Of a stretch of DNA of 64,000 nt, positions 1-64,000 are shown in pieces. Source of the DNA: Bryobacterales bacterium (GTDB taxonomy: Bacteria > Acidobacteriota > Terriglobia > Bryobacterales > UBA6623); NCBI GenBank assembly GCA_965208945.1, contig OZ242366.1, forward strand, positions 2,899,827 to 2,963,826, in the 5' to 3' direction. Made by a program: the position numbers and the translations under genes. Under the pieces are notes generated by a model. The model saw only the letters and a program-made list of their open reading frames with translations. It did no database searches and was not told where the DNA came from. Numbering within the stretch: the stretch's first letter is position 1; the number at the start of each line of letters is the position of its first letter.

Positions 1-305
1 AACACGTCCAGCGTCTTGCGGAGCTGCAGCAAACCCTTCTCGGGCCGCTTCTCCGGCGCGAGGTTGTCGAACTCCGGCAGACCCACCGCGCCGAGCAGCG
101 TGGCGTCGGTTTCCAGAGCCAGCCGCCGTGTCTCCTCCGGGAAGGAGACGCCCGTCTCGTGAATGGCGATCCCGCCGAGAAGCCCTTCTCGCAGGCGCAG
201 CTCGTGGTTCCATTTCGCTGCGGCGTGTTCGAGGACTCGAACCGCCTCGCGAGTGACTTCGGGACCGATGCCGTCGCCCGGCAGGACAAGAATGTCGAGT
301 TTCAT
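1..305 (-). CDS. leuB: 3-isopropylmalate dehydrogenase, N-terminal fragment (gene runs off the window start)
   Basis: Not in the ORF track because it is cut by the window edge. The reverse complement from ATG 305-303 reads MKLDILVLPGDGIGPEVTREAVRVLEHAAAKWNHELRLREGLLGGIAIHETG, the conserved LeuB/IDH-family N-terminus. It lies 78 bp downstream of leuA on the same strand. Confidence 0.8.
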   Translation of the reverse strand, partial: MKLDILVLPGDGIGPEVTREAVRVLEHAAAKWNHELRLREGLLGGIAIHETGVSFPEETRRLALETDATLLGAVGLPEFDNLAPEKRPEKGLLQLRKTLDV

Positions 306-383
306 GGTAGGGAGCTACTTCTTTCTTTCGGGCCGAGGGTCACTCCAGCGATGACGGTCTGGCCGAGATGGAGCCTGAATCGA

Positions 384-1583
384 TCAGGCGATGGGAGCGA
401 GTACTTCCGCCGGCTGCTGAACGGCCTTCTTCCTGATCTGGAACTGCTCGACGAGAGCAGCGATGTCATCGTTCGTCAGGCCCTTGCGGTTGTCGGCAAG
501 AGCGGTGAACGCCTCGTAGAGCCGGTTGAGTTGATCGCGGGAAGGCTCTTCATATCCCAGGTCCTTCACCCGCTCGTGCAGAGCATGACGCCCGCTGTGC
601 TTGCCCAGCACCAGGTTCGTAGCCGGGACGCCCACCATCTCCGGCTGCATGATCTCGTAGCACAGCGGGTTCTTCAGGTAGCCGTCCTGGTGGATGCCCG
701 CTTCGTGCGCGAACGCGTTCGCGCCGACGATCGCCTTGTTCGGCTGCGGGCCGAACGCAATCTGCCGCGCCAGCAATTGACTGGTGGGATAGAGGTGCTC
801 GGGGCGAATGTTCGTGTAGTACGGCACGCGGTCCGACCGCACCTTCATGATCATCACGCATTCTTCGAGCGAGCAGTTGCCGGCCCGTTCGCCGATGCCG
901 TTGATGGTGCATTCGATCTGCCGCGCTCCCACCATCACCGCCGCCAGGGCATTGGCGGCCGCCAGGCCCAGATCGTTGTGGGTGTGTACGCTCACGATAG
1001 CGCGGTCGCCCACCGCTTCCACGACTCGTCCGATCATCTCCGCGTATTCCTCGGGCACCATGAATCCGACCGTGTCGGGGATGTTGATCGTGGTCGCGCC
1101 GGCATCCACCGCGGCCTTCGAGATACGGCAGAGAAAGTCCAGGCTCGTGCGGCTGCCGTCTTCGGCCGAGAACTCGACGTCGTCGACATGCCGCCTGGCT
1201 TGCTCGACGCCCTTGACGGCCGCTTCGAGCACTTCCTCCTCGGTCATGTGAAGCTTGTACTTGAGGTGAATTTCGCTGGTCGCGATAAAGCAGTGCAGCC
1301 GCGGCTTCTTCGCCTTGTCGAGCGCGTCGAGGGCGCGGTCGATATCCCTCGGAACCGCCCTGGCCAGCGCCGCGACCCGCGCTTCCGGGAATTCGCGCGA
1401 AACGGCTTGCACCGCCTCGTAATCGCCGACGGAAGCGATCGGAAAGCCTGCCTCGAGCAGGTCAACGCCCATCTCGACGAGGTTCTTCGCCACTTCGAGC
1501 TTCTCCGGGGTCGTCATGCTGCACCCGGGGGACTGCTCGCCGTCCCGCAGGGTCGTGTCGAAGATATAGACTCGTTCGGACAT
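384..1583 (-). CDS. leuA: 2-isopropylmalate synthase-type enzyme, 399-aa short form without the C-terminal regulatory domain
   Basis: ORF track 399 aa. Motifs IFDTTLRDGEQSPG, HTHNDLGLA, GERAGN and FAHEAGIHQDG match LeuA/HMGL-like TIM-barrel synthases. leuB follows directly. Confidence 0.8.
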   Translation of the reverse strand: MSERVYIFDTTLRDGEQSPGCSMTTPEKLEVAKNLVEMGVDLLEAGFPIASVGDYEAVQAVSREFPEARVAALARAVPRDIDRALDALDKAKKPRLHCFIATSEIHLKYKLHMTEEEVLEAAVKGVEQARRHVDDVEFSAEDGSRTSLDFLCRISKAAVDAGATTINIPDTVGFMVPEEYAEMIGRVVEAVGDRAIVSVHTHNDLGLAAANALAAVMVGARQIECTINGIGERAGNCSLEECVMIMKVRSDRVPYYTNIRPEHLYPTSQLLARQIAFGPQPNKAIVGANAFAHEAGIHQDGYLKNPLCYEIMQPEMVGVPATNLVLGKHSGRHALHERVKDLGYEEPSRDQLNRLYEAFTALADNRKGLTNDDIAALVEQFQIRKKAVQQPAEVLAPIA

Positions 1584-1672
1584 GGACTGCTTCCCTTTCG
1601 CTCATCAGTAAAGCAGCCGTCCGGCCATAATGCAAGTTAATAATTTTTCTTGGCACTATATGAAAAAGTGAT

Positions 1673-1693
1673 ATGATAACAGGGGCTTATCAT
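1673..1693. promoter_or_regulatory. Candidate LysR-type operator (T-N11-A box) in the leuA/lysR divergent region
   Basis: Perfect inverted repeat ATGATAA-N7-TTATCAT in the AT-rich 143-bp gap between the divergent leuA and the LysR regulator gene. Confidence 0.35.
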
Positions 1694-1738
1694 CGTGCAA
1701 AGTTTCATTACCGCTGAACCGGCCCTTTGAGTCACACC

Positions 1739-2644
1739 ATGGACCTTCAACTGCTCGGCTCGTTCAAGGCGGTCGTCGAGGAGGGCAGCTTCTCCGCCGC
1801 CGGACAGCGCCTGCGGCGAACGCAGCCGGCCGTTTCGATCGCCCTCAAGCGCCTCGAAACCGAGTTGGGCGAAAAGCTGATCGACCGCTCCTCGAAGAGC
1901 GTCGTGCTGACCGATGCCGGCAAGGCGGTCTACGAGTACTCCAAGCGTTTCGACGACCTCAAGAAGGAGTTGCGGAACCGCCTGGTCGAGCTGCGGGACA
2001 AGAGCACCGGCAGCCTGTCGATCGGCGCCAACGAATCGACGGCGCTCTATCTGCTGCGGCACGTCGAGGAGTATCGAACGCTCTATCCGGGTGTCAAGGT
2101 CGAGATGCGGCGCAGCTTGTCGAGCCGCATCCCCGCGTCCATCGCCGCTGGATCGCTCGACCTGGGGGTCATCAGCTACGATCCCGAGGACCCGAAGCTC
2201 GTCACACGGGTGATCTACAACGACAGCCTGGTGTTCATCGTCTCGCCCAGACACCGCTTCGCCGGCCGCGAGCAGGTGCGCATCACCGAGCTCGGCATGG
2301 AATCGTTCATTGCGCACAACGTCATCAGCCCGTACCGCAAAAACGTGGTGGACGCCTTCCGCCGGCACGGCGTGCCCCTGAACATGAACCTCGAGTTGCC
2401 GACGATCGAGACCATCCGCCGCATGGTGCAAGCCAACCTCGGAGTGACCTTCATGCCAAAGATGTGCGTCGAGCGGGAACTGGTCTCGGGGAGCCTCGTC
2501 AGCGTGCCGGTCGACGAGGTCGGGATGGAGCGAAAAATCAACCTCGTCCATGCCGCGAAACGCCAGCTCTCTCACGCCGCTCGAGCCTTCCTGGAGCTTG
2601 TCGAGCAACGCGATGCCGAGGCGGGCTGGGCCGTCGCTCCCTGA
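1739..2644 (+). CDS. LysR-family transcriptional regulator
   Basis: N-terminal wHTH (FSAAGQRLRRTQPAVSIALKRLETELGEKLIDR) followed by a LysR substrate-binding-type region. Divergent from leuA. ATG 1739 is preferred over the TTG at 1727 used in the ORF track. Confidence 0.85.
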   Translation: MDLQLLGSFKAVVEEGSFSAAGQRLRRTQPAVSIALKRLETELGEKLIDRSSKSVVLTDAGKAVYEYSKRFDDLKKELRNRLVELRDKSTGSLSIGANESTALYLLRHVEEYRTLYPGVKVEMRRSLSSRIPASIAAGSLDLGVISYDPEDPKLVTRVIYNDSLVFIVSPRHRFAGREQVRITELGMESFIAHNVISPYRKNVVDAFRRHGVPLNMNLELPTIETIRRMVQANLGVTFMPKMCVERELVSGSLVSVPVDEVGMERKINLVHAAKRQLSHAARAFLELVEQRDAEAGWAVAP

Positions 2645-2659
2645 TAGAATCAGCATCTA

Positions 2660-2862
2660 GCCTCCATTTCTCACCACATGGCGAGGCGAAGTGGGTGAGA
2701 GGGCTGTCAGGACTAGGAGCAAGCCGGGCGGAGGAAAAAGGCGCGAGCCGCTTGGCGCGCGCAGGCGTACTTGAACAGTACGTTGAGCACGGCAAGCAAG
2801 CGCAACGAAGTCCTGGCGGTCGTATCGCGTGCTTCGACCGTCGGGTGGTGAGAAATGCAGGC
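2660..2862 (+). repeat. PAL element copy A1 (long form): TA-flanked palindromic MITE-like repeat
   Basis: Termini GCCTCCATTTCTCACCAC ... GTGGTGAGAAATGCAGGC, apex GTACTTGAACAGTAC, TA on both flanks (2658-2659, 2863-2864). Starts 15 bp after the lysR stop. Confidence 0.85.
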
Positions 2863-2965
2863 TAAAGCCCGTGCCGGTCAGCAAGCAAGACGTGAGGCGG
2901 CTGTCAAGCGGACAACAACCGGTGCTGCCCGAGAATGTACAGCGGAGTGAAAGCGAGGCAACCCA

Positions 2966-3193
2966 ATGACGAGTTGGGAGACCTGTGATGCCGTTGAACG
3001 CCATCCGAACAAGGTCAGCGGCGCCTGGGTGTTTCGTGGAACGCGCGTGCCCGTATCCGCGCTCTTCGAGAATCTCAAGGATGGCGCATCGGTCGAGCAG
3101 TTCCTGGAGTGGTTCCCCGGCGTCGAGGGATGGAAGGTGGAAGCGGTTCTCGCTCACGAAATGAAGGCGTTGGCCGACTCGGTTCGTTCGTGA
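2966..3193 (+). CDS. DUF433-type small protein (antitoxin-like partner of DUF5615/PIN-like genes)
   Basis: 75 aa. The segment HPNKVSGAWVFRGTRVPVSALFENLKDGASVEQFLEWFP resembles the DUF433 core as I recall it. Its stop overlaps the next ORF start by 4 nt (GTGA). Confidence 0.65.
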   Translation: MTSWETCDAVERHPNKVSGAWVFRGTRVPVSALFENLKDGASVEQFLEWFPGVEGWKVEAVLAHEMKALADSVRS

Positions 3194-3327
3194 GGATTCT
3201 GTTCGATCAGGGCGCACCTGTTCCCCTTCGCCGGCATCTCGCCGGACACTCGGTCGATACGGCCTTCAAGATTTTTCACGAATCACGAGACACGAGTCAC
3301 GAATCACGGCCTTTCATGCCAGACTGA
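3190..3327 (+). pseudogene. Truncated DUF5615 (Mut7-C/PIN-like) toxin remnant
   Basis: Starts at a GTG overlapping the DUF433 stop. The first ~27 codons (VRILFDQGAPVPLRRHLAGHSVDTAFK) look like a DUF5615 N-terminus. From ~3268 the frame is translated heptad-repeat DNA (IFHESRDTSHESRPF). Confidence 0.5.
3259..3314 (+). repeat. Heptad tract (CACGARN)n bounded by ACGGCCTT
   Basis: ACGGCCTTCAAGATTTTTCACGAATCACGAGACACGAGTCACGAATCACGGCCTTT. Confidence 0.8.
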
Positions 3328-4450
3328 CTCGCTTGACGCGGATCTTCTCGTCGTCGTAAACGCCGAGGCCCATGTTCCCGGCCAGTTCGATATGCTCGAC
3401 CTGGCAGTTCAGCCAGCGGCTGTCTTCGTCGGGTTTGAGCAGGGCGATGGATGGTACGCCGACCTCGGCGCGCTTCTCGTCGATGACCTTCCAGCCGGTC
3501 TTGTCGAGCGCCACCGGATCGGTCGCGAAGTACATCGTCTTGTGCTCCCACGTGTACTTGCCCACCTTGCTTCCCGGCCCGCCGTGATAGGCGCCCTTCA
3601 CGCCGTCGAGGATGTGCAGCTTCACCTTGTCGCGAATGATCGGCAGATCGACCACCGCCGGGATGAAGATGCCGCAGGCGTTCGCGGTCGTCGTGGCATG
3701 GCTGCGATTGACGTTGTTGACGAACCCGTGGGACATGTTCTTGAGGGCCAGAGTCACGCCCGCGGATTGGTGATGCTTCAGCACGCAGATGTTGATCACT
3801 TTGTCGACCGCTTGGCTGAGCCACTTGCAGACGTATGACCGCCGTATGTGCGGATCGTCCAGGCGGTACTCTTCCGCGTACTCCGGATGGACAAGCGGCA
3901 TTTCCATGTAGACGTCGCGGTCGTAGCCGTCCATGTCGAGCTGGATGCGGTGATAGGTCTCGGTGGCGTTCATGAAGCGCACGCCCTCGGGCAGCCATTT
4001 GTCGAAGCCCGCGCCCATGAACGAGGCCTTCGTGCGCTCATAGACGACGATATCCCTGTTCGGGATGCCGGCCTCGTTGAGTCCGTCCACGAGGGTGTGG
4101 AGAACCGTCTGGTCCGAGATCACGTAGGGCCGGCCGACGCCGTTGACCTTGATCCCGACGACGTCGCCCGGCTCGAAGAATTTCCGCAATGAATCGACGA
4201 GGCTCTCGGCGTGGGTCAACTCGGTCAAGCCGCGCTCGATCATGCCGTGGACGGCACCGCGCTGATATTCCCCCGCTACGATGCTGCCGGGATGGTCGAC
4301 GGCCACCACCCGTCCCGGGTAGGGCCCGGGTATGCCGGGCTGCGCCTCAGGATCGGTTGCGGCGGTTTGGTGTTCGGCGATTCGCTGTTGGCAGGCGGCG
4401 GCAGACGCCGCTAGCGAGGCGGCGAGAAACTCACGGCGGTCAAGGCTCAT
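3314..4450 (-). CDS. Tat-signal DUF362-domain protein
   Basis: ATG 4450 gives MSLDRREFLAASLAASAAAC (twin-arginine type). Internal GDVVGIKVNGVGRPYV and VLKHHQSAGVTLALKNMSHGFV resemble DUF362. The upstream part of the 524-aa track ORF is non-coding repeat DNA. Confidence 0.65.
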   Translation of the reverse strand: MSLDRREFLAASLAASAAACQQRIAEHQTAATDPEAQPGIPGPYPGRVVAVDHPGSIVAGEYQRGAVHGMIERGLTELTHAESLVDSLRKFFEPGDVVGIKVNGVGRPYVISDQTVLHTLVDGLNEAGIPNRDIVVYERTKASFMGAGFDKWLPEGVRFMNATETYHRIQLDMDGYDRDVYMEMPLVHPEYAEEYRLDDPHIRRSYVCKWLSQAVDKVINICVLKHHQSAGVTLALKNMSHGFVNNVNRSHATTTANACGIFIPAVVDLPIIRDKVKLHILDGVKGAYHGGPGSKVGKYTWEHKTMYFATDPVALDKTGWKVIDEKRAEVGVPSIALLKPDEDSRWLNCQVEHIELAGNMGLGVYDDEKIRVKRVSLA

Positions 4451-4607
4451 GCTCTGATTCTCCCGGACAAGAATATTTGGCATGATTGTACTCCCGTCAG
4501 AACACTTCTGGCCGGTCATGCGGCCCGCTGACACCTGCGAACCCGACCCCGGCCGGGAGTCGCGGGCGCTGTCTGCCTCCTCGGGCGGTCCTGAAACATT
4601 CTCCTGA

Positions 4608-4672
4608 TCAAGCGGCATCGATCCCGGCCCGGATGTTGCCGTCTTGGATGATCGGCGCGCGGGCGGAGGAAA
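4608..4672. repeat. Short dispersed repeat M1, copy a
   Basis: A 65-nt block, about 48/65 identical to 6468-6532, with conserved sub-blocks TCAAGCGGC, CCGGCCCGGATGTT, ATGATC and CGGGCGGAGGAAA. Confidence 0.6.
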
Positions 4673-4697
4673 GACTGGCTTGGCCTTGGGCCGGGAA

Positions 4698-4745
4698 GCA
4701 GGACAACGGACCGCCGCGTGAACCGGACTCGAATGTGAATCCTGG
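4698..4745. repeat. Short dispersed repeat M2, copy a
   Basis: GCAGGACAACGGACCGCCGCGTGAACCGGACTCGAATGTGAATCCTGG, near-identical to 7301-7349. Confidence 0.6.
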
Positions 4746-4761
4746 GCCGCGAAGAAAAGAA

Positions 4762-4998
4762 TTAGTTCGGCAGGTCGCCGGTGATCTTCGCCAGCACTTC
4801 GTCGAACAGGGCCGCTTTCTTGCTGGGTTTCTTCTTGGCGCCGCCTTTGCCACGCCGGTAGTTGTGAGTGTAATAACAGATGCGGCACTCGACCTTCGCG
4901 GGCGAGCCGTCAACGATCGAGACCACGGAGTGATTCGTCACCATCCTGCACTTCGAGCAGTGGTCATCGATCATGTCGCCAAGACGCAATTCGGACAT
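4762..4998 (-). CDS. Small zinc-ribbon-like protein (CxxC...CxxC) with a Lys-rich tail
   Basis: ATG 4998 is preceded by AGGAG. The product is MSELRLGDMIDDHCSKCRMVTNHSVV...VECRICYYTHNYRRGKGGAKKKPSKK. No named family recognised. Confidence 0.45.
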   Translation of the reverse strand: MSELRLGDMIDDHCSKCRMVTNHSVVSIVDGSPAKVECRICYYTHNYRRGKGGAKKKPSKKAALFDEVLAKITGDLPN

Positions 4999-5081
4999 GA
5001 TGCAACTCCTGGGAGGGACTCCCATTATCGCATGAGACGGCGGGCGTGTGCGTTGCGTAGCTTTCAGTGAAGCGGCGCAGG

Positions 5082-6443
5082 CTAGCGGTTCGACAGGCAG
5101 TAGAGATACTCGGCCGTCCGGATATACAACTCGTTCCCGACAGGCGCGGGTGTCGCCAGCGTGTGGTCGTTGAGTTGATTCTGCGCCAGCATCTTGAACT
5201 CGTCGCCGGCCTCCACCACCGTCGTCGTGCCTTCCTCGTTGGTCGCGTAGATTTTGCCGTCCGCCAGGATGGGCGATGCGCTGTACGTGCCGGGCGCCAG
5301 GCGCTGCCGGTCCCAGAGGATATCGCCCGAGGCCGCGTCGAACGCCATCATGATCCCGCGGTCATTCACGACGAAGATCCGCTTGCCATCGGTCGTGGGC
5401 GTGGGCACGTCCGAGCCGAGGTTGTTCTTCCAAACGAGATTGCTGTCGGTGATGTCGCCCGATCCGCCCGGCTTGAAAGCGATGAACGGCTTGCCGCGCG
5501 TGCTGGTCGTGTAAACGACCCCTCCGGTGGTCACCGACGAAGCGATCGTGCGGTACATGCGTCCGTTCTCCGGGTTCAGGCCGCCCATGCGCCATAGCTC
5601 CTCGCCGGAATGCAGGTCGTGGCCCGTCACGTAATCGCCGCCCGAGACCACCAGTTGCAGCTTTCCGCCGGCGGTCACCAGAATCGGCGTCGAGTAGTCA
5701 TCGGGCGACTCCATCACGGCATCCGTCCAGCGGTCCACCTTCCACACGGTCTTGCCGGTCTTGGCGTCCACCGCGAAGACGTACGACGGATCGTCCGTCT
5801 TCATGCCGTGCAACACCTGGATGTAGAGCCGGCCGTCGTGCAGCAACGGAGACGATCCATACCCGTGATTCAATCCGAACCGGCCATAGTCCTGCTGGAT
5901 CTCGCGCCGCCAGATTCGCTCGCCCGCCATGTCGAAGCAGGTCAGGGTGCCCGCGCCGGTGAAGGTCCAGATACGGTTGCCGTCCGTGACCGGAGAGGGC
6001 GACGCCAGATTCTGCTTGCGGTAGAGCAGGTTTCCGGTCCCGATCTGCTGCCGCCATTTGACCTTGCCGTCACTGCGCTGGATCGCCAGCAGGTACATCT
6101 CGTCGTTTTCGGCTCCCGGGTTGGGAGGCCGCGGCTGTCCCCGGCGGTAGTTGCGCTGCAGGATTTGAAAGCCCTTCTGCGCCGAGGTCACGTACACCGT
6201 GTCTTCCCAGATGATCGGGGTGGCCGCGCTCCAACTCGGCAATGCGATACGCCACTTGACGTTTTCGGTCTCGCTCCAATTCGTGGGCAGGTTCTTGGCC
6301 GTCGTGCTGCTCCCGTTCAAGTGCGGCCCGCGCCACTGCGGCCAGTATTCGTTCGGGTTCGCTCCCGTAAGGGAAACCGCGAGAACCAACGCCACGACCC
6401 CGACTGATCCAATCAGCTTTTTCGACAAAGCCTCTCCTCCCAT
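5082..6443 (-). CDS. Secreted PQQ-like beta-propeller repeat protein
   Basis: 453 aa. Signal peptide, then WPQWRGPHLNGSS and repeated W/G propeller blades. An alternative TTG start at 6428 has a stronger SD (GGAGGAG). Confidence 0.7.
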   Translation of the reverse strand: MGGEALSKKLIGSVGVVALVLAVSLTGANPNEYWPQWRGPHLNGSSTTAKNLPTNWSETENVKWRIALPSWSAATPIIWEDTVYVTSAQKGFQILQRNYRRGQPRPPNPGAENDEMYLLAIQRSDGKVKWRQQIGTGNLLYRKQNLASPSPVTDGNRIWTFTGAGTLTCFDMAGERIWRREIQQDYGRFGLNHGYGSSPLLHDGRLYIQVLHGMKTDDPSYVFAVDAKTGKTVWKVDRWTDAVMESPDDYSTPILVTAGGKLQLVVSGGDYVTGHDLHSGEELWRMGGLNPENGRMYRTIASSVTTGGVVYTTSTRGKPFIAFKPGGSGDITDSNLVWKNNLGSDVPTPTTDGKRIFVVNDRGIMMAFDAASGDILWDRQRLAPGTYSASPILADGKIYATNEEGTTTVVEAGDEFKMLAQNQLNDHTLATPAPVGNELYIRTAEYLYCLSNR

Positions 6444-6467
6444 ATCTGACCTGAAATATCACCCGGC

Positions 6468-6532
6468 TCAAGCGGCCTTGAAACCGGCCCGGATGTTTCC
6501 CGTTTTTATGATCCGCACACGGGCGGAGGAAA
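6468..6532. repeat. Short dispersed repeat M1, copy b
   Basis: See 4608-4672. Lies 25 nt upstream of the propeller gene ATG. Confidence 0.6.
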
Positions 6533-6707
6533 TACCGGCCCGAAGCGGCCGCCAATGCCCGGCCATCATATCACAGCGTACCGCCGCCGCCCGCGTGATC
6601 AGGGGCTTGTGCATCGACCTCAAGGGCGTATCGGCCTTATCGCCTGATCCGGCCCTCGGGTCACGCAATACGAGACACGAATTACGGCTTTGGAGCATGA
6701 TGGTGGT

Positions 6708-6938
6708 ATGAAGATGAAGACATCTATCACACTTGAAAAAGAGGTGGTTGCAGCCGTTGAACAGGCTGCCCGCGAGGGAGAAAGCCGATCCCAAGTGATT
6801 GAGCGGCTGCTGCGTCAGAGCTTTGCAGCGCGAGAAAGAGACGCGACCGACCAGCGCGACCGCAAGATCATCAACGCGCACGCCGATGAACTCAACGAAG
6901 AAGCGGTCGATGTCCTTGGCTATCAGGTGGAAACGTGA
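6708..6938 (+). CDS. Ribbon-helix-helix (CopG/MazE-like) antitoxin
   Basis: [35 protein letters not shown] is an RHH-type N-terminus. Its stop overlaps the mazF-like GTG by 4 nt. Confidence 0.65.
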
Positions 6939-7276
6939 GGCGCGGCGATCTCTACCGGGTCGCGAAACCTCCGGCGCACGACCCGAAGCGCTTTCGGGTG
7001 TTCGTTGTAGTCAGCCGGCAGGCGCTGATCGATTCGCGGTTTTCGACGGACATCTGCGCGCCGGTGTACTCGACGCGCCACGGACTCGCAACACAGGTTG
7101 ATGTCGGACTGGACGAAGGACTTCGACACGATAGCAGCGTGTACTGCGACGAGCTTGTCAGCTTGCAGTAGTCGCAGTTGACTCAATTCGTCGGGAGCCT
7201 CGACGCCGCCAAGCTCAAGTGTCTCGACGACGCATTGATGGTTGCGCTGGGCTGCTCCGCAGTTGGAGAGAACTAG
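6935..7276 (+). pseudogene. mazF: MazF/PemK-family toxin interrupted by an in-frame TAG
   Basis: The 78-aa track ORF (RRGDLYRV...[16 protein letters not shown]...CDELVSLQ) stops at TAG 7169-7171. The same frame continues SQLTQFVGSLDAAKLKCLDDALMVALGC to TAG 7274-7276, giving a normal ~113-codon MazF length. Confidence 0.6.
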
Positions 7277-7300
7277 CGAGGCTCTGCCTCAGACCGACAA

Positions 7301-7349
7301 GCAGGACTTGCGGACCGCCGCGTGAACTTGACTCGAATGTGAACCTTGG
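7301..7349. repeat. Short dispersed repeat M2, copy b
   Basis: GCAGGACTTGCGGACCGCCGCGTGAACTTGACTCGAATGTGAACCTTGG. Confidence 0.6.
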
Positions 7350-7556
7350 CGAGCGGAGAAAACGAACGGATCGGGCCATAGTCTCGCCCCGGTCCAAACC
7401 GATATGCGGGCAAGACAAAATCGTGAGTGATATGAACGCTGTCCGTCTTATCGCGATAACAGGTTTCGGTAGCGGCCTGCTATTGGACTTTTTCCGCTCC
7501 GAGAGCCTCGGTCTCCAATACACGATCAACAGCGCGGAAATATTCCCAGGTTAGCC

Positions 7557-7580
7557 GGGTTCCGCGGCCCTTCGGAACCC
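7557..7580. other. Perfect 8-bp GC-rich hairpin upstream of selD
   Basis: GGGTTCCG-cggccctt-CGGAACCC. No T-run follows on either strand, so its function is unknown. Confidence 0.3.
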
Positions 7581-7617
7581 CTCAGAAAGACGAGGCGTAG
7601 CCGGGCGTCGCGGCGTT

Positions 7618-9921
7618 GTGCGGATCGTGCTCCGTTTTCAACTTGAACCTGCGTGCCAAAATGGGCTTTCCGTGAACCATCCATCCAATACGCCGGTATC
7701 GAAGGACCTTGTCCTGGTCGGTGGCGGCCACAGCCATGTCACGGTCATCAAGCGCTTCGGCATGAAGCCGATTCCTGGAGTGCGGCTTACGCTGGTCTGC
7801 CGGGACGTTCACACGCCGTATTCCGGCATGCTGCCGGGGTTCATCGCCGGACACTACGACTACGACGATGCCCACATCGATCTCGTGCCGCTCGCGCGTT
7901 TCGCGGGAGCCCGCTTCATCCACGATGAAGTCACCGGCATCGACCTCGACAGGCGGGTGCTTCGATTTCGCAGCCGGCCGGATCTCGCCTATGACGTGCT
8001 CTCGATCAATACGGGCTCCACGCCGAGCCTCGACGTTCCGGGAGCGGCCGAACATGTCGTGCCCGTCAAGCCGATCAACAACTTCCTGTCCCGCTGGACG
8101 GGGCTCGTCGAACGCGTGCTTGCCCTTCACAGAACGCCGCGGATCGGCGTCGTGGGCGCCGGCGCGGGCGGCGTTGAGCTGACGCTCGCCGCGCAGTTCA
8201 GCCTGCGCAAGCGTCTTCGCTTGATGGGGTCGGATGTCGAGCCGGAGTTTCACCTGTTCGGCGGCGACCCGGCCGTCTTGCCGACGCACAACGTCCGGGT
8301 CCGACGCAAGTTCGAGCGCATTCTCGCCGAACGCGGGGTGAGCGTGCATACGTCGAGCGAAGTCAGCGAGGTGACGGAATCGGGGTTGCGCCTGCGGGGC
8401 GGCGAGCGGCACGAGTTGGACGAGGTCCTCTGGGTCACCAGCGCGTCGGCCCCCTCGTGGCCGCATGCGTGCGGCCTGGACGCCGATGAAAAAGGCTTCA
8501 TTCACGTGCGGCCCACGCTGCAAACGATCTCCCGCCCGGAAGTCTTCGCGGCGGGCGACGTGGCGGCCGTTGTGGACCATCCTCGCGAGAAGGCGGGCGT
8601 GTTCGCGGTGAGGCAGGGTCCGCCGCTCGAAGCCAACTTGCGCCGCGTCCTGCTCGGCCGGCAACCACGGCCGTTCCGGCCGCAAAGCAGGTTCTTGAGT
8701 CTTGTCAGCACCGGCGATCAATACGCCGTGGCTTCGCGTTCTTTCTGGGCGCTCGAAGGAAACTGGGTGTGGCGCTGGAAGGATTGGATCGACCGGCGAT
8801 TCATGGATAAGTACAACAAGCTGCCTGACATGGAGGGCGAGCCTGCCGGACCAACGCCGGCGGCTTCCGCAACGGCCTCCGAATCTCCGGCAATGCGATG
8901 TGCCGGCTGCGGTTCCAAGGTCGGCTCGGCGGTGTTGGAGAGAGCGCTGTCGCGCATCCGGCCGGTCGAGCGGTCCGACGTCATCACGGGGCTGGACCAG
9001 CCCGATGACGCGGCGGTCGTTCGCATTCCCAGTGGCAAGGTCGTCGTCCAGTCGGTCGACTTCTTCCGCGCTCTGGTTGACGACCCTTACCTTTTTGGCA
9101 AGATCGCGGCCAATCACTGCCTGAGCGACATTTTCGCCATGGGCGCCGAAGCGCAGACAGCCCTGGCCATCGCGGCGTTGCCTCTGGCGTCCGACGACAA
9201 GACGGAGGAGATGCTCGTTCAGTTGCTGCTGGGAGCGCAGGAAATCTTCTCGGACGCCGGCGCCGCGCTCGTCGGAGGCCACACCAGCGAGGGAGAGGAG
9301 CTTGCTCTCGGTTTCACCGTCACGGGCTTGGCGGACCAGGACGGCATCCTCCGCAAGCAGGGGCTGCAAACCGGCGACAGGCTCATCCTGACCAAACCAC
9401 TGGGTACGGGCGTTCTCTTCGCCGCCGAGATGCGCGGCAAGGCCAAGGGCCGTTGGATCGCCGCCGCGCTGGACTCCATGACCCAGCCCAACCGTCGCGC
9501 CGCGGAGATCCTGAAAGAGCACGGCGCGTCGGCCTGCACCGACGTCACCGGGTTCGGGCTCATCGGCCATCTGGGGGAAATGACCGGCGCCTCGGGAGTG
9601 GAGGTCGAGTTGTCGCTGTCGGCGGTCCCCCTCCTCGATGGCGCCTGCGAATCTGCGAAGGCGGGAATCCTCAGCTCGCTTCACCCTCAGAACTTGCGCT
9701 CCGAACAGGGTATCCGTGAACCGGCGAAGCAGCGCGGCCGAACGGAATACCCCGTGCTCTTCGATCCGCAGACATCCGGCGGACTGCTGGCGGGGATTCC
9801 GCCCCACAGCGCGGATGACTGCCTTGCGGGGCTGAAGCAGGCGGGCTGTTCCCGCGCGTCGATCGTCGGCGAGGTGCGTGGCGGCTCCGTTCACCCCGCC
9901 AACATCCTGCTTTCGGCTTGA
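7618..9921 (+). CDS. selD: Fusion protein: Ndh-like FAD/NAD(P)-binding oxidoreductase + selenide, water dikinase
   Basis: N-terminal half has a LVLVGGGHSH Rossmann motif and a second GVVGAGAGGVE motif. C-terminal half has RCAGCGSKVG (Cys-type SelD active site), DDAAVV and PYLFGKIAANHCLSDIFAMG. The exact start is uncertain (7618 or the GTG near 7672). Confidence 0.85.
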   Translation: MRIVLRFQLEPACQNGLSVNHPSNTPVSKDLVLVGGGHSHVTVIKRFGMKPIPGVRLTLVCRDVHTPYSGMLPGFIAGHYDYDDAHIDLVPLARFAGARFIHDEVTGIDLDRRVLRFRSRPDLAYDVLSINTGSTPSLDVPGAAEHVVPVKPINNFLSRWTGLVERVLALHRTPRIGVVGAGAGGVELTLAAQFSLRKRLRLMGSDVEPEFHLFGGDPAVLPTHNVRVRRKFERILAERGVSVHTSSEVSEVTESGLRLRGGERHELDEVLWVTSASAPSWPHACGLDADEKGFIHVRPTLQTISRPEVFAAGDVAAVVDHPREKAGVFAVRQGPPLEANLRRVLLGRQPRPFRPQSRFLSLVSTGDQYAVASRSFWALEGNWVWRWKDWIDRRFMDKYNKLPDMEGEPAGPTPAASATASESPAMRCAGCGSKVGSAVLERALSRIRPVERSDVITGLDQPDDAAVVRIPSGKVVVQSVDFFRALVDDPYLFGKIAANHCLSDIFAMGAEAQTALAIAALPLASDDKTEEMLVQLLLGAQEIFSDAGAALVGGHTSEGEELALGFTVTGLADQDGILRKQGLQTGDRLILTKPLGTGVLFAAEMRGKAKGRWIAAALDSMTQPNRRAAEILKEHGASACTDVTGFGLIGHLGEMTGASGVEVELSLSAVPLLDGACESAKAGILSSLHPQNLRSEQGIREPAKQRGRTEYPVLFDPQTSGGLLAGIPPHSADDCLAGLKQAGCSRASIVGEVRGGSVHPANILLSA

Positions 9922-10122
9922 CCTGCCTTTTTCGCCACGCGGCGAGGCGAAGCGCGTGAGAGGGCCGTCAGGACTAGGCGCAAGCCGGGCGGAGGAAAAA
10001 GGCGCGCGCCGCTTGGCGCGCGCAGGCGTACTTGAACAGTACATTGAGCACGGCAAGCAAGCGCAACGAAGTCATGGCGGTCATACCGCGTGCTTCGCCG
10101 TCGGGTGGTGAGACATGCAGGC
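9921..10122 (+). repeat. PAL element copy A2 (long form)
   Basis: Degenerate left terminus ACCTGCCTTTTTCGCCAC, starting on the last base of the selD TGA. Exact apex GTACTTGAACAGTAC. Right flank TA. Confidence 0.8.
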
Positions 10123-10220
10123 TAGGCCCCCGCCAATGGTTTTCACGAATCACGAGACACGAAACACGAATCACGGCCTTTTTCGTGTGCTTCGACCGTC
10201 GGGTGGTGAGAAAGGCAGGT
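10123..10220 (+). repeat. Tail module: GCCCCC..ATGG + heptad tract + solo PAL right arm
   Basis: TTTTCACGAATCACGAGACACGAAACACGAATCACGGCCTTTTT followed by CGTGTGCTTCGACCGTCGGGTGGTGAGAAAGGCAGGT and TA. The same layout occurs at 20623-20722, 51036-51134 and 52286-52362. Confidence 0.75.
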
Positions 10221-10306
10221 TAATACTCCGGGCGCAAAGACGGATGCTGGCTGACGCGCTGGCGGCCGCGCTGCACTACACTCGTTATCAGAGTGAGGGA
10301 GATCCC

Positions 10307-11203
10307 ATGCAAGACATCCGTATCGCCGCCGTGAGCATGAATGGCCGTCTCGGCGACCCCGAGGCCGTTCTCGACGAAATCGCCGAATGGACTGCCAGGG
10401 CCGTGCGGGAGGGCGCCGAGTTGGTCCTCTTCCCGGAACTGGTCGTCCACGGACATTGCACGCCCGACACCTATGCGCTCGCCGAAGCCGTGCCAGGCGG
10501 CCCGAGCACGCAGCGGCTCTGCCGCATCTCGAAAGAGAACCAGGTCTTTGTCTGCGCCGGTCTGAGCGAGAAGGAGGATGACCTCGTATTCAACACCCAA
10601 ATCGTCGCCGGGCCGGACGGCTACGTCGGCAAGCAGCGCAAGATCCATCTGTCTCGCGATGAAGTTCTTTTCTACAAGGGCGGACGCGAGATGCCGGTGT
10701 TCGATATCGGCAAGTGCAGGATCGGCATTCAGATCTGCTACGACAAGCTGTTCCCGGAAATTTCGCGGGTGCTTTGCTTGCAAGGCGCCGAGGTCCTTCT
10801 CATGCCCCACGCCGCCCGCCGCATGATGTGGGACGAAACGCCGGAATCGCAGAAGGCGGCTCGCTCGGATATCTCGGATTATCACGCCAAGATCGTTCCC
10901 ACCCGCGCCATGGAGAACTCCTGCTTCGCGGTCTTGACGGATCAGGCGGGCCGCGCCGGCTATGTCGACGCCTACCCCGACGACCACCCCAACCAACCCC
11001 ACCATCCGGGCGGCGCGATGATTTCCGACCCCGCCGGCGAGATCATCGCGAAGACGCAGGACGAGCGGATCGAGCCGGAGATGATCGTGGCCACGCTGCA
11101 GGCCGCCGTCATCAACGAGGAGCGGGCTCAGCCGAACTTCACGCTCAAGACGCGGCGTCATGAGTTGTTCAGCGCGCTGGCCGCGGACCTGCTGAAGTGC
11201 TGA
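10307..11203 (+). CDS. Carbon-nitrogen hydrolase (nitrilase superfamily)
   Basis: ATG 10307 is preceded by GAGGGAG. Glu-Lys-Cys triad context: LVLFPELVVHG, GKQRKIHL, CRIGIQICYDKLFPE. Confidence 0.8.
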   Translation: MQDIRIAAVSMNGRLGDPEAVLDEIAEWTARAVREGAELVLFPELVVHGHCTPDTYALAEAVPGGPSTQRLCRISKENQVFVCAGLSEKEDDLVFNTQIVAGPDGYVGKQRKIHLSRDEVLFYKGGREMPVFDIGKCRIGIQICYDKLFPEISRVLCLQGAEVLLMPHAARRMMWDETPESQKAARSDISDYHAKIVPTRAMENSCFAVLTDQAGRAGYVDAYPDDHPNQPHHPGGAMISDPAGEIIAKTQDERIEPEMIVATLQAAVINEERAQPNFTLKTRRHELFSALAADLLKC

Positions 11204-11231
11204 GCTGCGAGCAGGTCTGAGTCCGCCGGGC

Positions 11232-11481
11232 TAACCTGTATTTCTCATCACGTGGCGAGGCGAAGTGTCTGCCTGCTGCAGGCAGGCGTGAGAGGGCCGT
11301 CAGGATGAGGCGCGAGCCGTCCGCGTCAGCAACACGGCCTGCAAGGTTTTTCACGAGACACGAATCGAAACGCGAGACACGGTTTTTCCACGTCCCTCTG
11401 GCGACTCCAAGGAGAGCAACCCCAAGCGCGACTAACGGTTTTTCACGAAACACGAGACACGAGACACGAATCACGGCTTTT
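11232..11481 (+). repeat. Solo PAL left arm fused to heptad tracts
   Basis: TAACCTGTATTTCTCATCACGTGGCGAGGCGAAGTG...CAACACGGCCT followed by TTTTTCACGAGACACGAATCGAAACGCGAGACACGG and TTTTTCACGAAACACGAGACACGAGACACGAATCACGGCTTTT. Confidence 0.75.
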
Positions 11482-11547
11482 ACCCCTCAAGAGCCTCTAA
11501 ACTCTGCTAAAATAAGGGTTTGTCATCTCACCTGAGGACCTTGCTCA

Positions 11548-14121
11548 TTGGCTGAACAACCTCCCTCCGATCCTTCTCAACTACCTTTGGGCGGCGGCGG
11601 CTCGCCAAGAAACCTGATTCCCATCGACATCGAAGTCGAGATGAAGAAGTCGTATCTCGACTACGCGATGAGCGTGATTATCGGACGCGCGTTGCCCGAC
11701 GTGCGAGACGGCCTGAAGCCCGTTCAGCGGCGCATCCTGTACGGCATGCTCGAGGCCGGGCTGCGCTCGAATCGCGGCTACCGCAAGTCGGCCAAGATCG
11801 TCGGCGAAGTGATGGGCAACTACCACCCGCATGGCGACTCCTCGATCTACGACACGCTCGTCCGCATGGCGCAGCCGTTCTCGATGCGCTATCCGTTGGT
11901 GGACGGACAGGGCAATTTCGGATCGGTCGACAACGACCCTCCTGCGGCCATGCGCTACACCGAGGCGCGTCTCACCGCCTTCTCGGAAGAACTGCTCAAC
12001 GAGCTCGACCAGGACACGGTGGGCTTCCGCCCGAACTACGACGACACGTCGGATGAACCGGAATGCCTGCCGGCGGGCGCTCCGAATCTGCTGGTCAACG
12101 GCACCAGCGGCATCGCGGTCGGCATGGCGACCAACGTCCCGCCGCACAACCTGACTGAGCTGATCGACGCCGCCGTCTACCTCGTCAGGAAGCCGAAGGC
12201 GACACTCGAAGAGCTTACGGAGATCGTTCAAGGCCCCGACTTCCCGACCGGCGGCCTCATCTGCGGTAACGAAGGCATCCTCGCTGCCTACCGCACGGGC
12301 CGCGGCCACATGACGATCCGCGCCCGCGCGAAGTTCGAGGACACCGTCAAAGACCGCAAGGCCATCGTCGTCACCGAGATCCCGTATCAGGTCAACAAGG
12401 CGCGCCTCATCGAGCACGCCGCCAACCTCGTCAACGACAAGAAGATCGAAGGCATCTCCGACATTCGTGACGAGAGCGACCGCGACGGCATGCGCATCGT
12501 TTTTGACCTGAAGCGCGGTGAACAACCCGAGATCGTCCTCAACAACCTCTACAAGCACACCCAGCTTCAGACGGGCTACGGCATCATCATGCTGGCGATC
12601 GTCGGTGGCCAGCCTCGCGAGCTGGGCCTGCTTCAATACCTCAATCACTTTGTCGACCACCGCATCGACGTCGTTTTGCGCCGCACGAATCACCTGCTGC
12701 GCATCGCCCGCAAGCGCGAGCACATCCTGGAAGGCTTTCAGAAAGCCCTGGATCGCCTTGACGAGGTCATCGCTCTGATTCGCGCGTCCGACAGCCCGGC
12801 CGCGGCCCGAGACGGCTTGATGGGCCTCCAGGAGATCGACTACCGCGAATTTCTCCGCGAGGGCGGCCTGGCCACGTTCGCGCCCTTCGACTTTACGCGG
12901 CCTCAGGCGCAGGCCATCATCGAGATGCAGCTCCAGCGCCTGACCGGCATGGAGCGCCGCAAGATCCTCGACGAATTGGCCGAGATCCGGAGCAAGATTG
13001 CCGGCTACCTCGAGATTCTCGAATCCGACAAGGTCCTCCGCAAGCTGATCGTCAGCGAGCTTGAAGCCGTCAGGAAGAAGTTCGGCGACGAGCGCCGCAC
13101 CGAAATCACCGGCCCCGTCAGCCTGATCTCGATCGAAGACCTGATCGCCGACGAGAACATGGTCGTCACCGTCACCCACAACGGCTTCCTCAAGCGCACC
13201 CCCGAGGACACCTACCGCAAGCAGTCGCGCGGAGGCCGCGGCCGCATTGGCATGGGCACGCGCGCCGACGACTTCGTCGAGCAGCTCTTCATCGGCTCGA
13301 CCCATTCCTACGTCCTCGTCTTCACGAGCCTCGGGCGTGTCTACTGGGTCAAGGTCTACAACATCCCCGACGTCGGCACGACCGGGAAGGGCAAGCACAT
13401 CGCCAACCTCGCGAACCTGCAGCCGGACGAAAAGGTGCAGGCTTTCATGCCCGTCAGGGAGTTCGAGGAAGGCCGCTACGTCGTGATGGCGACGCGCAAG
13501 GGCGTCGTCAAGCGCTGTGAGCTGACGGTCTTCAAGAACACTCGTTCAAACGGCATCATCGCGCTCTCGCTCGACGAAGGCGACGAGCTCGTCTCCGCAA
13601 GGCTGGCGAACGGCGAGCCCGAAGTCTTCATCGCCACCTGGCAGGGCAAGGCGATTCGCTTCAATATGGCTGACGTTCGCCCCATGGGGCGGCCGGCGCG
13701 CGGCGTGCGCGGCATCCGTCTGTCTGATGACGATTACGTCGTGGGGATGCGTTGCGTCTCGCCGGAGCATCTGATGCTGTCGATCACCGAGGAAGGCTAC
13801 GGCAAGCGGACGAAGCTCGATCGCTACCGTCTGACGGCGCGTGGCGGCCAGGGCGTGATCAACATCAAGACCACCAGGCGCAACGGCAGGGTGGTCGCGG
13901 CCATGAAGGTGACGCGGGAAGACGAAGTGATGATCATCACCCAGAACGGTAAGATCATCCGCATCGGCTCGGAAAAGATCCGGGCGACCGGCCGCGCCGC
14001 GCAGGGCGTCCGGCTTGTCAAGCTCGAACCCGGCGATCAGGTCGCCGCCGCCGCGATCGTCCGTGACAACGGCGGAGAAGATAAGAACGGCTCCAACGGC
14101 CAGCGCAAGCTGCTGCAGTAG
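11548..14121 (+). CDS. gyrA: DNA gyrase subunit A
   Basis: 857 aa. [30 protein letters not shown], active-site [10 protein letters not shown], and C-terminal beta-pinwheel repeats. TTG start as in the ORF track. Confidence 0.95.
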
Positions 14122-14206
14122 AAAAGCCGCCGTTGTGGATACTGTTCCGGCATGACGCCGAACTCCGTTTCAGGCAGCCTCCGCACAAGCTGGCCCGGCA
14201 GCGGCA

Positions 14207-14319
14207 AGCCTGCATTTCTCACCACGCGGCGAGACGAAGTGTGTGAGAGGACCGTCAGGACAAGGCGCGAGCCGCTGAGCGCCGGCAACACGGCCTTGAA
14301 GATTTTCCACGAACCACGG
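14207..14319 (+). repeat. Solo PAL left arm + short heptad stub
   Basis: AGCCTGCATTTCTCACCACGCGGCGAGACGAAGTGTGTGAGAGG...CAACACGGCCTTGAAGATTTTCCACGAACCACGG. Confidence 0.75.
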
Positions 14320-14391
14320 TTATAAAGCGGCCGGGCCGCCGCCTCGTGAGAGGCAAGCGGCCCGGGTTGAAGGTTGAACGGGTCTGGTCGT

Positions 14392-17300
14392 CTACCAGAT
14401 GAAACGTCCGCTGAACTGGAGCTCGCGGCCGAAGTGCGTACGCAGCTTGCTGCTCACTTGGCCGAAGGTGCCGGCGTTGACGTTCGTCGAGGGATTGTTG
14501 GGCATGAAGCTGTTCGTGAGGTTGTAGGCTTCCATTCGAAACTCGAACTTCAGTTTCTCGGTGATTTCCGTAACCTTCGACAGGATGAAGTCCAGGTTCT
14601 GGAATCGCGGCCCGTGGACGCCGTCGACGAATCTCGGGTTCCCCCGCCGCGTGAACGCCGGCAGGCGCTCCCAGGTGCAGCCCGAGGTGCAGCCCCGCCC
14701 CAGCACGTCATTCCTGAAGTAGATGCGCCGGAACCCGTCTCCGCCAGGCCCTCGCTGCGGGCTGCCGATCGCCGGATCGGCGTGCATGATCGCGCCGCCG
14801 AAATCCAGGAACTGTCCGCCCTGGTAGACGAAGATCCCGCTGACTTGCCAGCCCCCGAGGACCTTTTGCGCGGCGCCGCTGAGGTTGTTGCCGATCGGCT
14901 TTCCGTTCCCGAACGGCAGCTCGTAGATCCCCGCCAGCGTGAGCTTGTTGCGGCCGTTGCGATCACGGAGATACGTGAAGTTGCGGTCAATCTCATCCAC
15001 CGAGTCGTAGAAGGTCTGCAGCCGCGAACGGTTGTAGTTGTAGCCCAGCAGGAAGTTGAAGCCGTTGGCGAACGGCCGCTGCACCTGCAACTGGAAGGCG
15101 TTGTAACGCTCGCTGCGGGCGTTGACGCCCCGAATCTGGATCCCGTTGTTGAGGTAATGCGGATAGGGAACCAGAAGCTGCGAAACCCTCACCGTGCGCT
15201 GGTTTCGCAGCGGACCGGGCATGATGTCCTCGGGAAGTCCGAAGAACGGGTTGTCCACGCTGTCGTTGATCCGGCTGCCGTGCTGGAATCCGATCCGTGG
15301 ATCGAGCAGGTTCGGCCGCCAGTTGAAGGGCTGGTTATGACCGAAGTTGGAGAAGAACGTGGCGTCGACCACGATGCGGGCCATGATCTCCTGCTGGTAG
15401 GTGAAGTTGAAGCGGTCGTTGACGCCCGCGGTCCAGTCCTGGTTGAACCCGATCGCTTCGTTCGAGCCAACCGTTGCGAACCGGCCGAACTTCTGGCCGT
15501 TCGGTTCCGGCAGTGGGTTGGGGTGCTCGCCCCCGCTCGGGAATGGGTTCGAGAATACCGCCCTGGGCGTCCCGTTGATCGAGCTCAGGGGCTGCCCTTG
15601 GATCTCGAAGCCGGGATACGGCGTGCTGCCCAGGATGCCCAGCGCGCTGCGCTCCTGGACCGGCGGGGTCGCGTAGCGGGCGTAGCCGATCCGCAGCGCG
15701 CTGCGGTCGTTCAACCGGATCGCGATGCCGGCGCGCGGCAGGAACACGTTCTTTTGCCCGATCCACGTGCGGCGGTTGTTCGAGTCGGTGAAGAGCCAGG
15801 CGCCGCTGATGTCGAGCGGCCGGGTTCTCATCGCGAGAATGTCATCGGCAATCGGCCCCATCGCCGACTGGATTTCCGGCAGGGCCTGGCTGAAGTCGAT
15901 GGTTCGCGACAGGCGGTTCTCCGGATCGAGCATCGGCGTCTCGTATTCGTAGCGCAGCCCCAGGTTCAGGGTGACCTTCTGGTTCACCTTGAAGTCGTCC
16001 TGCACGTAGAAGCCGTAGACGTCGACGCGCGGCCGGTTGATGGCGACCGTGCGGGCGCGCGAATAGCCGTCATCGCTCATGACGCCCAACACCATTGACG
16101 CCCAGGCGTGACCGAGGGCGCCCGTGTTCGGGCTGTTGATTGTATCCGCCGTGGCCTCCGGCCTGAACCGGAAGCGCATGCCGCGCGGGCGCCCCGCCAG
16201 CACGAGCTGTTTCCGGAACTGCCCGCCGTACTTCAGATAGTGGCGGCCGGCCTGCTTCGAGAGCTTACCTTCCATGTTCCAGGTCGACGGCTCCTGGTAC
16301 CAGAAACCCGAGCGGCCGAAGGAAGTGTTGCCGTCGGCCCGCACGTTGATTTCAGGGAAGTGCACCGCCGGGATGTCGCGCACGTGCGAGGCATACCACT
16401 GACTGCCGGGCCACAACTCGGCCAGACCCTCTTCGCCGATCTCCGACGGTGGCGTCGAGAACGAGTCGACGATCTTCATCCATGAGGCGCGCACGTTCAC
16501 CACGGTGGTCGGATTCACGGTCCACACGACGTCGCCGGACGCCTGGACGCTGTTGCGCTCGCTGCCCTGGCGGCGCTGCGCCACCGAGCCCGAATAGTCC
16601 GGCTCGCTCTGGATGGTATGGAAGCGGCTCAAGCGCCCGAAAACCTTGACGTTGTCGCTGACGTTCCAGTCCGTGCGGTTCGTCAGGTTCCAGTACTCGA
16701 ACCGGATCGGGAACACGATCCGGAAGTTGTTCGCGCCGGAGGCGTTGTCGCCCGGGTTGTTGGGGGACCACGTCTTTCCCAGCACCGTCTGCGAGGTCGG
16801 ATCGATGCGCGACTGCGGAATCGTGTTGTTGGCGAACGGCATGCGGTTGTCGCCATTTGGATCGGTGGTCCACGGATCGTGGATGACCCGCAGGCCGCCG
16901 GAGCGGTTGAAGCTCTGCGAGAAGTCGCCCGTGCGCTCGAGCTGCCGCGGCAGCGTCTGGTTCACGGTCGAGGGCGAACGGACATCCTGCCCCTCGTATG
17001 AAATGTAGTTGAAGACCCGGTTCTTGACGATCGGATTGCCCGAGCTGACCCCCCAGACGTTTCTGCGGGCGACGCTCGGGTTACTCGTCAATGCGTTCGG
17101 GCGGGCGTTGATCGCCGGGTTGCGGCCGAAGAAGTAGCCCGTGCCGTGCCAGTCGTTCGTGCCGCTCCTCATCTGCACCGAAACGATTCCGCCGGCGCTG
17201 TGGCCGTACTCGGCGTCGGTGGCGTTCTGTTGCACGTTGACTTCGGAAACGGCGTCCATCGGGGGCGCGTAGACGCCCTTGGCGCCGACAAGCTGCGGAA

Positions 17301-17928
17301 CGCCGTCCATCAGGACGTTGTTCTTGAACCGGGTGTTGCCGCCGACATCCAACTGGCTCATGGCCCAGTGGTGGTAGGGCGCGTTCTCGGCGCCGCCGCG
17401 GTAGTTCACCGCCGGGTCGAGCGCCGCCAGCATGTAGGGATTCCGGTTCAGCAGTGGAAGTTCCTGCGACATTTTCGTGTCGATGGTCGTCTCCATCGTC
17501 GTGGTCGTGAACTGCACGGCGACGGGAGCCTCTTCCACGGTTACGGTCTCCGCGACGGCGCCCACCTGCATCGTGGCGTTCACGGTGATGTCGGCGCGCG
17601 TCTGGATAAGAATGTTCTGTTGCTCGAAGGTCCGGAAGCCTTCCAGCTCGACTCTGACGGTGTAGGTTCCGGGAATCACGAAGTCGAACAGGTATTGACC
17701 GACTTCATTGGTGGAAGTCACGGTCGAGACAGTGGTGTTGTCGTTCGTGAGACTCACGCTGGCGCCGGGAATGACGGCGCCGCTGGCGTCGGTGACGGTT
17801 CCCGTCACTTTGCCGCGAAGATCCTGTGCCTGTAGATCGGCGGTCCACATCGCCGCCATCAAAAGGCAACTGATGAAGAGAAGAAAACGGCTTGCTTTTC
17901 CCCCTCCGTGTCTAAAGCTGATGGTCAT
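14392..17928 (-). CDS. TonB-dependent receptor with an N-terminal carboxypeptidase-regulatory-like domain
   Basis: ATG 17928 (by track arithmetic) is preceded by GAAGGAG. Signal peptide, then GKVTGTVTDASGAVIPGASVSLTN...GTYTVRVELEGF, then a ~1000-aa barrel ending RELQFSGRFIW. Confidence 0.85.
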   Translation of the reverse strand: MTISFRHGGGKASRFLLFISCLLMAAMWTADLQAQDLRGKVTGTVTDASGAVIPGASVSLTNDNTTVSTVTSTNEVGQYLFDFVIPGTYTVRVELEGFRTFEQQNILIQTRADITVNATMQVGAVAETVTVEEAPVAVQFTTTTMETTIDTKMSQELPLLNRNPYMLAALDPAVNYRGGAENAPYHHWAMSQLDVGGNTRFKNNVLMDGVPQLVGAKGVYAPPMDAVSEVNVQQNATDAEYGHSAGGIVSVQMRSGTNDWHGTGYFFGRNPAINARPNALTSNPSVARRNVWGVSSGNPIVKNRVFNYISYEGQDVRSPSTVNQTLPRQLERTGDFSQSFNRSGGLRVIHDPWTTDPNGDNRMPFANNTIPQSRIDPTSQTVLGKTWSPNNPGDNASGANNFRIVFPIRFEYWNLTNRTDWNVSDNVKVFGRLSRFHTIQSEPDYSGSVAQRRQGSERNSVQASGDVVWTVNPTTVVNVRASWMKIVDSFSTPPSEIGEEGLAELWPGSQWYASHVRDIPAVHFPEINVRADGNTSFGRSGFWYQEPSTWNMEGKLSKQAGRHYLKYGGQFRKQLVLAGRPRGMRFRFRPEATADTINSPNTGALGHAWASMVLGVMSDDGYSRARTVAINRPRVDVYGFYVQDDFKVNQKVTLNLGLRYEYETPMLDPENRLSRTIDFSQALPEIQSAMGPIADDILAMRTRPLDISGAWLFTDSNNRRTWIGQKNVFLPRAGIAIRLNDRSALRIGYARYATPPVQERSALGILGSTPYPGFEIQGQPLSSINGTPRAVFSNPFPSGGEHPNPLPEPNGQKFGRFATVGSNEAIGFNQDWTAGVNDRFNFTYQQEIMARIVVDATFFSNFGHNQPFNWRPNLLDPRIGFQHGSRINDSVDNPFFGLPEDIMPGPLRNQRTVRVSQLLVPYPHYLNNGIQIRGVNARSERYNAFQLQVQRPFANGFNFLLGYNYNRSRLQTFYDSVDEIDRNFTYLRDRNGRNKLTLAGIYELPFGNGKPIGNNLSGAAQKVLGGWQVSGIFVYQGGQFLDFGGAIMHADPAIGSPQRGPGGDGFRRIYFRNDVLGRGCTSGCTWERLPAFTRRGNPRFVDGVHGPRFQNLDFILSKVTEITEKLKFEFRMEAYNLTNSFMPNNPSTNVNAGTFGQVSSKLRTHFGRELQFSGRFIW

Positions 17929-18250
17929 ATTTCTCCTTCGGTTGCGGGTTGTCCGAGTCGGCGCGGCAGCGTGAAAAGCCGTCACGCCTTCCTGGGTTGA
18001 TCCTCATGACCGATTCGAACGTCCCGGCGCTGTTTGCCAGCCGTGAGCCGCACGCACCCATGGATTCACAGGATTACACCTGCAAGCTCACAAGATGCCG
18101 TGACGATCGTCTTGGCCCGAAATGTAAGTAGTGGTAGAGTTCTCTGCCCGGTTCCCCCATACGATAGACCGGGCCATGTGTTGCCGCTCACAAAGAGCAC
18201 CGGGCGGAGGCGCACGTACAGACACAATCGTCCCCACCAAGCTCAAATCT

Positions 18251-18279
18251 ATTATGACACCGCTGTTTGGCAGGGTCAA
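18251..18279 (-). promoter_or_regulatory. Candidate sigma70-type promoter for the TonB receptor gene
   Basis: Minus strand reads TTGACC (18279-18274), a 17-nt spacer, then CATAAT (18256-18251). This would give a leader of ~320 nt. Confidence 0.25.
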
Positions 18280-18327
18280 CGCTCTTTGTGCTCGATCGTA
18301 CGAAAAATGAACCTGAACGGCTGCTTT

Positions 18328-18475
18328 AGCCTGCATTTCTCACCACGTGGCGAGGCGCGGGCGTGAGAGGACTGTCAGGACGAGGCGCGAATCGCTTGGC
18401 GAGCGCAGGTGTAACGCCCAAAATCGCCTCCTTCACCCCTCGGTTTACGAAATACGAGTCACGAAACACGGCCTT
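18328..18475 (+). repeat. Solo PAL left arm + heptad stub
   Basis: AGCCTGCATTTCTCACCACGTGGCGAGGCG...GCGCAGGTGTA followed by TACGAAATACGAGTCACGAAACACGGCCTT. TA on the left flank. Confidence 0.75.
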
Positions 18476-18695
18476 ATGTGGCGGAGTTGCACCGAAACGG
18501 ATTCAGGCGGAGCAGCTTTGACAAAGGGATGAGAGCCGAGGATGGCTCCGAGAGGCCCTCGGCAACGTGCTACATTATCAGTACCGTTGGGCGAGGGCCG
18601 CTTCACCCCTCGCCTCGCTTGGCTCCCCGCCCGTTCCGTGAACGATCGCGCCGCTTCCGCCCCGGACATCGAGATCCCAGGCCCGGAAACCTCTA

Positions 18696-18874
18696 GCCTG
18701 CATTTCTCACCACGTGGCGAGGCGAAGTGCGTGAGAGGGCCGTCAAGACGAGGCACGAGCTGCTTGGCGCGCGCAGGCGTACTTGAACAGTACTTTGAGC
18801 ACGGCAAGCAAGCGTAACGAAGTCATGGCGGCCATATGGCGTGCTTCGACCGTCGGGTGGTGAGAAATGCAGGC
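18696..18874 (+). repeat. PAL element copy A3 (short form)
   Basis: Consensus termini, exact apex, TA on both flanks. The right terminus contains the ATG (18867) used by the scpA track ORF. Confidence 0.85.
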
Positions 18875-19679
18875 TAACGCTTCCAGCGAGCCCGTTCAGT
18901 CCGCGGACGCTTTCGGCGTGCGGCTTGACCAGTTCGAAGGGCCGCTCGACCTTTTGCTCAACCTCATCCGGCGGCAGAAGATCGACATCTCCGACATTCC
19001 GATCGCAAGCATCACCGAGCAGTACCTCGACTATCTGCGCCGGGCCGAGGAACTGAACATCGATCTGGGGGGCGAGTTCGTCTTCATGGCCGCGACCCTG
19101 ATCCACATCAAGTCGCGGATGCTGCTGCCGTCCGACCCGCTCGTTCCCGAGGAAGAACAACAGGATCCGCGGGACGAACTCGTCAAGCGGCTCATCGAGC
19201 ACGAGAAGTTCGTGCAGGCGGCCCAGATGCTGCGCGAGAAGCGGCTCATCGAAGAGAATACCTGGACGCGTCCGGTTCTGGAACCCTTTCCCGATGTGGA
19301 TGAGGAGCCCGAGTCGGCGGTCGGCGTCATCGACCTGGTCCGGACATTCGAGAAGGTCCTCGAACGCGCCAGGAACCGGCCAACCTACGAGCTGGAGGGA
19401 GAAGACGTCACGGTCGCAAGCCGCATTCAATACCTCAAGAACCTTCTGCTTTCCGAGGATGGTGCTGTTTACCTGAGCGATGTGTTCGAGCGTCAACCCG
19501 GCCGCCGCGCCATGCTGGCCACGTTTCTCGCCTTGCTGGAACTCGTCCGCATGAGCGCCGTCGTGTTGCGCCAGAAGAAGCTTTTCGGCGAAATCGTGAT
19601 CCGCAAGCACAAGATGTTCGACACCGTGTTCGCCCACGAACAGAGCTTTTACGACGTTGCGCGGGAGTACGGCGAGTGA
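18867..19679 (+). CDS. scpA: Segregation and condensation protein A
   Basis: RLDQFEGPLDLLLNLIRRQKIDISDIPIASITEQYLDYL. ATG 18867 lies inside the PAL terminus. An alternative GTG at the V of GVRLDQFEGPL is equally plausible. Confidence 0.85.
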   Translation: MQANASSEPVQSADAFGVRLDQFEGPLDLLLNLIRRQKIDISDIPIASITEQYLDYLRRAEELNIDLGGEFVFMAATLIHIKSRMLLPSDPLVPEEEQQDPRDELVKRLIEHEKFVQAAQMLREKRLIEENTWTRPVLEPFPDVDEEPESAVGVIDLVRTFEKVLERARNRPTYELEGEDVTVASRIQYLKNLLLSEDGAVYLSDVFERQPGRRAMLATFLALLELVRMSAVVLRQKKLFGEIVIRKHKMFDTVFAHEQSFYDVAREYGE

Positions 19680-20284
19680 GCGCCCAGCGGACACTTCCCG
19701 ACATCGATCCTGAAGAGAACCGCCGCCGCGCATTGCTCGAGGCGATCATCTACGCGGCCGAGGAACCGCTCACGGCGGCCCAGATCGGCAAAGGCCTCGA
19801 CATGCCGCAGGACCAAGTGGAAGCGGACTTGCATGCCTTGATGGAGGAATCGGCCTCCGACAAACGCGGCATCGAAATCCGCAAGGTAGCGAAAGGCTAC
19901 AAGATGTCGACCAAGGCGGAGCATCATGACGGCGTTCGCAAGTTTGTCAAGACATTGCGTCCGAAGTTCAGGCTCTCGCTGCCGGCCTTGGAGACCCTGG
20001 CCGTGGTCGCTTACAAACAGCCGGTCACCATACCTGAGATCCAGGCGGTGCGCGGCGTCAACTCCACCGGAGTGGTCAGCACGCTGCTCAACCGCAAGCT
20101 CATCACGACCGCCGGCCGCAAAGCGGTCATCGGACGGCCGATGCAGTACCGGACGACGAAGGATTTCCTGATTCAGTTCGGGCTGAGCGACCTGACGGAG
20201 TTGCCGACGCTCAAGGAGTTGGAAGAACTGGGCCGGGCGGCTCTCGGCGAGATCGGCGAGAACGAGACAGCCGGCGACACTTAA
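19676..20284 (+). CDS. scpB: Segregation and condensation protein B
   Basis: LEAIIYAAEEPLTAAQI ... PVTIPEIQAVRGVNSTGVVSTLLNRKLI. Overlaps the scpA stop by 4 nt. Confidence 0.85.
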   Translation: MSAQRTLPDIDPEENRRRALLEAIIYAAEEPLTAAQIGKGLDMPQDQVEADLHALMEESASDKRGIEIRKVAKGYKMSTKAEHHDGVRKFVKTLRPKFRLSLPALETLAVVAYKQPVTIPEIQAVRGVNSTGVVSTLLNRKLITTAGRKAVIGRPMQYRTTKDFLIQFGLSDLTELPTLKELEELGRAALGEIGENETAGDT

Positions 20285-20485
20285 CCTGCATTTCTCACCA
20301 CGCGGCGAGGCGAAGTGGGTGAGAGGGCCGTCAGGACTAGGCGCAAGCCGGGCGGAGGAAAAGGCGCGAGCCGCTTGGCGCGCGCAGGCGTACTTGAACA
20401 GTACGTTGAGCACGGCAAGCAAGCGCAACGAAGTCCTGGCGGTCGTATCGCATGCTTTGACCGGCGGGTGGTGAGAAATGCAGAC
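20284..20485 (+). repeat. PAL element copy A4 (long form)
   Basis: Left terminus ACCTGCATTTCTCACCAC starts on the last base of the scpB TAA stop codon (20282-20284). Exact apex. Right flank TA. Confidence 0.85.
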
Positions 20486-20722
20486 TAGGCGCAAGCCGGG
20501 CGGAGGAAAAAGGCGCGCGCAGGCGTAGCGGCCTTATCGCTTCCTGCGGCCCTCGAGTTGCGAAACACGCAACACAGCCTTTCCGGTTCACCGGTCGCCA
20601 GATATTTCTTCTGGTGCGAACCAGGCCCCCTGCGCATGGTTTTCACGAATCACGAGACACGAATCACGAATCACGGCCTTTTTTCGTGTTCTTCGACCGC
20701 CGGGTGGTGAGAAATGCAGGCT
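20486..20722 (+). repeat. PAL internal fragment + tail module (heptads + solo right arm)
   Basis: CTAGGCGCAAGCCGGGCGGAGGAAAAAGGCGCGCGCAGGCGTA fragment; motif ATATTTCTTCTGGTGCGAAC; CACGAATCACGAGACACGAATCACGAATCACGGCC; right arm ending GCAGGCTA, which supplies the dipeptidase stop codon. Confidence 0.7.
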
Positions 20723-21932
20723 AGCGACCGGCTCCCTCGGTAATCTGCCGGAAAACGCGTAACAGGTTGCCGCCCAGGATTTTGCGGATTCTCTCTTCCG
20801 GATAGCCTTTGTCGACGAGCGCCTGCGTTACCCGTCCGTACTCGGCGATGCTGGTCATGCTCGCCCGCGAGTTGAGCCCGCCGCCGAAATCCGAACCGAG
20901 TGAGACGTGGTCCTCGCCGATCAACCGCACCGCGTAGTCGACCACCTCGACGAAACGGGAAATCGGCTCGACAATTTCTTGCGGCGGGACGGTTCCGGGC
21001 TTCTGATAGCTGAGCCGGTAGCGGTTGACGATCTCCTCGTACCCGGCGTCGACAGCAAGCGGTGGCAAGGGGTCGGGTGATCCCGGCCGGTTGCGGTAGT
21101 GGTCAAAGAAGAGAGGGCTCCAGGTGTTCGGACTGAAGTGCACGGCCAGGATTCCGCCCTTGGCGGCCAGGGCCATGAGCATCTCGTCGCTGGCATTGCC
21201 CGAATGGCGGGGATTGAAGGCCCGCATGCCCTGGTGAGTTGCGACGACCGGATGCTCGCTGAGCTCGACGATCTGCATCCAGGCATCCTGCGAGGCGTGC
21301 GCGAGATTGACGACCATCCCGAGGCGGTTCATCTCGCGCAGCAAGTCGCGTCCGCGCTGGTTGATTCCGTTCCATTTCGGCGCGCAGCAGGATGAGTCGG
21401 CATAGCCGTTGGCCTGAGCGTTGTCGGCGAACTGGACCGAGCGCAGCCCAAGCCTGTGGAGGCTGCGAAGGACGTCGGGATCGCCGTCGAAATCAAAGGC
21501 GCCTTCCAGGTCCAGCACGGCGGCGATCTTGCCGGCGCGATGAATTCTCTCGACATCGCCGGCGGTCAGCGCCACCTCGATGTCGGCATGGTTGTTGCGG
21601 ATCTGCTGATGCGCCAGTTCGAGCAGCCGCAGGGTTTGCTTCACCTCGAGATGGCGCTTCGTGTATTCGGGCTCGACGTAGAGGTTCAGGAACAGTGCGT
21701 CGAGTCCGCCCTCTCGAGTCGTCGGCAGGTCGACGCCGATCCCGCTGACCGGCCCCGGAAGACGCTCCGCGATGTTCCCGCCGAGATAGAGCTGACGGTT
21801 GATGAAGTGAACGTGGGCGTCGAAGATGAACGCTTCTTCGTGCAGTCTGTTGGCCTGTTCGGAAAGTGGTTGTCCCGGAGCCGCCGAAATCGCGGCCGCG
21901 GCGAGCAATGCCAGATGCAGTGGAGTTCTCAA
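20721..21932 (-). CDS. Secreted membrane-dipeptidase-type enzyme (peptidase M19 family)
   Basis: 403 aa. Signal peptide MRTPLHLALLAAAAISAAPG, FDAHVHF metal motif, LDLEGAFDFDGD, LHRLGLRSVQFADN. Confidence 0.75.
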   Translation of the reverse strand: MRTPLHLALLAAAAISAAPGQPLSEQANRLHEEAFIFDAHVHFINRQLYLGGNIAERLPGPVSGIGVDLPTTREGGLDALFLNLYVEPEYTKRHLEVKQTLRLLELAHQQIRNNHADIEVALTAGDVERIHRAGKIAAVLDLEGAFDFDGDPDVLRSLHRLGLRSVQFADNAQANGYADSSCCAPKWNGINQRGRDLLREMNRLGMVVNLAHASQDAWMQIVELSEHPVVATHQGMRAFNPRHSGNASDEMLMALAAKGGILAVHFSPNTWSPLFFDHYRNRPGSPDPLPPLAVDAGYEEIVNRYRLSYQKPGTVPPQEIVEPISRFVEVVDYAVRLIGEDHVSLGSDFGGGLNSRASMTSIAEYGRVTQALVDKGYPEERIRKILGGNLLRVFRQITEGAGR

Positions 21933-22108
21933 TGGTAGTCCTCCTGCCCGGATGAAACTCCGGACTCGAAAGAGCCTGAGAGGGCAGGCTCGACGCTACC
22001 ACGCTCCGGACGAACGGTCAAGACACGGAGCCGCCCTGTCGGCGTAGCGGGAGAAGTGCTCTTGCTGAGCCGGGCGGAAGGCGAAGGAAAAAATTCCCGT
22101 TCGGCTCG

Positions 22109-22720
22109 GTCCTGCATGTCTCATCACGCGGCCGGCAAGGCGAAGTGCGTGAGAGGGCCGTCAGGACGAGGCGCGCGCAACACGGCGCGCGCAACACGGC
22201 CTTAACGCAAGCTGCCCTGGAGTAACGGCCGTACCGCCTGCTTGGGTTTTTGGGTCACGAAACACGAATCACGGCTTTGTCGAAACAGGGCCTCTTGGTA
22301 CTGAAGCCCTTCAGTCTTTTTTTTCCGCCCCGGCCGGCATAGCATGAGGACAGCGATGCTGAAGATCGACTTACCAGCGGCGCGGCGCTCGCTGTAGAGG
22401 CTGCTCCTCCACGAAGGCAATACGGCCTTCAGGGTTTTCACGAATCACGAAACACGAATCACGGCCTTTATGCTTTTCACGAAACACGAATCACGAAACA
22501 CGGCCTTTATCGCCGTTCTTTTCGCCGTGGGTGCGCAAGGGACGCACGACAAAAAAACCGCCGCCCGGGCCGCCGTGCCCGCCGTCAAGTCACGGCTTCC
22601 CGGTTCTCTGCTGCCCACGATTGCCCACTATTGCCCGGAATTGCTCGGCTAAAAATATTGCCTCTGAGTCAATGTCGGCGCCCGGTCAGCCGTTCTCGGT
22701 GGGCCTCACGACAAGCGCCT
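22109..22720 (+). repeat. Non-coding repeat island 1 (mosaic of PAL left arm, heptad tracts, hairpin/T-run module, ATTGCCC repeats)
   Basis: No credible ORF. Its modules recur in the same order in island 2 (51036-52104). Confidence 0.75.
22300..22324 (+). terminator. Hairpin + T8 run (intrinsic-terminator-like), module copy 1
   Basis: ACTGAAGCCCTTCAGT followed by CTTTTTTTT. No plus-strand CDS lies upstream. It follows a heptad tract. Confidence 0.35.
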
Positions 22721-22898
22721 TTTGCCGTGCTGTTCCCGCCGCCCTCCGGGCTGCTTTCGCTCCTGCCAACCACAAATGAAACCATGCCGAGAAAGGGGTA
22801 CGTTCCATGTTGCGGCCACAGATGCGGAGCCAACCGTTATCATTGACCTGGACAAAGCGCCGCTCTCGATCGGGACGCGGCCATGCGAGGTACGAAAT

Positions 22899-24452
22899 AT
22901 GTTGCATCCGACGACACGCCGTAGTTGGCTGAAGTCCGGCGCCGGGGCCGCTGCCCTTCTGGGCGCGGCGGGAGCGGAGCCCGCCGTGGCGGAGGCCGCG
23001 GACGAACCGTCTCCCGAGGTCTACACGCGGATCGGCGTCAAACCGTTCATCAACTGCACGGCCACGGTCACGCGCAACGGCGGCTCTCTTCTGCTGCCCG
23101 AGGTCATCGAGGCAGTCGAGCATGCCTCGCACTATCACGTTCGGCTTGCTTCGCTGATCGAAGCGGCCAGCCAGAGGATCTCCGAGCTGCTGGAGGTTCC
23201 CTGGGCGATCGTCTGCTCCGGCGCGGCGGCCGGATTGACCCACGCCACGGCTGCCTGCGTCGCCGGAGCCAACCCGGAGTGGCGTCAGAAACTGCCGATG
23301 CTCGACGGCATGAGGAACGAGGTGATTATGCCGAAGTGGTCGCGGAATCAATACGACCACTCGATTCGGATGGTGGGAGTGCGCATTGTCGAGGTGGAAA
23401 CCGTGGCCCAGGCCCGTGCCGCCCTCAGTCCGCACACCGCCATGGTGGCGCTGCTCGGTGACCGTTTCGGAAACGATCGCCCTGGCTTGAGGGATCTGGC
23501 CCCGCTCGCGAAAGAGCGCGGCATCCCCGTTCTGGTCGATGCCGCGCCTGATTTTCCGGTCATCCCCAACCCCTATCTGAAGGACGGCGCGGACCTGGTC
23601 GTCTATAGCGGCGGCAAGATCCTGCGCGGACCGCAGAGCTCCGGCATCCTGCTCGGCCGCGAAGACCTAGTTCGGGCGGCCGGCGTCAACGCTGCTCCGA
23701 ACGGTGGTTTCGGGCGGCCGATGAAAGTGAGCAAGGAAGAGATTGTCGGGCTCGTCACGGCGCTGGAAATCTGGGTGAAAGAGCGCGACATCCGGCGCGA
23801 GTATGAGGAGTGGGAAAGCTGGTACGGCCACATAAGCAACGAGGTTCGCCAGGTGGACGGCGTCGAGGCGCGAGTCCAGGGACCGACCCGTGGCGGCCCC
23901 TTCCCGACATTGCGGATCTCGTGGGATACCGGCAAGATCGGCCTCCGCTCTTCCGACGTGCATCGGCGGCTTCTGGCTTCCGAGCCGCCGATCATGACCT
24001 GGGACTATGGCGACCGGAACTTCCTTGTGATTCGTCCGGCGGCGCTCAAGCCCGGTGAATACAAGATCATCGGGAAGACGGTCCGATCGATTCTGGCGGC
24101 CGCCCCGAGTGGGGCCGGCAAACGCGCCCCGGAGAAGCCGGCAACCGATGTCTCGGGGCACTGGGATGTCGAGATCGAGTTCTTGCGGGGACGCGGGAAA
24201 CACCAGTTGTTCCTCGAAGCGGCGAAGAACGGCGTCGTCGGCACCCACATCGGTGCTCGCGCGAGGGGAGACCTGAAAGGGGCGGTCGAAAGCGACAAGG
24301 TCCTTCTCGAAAGCGTTCTGCCGATGGAGGGTTCGCGGTTGCGCTATCGCTTCTCGGGAGTCGTCCAGGGCGGCGAAATGCAAGGTGACTTGGATCTGGG
24401 CGAGTATCCGCCGGGGCGCTGGGTGGCGCGGCGAAGGGAGGCAAGAGCATGA
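22899..24452 (+). CDS. Tat-signal SelA-like (fold-type I PLP) enzyme with a C-terminal ~140-aa extension, paralog 1
   Basis: MLHPTTRRSWLKSGAGAAALLGA; FINCTATVTRNGGS; VYSGGKILRGPQSSGILLGRE (SelA/DgaE-type Lys motif); GRPMKVSKEEIVGL. Confidence 0.65.
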   Translation: MLHPTTRRSWLKSGAGAAALLGAAGAEPAVAEAADEPSPEVYTRIGVKPFINCTATVTRNGGSLLLPEVIEAVEHASHYHVRLASLIEAASQRISELLEVPWAIVCSGAAAGLTHATAACVAGANPEWRQKLPMLDGMRNEVIMPKWSRNQYDHSIRMVGVRIVEVETVAQARAALSPHTAMVALLGDRFGNDRPGLRDLAPLAKERGIPVLVDAAPDFPVIPNPYLKDGADLVVYSGGKILRGPQSSGILLGREDLVRAAGVNAAPNGGFGRPMKVSKEEIVGLVTALEIWVKERDIRREYEEWESWYGHISNEVRQVDGVEARVQGPTRGGPFPTLRISWDTGKIGLRSSDVHRRLLASEPPIMTWDYGDRNFLVIRPAALKPGEYKIIGKTVRSILAAAPSGAGKRAPEKPATDVSGHWDVEIEFLRGRGKHQLFLEAAKNGVVGTHIGARARGDLKGAVESDKVLLESVLPMEGSRLRYRFSGVVQGGEMQGDLDLGEYPPGRWVARRREARA

Positions 24453-26002
24453 GCGAACAGACGACACGCCGCGGCTGGCTGCAAGCGAGTGGAGCAGCGA
24501 GCGCAGCGGCGCTTCTCAATAGCGCCGGGGCGGCGGCGGTTTCCGAGATCCACGAAGAGCCGCCGAAAGACGTCTATACGCGGCTCGGAGTCGAGCCCTT
24601 CATCAATTGCACGGCCACGGTGACAAGCAATGGCGGTTCGCGGACTTTGCCCGAAGTGATTCAGGCGATCCGCCACGCCTCTCACTACCACGTGAATCTC
24701 GACGAGCTTCAGGAAGCCGCCGGAAAACGCATCGCGGAGTTGCTGCAGGTCGAGCACGCCATGGTCTCGTCCGGCGCGGCGGCCGCGCTCACGCACGCAA
24801 CCGCGGGCATCGTGGCCGGAACCGATCCGGAACGCATGCAGCAGCTTCCGGACATGACGGGCCTGAAGAACGAGGTCATCATGCCCAAGTCCTCACGCAA
24901 TGGTTACGACTACGCCGTGCGGATGGTCGGCGTGACCACCGTGGAGGTCAGGACGGCGGAGGAACTGAAGGCGGCGATCAACGACCGCACCGCGATGGTC
25001 GCCATGCTCGGGGACCGTTTCAGCCCGAAGGTCGAGTTGCCCCTCGAGGAAGTTGCGCCGATTGCCAACAAGGTCGGTATCCCCGTCCTTGTCGACTCGG
25101 CTGCGGATTTTCTGGTCTCTCCCAATCCTTACGTCGCCCAGGGGGCCGACCTCGTCGCCTACAGCGGCGGCAAGATCTCCCGGGGCCCCCAGGGAGGAGG
25201 ATTGCTAGTCGGCAACGAAGAGCTCGTTCGCGCCGCTTTCGCGAACGCCGCCCATCACCACGCTTTCGGACGGCCGATGAAGGTCAGCAAGGAGGAGATC
25301 ATCGGCGTGATGACTGCGGTCGAAACATTCTTTGGGCGCAGGGACCTGCAGCAGGAGTACCGCGAGTGGGAAGGCTGGTACAGGCACATCACCGAGCAGA
25401 TCACGAAAGTGGATGGGGTTTCCACGTACGTCGCCGCACCCTCGCGTGGCGGTCCGTTCCCGGTCCTGATGGTGGAATGGGACCCCGCGAAGATCGGGTT
25501 GACGGCCGGCGAGGTCGGCGCGCTGCTGATGAACGGCGCGCCCCGCATCGCGACCCACGCTGCCGGCGGCGGAACCTCGTTCCGTCTGCGGCCGGTGGCC
25601 ATGAAGCCGAACGAGTACCAAATGGTGGCCGAGCGGCTGCACTCGGTTTTTCGGAACGCCCCGAAGCCGAGGCCCGCGCCGGCTATGCGTGCCCCCGTCT
25701 ACGACATTGCGGGCCGCTGGCGCGTCCGTATGGATTTCGGCGTCGGGAATGCCGAACACGAGCTCTTTCTCGAAGCCGACGGCAACGAAGTGACGGGCGC
25801 CCACATCGGTACGATCGCGGAAGGAAGAGTTCGTGGAACGCTGGATGGCGACAAGGTGCGCTTGAGCAGCGCTTTGCCTTTCGAGAGCGTCACTCTCGGA
25901 TATCGCTTTGAAGGCGCCCTCAGGGGAGACCGCATGGCGGGGCTGTTGAATCCGGGCGCGCTCCCGGTCGCTACCTGGGAGGCGCGGCGCCACAAGTATT
26001 GA
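24449..26002 (+). CDS. Tat-signal SelA-like PLP enzyme, paralog 2
   Basis: MSEQTTRRGWLQASGAASAAALL; FINCTATVTSNGGS; AYSGGKISRGPQGGGLLVGNE. Overlaps the paralog 1 stop by 4 nt. Confidence 0.65.
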   Translation: MSEQTTRRGWLQASGAASAAALLNSAGAAAVSEIHEEPPKDVYTRLGVEPFINCTATVTSNGGSRTLPEVIQAIRHASHYHVNLDELQEAAGKRIAELLQVEHAMVSSGAAAALTHATAGIVAGTDPERMQQLPDMTGLKNEVIMPKSSRNGYDYAVRMVGVTTVEVRTAEELKAAINDRTAMVAMLGDRFSPKVELPLEEVAPIANKVGIPVLVDSAADFLVSPNPYVAQGADLVAYSGGKISRGPQGGGLLVGNEELVRAAFANAAHHHAFGRPMKVSKEEIIGVMTAVETFFGRRDLQQEYREWEGWYRHITEQITKVDGVSTYVAAPSRGGPFPVLMVEWDPAKIGLTAGEVGALLMNGAPRIATHAAGGGTSFRLRPVAMKPNEYQMVAERLHSVFRNAPKPRPAPAMRAPVYDIAGRWRVRMDFGVGNAEHELFLEADGNEVTGAHIGTIAEGRVRGTLDGDKVRLSSALPFESVTLGYRFEGALRGDRMAGLLNPGALPVATWEARRHKY

Positions 26003-26023
26003 TTGCCTCGTCAGTGCAATGCG

Positions 26024-27412
26024 CTACTCGGCGATCCCGCCCTCGGTCATCTTGCGGGGGTCGAGCAGGCGGTCGAGGTCGGCGGCGGTGAGGTCCGTCT
26101 GTTCCAGGGCGACGTCCTTGAGCTTGCGGCCTTCGCGGTAGGCCTGCTTGGCGACCGCCGCGCCTTTCTCGTATCCGATCACCGGGTTGAGCGCGGTGAC
26201 GAGAATCGGGTTCTTCTCGACCAGGTCGGCGATGCGTTCTTCGTTGACTTGGAAGCCCGCGATGGCCTTGTCGGCGAGCAGGCGTGAGACGTTCCCGAGC
26301 AGACGCGCGCTTTCGAGGATGTTGTAGGCAATCACTGGAAGCATCACGTTCAACTGGAAACTGCCGGACTGCCCGGCGATCGTGATCGTGGCGTCGTTGC
26401 CGGTGACCTGCGCGCAGACCATCGCGGCGGCTTCGGGAATGACCGGATTGACCTTGCCGGGCATGATGCTGCTTCCGGGCTGCAGCGACGGCAGTGCGAT
26501 GTCGGCGACACCGGCCTGCGGTCCGCTGTTCATCCAGCGCAGGTCGTTCGCGATCTTCATGACGGCCACGGCGCCCGCTTTGGTTTGGCCGCTCAGCTCG
26601 ACGATCGCGTCCTGGCTTGCCAGGCTCATGAAGTAGTTGCGGCTGCTGAGAAACGGCAGGCCGGTGAGCGAGGCGAGGCGCTTGGCGACGCGCGGGCCGA
26701 ACTCGGGATGTGCGTTCACCCCCGTGCCGATCGCCGTGCCGCCCAGCGCCAGCGCCGAGACGCGCGGCAGCGAAGAGCGGATACGGGCGGCGGACTGATC
26801 CACCTGCGCGCTCCAGCCGCTCAGCTCTTGGCTGAGGCGGATCGGCAGGGCGTCCATCAGGTGCGTGCGTCCGGTCTTGACAACCTCATCGAGTGTCTCC
26901 GCCTTGGCGTTGATCGTGTCCCGCAGGTGCTCCAGGCCGGGCAGCAGCGTTGCGGCCGTTTCGAGATAGGCGCTGACGTGGATGGCGGTGGGGATCACGT
27001 CGTTGCTGCTTTGCCCCATGTTGACGTGGTCGTTCGGATGGACCTTGCTGCCCAGTTTTTCCGTCGCCAGCGTCGCTATGACCTCGTTGGCGTTCATGTT
27101 CGTGCTGGTGCCCGAGCCGGTTTGGAAGATATCGAGAGGGAATTGGTCGTCGTGGCGGCCGTCGGCGACTTCGTTCGCGGCGTCTTCAATGGCCCGCGCC
27201 ATGTCGGCGGGCATCGACCCCAGGTCGTGGTTCACCGCCGCCGCCGAACCCTTGACGAGCCCGAGCGCGCGGAGGAAGGTGCGGGGGAAACGCAGGCCGC
27301 TGACGGGGAAGTTGTTGACGGCGCGCTGCGTTTGCGCCGAGTAGAGGGCGTCTGCCGGGACCTGCACTTCGCCCATGCTGTCTTTTTCGATGCGGTAGGT
27401 GATGTCGTCCAT
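26024..27412 (-). CDS. fumC: Class II fumarate hydratase
   Basis: 462 aa. YRIEKDSMGEVQVPADALYSAQTQRAVNNF and the GSSIMPGKVNP signature. Confidence 0.85.
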   Translation of the reverse strand: MDDITYRIEKDSMGEVQVPADALYSAQTQRAVNNFPVSGLRFPRTFLRALGLVKGSAAAVNHDLGSMPADMARAIEDAANEVADGRHDDQFPLDIFQTGSGTSTNMNANEVIATLATEKLGSKVHPNDHVNMGQSSNDVIPTAIHVSAYLETAATLLPGLEHLRDTINAKAETLDEVVKTGRTHLMDALPIRLSQELSGWSAQVDQSAARIRSSLPRVSALALGGTAIGTGVNAHPEFGPRVAKRLASLTGLPFLSSRNYFMSLASQDAIVELSGQTKAGAVAVMKIANDLRWMNSGPQAGVADIALPSLQPGSSIMPGKVNPVIPEAAAMVCAQVTGNDATITIAGQSGSFQLNVMLPVIAYNILESARLLGNVSRLLADKAIAGFQVNEERIADLVEKNPILVTALNPVIGYEKGAAVAKQAYREGRKLKDVALEQTDLTAADLDRLLDPRKMTEGGIAE

Positions 27413-27537
27413 AAGTTCTTATTATCGGGTTTCTCGGGTGCGATGCGGTTTGGACGCGTAGCGACTCGATTTCAAGCATGCCGCCGCCCTCCCCGGCCTG
27501 TTCGTTGGAAATTGTTGCCGGCAGCCTCTCCGTGATA

Positions 27538-27716
27538 GCCTGCATTTCTCATCACGCGGCGAGGCGAAGTGCGTGAGAGGGCCGTCAGGACGAGGCGCGA
27601 GCCGCTTGGCGCGCGCAGGCGTACTTGAACAGTACGTTGAGCACGGCAAGCAAGCGCAACGAAGTCATGGCGGTCGTATCGCGTGCTTCGACCGTCGGGT
27701 GGTGAGAAATGCAGGC
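27538..27716 (+). repeat. PAL element copy A5 (short form)
   Basis: Consensus termini, exact apex. Left flank TA, right flank TG. Confidence 0.85.
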
Positions 27717-27729
27717 TGGATTGATCGCG

Positions 27730-28059
27730 ATGAGCATTATGGTCACCGAGGTCTACGAAGCCCTCGTCAGCGCAGGCGCCGACGAGGACAAGGCCAAGGC
27801 TGCCGCTGCCGCCATCCCCGTCGGGGAAAGGATTGCCACCAAGCAGGACATCGGCGGCGTGAGCAAGGAAATAGCCGATGCGAAGGCCGAGTCGAAGCAG
27901 GACATCGGCGGCGTGAGGAAGGAAATAGCCGATGTGAAGTCCGAGTTGAAACAGGACATCGCCGAGTTGAAGCAGGACATCGCGGTCCTCAAGTTTGCGG
28001 TCTTCACTTTTGGCCCTGTCATCATCGGCCTTCTGATCAAGCTCGTCTTTTTTCCCTGA
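27730..28059 (+). CDS. DUF1640-like coiled-coil protein with a C-terminal TM helix
   Basis: MSIMVTEVYEALVSAGADEDKAKAAAAAI, then ATKQDIGGVSKEIADAKAESKQDIGGVRKEIADVKSELKQDIAELKQDIAVLK, then FAVFTFGPVIIGLLIKLVFF. Family assignment is from memory. Confidence 0.5.
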   Translation: MSIMVTEVYEALVSAGADEDKAKAAAAAIPVGERIATKQDIGGVSKEIADAKAESKQDIGGVRKEIADVKSELKQDIAELKQDIAVLKFAVFTFGPVIIGLLIKLVFFP

Positions 28060-28234
28060 CCTGCCGTTCTCATCACCTGACGGTCGAAACACGCGGTAAT
28101 GACCGCCATCACTTCGTTGCGTATGCTTGCCGTGCTCGATGCAGGTTCAATTACACCTGCGCCCCCAGCGGCTCGCGGCTCGGCCTGACGGTCGTATCAC
28201 GTGCTTCGACCGTCGGGTGGTGAGAAATGCAGGC
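28059..28234 (-). repeat. PAL element copy A6 (inverted/chimeric: right-arm type sequence at both ends, degenerate apex)
   Basis: The left part matches the reverse complement of the consensus (ACCTGCCGTTCTCATCACCTGACGGTCGAAACACGCGG...). The right end is a normal right arm. Confidence 0.75.
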
Positions 28235-28806
28235 TAGTCACCCGAGCCAGGATCTGTCTTGACGGGAGCCTTGGGTTTGGCGGTGGCCCAGGTGTCGCGG
28301 ACGCGGGTGAAGCCATCGAAGAAAGAGGCCCGAAGGTCATGGGGGGCCAGGGAAGCCATCCAGTAGGCGCTGTTGAGAACGACCGGTGCGATCCGTGACT
28401 TGGCGATCGCTTCCTGGGAACCCGTCAGTGGTGAGAACGCTATGACCCCCAGCACGATGGCGGTCGCCAGGATCAGGCCGCGCAGCAGGCCGAATGCTCC
28501 TCCGAGCAGACGGTCGAACCATCGCAGCCCGGACCAGCGAAGGGCTGTCGCCAGCAGCCACGCGGTCATGCCGCCGGCGATCAGCGAGCCGATGACGATC
28601 GCGCCGAACGCCGCGAACGCCGCCAGTGATTCGTCCCCGATAAAAGGTTCGATATGGGGCGCGAGACCGGAGTACCACCACATGCCGCCGAAGATGCCGA
28701 TGAGCAGCGCGATGATGCGGATCACTTCACGGGTGATGCCGTTCCAGAGAGCGCTGGCGAACGAGAACAGCAGAATGACCGCAAGCAGTATGTCTAACCA
28801 GTTCAT
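28234..28806 (-). CDS. cvpA: CvpA-family membrane protein
   Basis: ATG 28806 gives MNWLDILLAVILLFSFASALWNGITREVIRIIALLIGIFGG. The stop CTA 28234-28236 spans the PAL A6 right boundary (last core base plus the TA flank). Confidence 0.8.
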   Translation of the reverse strand: MNWLDILLAVILLFSFASALWNGITREVIRIIALLIGIFGGMWWYSGLAPHIEPFIGDESLAAFAAFGAIVIGSLIAGGMTAWLLATALRWSGLRWFDRLLGGAFGLLRGLILATAIVLGVIAFSPLTGSQEAIAKSRIAPVVLNSAYWMASLAPHDLRASFFDGFTRVRDTWATAKPKAPVKTDPGSGD

Positions 28807-29083
28807 GGCTAGCTCCGAGGACGTTGGTCGCGCCGCTTGCGGGAGGCGCCGCGCAGGTGATACCCCAAGTATATCAACGGCGCCGGCAAGTCCCGGCTCC
28901 GTTCCCGTCGCGAGTATCTCTTCCGGAAGGATCGGACAAAGCCCAGCTACAAGAACACAGCCGGTGAACGCTGTTCGATATAATCCCGTTCCGAATGCGG
29001 TCAACGCCGGTACATGGAGGCATCTTCACTTCCGCTGCCGGGGTGAACCAGACCGGCTCAGGCGTGCATGGTCCGCATTGGTC

Positions 29084-29701
29084 GTGCTACCCGAACTGAC
29101 TCCTTCGTCGTCGAAAACAACCGGCGGATCCGAGAACCGCGCTTCCACTTCCGACCGGCGTCTGTTGGAACGGGCTCGGCGTGGCAGTCGGTCGGCGGTC
29201 AACGCGCTGTTCAACCGGCATGCATCCTGGCTCAGGAGATGGGCGCGAGGCCGTCTGCCGCAATGGGCGCGCGGCGCCGTGGACACCAGTGATCTGGTGC
29301 AGGATACGTTGCACCGTGCGTTCACCCGCCTCCCGTGGTTCCAGTCGAAACACGCCGGCGCGTTGCGGGCCTACCTGCGGCGCGCTCTGGAGAATCGCAT
29401 CCGTGACGAGTTGAGGCGTGCGGCGTGCCGTATGGAAAACGCCGCGCCGGACGAGCCGGTTCGGTCCATGCGCAAAGCTCCGCAGCTTCAGCAGCTCATG
29501 GACGACGAGACCTGGGGGCGCTACCTCCGGGGTCTGAAGCAACTGTCGGCCCGCGACAGGAGGCTGATTGTCGGTCGTGCGGAACTCGGGTACAACTACC
29601 GCCAACTCGCCTTCGTCGAAAGCCTCTCGAGTGCGGACGCGGCGCGCAAGGCGCTACAGCGTGCTTTGTCGCGGCTGATTGACGTCATGCCCGATGCATA
29701 A
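29084..29701 (+). CDS. ECF-type RNA polymerase sigma factor
   Basis: Region 2 DLVQDTLHRAF; region 4 LSARDRRLIVGRAELGYNYRQLAF...ARKALQRALSRL. The GTG 29084 start is a guess; the upstream part of the 442-aa track ORF is antisense to cvpA. Confidence 0.7.
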   Translation: MLPELTPSSSKTTGGSENRASTSDRRLLERARRGSRSAVNALFNRHASWLRRWARGRLPQWARGAVDTSDLVQDTLHRAFTRLPWFQSKHAGALRAYLRRALENRIRDELRRAACRMENAAPDEPVRSMRKAPQLQQLMDDETWGRYLRGLKQLSARDRRLIVGRAELGYNYRQLAFVESLSSADAARKALQRALSRLIDVMPDA

Positions 29702-32405
29702 AGACACTTTTGACGCCGTCGTTGTCGACGCGGTCGACGCCGTTGCATCGAGCCGGGAAGTGGATTGGGATCGCTGTGCGAGGCTCGCCACCCCGGCAGC
29801 GGGTCGTGCACTCGGCAACCTGCGCTCGGTCTCTGGGGCCTTTGCGGGCTCCCGCGGGGAGGAGTTGCAAGACGCGTCGAGGCTCCTGCCGTCGACCGGT
29901 GGCCATGCGTATGTTGGATCCTGGCTGCGCCGTGCCCTCCACGCGGTCATCGCCATAGCCGCCCTGGTAGTGCTGGCGGCGATGGTGATGCTGCCGGCTT
30001 CGTGGGCCGACTATCGGAGCCAACATGGCGATGTCGCGGTCTGGATGATGCTCTCGGTCGTCGGGCATAGCACGACTGCCTGCCTGCTCTTGTTCGCCGG
30101 CCGCGGCGAACGGCGTACGCGGCTTCTGGGGGTTTACTCTCTCCTCTCAGCTTCCCAGGTCACGGTTCACATGCTGCCCGCGTTTCTCATTGAGTTGCCG
30201 CCGCCGCACCTGTTCGAGGGCTACATCCTGAACATGCCTGCCCCGATGAGGCTCCTCTTCTGGTCGGGTGCGGGTCCTTTCCTGTTCGCGCCGGTGTTCC
30301 TGTGGGCGTTCGCCCGTGAGTGCCCTCAAGTGGCCCGTCGCGCTCGGCTCGACGACTTCGCGGGGCGGATGGTGCCGATCAACGTCGTATTGAGCTGTTC
30401 GAGCTTGGCGGCTTGCGTCCTGTCGCTGGAGTTGTCAAGGGCGGGCTACCTGGGGGCAGCGGTCTTCACGGTCTTCGATGCAGCCCTCGTTGCCATGAAT
30501 CTGTTGTCGCTGTCAGCGGTGGCGGTGGTTGCGCTGCGAGCACGCGGGGCGCCGGCCGATGAATCACGGCGCGTCCTGCTTTTTTGCGTAGGGTTCCTGA
30601 TGTACGGCGGATTGATGTCGGCGCACAATGTCGCCGAGGCTCTGTCGCCGGGGCTCTGGGTGACCAACTATCGGTGGACTCAGTTCTTCCTTCTGATCCA
30701 GTTGCTGCGTTTTCCCGGAGTGGTGATCCTTTGGTTTTCGGTGCTGGCGGTGCGTGTGCCCAGCCTGCGCGAAGTGGTACGGGCGGCCTACCGTCGGCTG
30801 CTGATACCCGGCCGCCTGCTCGTGGGAGTGGCCGCTGTACCGGTGCTGGCGCTGACTTGGCTGGTGACGAGTCGTCCTGAGCGGGTGGTGGGTGCGTTGA
30901 TCGCGGATCCGGTGGCGCAGTCGCTTTTTGCGGCCGCTGGGGTCCTGCTGCTGGCGGTCGTCTTCCGCGAGCGAATCCTGATTCGCCTGGAAACCTGGGT
31001 CTATCCGGAGACCGCGGGCCAACGGGAGGCCTTGGCCGCCGCTACGGCGGAGTTGGCGCAGGCGGAGAGCGTCGCCTGGGTCAGCCGGACGGTCGCGCGC
31101 ACGGTCAACCGCTGCTGCGGTTCTCCCGCGGTGCTGCTGGTCAAGTCCGACACCGAATCGCAGACAGGCGACTTCAACGCGCCGGATGCCAAGATCGCCT
31201 CGCTGCGGCGTGCTTCGGCCCTGGCCCACACGCTGGAGACGGCGGGAGGTTCACTGCGCGTCCACCCGACGGATCCGGCCTCGGTCTTCATGTTGCTCCC
31301 GCCGGACGAACAGGAGTGGGTTGTCGAGACGGCTGCGGACGCGGTGGTCGCGGTGGTCGGTCCCGGCGCGGAGATCATCGGATGTCTGGTGGTGGGCCGG
31401 CGCTTCGACGATCAGATGGTGAGATCCGACGACATCCCGTTCCTCGAAACCCTGGGAACGGCCGCGGGGCTTGCCATTGCGCGCCTGTGCCTGCTGCGCG
31501 CGCCGTCGACCCGCTTCCGCGATGCGCTGCCGGGGCGCGAGTGTCCCGTCTGTGGGTGCGTGACGGAGGCCGCTGGATCTCCCGGATGCGCCTGCGGGTC
31601 GGAGTACGTCGACACGGAGGTTCCGGGACTGTTGGCGGGCAAGTATCGGCTGATACGCCGCCTGGGAACCGGGGGCACGGGCGCCGTCTATCTGGCGCGC
31701 GAGATCCGGCTCGAGCGTGACGTGGCGATCAAGATCCTGGGGGAGGTGTCGGTCTCGCGCCTGATGGGATTGAAGCCCGAAGCATGGGCGATGGCGACGG
31801 TGACGCATCCCGGGCTGGCGCAGATCTACGGCATTGAGACTTTCAGGGGCCGCTCGTTCCTCGTCGTCGAGTTCCTTGCCGGCGGCGCCCTCGCGGATCA
31901 GCTCGTTCGCGGGCCGATCCCGGTGTCGCGGGCGGTCTCGATCGTCATTGTGCTGGCCGATGCCCTGGCGGCGCTGCACGAGAGTGGGTATCTGCACGGG
32001 GACGTCAAGCCGAGCAATATCGGGTTCACATCGAAGGGATCGCCCAAGCTGCTGGATTTCGGCTTGGCTCGGGAGACGGATGATGACTCCCTTGTCGGCG
32101 GCACGCTACGGTATCTGTCGCCCGAGGTGCTTTCCGGTCACGCCGCCCGGGAACCCGACGACATCTGGTCGCTCTGCGTGGTCTTGTATGAGATGGTGTC
32201 GGGTGAACATCCGTTTGCGGCCAACGGCAACGTTGAGGTGGCGGACCGCATAGTACGCCAGCGACTCGTTCGTCCAGCCGGGTCGTCGGAGCCTTCAAAG
32301 GTGATCTCATTCGCGGAATCGATGCTCACTGCGCCGAGGTCGGAGCGCCCGGCGAGTGCGCTCGCGTTCGCGGCCGCTCTTCATCAAGCTCTCGGCAGAG
32401 AGTAG
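29694..32405 (+). CDS. Membrane sensor Ser/Thr protein kinase (multi-TM N-terminus, GAF-like region, Cys4 ribbon, C-terminal kinase)
   Basis: At least 8 hydrophobic segments. CPVCGCVTEAAGSPGCAC. Kinase motifs LGTGGTGAVYLA, VAIKIL, LHGDVKPSN (HGD, non-RD), DFG, SPE. The ATG overlaps the sigma factor stop (ATGCATAA). Confidence 0.8.
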   Translation: MHKDTFDAVVVDAVDAVASSREVDWDRCARLATPAAGRALGNLRSVSGAFAGSRGEELQDASRLLPSTGGHAYVGSWLRRALHAVIAIAALVVLAAMVMLPASWADYRSQHGDVAVWMMLSVVGHSTTACLLLFAGRGERRTRLLGVYSLLSASQVTVHMLPAFLIELPPPHLFEGYILNMPAPMRLLFWSGAGPFLFAPVFLWAFARECPQVARRARLDDFAGRMVPINVVLSCSSLAACVLSLELSRAGYLGAAVFTVFDAALVAMNLLSLSAVAVVALRARGAPADESRRVLLFCVGFLMYGGLMSAHNVAEALSPGLWVTNYRWTQFFLLIQLLRFPGVVILWFSVLAVRVPSLREVVRAAYRRLLIPGRLLVGVAAVPVLALTWLVTSRPERVVGALIADPVAQSLFAAAGVLLLAVVFRERILIRLETWVYPETAGQREALAAATAELAQAESVAWVSRTVARTVNRCCGSPAVLLVKSDTESQTGDFNAPDAKIASLRRASALAHTLETAGGSLRVHPTDPASVFMLLPPDEQEWVVETAADAVVAVVGPGAEIIGCLVVGRRFDDQMVRSDDIPFLETLGTAAGLAIARLCLLRAPSTRFRDALPGRECPVCGCVTEAAGSPGCACGSEYVDTEVPGLLAGKYRLIRRLGTGGTGAVYLAREIRLERDVAIKILGEVSVSRLMGLKPEAWAMATVTHPGLAQIYGIETFRGRSFLVVEFLAGGALADQLVRGPIPVSRAVSIVIVLADALAALHESGYLHGDVKPSNIGFTSKGSPKLLDFGLARETDDDSLVGGTLRYLSPEVLSGHAAREPDDIWSLCVVLYEMVSGEHPFAANGNVEVADRIVRQRLVRPAGSSEPSKVISFAESMLTAPRSERPASALAFAAALHQALGRE

Positions 32406-32481
32406 ATCACACTTTTTTCAATCGGCCTGTCCGGTTTCCGTTTCTTGTACGTCATTAGTAATTGATGGTGCATTTTCGCTA

Positions 32482-32684
32482 GCCTGCATTTCTCACCACG
32501 TGGCGAGGCGAAGTGCGTGAGAGGGCCGTCAGGACTAGGCGCAAGCCGGGTGGAGGAAAAAGGCGCGAGCCGCTTGGCGCGCGCAGGCGTACTTGAACCG
32601 TACGTTGAGCACGGCAAGCAAGCGCAACGAAGTCCTGGTGCTCGTATCGTGTGCTTCGACCGTCGGGTGGTGAGAAATGCAGGC
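32482..32684 (+). repeat. PAL element copy A7 (long form)
   Basis: Consensus termini, TA on both flanks, apex variant GTACTTGAACCGTAC. Confidence 0.85.
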
Positions 32685-32766
32685 TAACTACTGGCGGTCA
32701 CACCTTCCAACGCTTGCCGCTTGGACGCGGACAGTCTATAAGATCATCGGAACGAGAGATTCGGAT

Positions 32767-35700
32767 ATGAACCATTCCACAGGCAGGATGAGTCGCATGG
32801 CGTCTATTGCGTTGCGCGGCTCGGGGATTTTGTTCCTCCTGGCGCTTGCTCTGCTGCCGCGAGCGGCTCAGGGCCAACGGATCGGGCCGCTGGTTCGGGA
32901 CAACCAACAGCAGTTGAAGGCATCCTCGGCCGAGCGCGAGGATGCGCTCCGGCCGCCCAGCCTGCAACTGAGCCTCCCGTCACCGGCCGAGGTCGCTCTC
33001 CCGCCGTTGGGTCCCGACGATTTGCAGCGTTTGCAGCCGCAACGCGGCCGGCCCCCTGTCATCGGCGTGCACCGCCGCTTGCCGCAGGGGGCGCTCGAGC
33101 TGAGCTTCTCCACAGGAGGCGTCAAGTCGACCGCCGAGGGAGCGTGGCAGTCGACCGGGGACGGACGCCTGTGGCGCCTGAAGTTGACCTCTCCCAGCGC
33201 CCGCGCCATGCGCGTTCACTTTCGGGACTTCGCCATCGGGTCGGGAAGCCTTTGGCTCCACTCCGAGGACGGGCAGACCGTCGGACCCTATAGCGGCTCG
33301 GGCCTCTACGGCGACGGAGACTTCTGGAGCGGCATCGTTTTCGGCGACAGCCTGACGATCGAGTACCTGCCCGATCCGGCGGCGTCGGGGGAGGCCGTGC
33401 CGTTCCGGATCGTGGCCATCAGCCATATCTGGGGAGATGTTTTGAAAGACGGCGCGGAGGACAGCGTCCAATGGCCGAAGGCGGCCCGGGAGGGCTCGGA
33501 CCCATCGGGAGCGTCCAAGCTGTCGCCCGGCTCCATCGACCTTGCGGTGGGAACGCCGTCGAAGAAGGCGCGGCTTGCAGAGGCAATCCAGTCGGTCAAG
33601 CGGTCTGCTTCCCTGCAACAGCCGCGCCCGAAGGCGGCAAGGCCGCTCACGCCCGGACGGCCTGTCACCTTCAGCCGGGGGCCGGTTGACTCCCCGACGC
33701 TGTTCCACGGGGATTTTTCATATCAGTTGGAAGTTCCCGAGGACGCCACCCGCGTAACCTTCACGCTGAAGTCCGATGCCGACGTGGCCCTGCTGGTCCG
33801 CTATGGCGAGGACAACGAACTCCAGGATGGGAGGGCTGTCTTCGACTACGCCGCCGACGAGGTCTTTGCGGGCACCGAGGAGATTGAAATTGACCCCCAA
33901 TCCGACCCGCCGCTTCGAGCCGGAACCTACTTTGTATCGGTCGTAGTCTTTGCTACCGGCGTCGAGGTCAACTGCACGCTCACGGCGGAAGTGGAGCGCG
34001 AAGGAGGAACTCCGCCGCCGCCAAGCGGCAACACGCTCACGCCTGGGCAGCCAGTCACCTTCCAACGGGGACCGGTTGACTCCCCGAGGCTGTTCCCCGG
34101 GGATGACTCGTTCCGGCTGGACGTTCCCGAGGATGCCGCCCGCGTAATCTTCACGCTGGAATCTGCCGACCCCGGTGTCGATGTGGATCTGTATGTCCGC
34201 TTTGGCGAGGACAACGAAGTCCGAGATAGAAGGGTTGTCTCCGACTATGCCTCCGAGGGCCCCACGGGCAATGAACGGATCGCCATTACCCGGCGCTCCG
34301 ACCCGCCGCTTCGAGCCGGAACCTATTTCGTCTCGATAGCTCTCTTTGATACGGGCGTCGTCGCCAACTGCACGCTCACGGCGGAAGTGGAACTCGAGGG
34401 AGAGGCTCTGCCGACGATCAGCGGCGGCACCCTCACGCCCGGACAGCCCGCCGACTTCCGCCTGGGGCCGGTCGACTCCCCGACGCTCTTCGCCAGGGAT
34501 CACTCGTTTCGGTTTGAGGCCCCCGAGACCGCTTCCCGCATCGTCTTCACGCTGGAATCCGTCGACCCCAACGTCGATGTGGATCTGTATGTCCGTTTCG
34601 GCGAGGACAACAACGTTCAGGATGGGAAGCCTGTCTCTGACCACTTCTCCAGGGGCTTCACGGGCAATGAACGGATCGGTATCACCCGCCGCTCCGACCC
34701 GCCGCTTCGAGCCGGAACCTACTTCGTGTCGATATTGGTCTTGGATGAGGGCGTCGTCGCCGATGGCACGCTCACGGCGACCGTGGAGACCGACGCGGAG
34801 GATTGTCACCTTGACGTGACCTGCTACCCGGAATGGTCGAGTTCCGCAACGGGCGTCGCTCTGATTGTCATTGAGACGAATGGGAGCAGCGCTGCCTGTT
34901 CGGGCACCCTGCTGAACAACCGCCGGCAGGACCTGACTCCCTACTTTCTGACCGCCGCCCACTGCGTGCAAAGCGAGGAGGAAGCGCGCAGCGTGACCGC
35001 CATCTGGTCATACCAGACGCGAACCTGCAACGGAGACCTTCCGGATTTGCGGAGCGTGCCGCGGACCGAGGGAGCGGGCCTGCTCTCGGCCTTGGGAGGC
35101 GCAGGTCATCCCGACGGCGATATCACGCTTCTGCAGCTCGCAGGCGATTTGCCGACTGGGACCGTATTCCAGGGATGGGACGCGGCCCCCCAACCGGTAG
35201 GCTCCCGGATCACCGGCATTCATCATCCCGCGAGCGCTGATTGGGGCCGATTCAAGCGGATTTCCTTCGGTCAGATCATCCCCGAATCGGACTTTATAAC
35301 TTCCGACGATACCTACTTCAACGTCTCTTATCCCGTGGGACAAGGCTTCACGGAGCCGGGTTCTTCCGGATCCGCCCTGTTCAGCAACTCTGAAACCGTG
35401 GTGGGGGCGTTGAGCGGCGGAGACATTGTCGGGTACGCCTGCCCGACCGAGCCCGTTGTTGACTACTTCACGCACTTTTCGGCTTTTTATCCCCATATCC
35501 GGTCCTTCATCGACAACATGCTTTCGCCCAGGCAGCCCGTTGCCTTCCGCCTGGGACCGGTTGACTCCCCGATGCTGTTCTCCGGGGATGCTTCCTTCCA
35601 GGTCGAGGTTCCCGAGAACACCGCCCGCGTAACCTTCACTCTGGAATCCGTCGATCCCGATGTCAACGTGGATCTGTATGTCCGCCATGGGCAGGACAAC

Positions 35701-37521
35701 GCCGTTCAGGGCGGGAGCGTCGTCTCGGACTATTCCTCCACCGGACCCACGGGTAACGAGCAGATCGTCGTCACCCCGCAGTCCGCCCCGCCGCTTCGAG
35801 CCGGGACCTGGTACGTCTCGCTGATGCTCCGCACTACGGGCGCCGTGGCCGAGGTCACGCTCTCGGCCGAGTTCGACGCCACCGCCCCCCCGCCGGCGGG
35901 AGATCGGGTCTATTACTTCCCGCATCTTGCGGTGGGAGCGGGTTGGCAAACCACGCTCACCTATATCAACTACTCCTCCGAGGAGGTGAGCTGCCGGACC
36001 GACTTCCTTTCTGATCAGGGGACCCCGCTGACGGTCTCGTTTCCGTCACTGGGACCGGACACCAGCCGGAGCGACATGCTGCCGCCCGGAGGGTCGGTTC
36101 ACGAGGAGACCGATGTGGGATTGAGCGCTCGGCTGGCGGGCGGCTGGGCGCGGGCTGCGTGCACGGGGCCGGTGAAGGCCAGCCTGCTGTTTCGCCAGTA
36201 CGACAGCGCAGGCGTGCCGCTGGCGGAAGCGGGAGTCAACGCGGCGGCCGCTGCGGCCAGCCGCTTCATCACCTTTGCCGAACGGGCGGCAGGACAGGCG
36301 GGAACCGGAGTCGCCTACGCCAACCCTTCCGATACGGCGGCCGTGGTCACCTTTACGGCCAAGGACGAGGCGGGGCGGACGCTGGACAGCGTCGATCAGA
36401 CCCTGATGCCCGGAGGGCATGGCGCGCAAAACATGGCGGGCCTGTTCAGTTTCCCCAGCTTTACCGGATCGCTGGAAATCACCTCCAGCGAGCCCATCGT
36501 CACCCTGTCGATCAATGCCGAAGCCGCGCCCATATTCTCCTCCCTGCCTCCGGGGGAACTGGATCTTTCTGTGCAGGGGCCGACGACGTACTACTTCCCC
36601 CATCTTGCGGTGGGGGCGAGTTGGCAGACCACGCTCACCTATATCAACTACTCCCCGCAGGAGGTGACCTGCCGGACCGACTTCTTTTCCGGTCAGGGGA
36701 CTCCGTTGAGGGTCTCGTTTCCGTCACTCGGACCGGATGCCAGCCGCAGCGACATGCTGCCGCCCGGCGGGTCGGTTCACGAGGAAACCGACGTGGGGTT
36801 GAGCGCTGCGCTCGTATCCGGCTGGGCGCGGGCCGACTGCACGGGGCCGGTGAAGGCCAGTCTGCTGTTTCGGCAGTACGACAGCGCAGGCGTGCCCACG
36901 GGAGAAGCGGGGGTCAATGCGGCAGCCGCTCCGGCCACCCGCTTCGTGACCTTTGCCGAAAAACGAGAAGGGCAGCCGGGGACCGCAGTTGCCTATGCCA
37001 ACCCCTCCGGCACGTCGACAGCCGTGGTCACCTTTACGGCCAAGGACGTGGCGGGGCGGACACTGGACAGCGTCGACCGGACCCTGATGCCCAGAGGGCA
37101 TGGCGCGCAAAACATGGCGGGCCTGTTCAGTCTCACCAGCTTTACGGGATCGCTCGAAATCACCTCCACCGAGCCCATCGTCAGCCTGTCGCTCAATGCC
37201 GAAGCCGCTCCCGTTTTCTCCTCCTTGCCCCCGGGGGAAATCGTCGATCCCGCCGATATTCCGGGCGGCCGTAACAACTTTACGGTTGGTGACGTACTTC
37301 CAGGTGTCCCCGCCGGCGCCCGGTTATTTCCTATTTCCGGCTGGGCGACGGAGTGGTCTGGCGTGACTTTCAGCGGTACCGTGGATCGTTCAACCACATA
37401 TTTGACCTTCGTTGACGGCGGATACATCCAGCTACGGAATGGCCCCAGATATACCTGCCGAGCCACAGGTGGCTGTAGGGTCGGGGAATGGAGTCATCAG
37501 TCGGGGCACTTTCGTAGGTAG
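32767..37521 (+). CDS. Giant secreted S1 (trypsin-fold) protease with PPC-like repeats and two C-terminal YYFPHLAVG domains
   Basis: Signal peptide. Three tandem ~135-aa repeats (LTPG.PV.F.RGPVDSP.LF ... DVDLYVRFGEDN ... PPLRAGTYFVS). S1 triad context TAAHCV / DITLL / GSSGS. A fourth repeat. Two ~217-aa domains starting YYFPHLAVG. Confidence 0.8.
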   Translation: MNHSTGRMSRMASIALRGSGILFLLALALLPRAAQGQRIGPLVRDNQQQLKASSAEREDALRPPSLQLSLPSPAEVALPPLGPDDLQRLQPQRGRPPVIGVHRRLPQGALELSFSTGGVKSTAEGAWQSTGDGRLWRLKLTSPSARAMRVHFRDFAIGSGSLWLHSEDGQTVGPYSGSGLYGDGDFWSGIVFGDSLTIEYLPDPAASGEAVPFRIVAISHIWGDVLKDGAEDSVQWPKAAREGSDPSGASKLSPGSIDLAVGTPSKKARLAEAIQSVKRSASLQQPRPKAARPLTPGRPVTFSRGPVDSPTLFHGDFSYQLEVPEDATRVTFTLKSDADVALLVRYGEDNELQDGRAVFDYAADEVFAGTEEIEIDPQSDPPLRAGTYFVSVVVFATGVEVNCTLTAEVEREGGTPPPPSGNTLTPGQPVTFQRGPVDSPRLFPGDDSFRLDVPEDAARVIFTLESADPGVDVDLYVRFGEDNEVRDRRVVSDYASEGPTGNERIAITRRSDPPLRAGTYFVSIALFDTGVVANCTLTAEVELEGEALPTISGGTLTPGQPADFRLGPVDSPTLFARDHSFRFEAPETASRIVFTLESVDPNVDVDLYVRFGEDNNVQDGKPVSDHFSRGFTGNERIGITRRSDPPLRAGTYFVSILVLDEGVVADGTLTATVETDAEDCHLDVTCYPEWSSSATGVALIVIETNGSSAACSGTLLNNRRQDLTPYFLTAAHCVQSEEEARSVTAIWSYQTRTCNGDLPDLRSVPRTEGAGLLSALGGAGHPDGDITLLQLAGDLPTGTVFQGWDAAPQPVGSRITGIHHPASADWGRFKRISFGQIIPESDFITSDDTYFNVSYPVGQGFTEPGSSGSALFSNSETVVGALSGGDIVGYACPTEPVVDYFTHFSAFYPHIRSFIDNMLSPRQPVAFRLGPVDSPMLFSGDASFQVEVPENTARVTFTLESVDPDVNVDLYVRHGQDNAVQGGSVVSDYSSTGPTGNEQIVVTPQSAPPLRAGTWYVSLMLRTTGAVAEVTLSAEFDATAPPPAGDRVYYFPHLAVGAGWQTTLTYINYSSEEVSCRTDFLSDQGTPLTVSFPSLGPDTSRSDMLPPGGSVHEETDVGLSARLAGGWARAACTGPVKASLLFRQYDSAGVPLAEAGVNAAAAAASRFITFAERAAGQAGTGVAYANPSDTAAVVTFTAKDEAGRTLDSVDQTLMPGGHGAQNMAGLFSFPSFTGSLEITSSEPIVTLSINAEAAPIFSSLPPGELDLSVQGPTTYYFPHLAVGASWQTTLTYINYSPQEVTCRTDFFSGQGTPLRVSFPSLGPDASRSDMLPPGGSVHEETDVGLSAALVSGWARADCTGPVKASLLFRQYDSAGVPTGEAGVNAAAAPATRFVTFAEKREGQPGTAVAYANPSGTSTAVVTFTAKDVAGRTLDSVDRTLMPRGHGAQNMAGLFSLTSFTGSLEITSTEPIVSLSLNAEAAPVFSSLPPGEIVDPADIPGGRNNFTVGDVLPGVPAGARLFPISGWATEWSGVTFSGTVDRSTTYLTFVDGGYIQLRNGPRYTCRATGGCRVGEWSHQSGHFRR

Positions 37522-37670
37522 CGGCTGAACGCCAAGCGCCGGTGGTGATGTAAGTATTCCCCAACGACCGTCTGTGACCACTCATTTTTCTCCGTCACGA
37601 CTTATTGTTGGCCAGCATGCGGAGTTCATTCTCAATTGGAAGCAAGTCGCCGGGCCGACGAGCTACAAAT

Positions 37671-37757
37671 GGATTTCGACGCGAGCAAGATCGAGAACAG
37701 TTCCGGTTGGAGGATTTCGAGGCTCTCGATATCGCTTGAGGAATGACGGGAGGGATG
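37671..37757 (+). repeat. 87-bp direct repeat, copy 1 (partner 41979-42065)
   Basis: GGATTTCGACGCGAGCAAGATCGAGAACAGTTCCGGTTGGAGGATTTCGAGGCTCTCGATATCGCTTGAGGAATGACGGGAGGGATG. One mismatch to the partner copy. Confidence 0.85.
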
Positions 37758-37767
37758 GAAAGGAGAC

Positions 37768-37956
37768 GTGATGTCAAAAGTTAGAATCGGGACTTTGGCG
37801 GTCTCTGTTGTCTTGCTTTTAGCCGTCGATCCGGGTCGGACTTACTCCCAGACGAACCCTGCCGATACGACGCTGAGTAGTCTTACATTCCTGTCCGATG
37901 CGGACCTTGCCGAACGAACCCCAGTCGATCTGTGCAAGACTCGCCGGGCAGGGTGA
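37768..37956 (+). CDS. Small signal-peptide ORF, possibly a gene remnant
   Basis: MMSKVRIGTLAVSVVLLLAVDPG... preceded by AAGGAG. Only 62 aa, no recognisable domain, and it overlaps the extended frame of the next gene. Confidence 0.25.
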   Translation: MMSKVRIGTLAVSVVLLLAVDPGRTYSQTNPADTTLSSLTFLSDADLAERTPVDLCKTRRAG

Positions 37957-38008
37957 CGACGACGGCGGAGTTGCATCATCGCCAGCATTGACTAAGAGGC
38001 AACCAGAC

Positions 38009-41000
38009 ATGCGAGCGTCCATACGTTGGGCAGCGGTCGCGGCCATTTGCGTGTTTGCCGTCACCGTTCAGGCCCAGTCCACGACCTGGCATGACAATTC
38101 GTTCACCGACTCGACGGGGCGGACGCTCCTGTACCGCCTCTGGGTCAGGAGCGACTGGGATCTGAGCCGCCCGCGCGGCGTCAATCTCATCCTTCACGGC
38201 AATAATCGCGGTACGGCCGAGGATGCCCGCCAAGGGAAGTGGGGAGTGACCGAGGAGGCCTTCGACCTCGGCTTGGCGGTCGTCGTGCCGGGGTCCCCCT
38301 TCTCGTTGCCCGAGGACCTCACGTTCGGCGAGCGGACCCTGGTCGGCCCCAGCATCGGCAGCGGGGGAACACGTTTCTGGAGTTCTCACGACGCCCGCCT
38401 CATCCATGAGATGCTGCAGAGCGGCCTGGATGGGAGGCTCGCCATCGACTACGACAAGGTCGTTTTCACCGGTGCTTCCCAGGGGACCTGCTTTCTGGCC
38501 GATTTCATCGAGTTCTACGGCGGCAGTTACGGCGGCGGCTTCCACGCCTGGTGCGGTTGTTTCTGGCTGGACTTCGACGGCGACGATTCGCACGACACCT
38601 TCGCCATCGCCCCACCCTTCCATGCTTCGCCCTGGAGACCCACGTTCCAGTGGACGCCCGCCGCCACCGATGCGGTGAGCGACCGCTTTAGCGTGTTTGT
38701 GGAGGCGACGACGGAGGACTTTCTGCACCCGGCCGCCGTGTCGATGTCCCGGTATTACTCGGAATGGCTGGGTCTGCGAACCGCCACGGACCTGAACACG
38801 CCGGGCGGACACTGCCATCAGGGTGCGACGCCGCGGAGCGAGATCTACAACTGGCTGTTGTCGGGCGCAGGGCCGGAACTGCCGGGAAGCCAAGGTGACA
38901 CGGACGGAGACGGGACGCCGGATGTGTCCGACCTCGACGACGACAACGATGGGGCGCCGGACTTCATCGACGCCGTGCCCCGCGATCGCCAGGACTGGCG
39001 CGATACGGACGGCGACGGTATCGCTGACGCGCGCGACCGGGACGCCGACGGCGACGGCGTCGGCAACGCCCTTGATCCGTTTCCCCTGGACTCGAGTGAG
39101 CGGCTCGACACCGACGGCGACGGCATCGGGAACAGGCTTGACGGCGACGACGACAACGACGGACTGCCGGATGCACGTGATCCGCAGCCGCTCGTTGGAA
39201 CGGACGACGGCCGCAGCCTGGCATTCGTGCGGTTCTCTGGGAGTGGTCCGATTAGCGACTACAACGGGTTGCATACATCCGCGCGAGCCACGGTGCATGC
39301 CGGCAGGCCGGCTGACGTTGTCTATCCGGCAGCGCAGGGAGATGCCCAGCACTACCAGTTCCTTGAACTCGGGGACAGCTTGGATCGGCGGTTCGAGATC
39401 ATGGTCGACCAATTCGTCAGGCCGGAGTCATGTCGGGACGTTCTGTTGTCCCCGTTGTGCGACGTTGGAAGATTCTCGGCGAGTGGGTATTACACGACGT
39501 ACTTCCATAACAGGTTCGACCGCATCTGGATCGACCGGAATCGCAACCGGGATCTCACCGACGATGGACCACCCTTGCTCGTGGCGTTGAGCGAGGACAA
39601 CTGGGGTGCTCGCACGACCGTCGCGATCCTGGAAGTGCCCTACGCCGCGGGTCACGTGTTGCCATATGCTGTCTCGTTTACGTCAAACCGCCTCCCCGAC
39701 GGCCTCGGATATGGTGGAGAGAGTGTTTGGAAGGGCAAGGTGGTGGCGCCGTCGGGGGAGCGGGTGTCGGTCATCGTCGTTGATGGGAATGTCGACGGGC
39801 TGTTCGATTCGGAAGGGGACTTCATATGCCTCGATTTCGACCGCAACGGTTGGCTGAACGAGTGCGACTTCTCCGAAGACGCTGATGGGAATCTCGAGCG
39901 GCCCGGCGCGCTCACTCCGCCGTTCGAGTGGGACGGTGGCCGCCAACGGCTCTCCGTCGCTCCGTCAGGACACTCGGTTGCCTGGCTCACGGGCGACGCG
40001 AACCCACCACCGATGCCGCGGCCGGCCGTCTCGGTCTCGGCCGCTACGCCCTGGAGCCTGACGGTCACGTGGAACGAACCGGCGGGCGGGCCCTTCACCG
40101 ATTACGACGTGCGGTACCGGACAAGCGGCAGTGGCCCGTATACGGCCGTGCCACACGACGACGGTGCGGCCCGGACCGCCACGATCGCGGGACTGACCCC
40201 GGCCACGGCCTATGAGATAGAGGTGCGCGCGGTCGACGACACGGGACCGGGGGCGTGGTCGGAGCCGGCCCAGGGGAGGACCGATTCTCTGCTGCCGGGC
40301 GCGGACGGTGAGTTGACGGACGGTGACTTGTCGGTCTATTACTTCCCGCATCTTGCCGTGGGAGCGGGTTGGCAGACCACCCTCACCTATATCAACTACT
40401 CCGAACAGGACGTGACCTGCCAGACGCATTTCCTTGCGGATGACGGAGGCGCACTGACCGTTCCCTTTCCGGAACTGCCAGTGGCAGACAGCCGGACCGA
40501 CCTGCTGCCGCCCGGAGGGTCGGTTCACGCCGAGACCGGCGCGCCGTTAAGTGCACCGCTGGCGGCCGGGTGGGCCATAGCCGCCTGTTCCGGGCCGGTG
40601 AAGGCCAGCCTGCTGTTTCGCCAGTACGACAGCGCAGGCGTGCCGCTGGCGGAAGCGGGAGTCAACGCGGCGGCCGCTGCGGCCAGCCGCTTCGTCACCT
40701 TTGCCGAACAGGCGGCAGGCCAGGCGGGGACCGGCGTCGCCTACGCCAACCCTTCCGATACGGCGGCCGTGGTCACCTTTACGGCCAAGGACGAGGCGGG
40801 GCGGACGCTGGACAGCATAGATCAGACCCTGATGCCCGGAGGGCATGGAGCGCAGAACATGGCGGGCCTGTTCAGTTTCCCCAGCTTTACCGGATCGCTG
40901 GAAATCACCTCCAGCGAGCCCATCGTCACCCTGTCGATCAATGCCGAAGCCGCGCCCATATTCTCCTCCCTGCCTCCGGGGGAACTGGATCTTTCCGCGC

Positions 41001-41692
41001 AGGGGCCGACGACGTACTACTTCCCCCATCTTGCGGTCGGAGCGAGTTGGCAGACCACGCTCACCTATATCAACCACTCCCCGCGGGAGGTGACCTGCCG
41101 GACAGACTTCTTTTCCGGTCAGGGGACTCCGTTGAGGGTCTCGTTTCCGGGCCGCGGACCGGATGCCGGCCGCAGCGACGTGCTGCCGCCCGGGGGATCG
41201 GTTCACGAGGAGACCGACGTGGGGTTGAGCGCTCCGCTCGTGTCCGGCTGGGCGCGGGCCGACTGCACGGGGCCGGTGAAGGCCAGCCTGCTGTTTCGGC
41301 AGTACGACAGCGCAGGTGTGCCCACGGGTGAAGCGGGAGTCAATGCGGCGGCCGCTCCGGCCACCCGCTTCGTGACCTTTGCCGAAAAGCGAGAAGGGCA
41401 GCCGGGGACCGCGGTCGCCTATGCCAACCCCTCCGGCACGTCGACAGCCGTGGTCACCTTTACGGCCAAGGATGCGGCGGGACGGACACTGGACAGCGTG
41501 GATCAGACGCTGATGCCGAGAGGGCATGGCGCGCAAAACATGGCGGGCCTGTTCAGTCTCACCAGCTTTACGGGATCGCTCGAAATCACCTCCACCGAGC
41601 CCATCGTCACCCTGTCGCTCAATGCCGAAGCCGCTCCCGTTTTCTCCTCCTTGCCCCCGGGGGAAGTGGATGCCGCTGAGATTCCGGACTAG
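38009..41692 (+). CDS. Giant secreted alpha/beta-hydrolase with TSP3-like Ca-binding repeats, an FN3 domain and two YYFPHLAVG domains
   Basis: Signal peptide MRASIRWAAVAAICVFAVTVQA. GASQG nucleophile elbow. DTDGDG/DDDNDG repeats. FN3 (WSLTVTWNEPAGGPFTDYDVRY). The C-terminal tandem domains are near-identical to those of the preceding gene. Confidence 0.8.
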   Translation: MRASIRWAAVAAICVFAVTVQAQSTTWHDNSFTDSTGRTLLYRLWVRSDWDLSRPRGVNLILHGNNRGTAEDARQGKWGVTEEAFDLGLAVVVPGSPFSLPEDLTFGERTLVGPSIGSGGTRFWSSHDARLIHEMLQSGLDGRLAIDYDKVVFTGASQGTCFLADFIEFYGGSYGGGFHAWCGCFWLDFDGDDSHDTFAIAPPFHASPWRPTFQWTPAATDAVSDRFSVFVEATTEDFLHPAAVSMSRYYSEWLGLRTATDLNTPGGHCHQGATPRSEIYNWLLSGAGPELPGSQGDTDGDGTPDVSDLDDDNDGAPDFIDAVPRDRQDWRDTDGDGIADARDRDADGDGVGNALDPFPLDSSERLDTDGDGIGNRLDGDDDNDGLPDARDPQPLVGTDDGRSLAFVRFSGSGPISDYNGLHTSARATVHAGRPADVVYPAAQGDAQHYQFLELGDSLDRRFEIMVDQFVRPESCRDVLLSPLCDVGRFSASGYYTTYFHNRFDRIWIDRNRNRDLTDDGPPLLVALSEDNWGARTTVAILEVPYAAGHVLPYAVSFTSNRLPDGLGYGGESVWKGKVVAPSGERVSVIVVDGNVDGLFDSEGDFICLDFDRNGWLNECDFSEDADGNLERPGALTPPFEWDGGRQRLSVAPSGHSVAWLTGDANPPPMPRPAVSVSAATPWSLTVTWNEPAGGPFTDYDVRYRTSGSGPYTAVPHDDGAARTATIAGLTPATAYEIEVRAVDDTGPGAWSEPAQGRTDSLLPGADGELTDGDLSVYYFPHLAVGAGWQTTLTYINYSEQDVTCQTHFLADDGGALTVPFPELPVADSRTDLLPPGGSVHAETGAPLSAPLAAGWAIAACSGPVKASLLFRQYDSAGVPLAEAGVNAAAAAASRFVTFAEQAAGQAGTGVAYANPSDTAAVVTFTAKDEAGRTLDSIDQTLMPGGHGAQNMAGLFSFPSFTGSLEITSSEPIVTLSINAEAAPIFSSLPPGELDLSAQGPTTYYFPHLAVGASWQTTLTYINHSPREVTCRTDFFSGQGTPLRVSFPGRGPDAGRSDVLPPGGSVHEETDVGLSAPLVSGWARADCTGPVKASLLFRQYDSAGVPTGEAGVNAAAAPATRFVTFAEKREGQPGTAVAYANPSGTSTAVVTFTAKDAAGRTLDSVDQTLMPRGHGAQNMAGLFSLTSFTGSLEITSTEPIVTLSLNAEAAPVFSSLPPGEVDAAEIPD

Positions 41693-41978
41693 ATTTGCCC
41701 TGCGTCAAGCGAAGCTGCGTTCAACGATCTCTTCGTTGGCAAACGAGTGCGGTCAGACATCCCCAACAATGACGATCGAATCAGGGAGCCAATGCGCGCA
41801 GCAGTATCCCAAAGGAACGCTCGATGCAGGCCTGCAGTTTGGCCGGTACGCCGTTGGCGCACAACTCGGGTCGGAGAAAGGGCTGTCTTGATATCGGTTC
41901 CGGTTTCCTGAGCTACAGCCCCGGCAGCCTTGGCGAAAGGGGGACGGTCACCGCACCCTCGGGCAACCGCTATCCGTT

Positions 41979-42065
41979 GGATTTCGCCGCGAGCAAGATC
42001 GAGAACAGTTCCGGTTGGAGGATTTCGAGGCTCTCGATATCGCTTGAGGAATGACGGGAGGGATG
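41979..42065 (+). repeat. 87-bp direct repeat, copy 2
   Basis: See 37671-37757. Confidence 0.85.
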
Positions 42066-42118
42066 CTGACGCCACCAGAGGATCGGTCGGCCCCCGGAGA
42101 GCGGCCCGTGGCTGCTTA

Positions 42119-42299
42119 GCCTGCCTTTCTCACCACGTGGCGAGGCGAAGTGGGTGAGAGGGCCGTCAGGACGAGGCGCGAGCCGCTTGGCGCGCGCAGG
42201 CGTACTTGAGAACCGTACGTTGAGCACGGCAAGCAAGCGCAACGAAGTCCTGGCGGTCATATGGCGTGCTTCGACCGTCGGGTGGTGAGAAATGCAGGT
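42119..42299 (+). repeat. PAL element copy A8 (short form)
   Basis: TA on both flanks. Apex variant with a 2-nt insertion (GTACTTGAGAACCGTAC). Confidence 0.85.
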
Positions 42300-42408
42300 T
42301 AGGGCTTCGATGTCTCTGCGCCCCGCCGTATCCGCTGACGACAATTATTTTTAAGAATAACTAGAAGGTCACAATCTATCGTCAGCAATTCACATGAAGT
42401 TCATATTG

Positions 42409-42431
42409 CCCCTCTATTGTGAATTGAGGGG
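42409..42431 (+). promoter_or_regulatory. Hairpin pairing CCCCTC with the GAGGGG Shine-Dalgarno-like sequence of the S8 protease gene
   Basis: CCCCTC-tattgtgaatt-GAGGGG ends on the first base of the GTG start at 42431. It is nested inside the 9-bp inverted repeat CAATTCACA (42386-42394) / TGTGAATTG (42418-42426). Confidence 0.3.
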
Positions 42432-45400
42432 TGATTGCTTTTTCGAATTCGACGTCCAGGTGGCAAGTCGGTAAGCATCTGCCGCTGGGCATAATCGCGG
42501 GATTGGCTGGCTTGCTTGCCGCGTACCCGAACAGATCCCTCGGGCAGGAGGCAAGGCCGAGCCCGGCGGTCATGCAAATGATGACCGACGCCGCGGTCGC
42601 CCGGATCGCCGCGGAAAGCCGGGGGACACTTCGGGAGCCGGCTATCGAGGCCGCGCCGCGATCTTCTGAAGCGGCGTCCGCCGCCGATCGGACCTCGCGC
42701 GCCTCACGTCCCTCGCCGCCCGGCGGTTATTCGTTCGTCTCCCATCACGGGCGGATGCCCCGGGCGCGAATCGAGGATGAGTATGGCGCTGGAGACGAGC
42801 GCCCCGGTGCGGATCTTGACTGGCTTGAGTCGTCAACCTCGATCGAAACGCTGGCCGCCCACGCTGCCGAGGCCGGACGGGACTGGTCCTTCGGCTGGAT
42901 ACGACTCGCGGAGGACGCGGATCCGAATGACCTCGAGCGGTCGCTCCAAGGCTCGGGCGCCGAGATCGTCGGTTCCGCGGGCAGCCTGATGCGCGCCCGG
43001 CTTCCGGGCGAAGAATCCCGTCTGCAACGGATCGCGGCCTTGCCTCAGGTCGATGGACTGGGCGCCGTTCCGCCGGACCGGAAACTTCCCGAAGCGTTTG
43101 CCCGCGAGGTGTCCGAGGCGCCCCCGCAAGCACAGATGCCCGTGTTCATCACCCTGATGACGAACGATCCCGAAGGCCGCTGGCGGCGAGAGCTCGAGAC
43201 CCTGGGCGCGGTGGTGGGCCGCTTCGACCCGGACATCCGGGTCTACTCGGCCAATGTGTCCCGCTCTGTGCTCGAGGCGATCGCCGCGGCGGATTTCGTG
43301 CTGGCCGTCGAACCCATAGGCATCGTCGCAGCCGCTCACGACACCGCCGTTCCGGCCATGGGCGCGGATGCGCTGCGGCGGTTCGATGGCGCCCCAGGAC
43401 TTTTCTCGGGTATCGGCGGCTCGTCCGTTCCCATCGCCGTCATGGATTCGGGTCTCAACATCAATCACCTGGACATCGCATCGAACCGGCAGAGCATCTG
43501 CGGCGCCAACTTCGTTTGGTTTGGCGGCGGCGTACCGCTCCAGGAGTCCGAGGACTTGTGGATCGATGAAGGTGAACACGGAACCCACGTCACCGGAACC
43601 GTCGCCGGAAACGGTTATGTGGAACCGCGTTTCGCCGGCATGGCGCCCTCGGTGCGGCACATCCGTTTCGCCAAGGTCTTGCACAGCGAGGGTTTCGGAA
43701 ATGATGGCAGCATACTCCCAGGGATGGACTTTCTCGCCCGGCCGACGGGGTGCGCCGAAGCCGGCGGCCCTTCCGATCGGGTGAAGCCTCTGATCGTGAA
43801 TATGAGCCTGAGTGCGTCTTCCAGGGAATTCGAAGGCCGGGGCTCTAGCGCACGCAAGCTCGACTCCATCGTCTGGAGTCATCGTCAGCTCTATGTCGTG
43901 GCGCAATCGAACTCAGGCATCGACGGCTTTTCCCAATTCGGCGCCGCCAAGAACTCGCTGGCCGTCGGCGCCGCGATGGACAGCGGCGACCTCGCGGTGT
44001 TCAGCAGCCACGGGCCGACCTTCGACGGACGCCTGGCGCCCCAGGTGGTCGCCGCCGGCGTCCGGGTCCACTCGGCCCGAGGCGGCGGCAGCCGCGGCGA
44101 ATACCGTGAATTGAGCGGCACCAGCATGTCGTCACCCGCGGTGGCCGGAGTGGCCGCCCTGTTGATGGACGCGGTCCCCGAACATCGCGAACAGCCCGCG
44201 TTGACCCGGGCGAGGCTGATGGCCAGCGCTATCCGGCCGGACGCCTGGTTGGAGGACACCGAGGCATTCCCCATGACCAACACCAACGGGCCGGGGGCGC
44301 TGCAGGCCCAGTACGGTCTGGGCATGGTGTCGGCGCGCACCAGCGTGCTCAACCGGGACCGCGCCGACGGCTGGACCGGCGGCGGGGCGACCGCCGAGTT
44401 GCAAGGCGGAGAGTACGCCTACCGGGACATTACGGTGCCGGAAGGCGCCGGCCGTCTCGATCTCGTGATGACCTGGGACGAACCGCCTGTCGACACCATC
44501 GGCAGCGCGGTCCTGAACGATCTGGATCTGTGGCTGGACCGCGACGGCGACTGCGGAGCGGGAGCGTGCGGGGAGTATGTCTCCGCTTCCCGCGTGGACA
44601 ACGTGGAATGGATCATCCTCAGAAATCCCCGCCCGGGCATCTATCGGGCGAAAGTGGTGCCCCGCCGCGTCTACACCGCGGCGCCCCGCGCGGCGCTGGC
44701 CTGGACGGTGATCCGGGGCGCATCCACCCCGAGTCTCCGGATCGACGCCGACAAGGAGACCATCGACGGGGGCCGGGAAAACGAGTTGACCTTGACGGTG
44801 ACAGCGGACGAGTACGTGGCTGCCGGGACGCGGCTGCACATCGACTGCCGCGGCGACGGCGGCTCTTCAGGCTGCAACGATATACAGATTCACACCATGG
44901 CCGTGTCTCGCGAGGATGGAGTGCCGCTGGATCTGTCGGATGAACTGGGTCGGCTGGTTGAATTCGGGTACTTTGAATCACGTTCTCCCATCCCGCTTGG
45001 TTCGTCGATCCCGCTCGGCGAAATCTCCGCCGGTGAGGCCCAGGAAATCGAGTTGGTGGTTTCCTACAACAGGGAGGCGAGCCCGGTTCGCCTCTACTTC
45101 ACCGCGAGCGCCTGGAACGCGAAAGCGGCATCGGCATCGGTCGGTGTTCGAGCAGGCGGCTCGGACCGGTCCGAGGTTGCCGGCAGGCCCCCGAACGACG
45201 ACTTCGCGGCGGCGGCCGTTATCGAAGGCCGGGAGGGCTCTCGCGCGCTGGATCTGCTGCCGGCGACGCCGGAGCCGGGGGAGCCGCTGTTCACCCCCAC
45301 GCGGGGGCGGCCCGCCGGTTCGGTCTGGTATGAGTGGACGGCGGCGGAGGATGGTCCGGCCCGCTTCAACATCCCCCCGCGCGCGGATTTCGAGGACGCG

Positions 45401-48178
45401 CGCAACGACCGCTTGAGCGTCTTCCAAGGCGATCGAATCTCGGCTTTGGAGCAGGTCGCGGACGGTCTGTGGGGAGCGGCATTCTTTGCCGAGGAAGGCC
45501 GGTCCTATCGAATCCGGGTGAGCAACTTCGCAAGAGGGGCCGCCCTGAACCTGCGCTGGTCACAGGCGCCCCGCCCAGCCAACGACGACTTCACGCAGGC
45601 CATCGAGCTTGAAGGCGCGGAGGGTGCCGTCGAGGGCAGCGGCCAGGGCGCCACATTGGAGCCCGGCGAGTGGTTCGGGGCCGCGGCGGCCACCACCTGG
45701 TATCGCTGGACGGCGCCCCGCGACGGCCTTTGGAGGTTCTACAGCGGATCCGCGAGGCGTATCTTTGTATTCGAGAGTGACGGCATTTCCACACTGCGGC
45801 TGGTTTCGCACTACCCTTCATCGTCCGCCCGCTTCCCCGCCGGCGGCGGGAAGGAGTATCGCATCGCCGTTGCCGAGCAGGATGCCTACGCGGGCAGCGG
45901 TCCGTACCGACTGGAATGGTTTTCGTTGAGCAGCTACTCTCCCCGCCCCCGCAACGACCAGATTGCTGACGCGGAACCGATCGACAGCGCGCCATCGTCC
46001 GAACATGCCATTGGTGTCGATGACGGTTCGACGGTGGAGCCTGGAGAACCGGTTGAGAGCGGCGTCAGGACGAAGTGGTGGGTGTGGGAGGCCCCCGAAG
46101 GCGGTTACTACACTTGGCGGATCGCGGGTAGAAGCGAGTCCGATCTGGCCTATGCGAAGTTGCTGGTGACCGTGTTCACCGGCAGTTCCATCGAAAATCT
46201 GCAACTCATGGCCGAGAGCGGCCCGGACGCCGCGCCGTCCGATTTCGTCTTGCAGGCTGTGGGCGGTCAACGGTATTGGATCGCCGCCGGATTGCCGGCG
46301 GGAGACATCACGGCGTATACCCTGCAATCGGCCTCCGCCCGAGTGATCTGGGGACCGACCCCCGGCAACGACCATCTTTCTAGTGCCGAGCCGCTAACGG
46401 ACTCTGTCGGCTCGAGCTCGATCACCGGCTCGAACCGCTTTGCGACCGTCGAGCGAGGCGAGAGGTCCTCGGTCCTCGGTCACTCGTCTCTCTGGTGGAC
46501 CTACGAAGCGCCCGCTTCCGGCTGGTACCGCTTCTGGATTGATCAGACCGACGCTCCCTGGGTGCTGGCCGTCTACGATGACGTCGTCGGCGGCTTCGGA
46601 TCTCTTGATCTCGTGAACAGCCGCCGCCAGCCGGAGCGCATCGAGTCCGGCGCCATCGAGGTGATCTTTCGCGCCGAGGCCGGAGCCCGCTACACGATAC
46701 GGCTTGGAACCCGCGGCGCCGCCGAGGGCGGCGAGTTCACGATGAACTGGGGCAAGAGCGAAGCCCCGGTCTGGCTCAAGTACGCCGGACGCTTGGCCGA
46801 CGGCGGCCGGGACACCGCTGGGAACACGGTGGAACTCCGTCCTCCGATCAGCTTTGCGTTCAATGGCCGCGGCACGGCGCTCTATGCGGCCTCGCGGCTT
46901 GGAATGCAAGTCTTCGAACGCGATGTGCAAACCGGAGGTTTGACGCTGGTTCAGTCGCTGCAGGATTATGACCTGGAAGACAGTTCGCTGATCTGGTCCG
47001 CGTTTGAAAACAAACTCTACGTACATCAGTGCGGGATGTGGCGCAAGTTTGGACCTGTCGATGGAACACAACCGGGGCTCCGGGACGAGGGGACGTTGAC
47101 AGTGACGGGCTCCCCGGAAACCGTCGGTTGCAACATTCAAAGCGACGTTCGGGGCGACGTTTTCATGGACTCCGAAGAATCGTTCCTGCATGCGGTCGAT
47201 CCTTCCACGAGCAAGCTTCAGGTCTTTGACTTGGATAGGCCGGATACTCTCCAACACCTACAGACCCTCAGCGTTCCCGGTCTGAGGCGGGCCCTGATCT
47301 CGAACGATGACGGCCGCGTGTACGCGGTCACGCACGAGTCATTGCTCGTCTTCGAGCGCGATGCAGAAACAGGCCGGCTGACCCAGGTCCCTCGGGCAGG
47401 GAATGACGCAAGTCTGTTGTGGTTGGAATCCATCGTAATCAGCAGTGACGACCGCTACCTGTTCGCCTTCGACGACCGCGGTAGAAGGTCGAAAGTGTTC
47501 CAACTGGAAGACGACCCTTCCCGTCCGCAGCTTCTCGGTAGCCTGCCGCCGTTTTGGAACGCGCCAGAGCAGTACTCGCCCTGGGACAATCGGTGCGGGT
47601 TCTCCAGCGTGCGAACGGGAACCCCGGCGGCGGACGTCTTCTGCCGGAATATGGCCTTCAGCGTGCAGTGGCGACCGGAAAGCGGCGAGCTTGCGGCGAC
47701 CGACTACGTTGCGCCGTGGCAGCCGGACCGTTTCAACAACCACGTGCCCGAATTCGGCCATGCTCGAAATCTCGTTGCGAGTCCCGATGGAGGGCACGCC
47801 TATCTGGTCACGGAAGATAAAGGACTCCTGATCTTTGAACGCGTCGGAGTTGGCGCTGATGAATATGCGCCGCTCAAGATGCTCTCCGTATCGCCCGGCA
47901 AGGTCAGCTTTGGTCCTATGTCGACGGACATGGGAGGCTGTATTGGATTACAGGATGTTGTCGTCGGTGATGCCCGCTACAGCGTCGTCAATTCGAAGTG
48001 GCAGACGAGGGCGAATTCGGATGCCGAATGGACGGACATCGAGGGAACGGAGACGAACGGCGAAGTCTGCTCGTATACGCCGTCATCCCCGGCGCATGCA
48101 AGACTGGTTGCGGAAATCGCCATTGACGGCGAAACAGGAAAGTACGCCAGCAAAAACTTCCTGACCGTAGAGCCATAG
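42431..48178 (+). CDS. Giant secreted subtilisin-like (S8) protease with repeated NDDF-type beta-sandwich modules and a C-terminal beta-propeller-like region
   Basis: 1915 aa. Triad context VAVMDSG / HGTHVTGT / GTSMSSPAVAG. Four modules start P(P/A/R)ND(D/Q/H). The C-terminal repeats LxVFERDxxTGxL resemble lactonase-type propeller blades. Confidence 0.85.
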   Translation: MIAFSNSTSRWQVGKHLPLGIIAGLAGLLAAYPNRSLGQEARPSPAVMQMMTDAAVARIAAESRGTLREPAIEAAPRSSEAASAADRTSRASRPSPPGGYSFVSHHGRMPRARIEDEYGAGDERPGADLDWLESSTSIETLAAHAAEAGRDWSFGWIRLAEDADPNDLERSLQGSGAEIVGSAGSLMRARLPGEESRLQRIAALPQVDGLGAVPPDRKLPEAFAREVSEAPPQAQMPVFITLMTNDPEGRWRRELETLGAVVGRFDPDIRVYSANVSRSVLEAIAAADFVLAVEPIGIVAAAHDTAVPAMGADALRRFDGAPGLFSGIGGSSVPIAVMDSGLNINHLDIASNRQSICGANFVWFGGGVPLQESEDLWIDEGEHGTHVTGTVAGNGYVEPRFAGMAPSVRHIRFAKVLHSEGFGNDGSILPGMDFLARPTGCAEAGGPSDRVKPLIVNMSLSASSREFEGRGSSARKLDSIVWSHRQLYVVAQSNSGIDGFSQFGAAKNSLAVGAAMDSGDLAVFSSHGPTFDGRLAPQVVAAGVRVHSARGGGSRGEYRELSGTSMSSPAVAGVAALLMDAVPEHREQPALTRARLMASAIRPDAWLEDTEAFPMTNTNGPGALQAQYGLGMVSARTSVLNRDRADGWTGGGATAELQGGEYAYRDITVPEGAGRLDLVMTWDEPPVDTIGSAVLNDLDLWLDRDGDCGAGACGEYVSASRVDNVEWIILRNPRPGIYRAKVVPRRVYTAAPRAALAWTVIRGASTPSLRIDADKETIDGGRENELTLTVTADEYVAAGTRLHIDCRGDGGSSGCNDIQIHTMAVSREDGVPLDLSDELGRLVEFGYFESRSPIPLGSSIPLGEISAGEAQEIELVVSYNREASPVRLYFTASAWNAKAASASVGVRAGGSDRSEVAGRPPNDDFAAAAVIEGREGSRALDLLPATPEPGEPLFTPTRGRPAGSVWYEWTAAEDGPARFNIPPRADFEDARNDRLSVFQGDRISALEQVADGLWGAAFFAEEGRSYRIRVSNFARGAALNLRWSQAPRPANDDFTQAIELEGAEGAVEGSGQGATLEPGEWFGAAAATTWYRWTAPRDGLWRFYSGSARRIFVFESDGISTLRLVSHYPSSSARFPAGGGKEYRIAVAEQDAYAGSGPYRLEWFSLSSYSPRPRNDQIADAEPIDSAPSSEHAIGVDDGSTVEPGEPVESGVRTKWWVWEAPEGGYYTWRIAGRSESDLAYAKLLVTVFTGSSIENLQLMAESGPDAAPSDFVLQAVGGQRYWIAAGLPAGDITAYTLQSASARVIWGPTPGNDHLSSAEPLTDSVGSSSITGSNRFATVERGERSSVLGHSSLWWTYEAPASGWYRFWIDQTDAPWVLAVYDDVVGGFGSLDLVNSRRQPERIESGAIEVIFRAEAGARYTIRLGTRGAAEGGEFTMNWGKSEAPVWLKYAGRLADGGRDTAGNTVELRPPISFAFNGRGTALYAASRLGMQVFERDVQTGGLTLVQSLQDYDLEDSSLIWSAFENKLYVHQCGMWRKFGPVDGTQPGLRDEGTLTVTGSPETVGCNIQSDVRGDVFMDSEESFLHAVDPSTSKLQVFDLDRPDTLQHLQTLSVPGLRRALISNDDGRVYAVTHESLLVFERDAETGRLTQVPRAGNDASLLWLESIVISSDDRYLFAFDDRGRRSKVFQLEDDPSRPQLLGSLPPFWNAPEQYSPWDNRCGFSSVRTGTPAADVFCRNMAFSVQWRPESGELAATDYVAPWQPDRFNNHVPEFGHARNLVASPDGGHAYLVTEDKGLLIFERVGVGADEYAPLKMLSVSPGKVSFGPMSTDMGGCIGLQDVVVGDARYSVVNSKWQTRANSDAEWTDIEGTETNGEVCSYTPSSPAHARLVAEIAIDGETGKYASKNFLTVEP

Positions 48179-48296
48179 AACCTGCGACCGGCATGCTGAA
48201 AATTGAGCGGATGTTCGGCGGAACGTGGACATGGGCAGGAGTGTCGGAAGGGGCGCTGCCCTCACAAGCCCCACGGAGAGTGATGCTGCCGCCCGC

Positions 48297-49196
48297 CTAC
48301 AGGTCTTCGTCGGTCAAGGTGTAGTAGGCCTCCAGGTATTTCTCGGAGGTCTTTTCGATGATGTCGGGAGGAAGTTCGGGACCGGGAGGCGTTTTGTCCC
48401 AGTCGACCGTTTCGAGATAGTCGCGGACGAACTGCTTGTCGTAGGAAGGCTGTGGCTTGCCGGCCTGGTAGAACTCGAGCGGCCAGTAGCGGGAGGAATC
48501 GGGCGTAAGCACTTCGTCGCCGAGAACGACCTCGCCGTCGAGCCCGCCGAATTCGAACTTCGTATCGGCAAGGACCAAACCGCAGGCGAGGGCGTGTTGG
48601 CTGGCGCGGGAGTAGATGTCGAGGGTCAGGTCCCGGAGTTGCGCGCAGAGCTCCTCGCCGACGATTCCGGCGGCGCGCTCGAACGTGATGTTCTCGTCGT
48701 GACCGGTTTCGGCCTTGGTGGCGGGAGTGAAGATGGGTTCGGGAAGCAGTCCGTTCATGCGCAGGCCGGCGGACAGTTTGACGCCGCACACCTCGCCGGT
48801 TTGCTGGTACTCTTTCCAGCCCGAGCCGGAGATATAGCCGCGCGCAACGCATTCGATAGGCGCCATGTCGAGCTTCTTGACGAGCATCGAGCGCCCGTCG
48901 AGTTGGTCTTTGTAGGCGCGCAGGTTCTCGGGGTATTCATCGACGTCAGCCGTGACGAAGTGGGTGGGCACGACATCCTTGAGGAAGTCGAACCAGAACA
49001 TCGAGAGCTTCGTCAGCACCTCGCCTTTGTGCGGGATGCCGTTCGGTAGCACGACGTCGAAGGCCGAGATGCGGTCGGTCGCGATGAAGAGAAGGTGTTC
49101 GCCGGCGTCATAAATATCGCGCACCTTGCCGCGCGCAATCGGCTGTACGCCTTCGAGGTTGGTTTCAAGAAGCGGGGTCGGGGAGGTAACGGGCAT
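48297..49196 (-). CDS. purC: Phosphoribosylaminoimidazole-succinocarboxamide synthase
   Basis: 299 aa. GKVRDIYDAGEHLLFIATDRISAFDVVLPNGIPHKGEVLT. Confidence 0.9.
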   Translation of the reverse strand: MPVTSPTPLLETNLEGVQPIARGKVRDIYDAGEHLLFIATDRISAFDVVLPNGIPHKGEVLTKLSMFWFDFLKDVVPTHFVTADVDEYPENLRAYKDQLDGRSMLVKKLDMAPIECVARGYISGSGWKEYQQTGEVCGVKLSAGLRMNGLLPEPIFTPATKAETGHDENITFERAAGIVGEELCAQLRDLTLDIYSRASQHALACGLVLADTKFEFGGLDGEVVLGDEVLTPDSSRYWPLEFYQAGKPQPSYDKQFVRDYLETVDWDKTPPGPELPPDIIEKTSEKYLEAYYTLTDEDL

Positions 49197-49340
49197 TCTT
49201 TCTCAGGGGGAACAGAGGGAGACAGCTTGCAGGCTTGCTGCAACAGAGTCCGATGATGGTAACACGGAGTGGGACGAACGCGCCTCCATGCGCTGTCGGA
49301 ATCCATGCCGCTGTGTGCGGGGATGCGGGTCGCCGGTCTT

Positions 49341-49392
49341 AGCCTGCATGTCTCACCACGTGGCGAGGCGAAGTGGGTGAGAGGGCCGTCAG
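49341..49392 (+). repeat. Solo PAL left-arm fragment
   Basis: AGCCTGCATGTCTCACCACGTGGCGAGGCGAAGTGGGTGAGAGGGCCGTCAG, with TA on the left flank. Followed by ACATTTCTTCTGGAGCGAAC, a motif also found at 20597-20620. Confidence 0.75.
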
Positions 49393-49414
49393 ACATTTCT
49401 TCTGGAGCGAACTA

Positions 49415-49503
49415 GCCTGCATTTCTCACCACATGGCGAGGCGAAGTGTGTGAGAGGGCCGTCAGGACGAGGCGCGAGCTGCTTGGCGCGCGCAGGCGTA
49501 CTT
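49415..49503 (+). repeat. PAL element copy A9, left half (interrupted by the IS)
   Basis: Consensus left arm ending GCAGGCGTACTT. TA on the left flank. Confidence 0.85.
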
Positions 49504-49604
49504 ATGGGATGGTTCGCTCCCACTTCCGCTGCGTCGTCGAGTTCGGCCATGCTGGTAGCAACGGCCGTCCCCGGCCGCAGTTCACGAACCGAGAGGAAAC
49601 CATC

Positions 49605-50678
49605 ATGGCAACGACCCAGCGATCATCCCGCAAGAGCGTATGGAAGGAGGTCGTCACGATCGGCCTCGATCTAGCAAAACACAACGTCGACTTGGTCGGC
49701 TTGGACGCAACCGGCCGGGTGCTCACCCGTCGCCGCTACTCGAAGGGCAAGCTGCTGGAGGTGACCGCCCAGATGCAGCCCTGCCGTATCGGCATGGAAG
49801 CCTGCTGCGGCGCCCATCACCTGGGCCGCCAACTGCTGGCCCAGGGGCACGACGTGAAGCTGATGCCGCCCAAATATGTGAAGCCCTTTGTGAAGCGCGA
49901 CAAGAACGACTCGACGGACGCCGAGGCCTGCGCGGAAGCCTGTCTGCGGCCGAGCATGCGCTTCGTGGCGGTCAAGAGCGAGCAACAACTGTCGATGCAG
50001 TCGCTGCACCGCTATCGCTCGCGGCTGGTGGGCAACTCGACGCAGTTGATCAACCAGGCGCGCGCCTTTCTGCTGGAACGCGGCATCACCCTTCCACAGG
50101 GCAAGCGTTGGTTTGTGGTCCGTCTGCCGGAGATCCTCGAGGACGCCGATAACGGCCTGTCCGACGAAATGCGGGCGCTGCTGGCGGGCATGTTTGCCGA
50201 ATGGCAAGTGCTGGCAGAGAAGATTCAGCAAGTCAACACCTATCTGCTGAGGAAAGCGCAGGCGAGCGAGGCCTGCCGGCGGCTCAGAGAGATCCCCGGC
50301 ATCGGCGTGCAGACAGCGACGGCCTTGGTGGCGACGATCGGCAACGCCGAGGCCTTCGAGAAGGGGCGCGACGTCGCTGCTTGGTTGGGTCTGGTGCCGA
50401 GAGAGTACTCCAGCGGAGGCAAGCAGCGCTTGGGAGGCATCAGCAAGCGCGGCAACCGCTACGTCCGGACGCTGCTGGTGCACTGTGCCCGCTCGAGCCT
50501 CGACGTGCTCGCGAAGCGCAGCGACCAACTCGGCCAGTGGCTGCGGCGGATGCTCCTGAACAAAGATCGGCGGGTCGTGATCGTGGCGCTGGCGGCACGG
50601 CTGGCGCGCATCGCATGGGCCTTGCTGAGCAGCGGCCAGCGCTTCTCTCAACAGCGGCAACCAGCCCCGGCGGGTTAA
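49605..50678 (+). CDS. IS110-family DEDD recombinase/transposase
   Basis: ATG 49605 is preceded by GAGAGGA. VVTIGLDLAKHNVDLVGLD (DEDD N-terminal domain). IPGIGVQTATALVATIGN...AAWLGLVPREYSSGGKQRLGGISKRGNRYVR (C-terminal Transposase_20-type domain). Confidence 0.85.
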   Translation: MATTQRSSRKSVWKEVVTIGLDLAKHNVDLVGLDATGRVLTRRRYSKGKLLEVTAQMQPCRIGMEACCGAHHLGRQLLAQGHDVKLMPPKYVKPFVKRDKNDSTDAEACAEACLRPSMRFVAVKSEQQLSMQSLHRYRSRLVGNSTQLINQARAFLLERGITLPQGKRWFVVRLPEILEDADNGLSDEMRALLAGMFAEWQVLAEKIQQVNTYLLRKAQASEACRRLREIPGIGVQTATALVATIGNAEAFEKGRDVAAWLGLVPREYSSGGKQRLGGISKRGNRYVRTLLVHCARSSLDVLAKRSDQLGQWLRRMLLNKDRRVVIVALAARLARIAWALLSSGQRFSQQRQPAPAG

Positions 50679-50942
50679 CCGCCCTGCGGTCCGCCGTAGC
50701 ACTACCAGGAGCTCACAGTTTGTCTGCTTACTCCCGATTGATGGACAAAACGGTCGTACCGGCGTCACCGAATCCTGTTACTGTTCATGGCCCTCACAGG
50801 TCGGCGTACTTATGAGGAGCGGGACGTGCGGACCCCATCATGGCCCGGAACCAGCGCGGTTCCACCTAGAGGTCGGATATATTGGCGCAGACCAACGTTC
50901 AGCAAGAAGGAATAGGTGGACATCCCGGGAGCGAACCATATA
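50679..50942 (+). ncRNA. Candidate bridge/seek RNA region in the IS right non-coding end
   Basis: 264-nt non-coding right end versus 101 nt on the left. It contains GGCGTACTTATG (identical to the left target-IS junction), TACTGTTCA (reverse complement of the right target flank), ATATATTG (right IS end plus core) and the local hairpin GGAACC-agcgc-GGTTCC. Confidence 0.4.
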
Positions 50943-51034
50943 TTGAACAGTACGTTGAGCACGGCAAGCAAGCGCAACGAAGTCCTGGCGGTCATATCGC
51001 GTGCTTCGACCGTCGGGTGGTGAGAAATGCAGGC
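50943..51034 (+). repeat. PAL element copy A9, right half
   Basis: Resumes TTGAACAGTACGTTGAGCACGGCAAGC and ends GTGGTGAGAAATGCAGGC followed by TA. Confidence 0.85.
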
Positions 51035-51250
51035 TAGGCCCCCACCCATGGTTTTCACGAATCACGAGACACGAAACACGAATCACGGCCTTTTTTCGCG
51101 TGCTTCGACCGTCGGGTGGTGAGAAATGCAGGCTAGTCACAAGCCACTGCTTTTAAGGTTTTTCACGAATCACGAGACACGAAACACGAATCACGGCCTT
51201 TTCCAGACCCGAATCACGGCCTTTCCGTGGCTCGTATGGTGTCCGTTGGT

Positions 51251-51276
51251 ACTGAAGCCCTTCAGTCTTGTTTTTT
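51251..51276 (+). terminator. Hairpin + T-run module, copy 2
   Basis: ACTGAAGCCCTTCAGT then CTTGTTTTTT, downstream of the heptad tract starting at 51157. Confidence 0.3.
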
Positions 51277-51529
51277 CCGCCCCGGTCTGCTAAGCATGAT
51301 GGCGGCGAGGCACAGTCCGTGTGGGTCACGGATCAGGTCTTCCAAGGCGTTCACTTGCCATAAGCCACTGATTTCAAGGGTTTTAACGAAACACGAAACC
51401 CGAGACGCGGGTTCGCCTGGCGCGCCGCGCAGGCCAGCGCGAATTCCGAGGTTTTCACGAAACACGAGACCCGAGACACGAATCACGGCTTTTTCCAGCC
51501 ACGGTTTTGTCGAATCGTTGCCTCTTGGT

Positions 51530-51553
51530 ACTGAAGGGCTTCAGTCTTTTTTT
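51530..51553 (+). terminator. Hairpin + T-run module, copy 3
   Basis: ACTGAAGGGCTTCAGT then CTTTTTTT, downstream of the heptad tract starting at 51450. The loop differs from copies 1-2 while the stem is conserved. Confidence 0.3.
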
Positions 51554-52105
51554 CGGCCGGAAGCCGGTGTAGGTTGAGAGTGATGACGCCGTTGCTGGGA
51601 CCGAAAACCTCATCCGCGCCCGTCGGGGCCAAGTCGGGTGGGGACAGAAGAGCCGCCCGGTCGCTGCTTTCCTGCGCGTTGTGGCGCGGCATGGGGCGGC
51701 TATGGCGCGGCATGGGCGGCATGGGGCGCCCCGAGCCGCTGTCCGCGCACCGTCCGCACCAGCAACAGGGCCTTTCAGGTATTCACGAAACCCGAGACGC
51801 GGGTTCGCCTGGCGCGCCGCGCAGGCCCGCGCGAATTCCGAGGTTTTCACGAAACACGAGACCCGAATCACGGCTTTTATGCTTTTCACGAGTCACGGCT
51901 TTTATCGCCGCCCGGTCGCTGCTTTCCTGCGCGTTGTGGCGCAACGGTTGCGCCGCTATGGCGTGGCTATGGAGCGGCTGTGGCGCGTGTGGGGCGGCTA
52001 TGGCGATAGCGCGGCATGGGCGGCCGTGGAGCGGCATGGGCGGCATATTGCCCCCGCGCCAGTGTCCCCGCTCCCGTCAGCCTTTCTCGGTCGGCCTCAC
52101 GACTG

Positions 52106-52284
52106 GCCTGCATTTCTCACCACGTGGCGAGGCGAAGTGCGTGAGAGGGCCGTCAGGACGAGGCGCGAGCCGCTTGGCGCGCGCAGGTGTACTTGAACAG
52201 TACATCGAGCACGGCAAGCAAGCGCAACGAAGTCATGGCGGTCATACCACGTGCTTCGACCGTCGGGTGGTGAGACATGCAGGC
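52106..52284 (+). repeat. PAL element copy A10 (short form)
   Basis: Consensus termini, exact apex. Flanks are TG / TT rather than TA. Confidence 0.85.
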
Positions 52285-52285
52285 T

Positions 52286-52362
52286 TGGCCCCCTCCCATG
52301 GTTTTCACGAATCACGGCCTTTTTTCGCGTGCTTCGACCGTCGGGTGGTGAGAAATGCAGGT
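52286..52362 (+). repeat. Tail module (short heptad stub + solo right arm)
   Basis: GGCCCCCTCCCATGGTTTTCACGAATCACGGCCTTTTTTCGCGTGCTTCGACCGTCGGGTGGTGAGAAATGCAGGT followed by TA. Confidence 0.75.
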
Positions 52363-52730
52363 TAGGTTCCAGAACATGCCCGCAGCCTCTTGTATTGGTT
52401 CGAAGCACCACGAACGGCGAGTCGGAACCGCCGAAAGATCCTGCCGGCGCCGCTCTCGCTCTTCCCGGCAACAGAGTCGGATACGCCCAGACAACCCGGA
52501 GCTGCAAGGTCATCTCAGGAGTCTGAAGTCGGCGGCGGAGCAACGGCCGCGAACCGCTGTCCCGGCGCCCTCTTGGCGCACGTTCTTGATGTATTTCAGG
52601 GGGGTCGGAGTTTATCTGTAGGCCGTCTGGACAACGATCCGGGATTTGATATAGTAGTACGGTCTGTAGAAAGCCCAGTGGCTGAAAACCCCTGTTTTGC
52701 GGGCCAGGTTTCAGCAAAGGAAGGTGTCTG

Positions 52731-53372
52731 GTGAGTTCGAATAAGACCATGGAGGGTCTCAAGGAAACTCGGCCGCCCAACGGTTTTTCACGACGCTCTT
52801 TTATCCAGGGCGTGAGCGTGGGAAGCGGGGCGGCTGGGGCGCTCCTTGCGACGCCGGAAGCCGAAGCGGCCGATGGCGATGTCGTCGGTCCGGGCGCGGT
52901 GTCGATGACTCTCAGGATCAACGGAAGGAATCACTCTCTGGAGGCGGAGCCGCGGGTCACGCTGCTCGATGCTCTGCGCGACCGTCTCGACATGACCGGC
53001 GCGAAGAAAGTTTGCGACCGGGCGACCTGCGGCGCATGCACCGTGATGGTGGACGGGCAGGCCGTCTACGCTTGCACGATGCTGGCGATCGAAGCGGAAG
53101 GCCGCGAAATCCGGACCATCGAAAGCCTGTCGGCCAACGATCCGGTGCCTCGGAACTTCGTCAAGCACGATGCCCAGCAGTGCGGGTTCTGCACGCCGGG
53201 CTTCGTGATGGCGTGCCAGTCGTTTCTCGAGAATAATCCCAACCCCTCGCAAGCGGATGTGGAAGCTGGTTTGAGCGGCAACATCTGCCGCTGCGGCACC
53301 TACGTTGGAGTGCGCTTGGCCGCTCTCGAAGCTGCGGAGGAAGTGAAAGGAGGGCGTCGTCGTGGCTACTAA
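52731..53372 (+). CDS. Tat-signal (2Fe-2S)-binding small subunit of a xanthine-dehydrogenase-family (PaoA-like) enzyme
   Basis: SRRSFIQGVSVGSGAAGALLATPEAEA. Cys clusters CDRATCGACTV and CGFCTPG...CRCGTY. Confidence 0.85.
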   Translation: MSSNKTMEGLKETRPPNGFSRRSFIQGVSVGSGAAGALLATPEAEAADGDVVGPGAVSMTLRINGRNHSLEAEPRVTLLDALRDRLDMTGAKKVCDRATCGACTVMVDGQAVYACTMLAIEAEGREIRTIESLSANDPVPRNFVKHDAQQCGFCTPGFVMACQSFLENNPNPSQADVEAGLSGNICRCGTYVGVRLAALEAAEEVKGGRRRGY

Positions 53373-55521
53373 ATATGATTGGCCCAGCGCCGCGGACCGT
53401 AGCGTCATTGGCAGAAGTGTTAGCCGGCTGGACGGCGCTGAAAAAGCGACGGGACGCGCCAAGTACGCCTATGACCGCAATCCGGAAGGGTTGCTCGTGG
53501 GCCGTCTCGTAACGTCTCCTCACGCCAACGCCCGCATCACGAGGATTGATGCGAGCGGCGCGGAGCGCTTGAAAGGCGTCCGCGGAGTGGTCTTGATCAA
53601 GGACATCGGTGACGAAGTGCAGTGGACCGGTGCGGAGATCGCGGCGATCGCGGCCGACACCGAAGAGATTGCGCGCGATGCCGTGAGGAGGTTCAAGGTC
53701 GAATACGAAGTGCTCTCGCACCTCGTCAAGGAAGAGGATGTCGAGAAGGCCGGCAACCGCGTCGTCCCCGGTCAGGAAAATACCGAAGGCGACCCGGCCA
53801 AGGCTCTTCAGGAAGCCGACGCTACGCACGAGGGCTACTACGGCGCGGCGACGATTACGCACTGCTGCATGGAGCCCCATGGCAACACGGTTCACTGGAA
53901 GGGCGAAAAGGACATCACCGTCTGGGCCTCGACGCAGGCCGTGGGCCGCATCGGGGCGGACTTGGCGAAGAACCTGGCGGCGGACCCTTCGTTGCCCAAG
54001 GTCAGCCCGAGCGACATCCATGTGGTCACTCCGGTGATGGGCGGCGGCTTCGGATCGAAGTTCAATATCGATTCGTGGGGCGTCGCCGCGGCGAAGCTGT
54101 CGCGGATGACAGGCCGGCCGGTGAAGATCATGCTCGACCGCGACGAAGAGCAGCAAATGGCGGGAGCGCGGCCTTCCTATTTCGGCAATGTCAAGGTGGG
54201 CGCCAAGAAGGACGGCACGCTGACCGTTTTCGACGTCGAAAGCTGGGCGACGAGCGGTGTTGGCCGGGGCGGAAACCCCGCTCTGCCGTACGTGATCGAG
54301 CCGCCGAACCAGCGGGTTCGCCACGTGAACGTTGCGACGAACACTGGTCCGGCCCGTGCTTGGCGGGCGCCGCGGCATCCGCAATGCGCGGTGATCACGC
54401 ACTGCGCGTTGACCGACCTGGCCCACAAGTTGGACATGGACCCGGTCGACTTCTTCAAGAAGAACGCCGATCTGACGGCTCGTCCGGATGTCTATCGCAC
54501 CGAGATCGATAAAGCCGCCGAGCTGATCGACTGGAAGGAAAAGTACCACAAACCGGGCGAAGGCTCCGGGCATGTCCGCAGTGGTTTGGGGCTGTCGATC
54601 CATACATGGGGCGGGCGTCCGCACGACAGCCAGTGCCGGGTGGTCATCGAACCGGACGGCGCGGCTTCCGCGGAAATCGGCAGTCAGGATATCGGTACGG
54701 GAACCCGGACCGTGATCGCGATGGTGTTGGCCGAGACGCTCGGTCTGCCGGTCTCGCGCGTCAACGTGAAGATGGGCGACAGCAGCTTGCCGCCCTCGGG
54801 CGCGTCCGGAGGCAGCACGACGGTGGGCGGCGTTTCCTCGTCCACGCGGCGGGCAGCGGTGAACGCTCTGGAAAAACTGAAGGAGAAGGTCGCCGGCGAC
54901 TTGGGCGCCTCATCCGCGGATGAGATCGAGGCCAATGACGGCTACCTCCGATTGAAGGAGAATCCGAAGAAGCGGATCGCATGGACGGCCGCCTGCCGAA
55001 AGCTCAGTACGGAGACGATCTCCGAGATGGGCAACCAGCCGGATCGCGACGGCGGCAAGCTCGCGGATTCCGGCGTCGGCGGCGTTCAGATGGCGGATGT
55101 CTCGGTCGACATGGAGACCGGCATCGTCACGATGAACAAGATGGTGGCCGTGCAGGACTGCGGCTTGATCATCGATTTGAAGCTGGCGGAGAGCCAGGTG
55201 TACGGTTCGCTGATCATGGGAATTTGCTCAGCCCTTTGGGAAGAGCGGGTGTATGACCAGATGAGCGGCGTCTACCTGAATGCCGACATGGAGTTCTACA
55301 AGTTGGCGGGTATCGGCGATATCGGCGAACTGGTCGTCCACATGATGACGGGAGTCTACGACGACCGCGGCGTCATCGGGCTGGGCGAGCCTCCGGCGAT
55401 CTCACCCATGGCGGCGATTTCGAACGCCGTGTTCAATGCCATCGGCGCGCGTGTGCCGACGGTGCCGGTCACGCCGGACAAGGTTCTGGCGGCCCTGGAG
55501 AAGAAAGGGGGAATGGCGTAA
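53362..55521 (+). CDS. Xanthine-dehydrogenase-family molybdopterin-binding large subunit
   Basis: 719 aa. GRSVSRLDGAEKATGRAKYAYD; MGGGFGSK; C-terminal GLGEPPAISPMAAISNAV. Confidence 0.85.
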   Translation: MATKYDWPSAADRSVIGRSVSRLDGAEKATGRAKYAYDRNPEGLLVGRLVTSPHANARITRIDASGAERLKGVRGVVLIKDIGDEVQWTGAEIAAIAADTEEIARDAVRRFKVEYEVLSHLVKEEDVEKAGNRVVPGQENTEGDPAKALQEADATHEGYYGAATITHCCMEPHGNTVHWKGEKDITVWASTQAVGRIGADLAKNLAADPSLPKVSPSDIHVVTPVMGGGFGSKFNIDSWGVAAAKLSRMTGRPVKIMLDRDEEQQMAGARPSYFGNVKVGAKKDGTLTVFDVESWATSGVGRGGNPALPYVIEPPNQRVRHVNVATNTGPARAWRAPRHPQCAVITHCALTDLAHKLDMDPVDFFKKNADLTARPDVYRTEIDKAAELIDWKEKYHKPGEGSGHVRSGLGLSIHTWGGRPHDSQCRVVIEPDGAASAEIGSQDIGTGTRTVIAMVLAETLGLPVSRVNVKMGDSSLPPSGASGGSTTVGGVSSSTRRAAVNALEKLKEKVAGDLGASSADEIEANDGYLRLKENPKKRIAWTAACRKLSTETISEMGNQPDRDGGKLADSGVGGVQMADVSVDMETGIVTMNKMVAVQDCGLIIDLKLAESQVYGSLIMGICSALWEERVYDQMSGVYLNADMEFYKLAGIGDIGELVVHMMTGVYDDRGVIGLGEPPAISPMAAISNAVFNAIGARVPTVPVTPDKVLAALEKKGGMA

Positions 55522-56474
55522 TGGAAGCCTTCGAATATGCAGCTCCCAACTCCGTCAAAGAGGCGGTCGGTCTGCTTTCCTCGAATTGGGGGGAGGCGGA
55601 TGTCCTCGCGGGCGGCACCGACTTGCTCAGTCTGTTGAAAGAGGGTGTCCACACGCCGAAGCGCGTCGTGAGCCTCAAGAACGTCTCCGGACTGAGAGGT
55701 GTGAGTGCTTCGCGGATCGGCGCGACCGCTACCATCGCCGAATTGCTGGGTAGCAGCAGTGTGCCCGCGGCGGTTCGTCAAGCTGCGGAGGGTATTACGA
55801 GTCCGCAGATGCGAGCGATGGGCACTGTCGGCGGCGAACTGCTGCAGCGGCCCCGCTGCTGGTATTTCCGCAACGGTTACGGCTTGCTGGGCAAAGACGC
55901 CAAGGGCAAGTCCCTGGCGCCGAACGGCGAGAACCAGTACCATGCCATCCTCGGTAACAAGGGACCGGCGTACTTCGTCAGCGCGTCGAGCCTGGCCCCG
56001 GCGCTGATTGCCCTCGAAGCGACGGTGACGGTAACGGGTCCGGACGGCGAAGACGAAATGCCGCTCGAGAAGCTGTTCCAGACGCCGTCGAGCGACAGCC
56101 AGAGGGAAAACACCTTGCAGCCGAATCAGGTGCTCACCGGCATCAATCTTCCCGGAGGCGGAGCGAGGAGCGCGACCTATGAAGTGCGTCAGCGGCAGTT
56201 GATGGACTGGCCGTTGGCGTCTGCTTCGGTTGCTCTGAAGATGAGCGGCGATACGGTCGAAAGCGCCCGCGTCGTATTGGGTCATGTGGCCCCGACTCCC
56301 TGGCGGTCGTCCGATGCCGAGAACGCCCTGGCGGGCAAGGCGGTTTCGGAAGACACGGCGATGGCGGCGGCCAAAGCGGCGCTCTCCGCGGCAACCCCGC
56401 TGAGTCGCAACAAGCACAAGGTGCAGTTGGCGCGAGTCGCCGTCAAGCGCGCGATCCTGCAAGCCGCCGGTTAA
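55521..56474 (+). CDS. Xanthine-dehydrogenase-family FAD-binding subunit
   Basis: MEAFEYAAPNSVKEAVGLL...VLAGGTDLLSLLKEG is a CO-dehydrogenase-flavoprotein-type N-terminus. Confidence 0.8.
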   Translation: MEAFEYAAPNSVKEAVGLLSSNWGEADVLAGGTDLLSLLKEGVHTPKRVVSLKNVSGLRGVSASRIGATATIAELLGSSSVPAAVRQAAEGITSPQMRAMGTVGGELLQRPRCWYFRNGYGLLGKDAKGKSLAPNGENQYHAILGNKGPAYFVSASSLAPALIALEATVTVTGPDGEDEMPLEKLFQTPSSDSQRENTLQPNQVLTGINLPGGGARSATYEVRQRQLMDWPLASASVALKMSGDTVESARVVLGHVAPTPWRSSDAENALAGKAVSEDTAMAAAKAALSAATPLSRNKHKVQLARVAVKRAILQAAG

Positions 56475-56549
56475 CGAAGAGGTATGGCCAGGAGCGTGGT
56501 TTGATCTGCGCCCCTTTCACTCATGCAGGTAGCACCGCCATTCAAGGTG

Positions 56550-56738
56550 ATGGGCGCCCGTTGCGATTCTCTGCGGTGGAAGGGAATGTTCATCGCCACC
56601 GAGGAAGAGAAGAACCCCGAGGATGCGGACGGCAGCAACTTCTGGTGCGTCTACACCCAGAATTGCGTCGGTCCGGACGGCGGAGCCGTGAGCTTGCAGA
56701 CCTGTACGGCGTCACGATCCTGCTACGACCCTTTGTAA
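56550..56738 (+). CDS. Small Cys-containing hypothetical protein
   Basis: MGARCDSLRWKGMFIATEEEKNPEDADGSNFWCVYTQNCVGPDGGAVSLQTCTASRSCY. No named family recognised. Confidence 0.35.
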   Translation: MGARCDSLRWKGMFIATEEEKNPEDADGSNFWCVYTQNCVGPDGGAVSLQTCTASRSCYDPL

Positions 56739-56828
56739 ATGTTTACCGCAATCCCGCGGCGCCTATAGTAAACTGATGATCGAATCTTGAATCAGCTAGT
56801 ACGGACGAGGTTCATAAGGAGGACCACC

Positions 56829-57515
56829 ATGAAAGGCTTTCGTTTTGCGAGCTTGATTGTTCTGTCGTTGATCGTAGCGGCAGCGGCCGGCGCGGCCGAC
56901 ATTCGGGGCACTTATGTGGAAGCCCGGAACGCGGAAGTATACACGTCGCACTGCTTCGCCAACTCCGAGTTGGGACTCGTCGGCGAGTTGGCGGTGATGA
57001 CTTGGCGGATCGACGAAGGAAGCTGGCACAACGTCGCTCTCGACGGGCTTGGCGTGGCGGCCGTCGTCAAGGCGAGCGGGACGCTGGGTGATCCCTTCAA
57101 CAACCCGTATCCGGCCAAGGCCGTGTTGATTTTCGACGAGCAGGCCTCCGACGCGCAGCGCTCGGCTCTGGAGAGCTTTGCCAGGGCGATGAGCGGTGAT
57201 CTGGTCGAGACGGTGACAAACCGCATGGAGGCGCCGATCTCGATGAGCTTCGAAGGCGGCATGCATGCCAGGCGGGCCACCGTGGAAGTCGGTGACCTGA
57301 TCAAGGTCCGGACGCGCCCGATCCGCGAGAGCGATTCGCTCTGCCACCTCGACGACCTCTATTTCACGCCGCTCGTCAGCCTCGACCATGCGATGCCCGC
57401 CTTCGGCATTCAGACGCGCTTCGACGGCGAAGGGCTCGGTGTTCGCTTTGACGAACGGAACCGCAGCAACGCTTACATCGGCACGTTCGAGATGAGCGAG
57501 ACTGTCAGCGACTGA
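56829..57515 (+). CDS. Secreted hypothetical protein (weak DUF1326-like pattern)
   Basis: ATG 56829 is preceded by AGGAGG. Signal peptide MKGFRFASLIVLSLIVAAAAGAA. GTYVEARNAEVYTSHCF...LDGLGVAAVV. The family call is tentative. Confidence 0.45.
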   Translation: MKGFRFASLIVLSLIVAAAAGAADIRGTYVEARNAEVYTSHCFANSELGLVGELAVMTWRIDEGSWHNVALDGLGVAAVVKASGTLGDPFNNPYPAKAVLIFDEQASDAQRSALESFARAMSGDLVETVTNRMEAPISMSFEGGMHARRATVEVGDLIKVRTRPIRESDSLCHLDDLYFTPLVSLDHAMPAFGIQTRFDGEGLGVRFDERNRSNAYIGTFEMSETVSD

Positions 57516-57666
57516 ACACCATCGAACAAACCGCAAGAAGAGTTCTGTTTCTGTGACGAGGGGGCCGCTGTGCGGCTCCCTGTTGCTTTTGAGGCTTCAC
57601 GCTCGGTTACGCTCGAAGGTAACTTGTGTAATGTTGCGCACTTAGGTTGAGAGAGGAGATTTTCAC

Positions 57667-58314
57667 ATGAGAACGAACGTCCTGCGGCCCATTTATATCG
57701 GCTTGGCCCTTCTGGTCGCCCTTCCGGCGCTGGCGGCGGACTTTTCCGTCGAGCCGGTGGGCGCGCCTCCGGCAGACGGGGTGCCGGAGGCCGTCACGAC
57801 CATGCTGCATGGCGAAGGCGTGCGCGTGAAGGGCCCTGACGGGAAGATCGTCGCCGAATTCTGGGGCCGGAAATCGGCGTTCGAAGGCGATCCAGCCTCG
57901 GGTTTCGGCATTCGGTTTACTATGATCCCGGAAGGCGCTCTCGTGGGACTCGTTCAATTCCCCGATAAAGGCTCCGACTATCGCGAGCAGCACATTCCCC
58001 CCGGTATCTATACCCTGCGTTACGGGCTGCACCCCGAAGACGGCGACCACATGGGCGCCGCGCCCAGCAGGGATTTCGTCCTGTTGACCCCGGCGGCAGC
58101 CGATACCGAGGCGAGCAGGAACTACGGGTTCGACGACTTGGTCGAGTTGAGCTACAAGGTCGGAAATTCGCACCCGACCGTTGCCCGGGCCGAGATGGCT
58201 GATGGCGACGGCAGCCCGAATATCTGGCAGAACGACCTGGAGCATTGGGTGGTCGACCTGAAGATGGTGGGAGAGCCGATCGGCATCGTCGTGTATGGTC
58301 ACGCAGACGAGTAG
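57667..58314 (+). CDS. Secreted hypothetical protein
   Basis: 215 aa with a signal peptide (LALLVALPALAA). Coding-like composition, no recognised domain. Confidence 0.5.
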   Translation: MRTNVLRPIYIGLALLVALPALAADFSVEPVGAPPADGVPEAVTTMLHGEGVRVKGPDGKIVAEFWGRKSAFEGDPASGFGIRFTMIPEGALVGLVQFPDKGSDYREQHIPPGIYTLRYGLHPEDGDHMGAAPSRDFVLLTPAAADTEASRNYGFDDLVELSYKVGNSHPTVARAEMADGDGSPNIWQNDLEHWVVDLKMVGEPIGIVVYGHADE

Positions 58315-58449
58315 AACCTTCGCCCCACGGAAAGCCGTTGTCTTGCTGTTCAACTCTCGTTAAGTTGACAAAGCAGGCGGGCAGCCACGATTCTGAGAAG
58401 GTAGCACTTGTAGGAGCCGCTCCTTTGCGGTTTTCGCCCGGGGATTGAA

Positions 58450-59532
58450 ATGTCAAGGAATCGTTTTTGGATAGCTGTTTTTGCGCTCTTTGCGGTCTGC
58501 TCGACCGTTCTGATTTCATGCGGTGTAGAACCGGAGGCTCCGATCTCATCGATGCCGGTTGGCGAAACGATAACCATCGCGGTTCCTCTGGGACTGCCGC
58601 CGGTTCCAGTGCCTGCTGACAACCCGCCGACCGCTGAGACCATCGCGCTGGGGCGTAGACTTTATTATGAGAAGCGCTTTTCCGCCGACGGCTCGATCTC
58701 GTGCGCATCCTGCCATCGGCACGATGCCGGATTCGCTGATCCGGATCGGTTTTCGAGCGGCGTGGGCGGCAAGAAGGGCGGACGGCAGGCGCCGACGGTA
58801 ATCAACACGGCGTACTTCACGACACAGTTCTGGGACGGCCGAGCGCCGAGTCTCGAGAAGCAGGCCGAGGGGCCTGTCCAGAACCCGATTGAGATGGCCA
58901 ACACGCTCGAGGCCGTAGAGGAAGAGTGCTCTGAGGACCCCAGCTATGTAGAGGCTTTCGAAAAGGCCTTCGGATCCGGTGACGTCACCTACGAGCGCAT
59001 CGGGAAAGCCATCGCCAGCTTCGAGCGCACCGTCTTGAGCGGCAACTCACCGTTTGACCGTTACCTGTACGGCGGTGATGAGGATGCTCTCAGTGAGTCG
59101 GCCAAGCGGGGGTTGGAGGTGTTTCGCGATCCAGCGAAGGGCAATTGCGAAGTCTGCCATGCGATGGAAGAGGAGTATGCGCTCTTCACCGACGACAAGT
59201 TCCATAATCTGGGCGTCGGAGCCAACCTGGACGGGACGTTGCAGGACATTGGCCGCTTCAAAGTGACGGAAAACGAAGCCGATCGTGGCGCTTTCAAGAC
59301 GCCCGGCCTGCGGAATATCACCGAGACCGCGCCCTACATGCATGACGGCAGCTTGAAGACGCTGAAGCAAGTGATCGACTTCTACATCGGTGCCGGCAAC
59401 TCGAATGAATGGCTCGACAAGGATCTCAAGGAACTCGACCACCTCACTGGACAGGAACGCGTGGACCTGGAAGAGTTCTTGAAGTCGCTCACAGCCGAGA
59501 TGCCGGCGGACACGGGACCTCCCACGGACTAA
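58450..59532 (+). CDS. Di-haem cytochrome c peroxidase (CCP/MauG family)
   Basis: Two CxxCH motifs (CASCH, CEVCH). FWDGRAPSLEKQAEGPVQNPIEM. PYMHDGS. Confidence 0.85.
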   Translation: MSRNRFWIAVFALFAVCSTVLISCGVEPEAPISSMPVGETITIAVPLGLPPVPVPADNPPTAETIALGRRLYYEKRFSADGSISCASCHRHDAGFADPDRFSSGVGGKKGGRQAPTVINTAYFTTQFWDGRAPSLEKQAEGPVQNPIEMANTLEAVEEECSEDPSYVEAFEKAFGSGDVTYERIGKAIASFERTVLSGNSPFDRYLYGGDEDALSESAKRGLEVFRDPAKGNCEVCHAMEEEYALFTDDKFHNLGVGANLDGTLQDIGRFKVTENEADRGAFKTPGLRNITETAPYMHDGSLKTLKQVIDFYIGAGNSNEWLDKDLKELDHLTGQERVDLEEFLKSLTAEMPADTGPPTD

Positions 59533-60812
59533 CGCCAGGGATCAACCCGGTTTTTTTCATCAGCGTAAAAGGTTTCCCAATCTTCGCCGGCGCGGCCGTT
59601 CAGGTCCCACTCCACATGGCCGCCCTTGATCGTCAACTCGGCGGTCAGGAGCCTGTTTCCTTTGAGGGTGATGCGCCGGACGTCGAGAAAACCGAAATCC
59701 CCCTCGTCGAGCCGCAGCACGGTCACGTCGGCGATGGCGCCTTCGCTGAGGTGGCCGAGTTCGGTGCGCTTGATGACCTCGGCCGGTTTCCAGGTCGACA
59801 TGCGGACGACCTCCTCGAGCGATGAGCCCAGATTGAGGATCTTCGACATGACGTTGGTCATGTCCTTCATGCCGGCATTCATGCTGCCGATGTGGAGATC
59901 GGTCGAGATGATGTCGGGCGGGAAGCCCTGCTCGTAAGCGGGAACCGCCACGCGCCAGGTGAAGCTGCCGCCTCCGTGGCCGATGTCGAATATGATGCCG
60001 CGCTCGCGGCCCTGGAACATCGACGGATTGATCTTCCCCTCATCGGTCAACTCAACACGCAAGCCCGAGTACATGTGGGTGTAGATGTCGCCGGGGCGGA
60101 GCTTTTCGAGGTAGAGTTCCCCGATCGGACGCTCCTTGGGATGGTTGGCGCCGAAGTCGACCATGACCGGAATATCCGCGAGGCCGGCAGCCTCGACGGC
60201 TCGCTCGACGGAAACCCATTCGGGCCCTGAATAGTGCGCGGTCTTGACGCCTACGATGATGTCGGGGTATTTCTTGGCCATCGCGGCGATTTTTTCGGGC
60301 TCCATGTCTTCGGGGTTGTCCTCGCCGTCGGGTCCCATACCGCCCCCGGCGACGTTCAGCATGACCAGCACGCGCGTCCTGGAGCGGTCGATGACGCGGT
60401 CCTTGAAGTCCTCGAAGTTGCGATGCCCGGAGCTGCCGACATCGACGAGCGTCGTGCAGCCGGATCGAAAGCTGAAGTGATCGGGGTAGACACTGCTGTC
60501 TCCGGTAAGCACGCGGGGGATTCCGGTTCCGGCGTAGACGTGGGCGTGCAGATCGATCAGGCCGGGTGTGACGTAGAGGCCGCTGACATCGACGACCTTT
60601 CCGGCGCGGTCCTCGGGCAGGCTTTCGCGGACGGCGACGATCTTTCCCTCATCAATCGCGACATCCATCGGGGCGCTGATCTCGTTCTTGGGATCGATGA
60701 CGTGCCCTCCCTTGAGAAGCATGCCGTACGACGCGGGGAGAGCCTCGCCGCATCCGTAGCCGGCTAGCAGTGCGACAACAGTAAGGAGGCAGACGCAGGC
60801 TTGTTTCTTCAT
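59529..60812 (-). CDS. Secreted amidohydrolase/deacetylase-family metallohydrolase, paralog 1
   Basis: Lipoprotein-like MKKQACVCLLTVVALLAGYGC. LLKGGHVIDP, TPGLIDLHAHVY, DIGHGGGSF, STDLHIGS. Confidence 0.75.
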   Translation of the reverse strand: MKKQACVCLLTVVALLAGYGCGEALPASYGMLLKGGHVIDPKNEISAPMDVAIDEGKIVAVRESLPEDRAGKVVDVSGLYVTPGLIDLHAHVYAGTGIPRVLTGDSSVYPDHFSFRSGCTTLVDVGSSGHRNFEDFKDRVIDRSRTRVLVMLNVAGGGMGPDGEDNPEDMEPEKIAAMAKKYPDIIVGVKTAHYSGPEWVSVERAVEAAGLADIPVMVDFGANHPKERPIGELYLEKLRPGDIYTHMYSGLRVELTDEGKINPSMFQGRERGIIFDIGHGGGSFTWRVAVPAYEQGFPPDIISTDLHIGSMNAGMKDMTNVMSKILNLGSSLEEVVRMSTWKPAEVIKRTELGHLSEGAIADVTVLRLDEGDFGFLDVRRITLKGNRLLTAELTIKGGHVEWDLNGRAGEDWETFYADEKNRVDPWR

Positions 60813-60858
60813 GGGCTCGAATATCCTTCCGTAATACGTTGCGGTGGATCGGGTATGG

Positions 60859-62100
60859 CTACATCAAGCCGTAAGCCTCGCGGTAGTCGGTGGCGGTACG
60901 GCCGTTGAGGTCCCAGGCTACTTGGCCGTCGCGGATCGTCATTTCGCAGACCAGCAGCTTCGTGGCCATGAGACGGGCTCTCTGGGCGTCGACGAGGCCG
61001 AAACGGCCGTGGTCAAGCCGCAGGACGGCGATATCGGCGACGGCTCCTTCGCCGAGGTGGCCGAGATCGCGGCGTTTCATCTGTTGCGCCGGGTTCCAGG
61101 TGGACATCTTGATCACGTCGTAAAGCGGCACTCCCTGGCTGAGGATCTTCGACATGACATTGGTCATGTCCTTCATGCCGGCGTTCATGCTTCCGATGTG
61201 CAGGTCCGTCGAGATCGAGTCGGGCCAAAAGCCTTGACGGATCGCGGGGACGGCGTTTTTCCATGAGAAGCTGCCGCCGCCATGGCCCACATCGAACTTC
61301 ACGCCGCGCTTACGGGCCTGCGCGAGGTAAGGGAGCAGCTTGTGCTTGTCGTCCACGTAGGGCACTTGTCGTTTGTACCCATGGGTGTAGATGTCACCGG
61401 GCCGCAGATGGTCGAGAACGAGTTCCTGGAAGGGCCGGGCTTCATGAAACGTTCCGAAGTCGATCATGACGGGCAGGTCGGTCAGTTTGCCGGCCTCGAC
61501 GGCTTTGTCGACGGAGGTCCACTCGGGCCCGTGGAAGTGCGCCGACTTGATGCCCACGATGGTGTCGGGGTATTCCTTGGCTCGTTTCGCGGTGGCTTCG
61601 GGGTCCATGTCAGACGTATCCTGCTCGATATCGTTGCGGCCGGCCATGCCCTTACCCACGATGTTGAGCAGGGCGAGAACACGGGTCTTCGAGATATCGA
61701 TGACGCGGTCCTTGAATTCGGGGAAGTTGGTCCAACCCGAACTGCCCGCATCAACGACCGTGGTCACGCCGCTGCGGAAGGTAAAACCGTCGGGGTAGAC
61801 GCTGCGGTCTCCGGTGTAGGAATTCTTGTTCCCCGTACCGGTATAGACGTGAACGTGGATGTCAACGAGCCCCGGCGTCACGTAGAAGCCGGAGACGTCG
61901 ACTGTCTTCTTGGCGTCCGTGGGGGGGATGCTTTCGGCGACGCGGGCAATCTTGTTGCCCGAGACGGCGACATCCATCGGGGCGTTGACGCCGTTGCGAG
62001 GGTCGATGACGTTGCCGCCCTTCAGCAACAGGTCGTATGTCTGGGACATCAGAGAACACGGGATCAGCAGGAGTCCGATCAAGAGCGCGGAAAGTTTCAT
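60859..62100 (-). CDS. Secreted amidohydrolase-family metallohydrolase, paralog 2
   Basis: Signal peptide. LLKGGNVIDP, TPGLVDIHVHVY, DVGHGGGSF, STDLHIGS. Confidence 0.75.
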   Translation of the reverse strand: MKLSALLIGLLLIPCSLMSQTYDLLLKGGNVIDPRNGVNAPMDVAVSGNKIARVAESIPPTDAKKTVDVSGFYVTPGLVDIHVHVYTGTGNKNSYTGDRSVYPDGFTFRSGVTTVVDAGSSGWTNFPEFKDRVIDISKTRVLALLNIVGKGMAGRNDIEQDTSDMDPEATAKRAKEYPDTIVGIKSAHFHGPEWTSVDKAVEAGKLTDLPVMIDFGTFHEARPFQELVLDHLRPGDIYTHGYKRQVPYVDDKHKLLPYLAQARKRGVKFDVGHGGGSFSWKNAVPAIRQGFWPDSISTDLHIGSMNAGMKDMTNVMSKILSQGVPLYDVIKMSTWNPAQQMKRRDLGHLGEGAVADIAVLRLDHGRFGLVDAQRARLMATKLLVCEMTIRDGQVAWDLNGRTATDYREAYGLM

Positions 62101-62159
62101 GCGTGCATCCTTTCTGTCTATCAGTGCCTATCTTCGGCGTGTCGCCGGCACATTGACGG

Positions 62160-63425
62160 TCATGGACGGCGGCCTCGCCTGCGTTGCCTGCTTCGGTAGA
62201 AGTCCGTCCAGTCCAGGCTGGCGCGAGCATTGACGTCCCAGGCGATGCGGCCACCGTAGATGGTCATTTCGGCGGCGATTTTCTTGTCGCCCTCCAAGCG
62301 GCCGTTGCGCACGTCGAGAAAACCAAACTCGCCGCGGCCGACGCGCAGTACGGCAACGTCGGCAGGAGCGCCAACGCTGAGGTGTCCGAATTCGAGCCGC
62401 TTGATCTGTTGCGCGGGATTCCAGGTCGACATCTTGACTACGTCATAAAGCGAGATACCCCGGTTGAGGATCTTCGACATCACGTTGGTCATGTCTTTCA
62501 TGCCGCGATTCATGCTGCCGATGTGGAGGTCGGTCGAGATCGAGTCGGGAACCCAGCCCTGATCGATGGCCGGAACGGCCTGCCTCCAGAGAAAGCTGCC
62601 GCCGCCATGGCCCACGTCGAACTTGACGCCGCGCTTGCGGGCCTCGTGAAGATAGGGGCGCAGCTTGCCGTTCGCGTCTAGCATGGGAACGCGGCCCAGA
62701 TACATGTGGGTATACATGTCACCGGGGCGAAGGCGCTTGGTGACGAGTTCCTCGAAGGGCCGCTCGTCGGTGAATGAGCCGAAGTCGACCATGACGGGAA
62801 TGTTCGCCAACCTGCCGGCTTCGACGGCGCGGTCGACGGCGATCCAATCCGGCGCACTGTAATGGGCGGTTTTTATCCCGACGATCGTATCGGGATATTT
62901 ACTGGCCATCTCGGCGGTCGCTTTGGCGTCCATGTCGTCGGTGTTCTGCTCGATCTCACCGCCCCCCATACCTTTGCCGACGATATTCAGCATGGCGAGA
63001 ATTCGCGTCCGCTGGCGGTCGATGATTCGGTCTTTGAAATCTTCGAAATTGCGCCATCCTGCGCTGCCCACGTCGACGACCGTCGTCACACCGCTGCGGA
63101 AGCAGTGGCCGTCGGGGTAAACACTGTTGTCTCCTGAATAGGCGCCGCGCATCCCGGTGCCGGCGTAGACGTGGACATGGATGTCGACCAGGCCCGGCGT
63201 CACGTAGAAGCCGGAGACATCGATGCTCCGGCGGGCTTCGACGGGATCCATCGCAGGAGCAACCCGTGCGATTTTTCCGTTTTTCACGGCGACGTCCATC
63301 GTCGTGTTCAGGTTGTTCTTTGGATCGATAACGTGGCCGCCTTTGAGGAGCAGATCGTAAGGGGCTTCGGCTTGGAGGGAGCCGGCGGCGAGCATAAGCG
63401 CGATGATAAAGTGGATGGTTTTCAT
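62160..63425 (-). CDS. Secreted amidohydrolase-family metallohydrolase, paralog 3
   Basis: Signal peptide. LLKGGHVIDP, TPGLVDIHVHVY, DVGHGGGSF, STDLHIGS. Confidence 0.75.
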   Translation of the reverse strand: MKTIHFIIALMLAAGSLQAEAPYDLLLKGGHVIDPKNNLNTTMDVAVKNGKIARVAPAMDPVEARRSIDVSGFYVTPGLVDIHVHVYAGTGMRGAYSGDNSVYPDGHCFRSGVTTVVDVGSAGWRNFEDFKDRIIDRQRTRILAMLNIVGKGMGGGEIEQNTDDMDAKATAEMASKYPDTIVGIKTAHYSAPDWIAVDRAVEAGRLANIPVMVDFGSFTDERPFEELVTKRLRPGDMYTHMYLGRVPMLDANGKLRPYLHEARKRGVKFDVGHGGGSFLWRQAVPAIDQGWVPDSISTDLHIGSMNRGMKDMTNVMSKILNRGISLYDVVKMSTWNPAQQIKRLEFGHLSVGAPADVAVLRVGRGEFGFLDVRNGRLEGDKKIAAEMTIYGGRIAWDVNARASLDWTDFYRSRQRRRGRRP

Positions 63426-63452
63426 GGTGATATCTCCCGCTTGTCGTCTACC

Positions 63453-64000
63453 CTAGCGACGTGGGCGGCGGCGCTCCTGCACATCCTTCCAGTGGACGCC
63501 GGCACGTCCGTTCAAGTCCCACCGGACCTCTCCCTCTCGCAAGGTCAACTCGCATTCGAGCAGCTTGTTTCCCGTGAGGCGGGCTCCACGTGAATCGGCG
63601 AACCCGTAGACGCCGCGTTCATCACGGAAGACGGCCACATCGGCCACGGCGCCTTCGCTCAGGTGTCCGAGGTCGGTTCGCTTGATTTGATGGGCGGGGT
63701 TGCTGGTGGACATTTTGATGACGTCGTAGAGCGGAACATCGAGGTTGTAGATCTTCGAGACGGTGCGGATCATCGTCTGCATGCCGCGGTTCATGCTGCC
63801 GATGTGCAGATCGGTGGAAATGGAGTCGGGCGGAAAGCCTTGTTGCAACGCTGCTACCGCGACGTTCCAGCGAAAGCTGCCGCCGCCATGGCCGATATCG
63901 AAGTAGACGCCGCGCTGGCGGCCTGCGAACATGCCCGGGTTGATCTTGCCTGTTTGGGAGATCAACTCATCTCGGTTGCCGGAGAAGCAGTGCGTGTAGA
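63453..64000 (-). CDS. Amidohydrolase-family metallohydrolase, paralog 4 (C-terminal part; gene runs off the window end)
   Basis: DIGHGGGSF, STDLHIGSMNRGM, and the C-terminal ...WDLNGRAGVHW shared with paralogs 1-3. The frame stays open to base 64000. Confidence 0.7.
   Translation of the reverse strand, partial: YTHCFSGNRDELISQTGKINPGMFAGRQRGVYFDIGHGGGSFRWNVAVAALQQGFPPDSISTDLHIGSMNRGMQTMIRTVSKIYNLDVPLYDVIKMSTSNPAHQIKRTDLGHLSEGAVADVAVFRDERGVYGFADSRGARLTGNKLLECELTLREGEVRWDLNGRAGVHWKDVQERRRPRR

Follow-up and report, generated by a model that had tools for sequence, protein, structure and literature searches.

Several families of short mobile repeats resemble the element described here. The Correia elements (CREE/NEMIS) of Neisseria, RUP and ERIC/IRU are non-coding sequences of ~100-200 bp with terminal inverted repeats and short TA-containing target duplications; they occur between genes in hundreds of copies, can potentially fold into long hairpins, and are either mobilised in trans or now orphaned. 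In the Correia elements, the repeat measures 26 bp and the duplication is TA. Among autonomous elements, those of the IS1380 family (ISEcp1, ISPme1 and IS1380) are listed in ISfinder with ends beginning in CC and a 4-bp duplication. In eukaryotes, piggyBac-derived MITEs such as MER85 are short non-autonomous derivatives with ends starting in CC and a 4-bp TTAA duplication, while REP sequences are bacterial palindromes that serve as targets of IS110/IS1111-type elements. IS1380 has been used as a prokaryotic outgroup for piggyBac (PMC10813416), and members of its family recognise surrogate IR-like sequences (PMC9330008).

Here, we analyse a palindromic repeat, PAL, which occurs throughout a 64-kb stretch of a Bryobacterales (Acidobacteriota) contig (hereafter the window), and we are confident that it represents a MITE family of this order, most likely moved in trans by an IS1380-family DDE transposase. 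PAL is a non-coding element of 177-201 bp with terminal inverted repeats of 17 bp (CCTGCATTTCTCACCAC); the 18-mer GCCTGCATTTCTCACCAC has 27 matches in the window with up to three mismatches, against 0.05 expected from shuffles. The copies differ from one another by ~9% and total ~2.6 kb, or ~4% of the window, close to the first estimate of ~2.5 kb. The interior, previously noted as a palindrome able to fold as one hairpin, is indeed predicted to form a single long one (-112.8 kcal/mol, z = -10.4). The two size classes (179 nt and 202-203 nt) do differ by a 24-nt block, 3' of GTCAGGAC, but the internal duplication proposed for it is imperfect and confined to the start of the block, which repeats the adjoining AGGCGCGAGCCG.

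The ten full copies and nine 'solo arms' of the first-pass annotation were all recovered with a profile built from the copies: eight intact (2660-2862, 9921-10122, 18696-18874, 20284-20485, 27538-27716, 28059-28234, 32482-32684 and 42119-42299), one split (49415-49503 plus 50943-51034), a further one at 52106-52284, left arms starting at ~11230, 14206, 18324, 22110 and 49337, and right arms ending at ~10220, 20722, 51134 and 52362. That annotation had missed the target-site duplication, the 1,439-bp IS110-family element between the halves of the split copy and the nested, mosaic origin of the solo arms, and the copy at 28059-28234 is a chimeric variant on the minus strand. The refined features are as follows.

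2661..2861, + strand: full copy, long class (201 nt between duplications); flanks CTAG and CTAA
9922..10121, + strand: full copy, long class; flanks TTGA and CTAG, the TGA serving as stop codon of a 767-aa ORF upstream
10126..10219, + strand: right half of a PAL variant that bears heptamers (GCCCCCGCCAATGG, (CACGARW)n, right arm and terminal repeat), abutting the preceding copy; a 'solo right arm'
11235..11481, + strand: left arm running into heptamer modules, lacking the right terminal repeat; a 'solo left arm'
14209..14320, + strand: left arm, then a degenerate heptamer module
18330..18413, + strand: left-arm fragment, with a left-arm fragment at the corresponding position in L085/L086
18697..18873, + strand: full copy, short class; flanks CTAG and CTAA; empty in L040 (CCGG) and L085 (CTGA)
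20285..20484, + strand: full copy, long class; flanks TTAA and CTAG, the TAA being the stop codon of a scpB-like ORF
20490..20720, + strand: remainder of a long/heptamer-type variant (GCGCAAGCCGGG..., heptamers, right arm and terminal repeat); a 'solo right arm'
22111..22298, + strand: left arm and heptamer block of ~190 nt, lacking at the orthologous L085 site
27539..27715, + strand: full copy, short class; flanks ATAG and CTGG; the empty L085/L086 site is a single CTAG
28060..28233, - strand: chimeric variant with the reverse-complemented right arm in place of its outer left arm; flanks CTGA and CTAG
32483..32683, + strand: full copy, long class; flanks CTAG and CTAA
42120..42298, + strand: full copy, short class with 2 additional nt in the loop; flanks TTAG and TTAG, a direct, non-palindromic duplication
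49343..49411, + strand: left part of the heptamer-type variant that hosts the next PAL copy, which divides it at its internal CTAG (49412-49415)
49416..49503, + strand: left half of that PAL copy, up to the loop position ...GCGTACTT
49504..50942, + strand: IS110/IS1111-type insertion sequence in the PAL loop
50943..51033, + strand: right half of the interrupted copy (TTGAACAGTAC...), which as a whole is flanked by CTAG and CTAG
51038..51132, + strand: right part of the host heptamer-type variant; a 'solo right arm'
52107..52283, + strand: full copy, short class; flanks CTGG and CTTG
52288..52361, + strand: right half of a heptamer-type variant; a 'solo right arm'

Each solo arm is one half of a longer variant, split when another copy inserted at an internal CTAG. 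Such nesting is seen in the window (49343-51132), where a PAL lies inside a heptamer-type variant at its internal CTAG, and likewise in L001, with a PAL inside another PAL, and in L083, with an IS1380 element inside a long-class PAL.

The flanks and empty sites point to transposition. Across 93 elements, the 4 nt on either side are conserved as YTAR, with nothing conserved further out. When the flanks are non-palindromic, they match each other directly in ten cases (TTAG five times, CTGG three times, CTAA and TCAG) and as inverted complements in one, which argues for a target duplication, namely a 4-bp CTAG or a one-step variant thereof, rather than a longer inverted repeat. The outermost G/C of the 18-mer belongs to this duplication; hence, the inverted termini stand as described, but at 17 bp rather than 18. 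Two sites that PAL occupies in the window are vacant in relatives 92-96% identical to it. The first reads ...CTCTGCGTG-CTAG-ATTGATCG in L085/L086 and ...CTCTCCGTG-ATAG[PAL]CTGG-ATTGATCG in the window (27539-27715). At the second (18697-18873), L040 and L085 have one tetranucleotide (CCGG and CTGA, respectively) against CTAG[PAL]CTAA in the window, and as these tetranucleotides and one adjacent base differ from the window, an extra mutation must be assumed.

The possibility had been raised that the copies might be confined to the window; in fact, PAL is present in at least ten Bryobacterales assemblies, and the window plus 81 fetched loci furnished 81 full copies. A 21-kb syntenic region in L085/L086, ~92% identical, holds one PAL fragment against at least seven in the window. 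In the 95.7% identical L040, the fragment at 14209..14320 is apparently also present, the BLAST alignment being continuous through it, and the segment at 18330..18413 has no alignment. The spread of PAL is recent and lineage-specific.

A tblastn search of the 64-kb window recovered no IS1380 transposase, consistent with the earlier remark that no matching transposase is present there. However, the search for an autonomous element with the same termini, suggested at the same time, led to sister Bryobacterales genomes, among them that of the closest relative, which carry a 1.7-kb member of the IS1380 family whose ends are nearly identical to those of PAL and which likewise duplicates CTAG. In L001, L082 and L083 (the last from the MAG RHO3_bin_12, 95.7% identical to the window), it takes the form CTAG-CCCGGATATCTCACCAG ... 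CTGGTGAGAAATGCAGG-CTAG around an ORF of 481-487 aa, which exceeds the cut-off of the NCBIfam IS1380 equivalog (388 vs 180 bits) and matches Pfam DDE_Tnp_1_4 (E = 2.7e-147). The same transposase is encoded on the PAL-rich chromosome OZ241991.1. Its right end agrees with the PAL repeat at 16/17 positions and its left end at only 13/17, and since the similarity is limited to the terminal 17-19 nt, only the ends and the duplication pair the two elements. More distant relatives in L090 and L091 (transposases 73% and 66% identical) keep both the CC[CT]G[CG]AT[TA]TCTCAC ends and the CTAG duplications; this clade-wide conservation explains why the 18-mer also occurs on unrelated short elements in Verrucomicrobiota, Planctomycetota and further phyla. 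The terminal repeats, 4-bp duplications, empty sites, uneven copy numbers and IS1380 partner together uphold the earlier suggestion of a non-autonomous transposon. Judging from these sequence features, the IS1380-family transposase most likely mobilises PAL in trans. PAL itself encodes nothing, and its copies insert at CTAG sites, often exactly on the stop codon of a gene. As CTAG is rare in this GC-rich DNA and overlaps stop codons, the copies come to lie in intergenic DNA, and insertion into the internal CTAG of other family members generates mosaics and apparent solo arms.

Two features fall outside a purely selfish MITE model. First, adjacent copies are co-oriented in 20 of 21 pairs, irrespective of how genes are oriented, of GC skew and of position along the chromosome; a selfish MITE whose two ends are almost the same would be expected to insert either way, and this 20:1 ratio is unexplained by the model. 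Second, base pairing is preserved with a strand bias. In an alignment of 46 copies, 98.7% of cells pair and both partners have changed at ten pairs, whereas shuffles give 1.7 +/- 1.1 (0/500 reach the observed value), with all slid-partner controls below the true partners, although the copies share descent and such counts are not independent events. Among single transitions at Watson-Crick pairs on the forward strand, those giving G-U/G-T wobbles exceed those giving A-C by 17:5 events (42:6 cells, p = 0.017) at equal opportunity (47 sites each), and unpaired columns show no C>T excess (9 events vs 17 G>A). The forward strand also folds more strongly than the reverse (-112.8 vs -80.5 kcal/mol), and PAL copies are ~89% identical across genomes with coding DNA only 65-75% identical. 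We therefore entertain, tentatively, that PAL may also be a structured single-stranded element (RNA or ssDNA), its hairpin selected on one strand for a function at the level of the host or of transposition. Against this, RNAalifold gives a small covariation term (-1.89 kcal/mol), the wobble asymmetry of the consensus is only 8:3, no promoter-like or intrinsic-terminator-like sites are predicted within any copy, Rfam yields no match, and orientation bears no relation to the direction of flanking genes, which argues against a role in mRNA. The earlier proposal of a structured element under selection thus survives as a possible added layer, for which the compensatory excess over shuffled controls and the strand-specific pairing are modest evidence.

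An IS630/Tc1-type MITE, with an 18-bp repeat and a TA duplication within a CTAG target, is very improbable. IS630 does duplicate TA within CTAG, and in PAL the TA is near-invariant beside GCC...GGC, the commonest flank being C-TA-[GCC...GGC]-TA-G. However, the direct 4-nt flanks TTAG...TTAG (five cases) and CTGG...CTGG (three) would require matched mutations in the element ends, the empty site has one CTAG against two tetranucleotides when filled, and where an element shares the PAL ends, its transposase belongs to the IS1380 family and not to IS630; this identity is accordingly disfavoured.

The IS110/IS1111-type element (1,439 bp) interrupts its PAL copy exactly in the hairpin loop. It encodes a transposase (49605-50678), has subterminal repeats GGTTCGCTCCC / GGGAGCGAACC, and its non-coding region contains stretches that match the junctions of the insertion, with junction-like guide segments at 50799-50819 and 50871-50893. 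In three further, independent PAL copies, related elements occupy the identical position in the loop. An abundant intergenic palindrome targeted in this way recalls a REP/REPIN-like repeat spread by a RAYT (Y1) transposase, or one generated by the host without transposition, but we give such origins even less credence, given that PAL has target-site duplications, 17-bp inverted ends that match a DDE insertion sequence, clean empty sites and a length of ~180 bp rather than 20-40, and no GTAG-type 5' motif. Finally, an assembly artefact or local duplication, for which we found no evidence, is refuted by the occurrence of PAL outside the window in many independent assemblies, long-read chromosomes included, and by ~9% divergence among copies sited between unrelated housekeeping genes.

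Apart from the local co-orientation of its copies, the MITE family that we recognise in PAL is an ordinary kind of element. It shares the general features of the Correia, RUP and ERIC-type families, from which it is set apart by an identifiable IS1380-family partner and an acidobacterial host, and differs from Correia elements in its ends and target, with a 17-bp repeat and a 4-bp CTAG duplication; to our knowledge, strong local co-orientation has not been described for these families. As with REP/BIME/REPIN sequences, it is an abundant intergenic palindrome that IS110/IS1111-type elements target specifically (four independent PAL copies, at the same loop position), yet PAL belongs with DDE-type MITEs that duplicate their target, not with RAYT-associated REPs. 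The literature searched described no IS1380-derived MITE. The putative partner, which passes the NCBIfam and Pfam models, has the CC ends and 4-bp duplication of the IS1380 family, with a strict CTAG target (five IS copies) as a property of its own clade, whereas PAL lacks a transposase and has two right-end-like repeats. The piggyBac MITEs belong to another domain of life and use another target tetranucleotide, but parallel PAL and IS1380 in their palindromic, TA-centred 4-bp duplication (TTAA vs CTAG, sometimes TTAA), CC ends and short non-autonomous derivatives.

PAL, the palindromic repeat of ~180 or 203 bp that recurs through the window, is a true MITE family that expanded recently and most probably depends on an IS1380-family element targeting CTAG. 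Its inventory in the first-pass annotation was recovered exactly on searching the window with a profile of nine copies: 10 full copies, five left-arm and four right-arm fragments (the solo arms) together make up ~2.6 kb, the 4% originally estimated. The 18-mer GCCTGCATTTCTCACCAC, used as a seed, has 27 matches in the window at ≤3 mismatches against 0.05 expected from shuffles. Alignment of the copies at their annotated coordinates (mean column identity 83%) shows the two size classes previously described, 179 and 202-203 nt, with their 24-nt difference. The terminal inverted repeat, annotated as 18 bp, is present, but its outermost base belongs to a target duplication, leaving 17 bp, CCTGCATTTCTCACCAC / GTGGTGAGAAATGCAGG, at both ends; between the duplications lie 177-201 nt with no transposase gene. 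Two entries of the inventory required amendment: both halves of the split copy (49415-49503 and 50943-51034) were found, but the gap between them is an insertion sequence, and the copy at 28059-28234, listed simply as full, is present, but as a chimeric variant on the minus strand. This chimera (28060-28233) is the sole reversed copy in the window; in place of its outer left arm stands the right arm in reverse complement, which makes the outer stem more perfect, and it may have arisen by hairpin-templated correction or by recombination between copies of opposite orientation.

Across 93 elements with a terminal repeat at each end, the adjoining 4 nt on either side conform to YTAR and are mostly CTAG, with positions farther out being random. 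As CTAG is self-complementary, only non-palindromic flanks can tell a duplication from a longer inverted repeat, and these gave 10 direct matches (TTAG five times, CTGG three times, CTAA and TCAG) versus one inverted complement. This pattern is the signature of a 4-bp target-site duplication around the 17-bp terminal repeat.

The history of these insertions can be read from related genomes. A locus from the MAG RHO3_bin_12 (L040) is 95.7% identical to window positions 12814-20281, indicating that the window comes from a close relative of RHO3_bin_12; the MAGs themselves presumably derive, judging by their names, from sponge metagenomes. Two further syntenic loci, L085 and L086, ~92% identical and reached via a homologue of the window's aminotransferase, have one PAL fragment per 21 kb versus at least seven PAL-type insertions in the corresponding stretch of the window. 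At the site of copy 27539-27715, L085 and L086 read CTCTGCGTG-CTAG-ATTGATCG and the window reads CTCTCCGTG-ATAG[PAL]CTGG-ATTGATCG, that is, one tetranucleotide in the empty site and two in the filled one. For copy 18697-18873, the empty site is AAACC-G-CCGG-C-GCTTCC in L040 and AAACC-G-CTGA-C-GCTTCC in L085, and the filled site is AAACC-T-CTAG[PAL]CTAA-C-GCTTCC; here, the lengths agree with a 4-bp duplication, with the bases having drifted such that extra base changes are needed. A 190-nt left arm with its heptamer block (22111-22298) is likewise missing from L085. These empty sites in relatives indicate that PAL spread after the lineages split. The same comparison revealed differences of other kinds: a 2.3-kb segment (30419-32704, against L085 15326) with most of a Ser/Thr kinase gene and a PAL copy is missing from L085; two DUF29 genes are found in L085 and L086 only (L085 4016-5862); and a ~490-nt insertion unrelated to PAL (L086 13440-14006) separates L086 from L085.

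Nor is PAL confined to the window; such confinement would, by the terms of the first-pass annotation, have refuted its reading. An 18-mer scan with one genome per species returned at least 81 loci, and Bryobacterales (Acidobacteriota) MAGs account for most of those listed, with the 6.3-Mb chromosome OZ241991.1 among them. The profile counts at least 81 full copies in the window and fetched loci, 10 of them in the 64 kb, with identities of ~91% within and ~89% between genomes. A scan of viral contigs gave no matches, a search for an exact match to the window's fumarase found no record, and a literature search for the terminal-repeat sequence found no match.

As to the source of the mobilising enzyme, the loci initially retrieved with the 18-mer yielded no autonomous element at ≤3 mismatches. 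Allowing 6 mismatches and looking for inverted repeats that start with CC, have YTAR flanks and are spaced 0.7-3.5 kb, we identified a 1,724-bp IS1380-family element in L001; the element also occurs in L082 (on OZ241991.1) and L083 (from RHO3_bin_12). In L001, it directly adjoins a PAL copy and is bounded by CTAG|CCCGCATTTCTCACCAGCGG ... CCCCTGGTGAGATATCCGGG|CTAG around a 487-aa ORF; that in L083 is bounded by CTAG|CCCGGATATCTCACCAGG ... GCTGGTGAGAAATGCAGG|CTAG. Five copies share CC-initial ends, a length of ~1.72 kb between CTAG repeats and one ORF of 481-487 aa. The 487-aa product from L001 reaches 388 bits with the NCBIfam transpos_IS1380 equivalog (cut-off 180) and matches Pfam DDE_Tnp_1_4 (E = 2.7e-147). 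Members of the IS1380 family (ISfinder) have one ORF in 1.5-2 kb, inverted ends starting with CC and 4-5-bp direct repeats. OZ241991.1 and OZ244625.1, both PAL-rich chromosomes, and RHO3_bin_12 have transposase homologues with 85-94% identity, and the more distant members L090 and L091 (transposases 73% and 66% identical to the query) keep both CC[CT]G[CG]AT[TA]TCTCAC ends and CTAG duplications. The window itself gave no match to the IS1380 transposase in a tblastn search, consistent with the earlier statement that it lacks a matching transposase.

The ends of the element are identical to the PAL repeat at 16/17 positions on the right and 13/17 on the left, with no clear likeness beyond the terminal 17-19 nt. 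The pairing of PAL with the IS1380 element therefore rests on ends and target rather than on a deletion-derivative relationship, and we propose this element as the putative mobiliser of PAL in trans. Together, the ends, the 4-bp duplications, the empty sites and the partner element bear out the first of the two original readings, a non-autonomous transposon that has swept the genome. Moreover, the PAL 18-mer bounds short elements with different interiors in Verrucomicrobiota, Planctomycetota, other Terriglobia and a deltaproteobacterial MAG, which is explained by one IS1380 clade having spawned several MITE families. In four verrucomicrobial loci (L056, L029, L024 and L066), we observed a ~110-nt element with a PAL-type left terminal repeat, at whose internal CTAG a second element with ends GAAAGCAAAACCGCG...CGCGGTTTTGCC is nested.

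Internal CTAG sites also account for the more complex forms of PAL. In the long class, a 24-nt block after GTCAGGAC creates such a site, and longer variants from relatives (264-303 nt) carry ...GGCCGTCAGACATTTCTTCTGGAGCGAA-CTAG-GCCCCCNCCNATGG and a run of CACGARW heptamers in place of the inner right half of PAL. These sites take insertions of the family: in L001 one PAL sits within another, in L083 a long PAL has received the IS1380 element and, in the window, a heptamer-type host (49343-51132) is interrupted by the PAL at 49416-51033. Halves of such hosts account for the solo left arm at 49341 and for the solo right arms ending at 10220, 20722, 51134 and 52362, and the left arms at 11232, 14207 and 22110 continue into heptamer modules without a right terminal repeat. 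The heptamer units are CACGAAT, CACGAGA and CACGAAA (consensus GGTTTTCACGAATCACGAGACACGAAACACGAATCACGGCCTTT), and in the window they occur as follows:

3277, 10144, 11444, 20644, 22439, 22478, 51056, 51164, ~51450 and 51842: runs of 3-5 tandem heptamers

We considered and rejected the idea that the heptamer repeat forms a co-oriented family of its own; it is a module of the longer PAL variants, and hence its agreement with PAL orientation across loci (50 same, 0 opposite) is not independent evidence. In elements from planctomycetes and Terriglobia (L050, L051 and L011), a PAL-type terminal repeat is also followed by short CAC-led tandem repeats.

The genes of the window are ordinary housekeeping genes (gyrA, scpA, fumarase, purC) along with a Ser/Thr kinase gene and one for a TonB-type outer-membrane protein that bears a carboxypeptidase-regulatory domain, in DNA of 61-65% G+C. 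Two other groups of genes stand out. Three very large ORFs (1614, 1264 and 1915 aa) at 32677-48178 share internal repeats of ~396 and ~680 nt (repeat families D4, D6, D8, D11 and D12), with their L085 orthologue showing trypsin and CARDB domains. At 59529-63998 on the minus strand, there are four tandem paralogous genes of ~1.3 kb each (repeat families D5, D10 and D16, 66-76% identical), of which the one scanned encodes an amidohydrolase; the fourth is truncated where the window ends.

The YTAR target overlaps stop codons, and consequently PAL inserts exactly at gene ends, sometimes providing the stop codon itself. In 18 of the 93 elements, the stop codon of an adjoining coding-like ORF is the TAG, TAA or TGA of the duplication, with three examples in the window:

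9919-9921: stop codon, within the PAL duplication, of a 767-aa ORF ending at 9921
20282-20284: TAA of the flanking TTAA, the stop codon of a scpB-like ORF ending at 20284
28057-28059: duplication-borne stop codon of the adjoining gene

We infer that stop codons are a main source of YTAR in this GC-rich DNA. In the frame of PAL, the flanking genes are convergent (+,-) in 21 cases, tandem in 16 (10 (+,+) and six (-,-)) and divergent (-,+) in eight. The first ATG of several downstream ORFs lies within the right terminal repeat GAGAAATGCAGG (e.g., at 18867, 27709 and 32677), which can mislead start-codon calls; more generally, PAL at gene ends can change transcript 3' ends and confuse gene calling. 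Neither a sigma-70-like promoter nor an intrinsic terminator was predicted inside any PAL copy. We also rejected membership in the REP/REPIN-RAYT class, as PAL has target duplications and lacks the conserved 5' GTAG-type motif.

The insertion sequence that splits the PAL copy at 49416-51033 belongs to a different transposon type:

49504-50942: IS110/IS1111-type element, 1,439 bp, interrupting PAL between GCGTACTT and TTGAACAGTAC

Its 357-aa protein matches the NCBIfam model "IS110 family RNA-guided transposase" (335 bits vs a cut-off of 140), its subterminal inverted repeats are GGTTCGCTCCC / GGGAGCGAACC, and TT flanks the insertion on both sides. A 264-nt non-coding region lies 3' of the transposase gene, and a non-coding region downstream of the gene has been described for the IS1111 type (bioRxiv 10.1101/2024.04.26.591405). 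This region has GGTCGGCGTACTTATGAGGAG, in which the left flank of the target runs into the left end of the IS, and GGTCGGATATATTGGCGCAGACC, spanning the right end of the IS and the right flank of the target; the putative guide-matched segment of the PAL loop is GGCGTACTT. Relatives with 87-90% identity occupy the same loop position in three more independent PAL copies (L082, L094 and L093/L095), making four in all. Relatives with 75-78% identity occupy other sites, and in them the guide-like segment is altered along with the target: in one case, the target is GCCAAAGTT, at the right end of another IS1380-family element, and the guide-like segment GACAAAGTT; in another, they are GCGACAGTT and GGTCTAGTT, respectively. 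The element is thus predicted to be guided by an RNA from its 3' non-coding region. With no Rfam 15 match at E ≤ 1 over 49300-51300 and a fold of the non-coding region not stabler than shuffles (z = +1.66), this reading rests on the sequence matches and their co-variation. Insertions of this type were seen at window positions 49504-50942, in L082 (1777-4947) and in L093-L099. The L082 case (OZ241991.1, 4629301-4636764) is a triple nesting, with a PAL loop split by an IS110-type element, the transposase gene of which is itself split by an IS1380-family element.

Beyond mobility, two properties of PAL call for explanation, the first being its palindrome. As had been anticipated, a single copy can fold into one long hairpin (-112.8 kcal/mol, z = -10.4 vs shuffles). 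Among 46 aligned short-class copies, standard pairs fill 98.7% of cells, and changes on both sides occur at 10 of 55 pairs compared with 1.7 ± 1.1 in shuffles, with all slid-partner controls being lower. The check for compensatory substitutions proposed in the first-pass annotation hence yields an excess, but one among copies that share ancestry, for which reason we made a wobble-versus-mismatch test that is independent of descent. Single transitions at Watson-Crick pairs yield either forward-strand G-U/G-T or A-C, with 47 sites open to each outcome; we counted 17 wobble-type events against 5 of the A-C type (cells 42 to 6, p = 0.017). Unpaired columns display no C>T excess (9 C>T vs 17 G>A events). 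In the same direction, the reverse strand folds at -80.5 kcal/mol against the -112.8 of the forward strand. The wobble asymmetry of the consensus amounts to only 8 vs 3 pairs. These observations are suggestive, not conclusive, of the hairpin mattering in single-stranded form on one strand. No Rfam 15 model reached its gathering score anywhere in the window.

The second property is local co-orientation. Adjacent full copies within a locus have the same orientation in 20 of 21 pairs, with one opposite, and the tally for all fragments of at least 40 bits is 65 same to 7 opposite. Of the window's ten full copies, eight intact ones lie on the plus strand, as do the two halves of the split one and every one of the nine fragments; 28060-28233 alone is reversed. 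Neighbouring copies (identity 0.897) are not more alike than distant ones (0.911), which speaks against local hopping, although a single old burst would likewise give this pattern. The candidate explanations are an old burst of orientation-preserving local transposition, a neighbour-dependent insertion mechanism and a local polar function. Some IS families are known for a replication-related orientation bias, which rearrangements should blur (PMC3971601); no replication signal was found in PAL orientation, either in GC skew (42 vs 21 before masking PAL, 24 vs 29 loci afterwards) or in the replichores of OZ241991.1, where a two-replichore model fits 15/21 loci (p = 0.65-0.76 vs permutations) and 10 orientation switches were observed between sampled loci versus 10.5 expected. 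Gene direction (fraction of coding bases co-oriented with PAL 0.516, p = 0.69) and a polar oligomer (no 4-8-mer convincingly skewed after masking) were likewise rejected. The near-perfect co-orientation and the strand-specific preservation of the hairpin lead us to entertain, as an unlikely reading, that IS1380-type insertion is orientation-specific by a local mechanism, which might involve a single-strand hairpin intermediate or neighbour-guided target capture, or that PAL was recruited for a polar, strand-specific chromosomal or RNA function.

In practical terms, one transposon system accounts for ~4% of the window and probably for a similar share of several Bryobacterales genomes, and its ends, target and partner are now available to annotators for masking PAL. 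These observations also document an IS1380-family clade with a strict CTAG target and conserved ends, and the unrelated MITE families that it has spawned in several phyla link bacterial MITEs to the IS1380/piggyBac lineage. Further, PAL is a natural landing pad for a probably RNA-guided IS110/IS1111-type element, offering a small natural series in which putative guide and target change together. MITEs as a kind are already well known, and PAL is a further family of them; its co-orientation and strand-specific pairing are the sole aspects that go beyond the ordinary.

What the first reader, a model, noticed from the sequence alone, without database searches (positions are those of the whole stretch)
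49413..51036. IS110/IS1111-type element inserted exactly in the apical loop of a palindromic repeat, with target-matching segments in its long 3' non-coding end (candidate bridge/seek RNA)
Seen in sequence. PAL copy A9 is split. Its left half ends GCAGGCGTACTT (49503) and its right half resumes TTGAACAGTAC (50943). Six uninterrupted copies in this window (A1-A5, A10) read GTACTTGAACAGTAC at the same place, so they act as internal empty sites. They define a 1439-bp insert (49504-50942) bracketed by TT on both sides, sitting in the loop of the GTACT-tgaac-AGTAC apex. The insert has 12-bp subterminal inverted repeats (49510-49521 / 50927-50938) and one ORF with IS110-type DEDD and C-terminal domains. 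The non-coding ends are asymmetric: 101 bp on the left and 264 bp on the right. Inside the right end, 50803-50814 GGCGTACTTATG equals the left target-IS junction 49495-49506. 50779-50787 TACTGTTCA is the reverse complement of the right target flank 50944-52. 50877-50884 ATATATTG repeats the right IS end plus the TT core (50938-50945). Established knowledge. IS110-family recombinases are guided by an element-encoded bridge/seek RNA that pairs with target and donor DNA. The IS1111 subgroup has subterminal IRs and a long right end. Family members such as IS621 and ISPpu10 target REP-type palindromes. Inference. This is an intact IS whose guide RNA is programmed for the PAL apex, which would make the PAL family a multicopy landing pad.
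Basis: partly seen in the sequence, partly recalled or inferred. Interest (0 to 1): 0.8.

Follow-up and report, generated by a model that had tools for sequence, protein, structure and literature searches.

The report
RNA-guided IS1111 element in palindromic repeat
This is an intact, recently active insertion sequence of the known IS1111 (IS110-family) type. Its own small guide RNA is written to match the tip of a high-copy palindromic repeat, so it is a clear new example of an already described mechanism, not a new kind of system.

Summary
A 1439-bp element (49504-50942) splits one copy of a ~180-nt palindromic repeat (PAL) at GGCGTACTT|GAACAGTA. Six uninterrupted copies of the apex 15-mer in the window serve as empty sites.

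The element encodes a 357-aa IS110-family DEDD/Ser recombinase. It has 13-bp subterminal inverted repeats and a 264-bp right end.

The right end holds a 146-nt structured RNA (50750-50895). A covariance model built from it finds a counterpart in all 50 related elements searched, and in IS4321. 96% of base-pair cells are paired, and 21 of 34 pairs show compensatory changes.

Two loop strands (50779-50787 and 50803-50811) match the two target flanks. In relatives with the same scaffold but other insertion sites, these strands change together with the flanks (0 of 5000 permutations reach the observed match). Two further strands match the element's own ends and covary with them.

A 100% identical element (L113) and a second contig carrying the same transposase (L114) sit in other PAL copies. 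Copies 88-90% identical sit in further PAL copies, all at the same position and orientation.

It is also exactly what the 2024 seekRNA and bridge RNA papers described for IS1111 elements, including REP targeting and donor binding in a multiloop. Verdict: a new member of a known kind, of modest interest.

The parts
49415..49503 (+). Left half of the interrupted PAL repeat, ending in the left target flank GGCGTAC plus the TT core (49495-49503)
   Evidence: Aligns with the left halves of 7 intact PAL copies. A PAL terminus lies at 49415.
49504..50942 (+). IS1111-type insertion sequence, 1439 bp without either TT. By the family's 7/3-bp extension convention it is 49502-50942 (1441 bp).
   Evidence: Absent from the intact PAL copies. 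A copy identical base for base lies in another PAL copy (L113). Relatives about 77% identical share the same termini at other sites.
49504..49521 (+). Left end: extension ATGGG (49504-49508) plus the 13-bp subterminal inverted repeat ATGGTTCGCTCCC (49509-49521)
   Evidence: Read directly. The same geometry appears in 73 of 77 family loci.
49605..50678 (+). Transposase/recombinase gene, 357 aa. Catalytic candidates are D22, E65, D102, D105 and S270, the last in the motif GLVPREYSSG.
   Evidence: Pfam PF01548 and PF02371. NCBIfam NF033542 'IS110 family RNA-guided transposase' at 335 bits against a cut-off of 140. Alignment to IS621 (8wt6) and ISCro4 (9t56) places the D/E/D/D/S residues.
50750..50895 (+). 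Guide RNA gene (seekRNA/bridge RNA type). Helices: P1 50752-55/50890-93; target arm outer stem 50759-70/50819-31; inner stem 50774-76/50815-17; target hairpin 50788-92/50799-803; donor hairpin 50841-45/50871-75 with inner helix 50847-52/50858-63.
   Evidence: nhmmer finds the scaffold in 76 of 80 related loci. Alifold supports the target arm, with 13 of 19 pairs compensatory. CM R1 hits all 50 related loci searched plus the window, 52 matches in all. Pair counts: 96.4% paired, 21 of 34 pairs compensatory. R1 also hits the IS4321 right end at 69.7 bits.
50779..50787 (+). Right-target guide (5' strand of the target internal loop): TACTGTTCA, complementary to the top strand T-GAACAGTA of the PAL apex
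   Evidence: It covaries with the right flank in relatives.
50803..50814 (+). Left-target guide (3' strand of the target loop): GGCGTAC-TT, identical to the top strand and so complementary to the bottom strand. It is followed by a constant ATG that equals the first 3 nt of the IS left end.
   Evidence: It covaries with the left flank. The role of the ATG is inferred only.
50834..50838 (+). Left-donor guide CCCAT, complementary to the IS left end ATGGG. It lies in the multiloop strand 50832-50840.
   Evidence: CCCAT pairs with ATGGG and UCCAU with ATGGA across the family.
50877..50883 (+). Right-donor guide ATATATT, equal to the IS right end ATATA plus the TT core. It lies in the multiloop strand 50876-50889.
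   Evidence: The guide 5-mer equals the last 5 nt of the right end in 49 of 52 distinct elements, in three covarying versions: ATACG, ATATA and ATACA. IS4321 has ATAGA in both places.
50917..50944 (+). Outward sigma-70-like site TGGACA-16 nt-TATATT, built from the right end plus the TT core. It is a candidate junction promoter.
   Evidence: It is the only promoter-like site in 49400-51050 (10 of 12 positions; 0.3 expected). Its function is inferred from the junction promoters known for ISEc11 (PMC11187229).
50927..50942 (+). Right end: subterminal inverted repeat GGGAGCGAACCAT (50927-50939) plus the 3-bp extension ATA
50943..51036 (+). Right half of the interrupted PAL repeat, starting with the TT core and the right target flank GAACAGTA

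Best explanation
This is an intact, recently mobile IS1111-group insertion sequence of the IS110 family. Downstream of its DEDD/Ser recombinase gene it encodes a ~146-nt guide RNA of the seekRNA/bridge RNA type.

The RNA folds into a three-way junction. One arm carries an internal loop. The 5' strand of that loop pairs with the top strand of the right target flank (T-GAACAGTA). The 3' strand pairs with the bottom strand of the left flank plus core (GGCGTAC-TT). The two single strands of the junction multiloop pair in the same way with the element's own ends (ATGGG and ATATA-TT).

The recombinase-RNA complex would therefore bring the joined ends of an excised circular copy together with a PAL apex and exchange strands at the shared TT. 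This inserts the element without a target duplication. Because the PAL repeat is very abundant, the genome offers many identical landing sites: five perfect unoccupied 17-nt sites lie in this window alone.

Shown here: the anatomy, the conserved fold, the covariation of guides with targets and with donor ends, and repeated insertions at the same PAL position. Inferred from published work on relatives: transcription of the RNA, the circular intermediate, catalysis and strand exchange.
For: Anatomy and protein family:
- establish the element's layout, the family assignment and the catalytic residues.

Same site used repeatedly:
- An identical IS (1439/1439) lies in another PAL copy (L113), and L114 carries the same transposase in a third.
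- Copies 88-90% identical lie in further PAL copies in three other assemblies.

Guides covary with targets:
- Relatives about 77% identical share termini and scaffold but sit at other sites, and their guide blocks match those sites. Examples are TTGAATT|TGCCTGG in L002/L003/L084 and CAAAGTT|GGTGACG in L005/L006. In L081, only the right flank CCGGAAC could be checked.
- Across the 68 distinct guide/flank combinations (62 with a left flank, 67 with a right flank), the left guide matches 4.9 of 7 positions against 2.0 for non-cognate pairs. The right guide's longest matching run is 6.8 against 3.4. None of 5000 permutations reaches either value.

Guides covary with donor ends:
- 49 of 52 distinct elements match exactly, in three versions.

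Fold:
- Searches support the secondary structure.

Link to named IS1111 members:
- The same RNA model hits the right end of IS4321. There the guide blocks match the flanks in that plasmid, TTTATTT and TTCCGTTTTC. I recognise this sequence from memory as the Tn21-type inverted repeat that IS4321 is reported to target.
- It also hits a Klebsiella IS110-family element (28.6 bits, E 9e-8) whose guide blocks also match its flanks.

Agreement with the literature:
- Strand order and terminal geometry agree with PMC11187229.
- Donor binding in a multiloop agrees with PMC11208160.
Against: - There is no expression or biochemical evidence for this element.
- The single-sequence MFE fold of the right end is no better than shuffles (z = 0.48), so the structure rests on comparative data. 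The pair counts come from a model-fitted alignment.
- One close relative (L007) sits between flanks that do not match its guides.
- The register of the right-target guide relative to the scaffold shifts by 1-2 nt among relatives.
- No Rfam family matches the RNA.
Confidence: 0.9

Rival explanations
1. The protein alone, or the DNA structure, selects the target. On this view the recombinase recognises the extruded PAL hairpin or cruciform tip, and the right-end matches to the target are incidental or merely stabilising.
For: The site lies at the edge of the apical loop of a very stable ~180-nt palindrome (z = -7.9). Several IS1111 and IS110 members are found in potentially folded targets such as REP and attC sites (PMC11187229).
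Against: Relatives with identical termini and nearly identical scaffold insert at non-PAL sites that match their own changed guide blocks. The family-wide guide/flank covariation has 0 of 5000 permutations reaching it. In ISEc11 the RNA is experimentally required and reprogrammable (PMC11187229).
Confidence: 0.04
2. The element is a decayed or immobile relic. It was once inserted by an RNA-guided mechanism, but the gene or the RNA no longer works.
For: Only one copy lies in the 64-kb window, although five perfect targets are free. There are no expression data.
Against: The ORF is intact and carries all five catalytic residues. The guides match the target perfectly, 9 + 9 nt. A base-for-base identical copy occupies a different PAL copy, L113, which implies recent movement.
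Confidence: 0.04
3. The matches between the right end and the flanks are chance or compositional.
For: A 9-nt same-sense match to the GC-rich target also occurs by chance inside the ORF. Each single 9-mer appears in about 1.2% of shuffles.
Against: Both matches together occur in 2 of 5000 shuffles. They lie in the two strands of one conserved internal loop. They change in step with the flanks in relatives.
Confidence: 0.01

Closest known systems
IS1111-group elements with experimentally shown seekRNAs (ISEc11, ISKpn4, ISPst6, ISPa11; Siddiquee et al. 2024, PMC11187229)
   Same: - DEDD plus PF02371 transposase with the GL-P----SG motif.
- 11-13-bp subterminal inverted repeats with 7-bp left and 3-bp right extensions.
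- Long non-coding region downstream of tnp that encodes the RNA.
- Top-strand match lies 5' of the bottom-strand match, and the two matches overlap at the insertion point.
- No target duplication.
- ISPa11 likewise targets a REP palindrome.
   Different: - Different host lineage: the closest relatives are Bryobacterales MAGs (Acidobacteriota).
- Different target: the apex of a ~180-nt PAL repeat.
- Transposase of 357 aa, slightly longer than the 330-350 aa quoted for the family.
- Nothing has been tested experimentally for this element.
[quoted passage not shown]
   Same: The transposase is about 41% identical over 87% of its length. The RNA model built here hits the IS4321 right end at 69.7 bits. 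The guide blocks there match the flanks TTTATTT and TTCCGTTTTC, and the donor guide ATAGATT matches its right end.
   Different: Different guide sequences, different subterminal repeats (ATGGTCACTCCC) and a different left extension.
IS621 bridge RNA system (Durrant et al. 2024, PMC11208160; Hiraizumi et al. 2024, PMC11208158)
   Same: One RNA recognises both target and donor, each through two strands flanking a 2-nt core. The catalytic residues D/E/D/D and Ser are conserved.
   Different: - The RNA lies in the right end downstream of the gene, not in the left end.
- The order of the top- and bottom-strand guides is reversed.
- Donor-binding nucleotides lie in a multiloop closed by a long-range helix, not in a second internal loop. 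Durrant et al. already note this for many IS1111 elements.
- The core is TT, not CT.
- The subterminal repeats are long.

Membership tests
IS1111 group of the IS110 family | N-terminal DEDD (RuvC-like) domain with the four acidic residues | tested here: met
   PF01548 at E = 9e-18. D22, E65, D102 and D105 align with the IS621 catalytic residues.
IS1111 group of the IS110 family | C-terminal PF02371 domain with the GL-P----S(T)G motif | tested here: met
   PF02371 at E = 6e-27. GLVPREYSSG lies at 262-271, and S270 aligns with the IS621 catalytic Ser.
IS1111 group of the IS110 family | Subterminal inverted repeats of about 11-13 bp with asymmetric terminal extensions (7 bp left, 3 bp right) | tested here: met
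   13-bp repeats at 49509-49521 and 50927-50939. The extensions are TTATGGG (49502-49508) and ATA (50940-50942). The convention is from PMC11187229.
IS1111 group of the IS110 family | The longer non-coding region lies downstream of tnp | tested here: met
   264 bp on the right against 101 bp on the left.
IS1111 group of the IS110 family | Site-specific insertion without target duplication | tested here: met
   Seven PAL insertions on separate contigs (window, L113, L114, L001, L004, L010, L088) lie at the same position and orientation. A single TT is shared between target and IS.
seekRNA / IS1111-type bridge RNA | A structured RNA in the right-end non-coding region, conserved across family members | tested here: met
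   Found in 76 of 80 loci by nhmmer. CM R1 hits all 50 related loci searched plus the window, 52 matches in all. 96.4% of cells are paired and 21 of 34 pairs are compensatory. R1 also hits IS4321.
seekRNA / IS1111-type bridge RNA | [quoted passage not shown] | tested here: met
   The segments are 50779-50787 and 50803-50811. Covariation: (0 of 5000 permutations).
seekRNA / IS1111-type bridge RNA | Donor-binding nucleotides matching the IS ends | tested here: met
   The right-donor guide equals the right end in 49 of 52 elements, in three covarying versions. The left-donor guide CCCAT or UCCAU pairs with ATGGG or ATGGA.
seekRNA / IS1111-type bridge RNA | The RNA is transcribed, binds the transposase and is required for circle formation and insertion | not testable with these tools
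   Needs RNA-seq, co-purification and transposition assays.
IS110 group proper (IS621-type bridge RNA) | Bridge RNA in the long left end upstream of the gene, with two internal loops; only short (2-3 bp) subterminal repeats | tested here: not met
   The RNA is in the right end, the left end is only 101 bp, the repeats are 13 bp, and the donor strands lie in a multiloop.
Any Rfam family | A match at or near the gathering score | tested here: not met
   No match at E <= 10 in 49300-51200. No match at gathering score in the whole window.

The most novel reading that the evidence does not exclude
The Bryobacterales subfamily is a natural reprogramming series. Within it the IS ends and sTIRs are identical and the RNA scaffold is nearly so, yet it carries at least six different guide pairs. 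These are PAL, TTGAATT|TGCCTGG, CAAAGTT|GGTGACG, and the programmes of L081, L101 and L007.

In this series the right-target guide pairs in registers that differ by 1-2 nt relative to the scaffold. A constant AUG after the left-target guide mirrors the first bases of the IS left end.

If real, this would mean two things. IS1111-type complexes would tolerate register slippage. They would also use a handshake-like contact on the bottom-strand guide. Neither is described for IS621.
Probability: 0.2. Interest if true: 0.45.

Novelty: new member of a known kind. Interest (0 to 1): 0.3.

Why it matters
The mechanism is already established. What this locus adds is a clean natural example.
- The recombinase gene is intact, and a 100% identical copy lies in another PAL copy.
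- The guides match perfectly a target present in many copies per genome.
- Close relatives carry different guide pairs on the same scaffold and donor ends.

Such a series is useful for annotating IS1111 guide RNAs, for which Rfam has no model. It gives rules for guide length and register that could inform engineering of IS1111-type recombinases. It also helps explain how a dense palindromic repeat family in Bryobacterales genomes can act as a harmless sink for an insertion sequence.

It does not change current understanding of the mechanism.

Tried and rejected
- Single-sequence RNA folding of 50730-50942 was no more stable than shuffles (z = 0.48). It was uninformative, so I used comparative folding instead.
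- Rfam gave nothing, either at E <= 10 on the locus or at gathering score on the whole window.
- Alifold on the MAFFT alignment of 51 sequences recovered only the target arm, because the variable-length donor hairpin was misaligned. A hand-drawn structure, a covariance model and a model-based alignment solved this.
- The exact-protein look-up with the 357-aa product found nothing. The 389-aa product from the upstream ATG at 49509, which gene callers chose, found two contigs. I still prefer the 357-aa start, because 49509 lies inside the inverted repeat; this was not tested.
- The metagenome scan with the 17-mer GGGAGCGAACCATATAT returned 29 loci, but only 7 carry the RNA. I take the other 22 as chance matches, as expected for a 17-mer in a collection of that size.
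- I considered PAL being a non-autonomous derivative of this IS. I rejected this because the PAL termini (GCCTGCATTTCTCACCAC) bear no resemblance to the IS ends.
- I considered an IS621-type donor internal loop (pairing TGCG with CGCA). I rejected it because the T/C variation at that position is compensated within the target-arm outer stem instead.
Full report
**What is in the sequence**

Reading 49300-51150 confirms every coordinate in the finding.
- A PAL copy is split between ...GCAGGCGTACTT (ending at 49503) and TTGAACAGTAC... (starting at 50943).
- The intervening 1439 bp start ATGGGATGGTTCGCTCCC and end GGGAGCGAACCATATA.
- The 21-mer GCAGGCGTACTTGAACAGTAC spanning the uninterrupted apex occurs 7 times in the window with at most one mismatch, against none in 100 shuffles.
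The 17-nt stretch covered by the two guides, GGCGTACTTGAACAGTA, occurs five times.
- An alignment of the seven intact copies shows a repeat of about 180-205 bp with inverted termini.
- One copy folds as single-stranded DNA into a near-perfect long hairpin (z = -7.9). Its tip is the stem CGTACT/AGTACG with loop TGAAC. The shared TT therefore lies at the 5' edge of the apical loop.
- PAL termini occur 27 times in the 64 kb.
- Only one copy of the IS ends is present in the window.

**The element**

- The ORF 49605-50678 (357 aa) hits Pfam DEDD_Tnp_IS110 and Transposase_20. It also hits the NCBIfam equivalog NF033542, 'IS110 family RNA-guided transposase', at 335 bits against a cut-off of 140.
- Its solved relatives are the IS621 and ISCro4 recombinases. 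The alignments place D22, E65, D102, D105 and S270 (in GLVPREYSSG) opposite the IS621 catalytic residues.
- The subterminal inverted repeat is 13 bp (49509-49521 / 50927-50939).
- If the TT is assigned to the left, the terminal extensions are 7 bp (TTATGGG) and 3 bp (ATA). This is the geometry given for the IS1111 family in PMC11187229.
- The non-coding ends are 101 bp on the left and 264 bp on the right.

**Relatives and other copies**

A scan of one genome per species returned 80 loci.
- L001, L004 and L010 are Bryobacterales MAGs, 88-90% identical in DNA. They carry the same element at the same position and orientation in other PAL copies.
- An exact-protein look-up found two metagenome contigs, L113 and L114. 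In L113 the IS is identical at all 1439 positions. L114 carries the same transposase, but its contig ends before the right end. Each sits in a different PAL variant with different outer flanks.
- A metagenome scan added one more PAL insertion, L088.
- L002, L003, L005, L006 and L007 are about 77% identical. They have the same termini, but their flanks are unrelated to PAL.

**The guide RNA**

Aligning the right ends of these close relatives shows a conserved scaffold broken by two variable blocks.
- In the window the blocks are TACTGTTC(A) at 50779-50787 and GCGTAC(TT) at 50804-50811.
- The first is the reverse complement of the right flank. The second is identical to the left flank.
- In L002/L003 the blocks read ACCAGGCA and GTTGAA, and the flanks are TTGAATT | T(T/C)TGCCTG.
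- In L005/L006 the blocks read CGTCACCG and ACAAAG, and the flanks are CAAAGTT | TTGGTGACG.
- In the metagenome relatives L081/L097/L107 the first block, CTGTTCCGGA, faces the right flank TTCCGGAAC.

The scaffold is much more widespread than this subfamily.
- A profile of the right end finds it in 76 of 80 loci. These include alphaproteobacterial elements whose transposases are only about 50% identical.
- The family layout is flank-TT|ATGG(G/A)-sTIR ... sTIR-(ATA/ACG/ACA)|TT-flank.
- Across the 68 distinct guide/flank combinations (62 with a left flank, 67 with a right flank), the left guide agrees with the seven bases upstream of the core at 4.9 positions on average, against 2.0 for non-cognate pairs.
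- The right guide's longest complementary run averages 6.8, against 3.4 for non-cognate pairs.
- None of 5000 permutations of guide and flank assignments reaches either observed mean.
- In the window copy alone, both 9-mers together arise in 2 of 5000 dinucleotide shuffles of the right end.

**Donor recognition**

Two further scaffold strands match the element's own ends.
- ATATATT (50877-50883) equals the right end plus core.
- CCCAT (50834-50838) is complementary to the left end ATGGG.
- Across the family the right-donor 5-mer equals the last five bases of the element in 49 of 52 distinct cases. It occurs in three covarying versions: ATACG, ATATA and ATACA.
- The left-donor 5-mer follows ATGGA or ATGGG.

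**Fold**

- The single-sequence fold is not informative.
- RNAalifold on six and on 51 sequences supports the target arm: an outer stem, a 3-bp inner stem, an 11+11-nt internal loop holding the two target guides, and a capping hairpin. 13 of 19 pairs show compensatory changes.
- By inspection I added a donor hairpin and a long-range closing helix. This gives a three-way junction whose multiloop strands are the two donor guides.
- A covariance model built on that structure matched all 50 related loci given to it plus the window, 52 matches in all.
- On the resulting alignment 96.4% of cells form standard pairs, 21 of 34 pairs have changes on both sides, and every helix is supported. No shuffle reaches these values, and sliding the partners drops pairing to 34-40%.
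- The caveat is that this alignment is fitted to the model.

**Link to named elements**

- The transposase is about 41% identical to those of IS4321 and IS5075.
- The RNA model hits the right end of an annotated IS4321 at 69.7 bits. It hits a Klebsiella IS110-family element more weakly (28.6 bits, E 9e-8). Both hits lie downstream of the gene.
- In IS4321 the guide blocks match the flanks in that plasmid, TTTATTT and TTCCGTTTTC. I recognise this sequence from memory as the Tn21-type inverted repeat that IS4321 is reported to target. The donor block ATAGATT matches its right end.

**Comparison with the literature**

- Siddiquee et al. (PMC11187229) showed that IS1111 elements carry a seekRNA downstream of tnp. 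It has a top-strand match 5' of a bottom-strand match. It is required for circle formation and insertion, and it is reprogrammable. ISPa11 targets REP sequences.
- Durrant et al. (PMC11208160) predicted bridge RNAs in the right end of 93% of IS1111 elements. They noted donor-binding nucleotides in a multiloop.
- Everything found here fits those descriptions. The element fails the specific IS621-type layout: RNA in the left end, two internal loops, short subterminal repeats.

**Expression**

- The only sigma-70-like site in 49400-51050 is TGGACA-16-TATATT at 50917-50944. It faces outward and is built from the right end plus the TT core.
- In a circle it would read into the left end, the gene and the RNA. 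This would be analogous to the junction promoters known for ISEc11. This step is inference.
- No separate promoter-like site precedes the RNA.

**Loose ends**

- L007 has an intact scaffold, but its flanks do not match its guides.
- The register of the right-target guide relative to the hairpin differs by 1-2 nt among relatives, even though the loop length is constant.
- The donor 5' strand does not fully pair with the core.
- The constant AUG after the left-target guide equals the first bases of the left end. It is almost invariant, so covariation cannot test whether it acts like the handshake guides of IS621.

**Verdict**

The element is a new, well-preserved and apparently active member of a known kind, so it carries modest interest.

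Noticed in passing
window 2660-2862, 18696-18874, 27538-27716, 32482-32684, 52106-52284 and others (27 termini in all): PAL is a dense family of imperfect palindromes of about 180-205 bp with inverted termini GCCTGCATTTCTCACCAC. One copy folds as ssDNA with z = -7.9. Some copies carry a 22-nt insert (TAGGCGCAAGCCGGGCGGAGGA). Rfam has no match. Its own origin and mobility are unknown.
   Followed up: partly
window 49342-49395 and 51098-51137: Orphan PAL arms lie just outside the IS-bearing copy: an extra left arm upstream and an extra right arm downstream. They look like nested or tandem PAL copies. The same right-arm duplication is seen at 10105-10220 and 52267-52362.
   Followed up: no
window 3281, 10148, 11448, 20648, 51060, 51168, 51460 (all + strand): A second repeat family, AATCACGAGACACGAAACACGAATCACGG, has 7 copies against 0 expected. 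It usually sits between a PAL right end and another PAL right arm. The stretch 51040-52400 is almost entirely repeats.
   Followed up: partly
L011 2759-2840 and 583-721: In this alphaproteobacterial relative the right end is followed directly by TT plus the left end of another copy (RE-TT-ATGGAATGGTCCGCCCC). This is a head-to-tail junction identical to a circle junction, which suggests a tandem dimer. A further RNA hit lies upstream in the same locus.
   Followed up: no
L007 1400-2821: This relative, about 77% identical with an intact scaffold and termini, lies between flanks (CCTTCAGCTT / TGTGGAATAG) that do not match its guide blocks (ATTTGG-TT / reverse complement TGCTTTTG). It may be an off-target insertion, or the flanks may have been rearranged later.
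   Followed up: partly
L005/L006 (CBDBHC010000002.1, about 2.1 Mb apart): Two copies in one genome share 40 nt of left flank and about 20 nt of right flank. Their target may therefore also be a repeated sequence. Their right-target guide pairs one base out of register compared with the window element.
   Followed up: no
window 48297-49196 (- strand): The ORF translation looks like a SAICAR synthetase (purC), judged by eye only and not searched. It ends about 150 bp upstream of the PAL/IS cluster, so the cluster would be intergenic.
   Followed up: no
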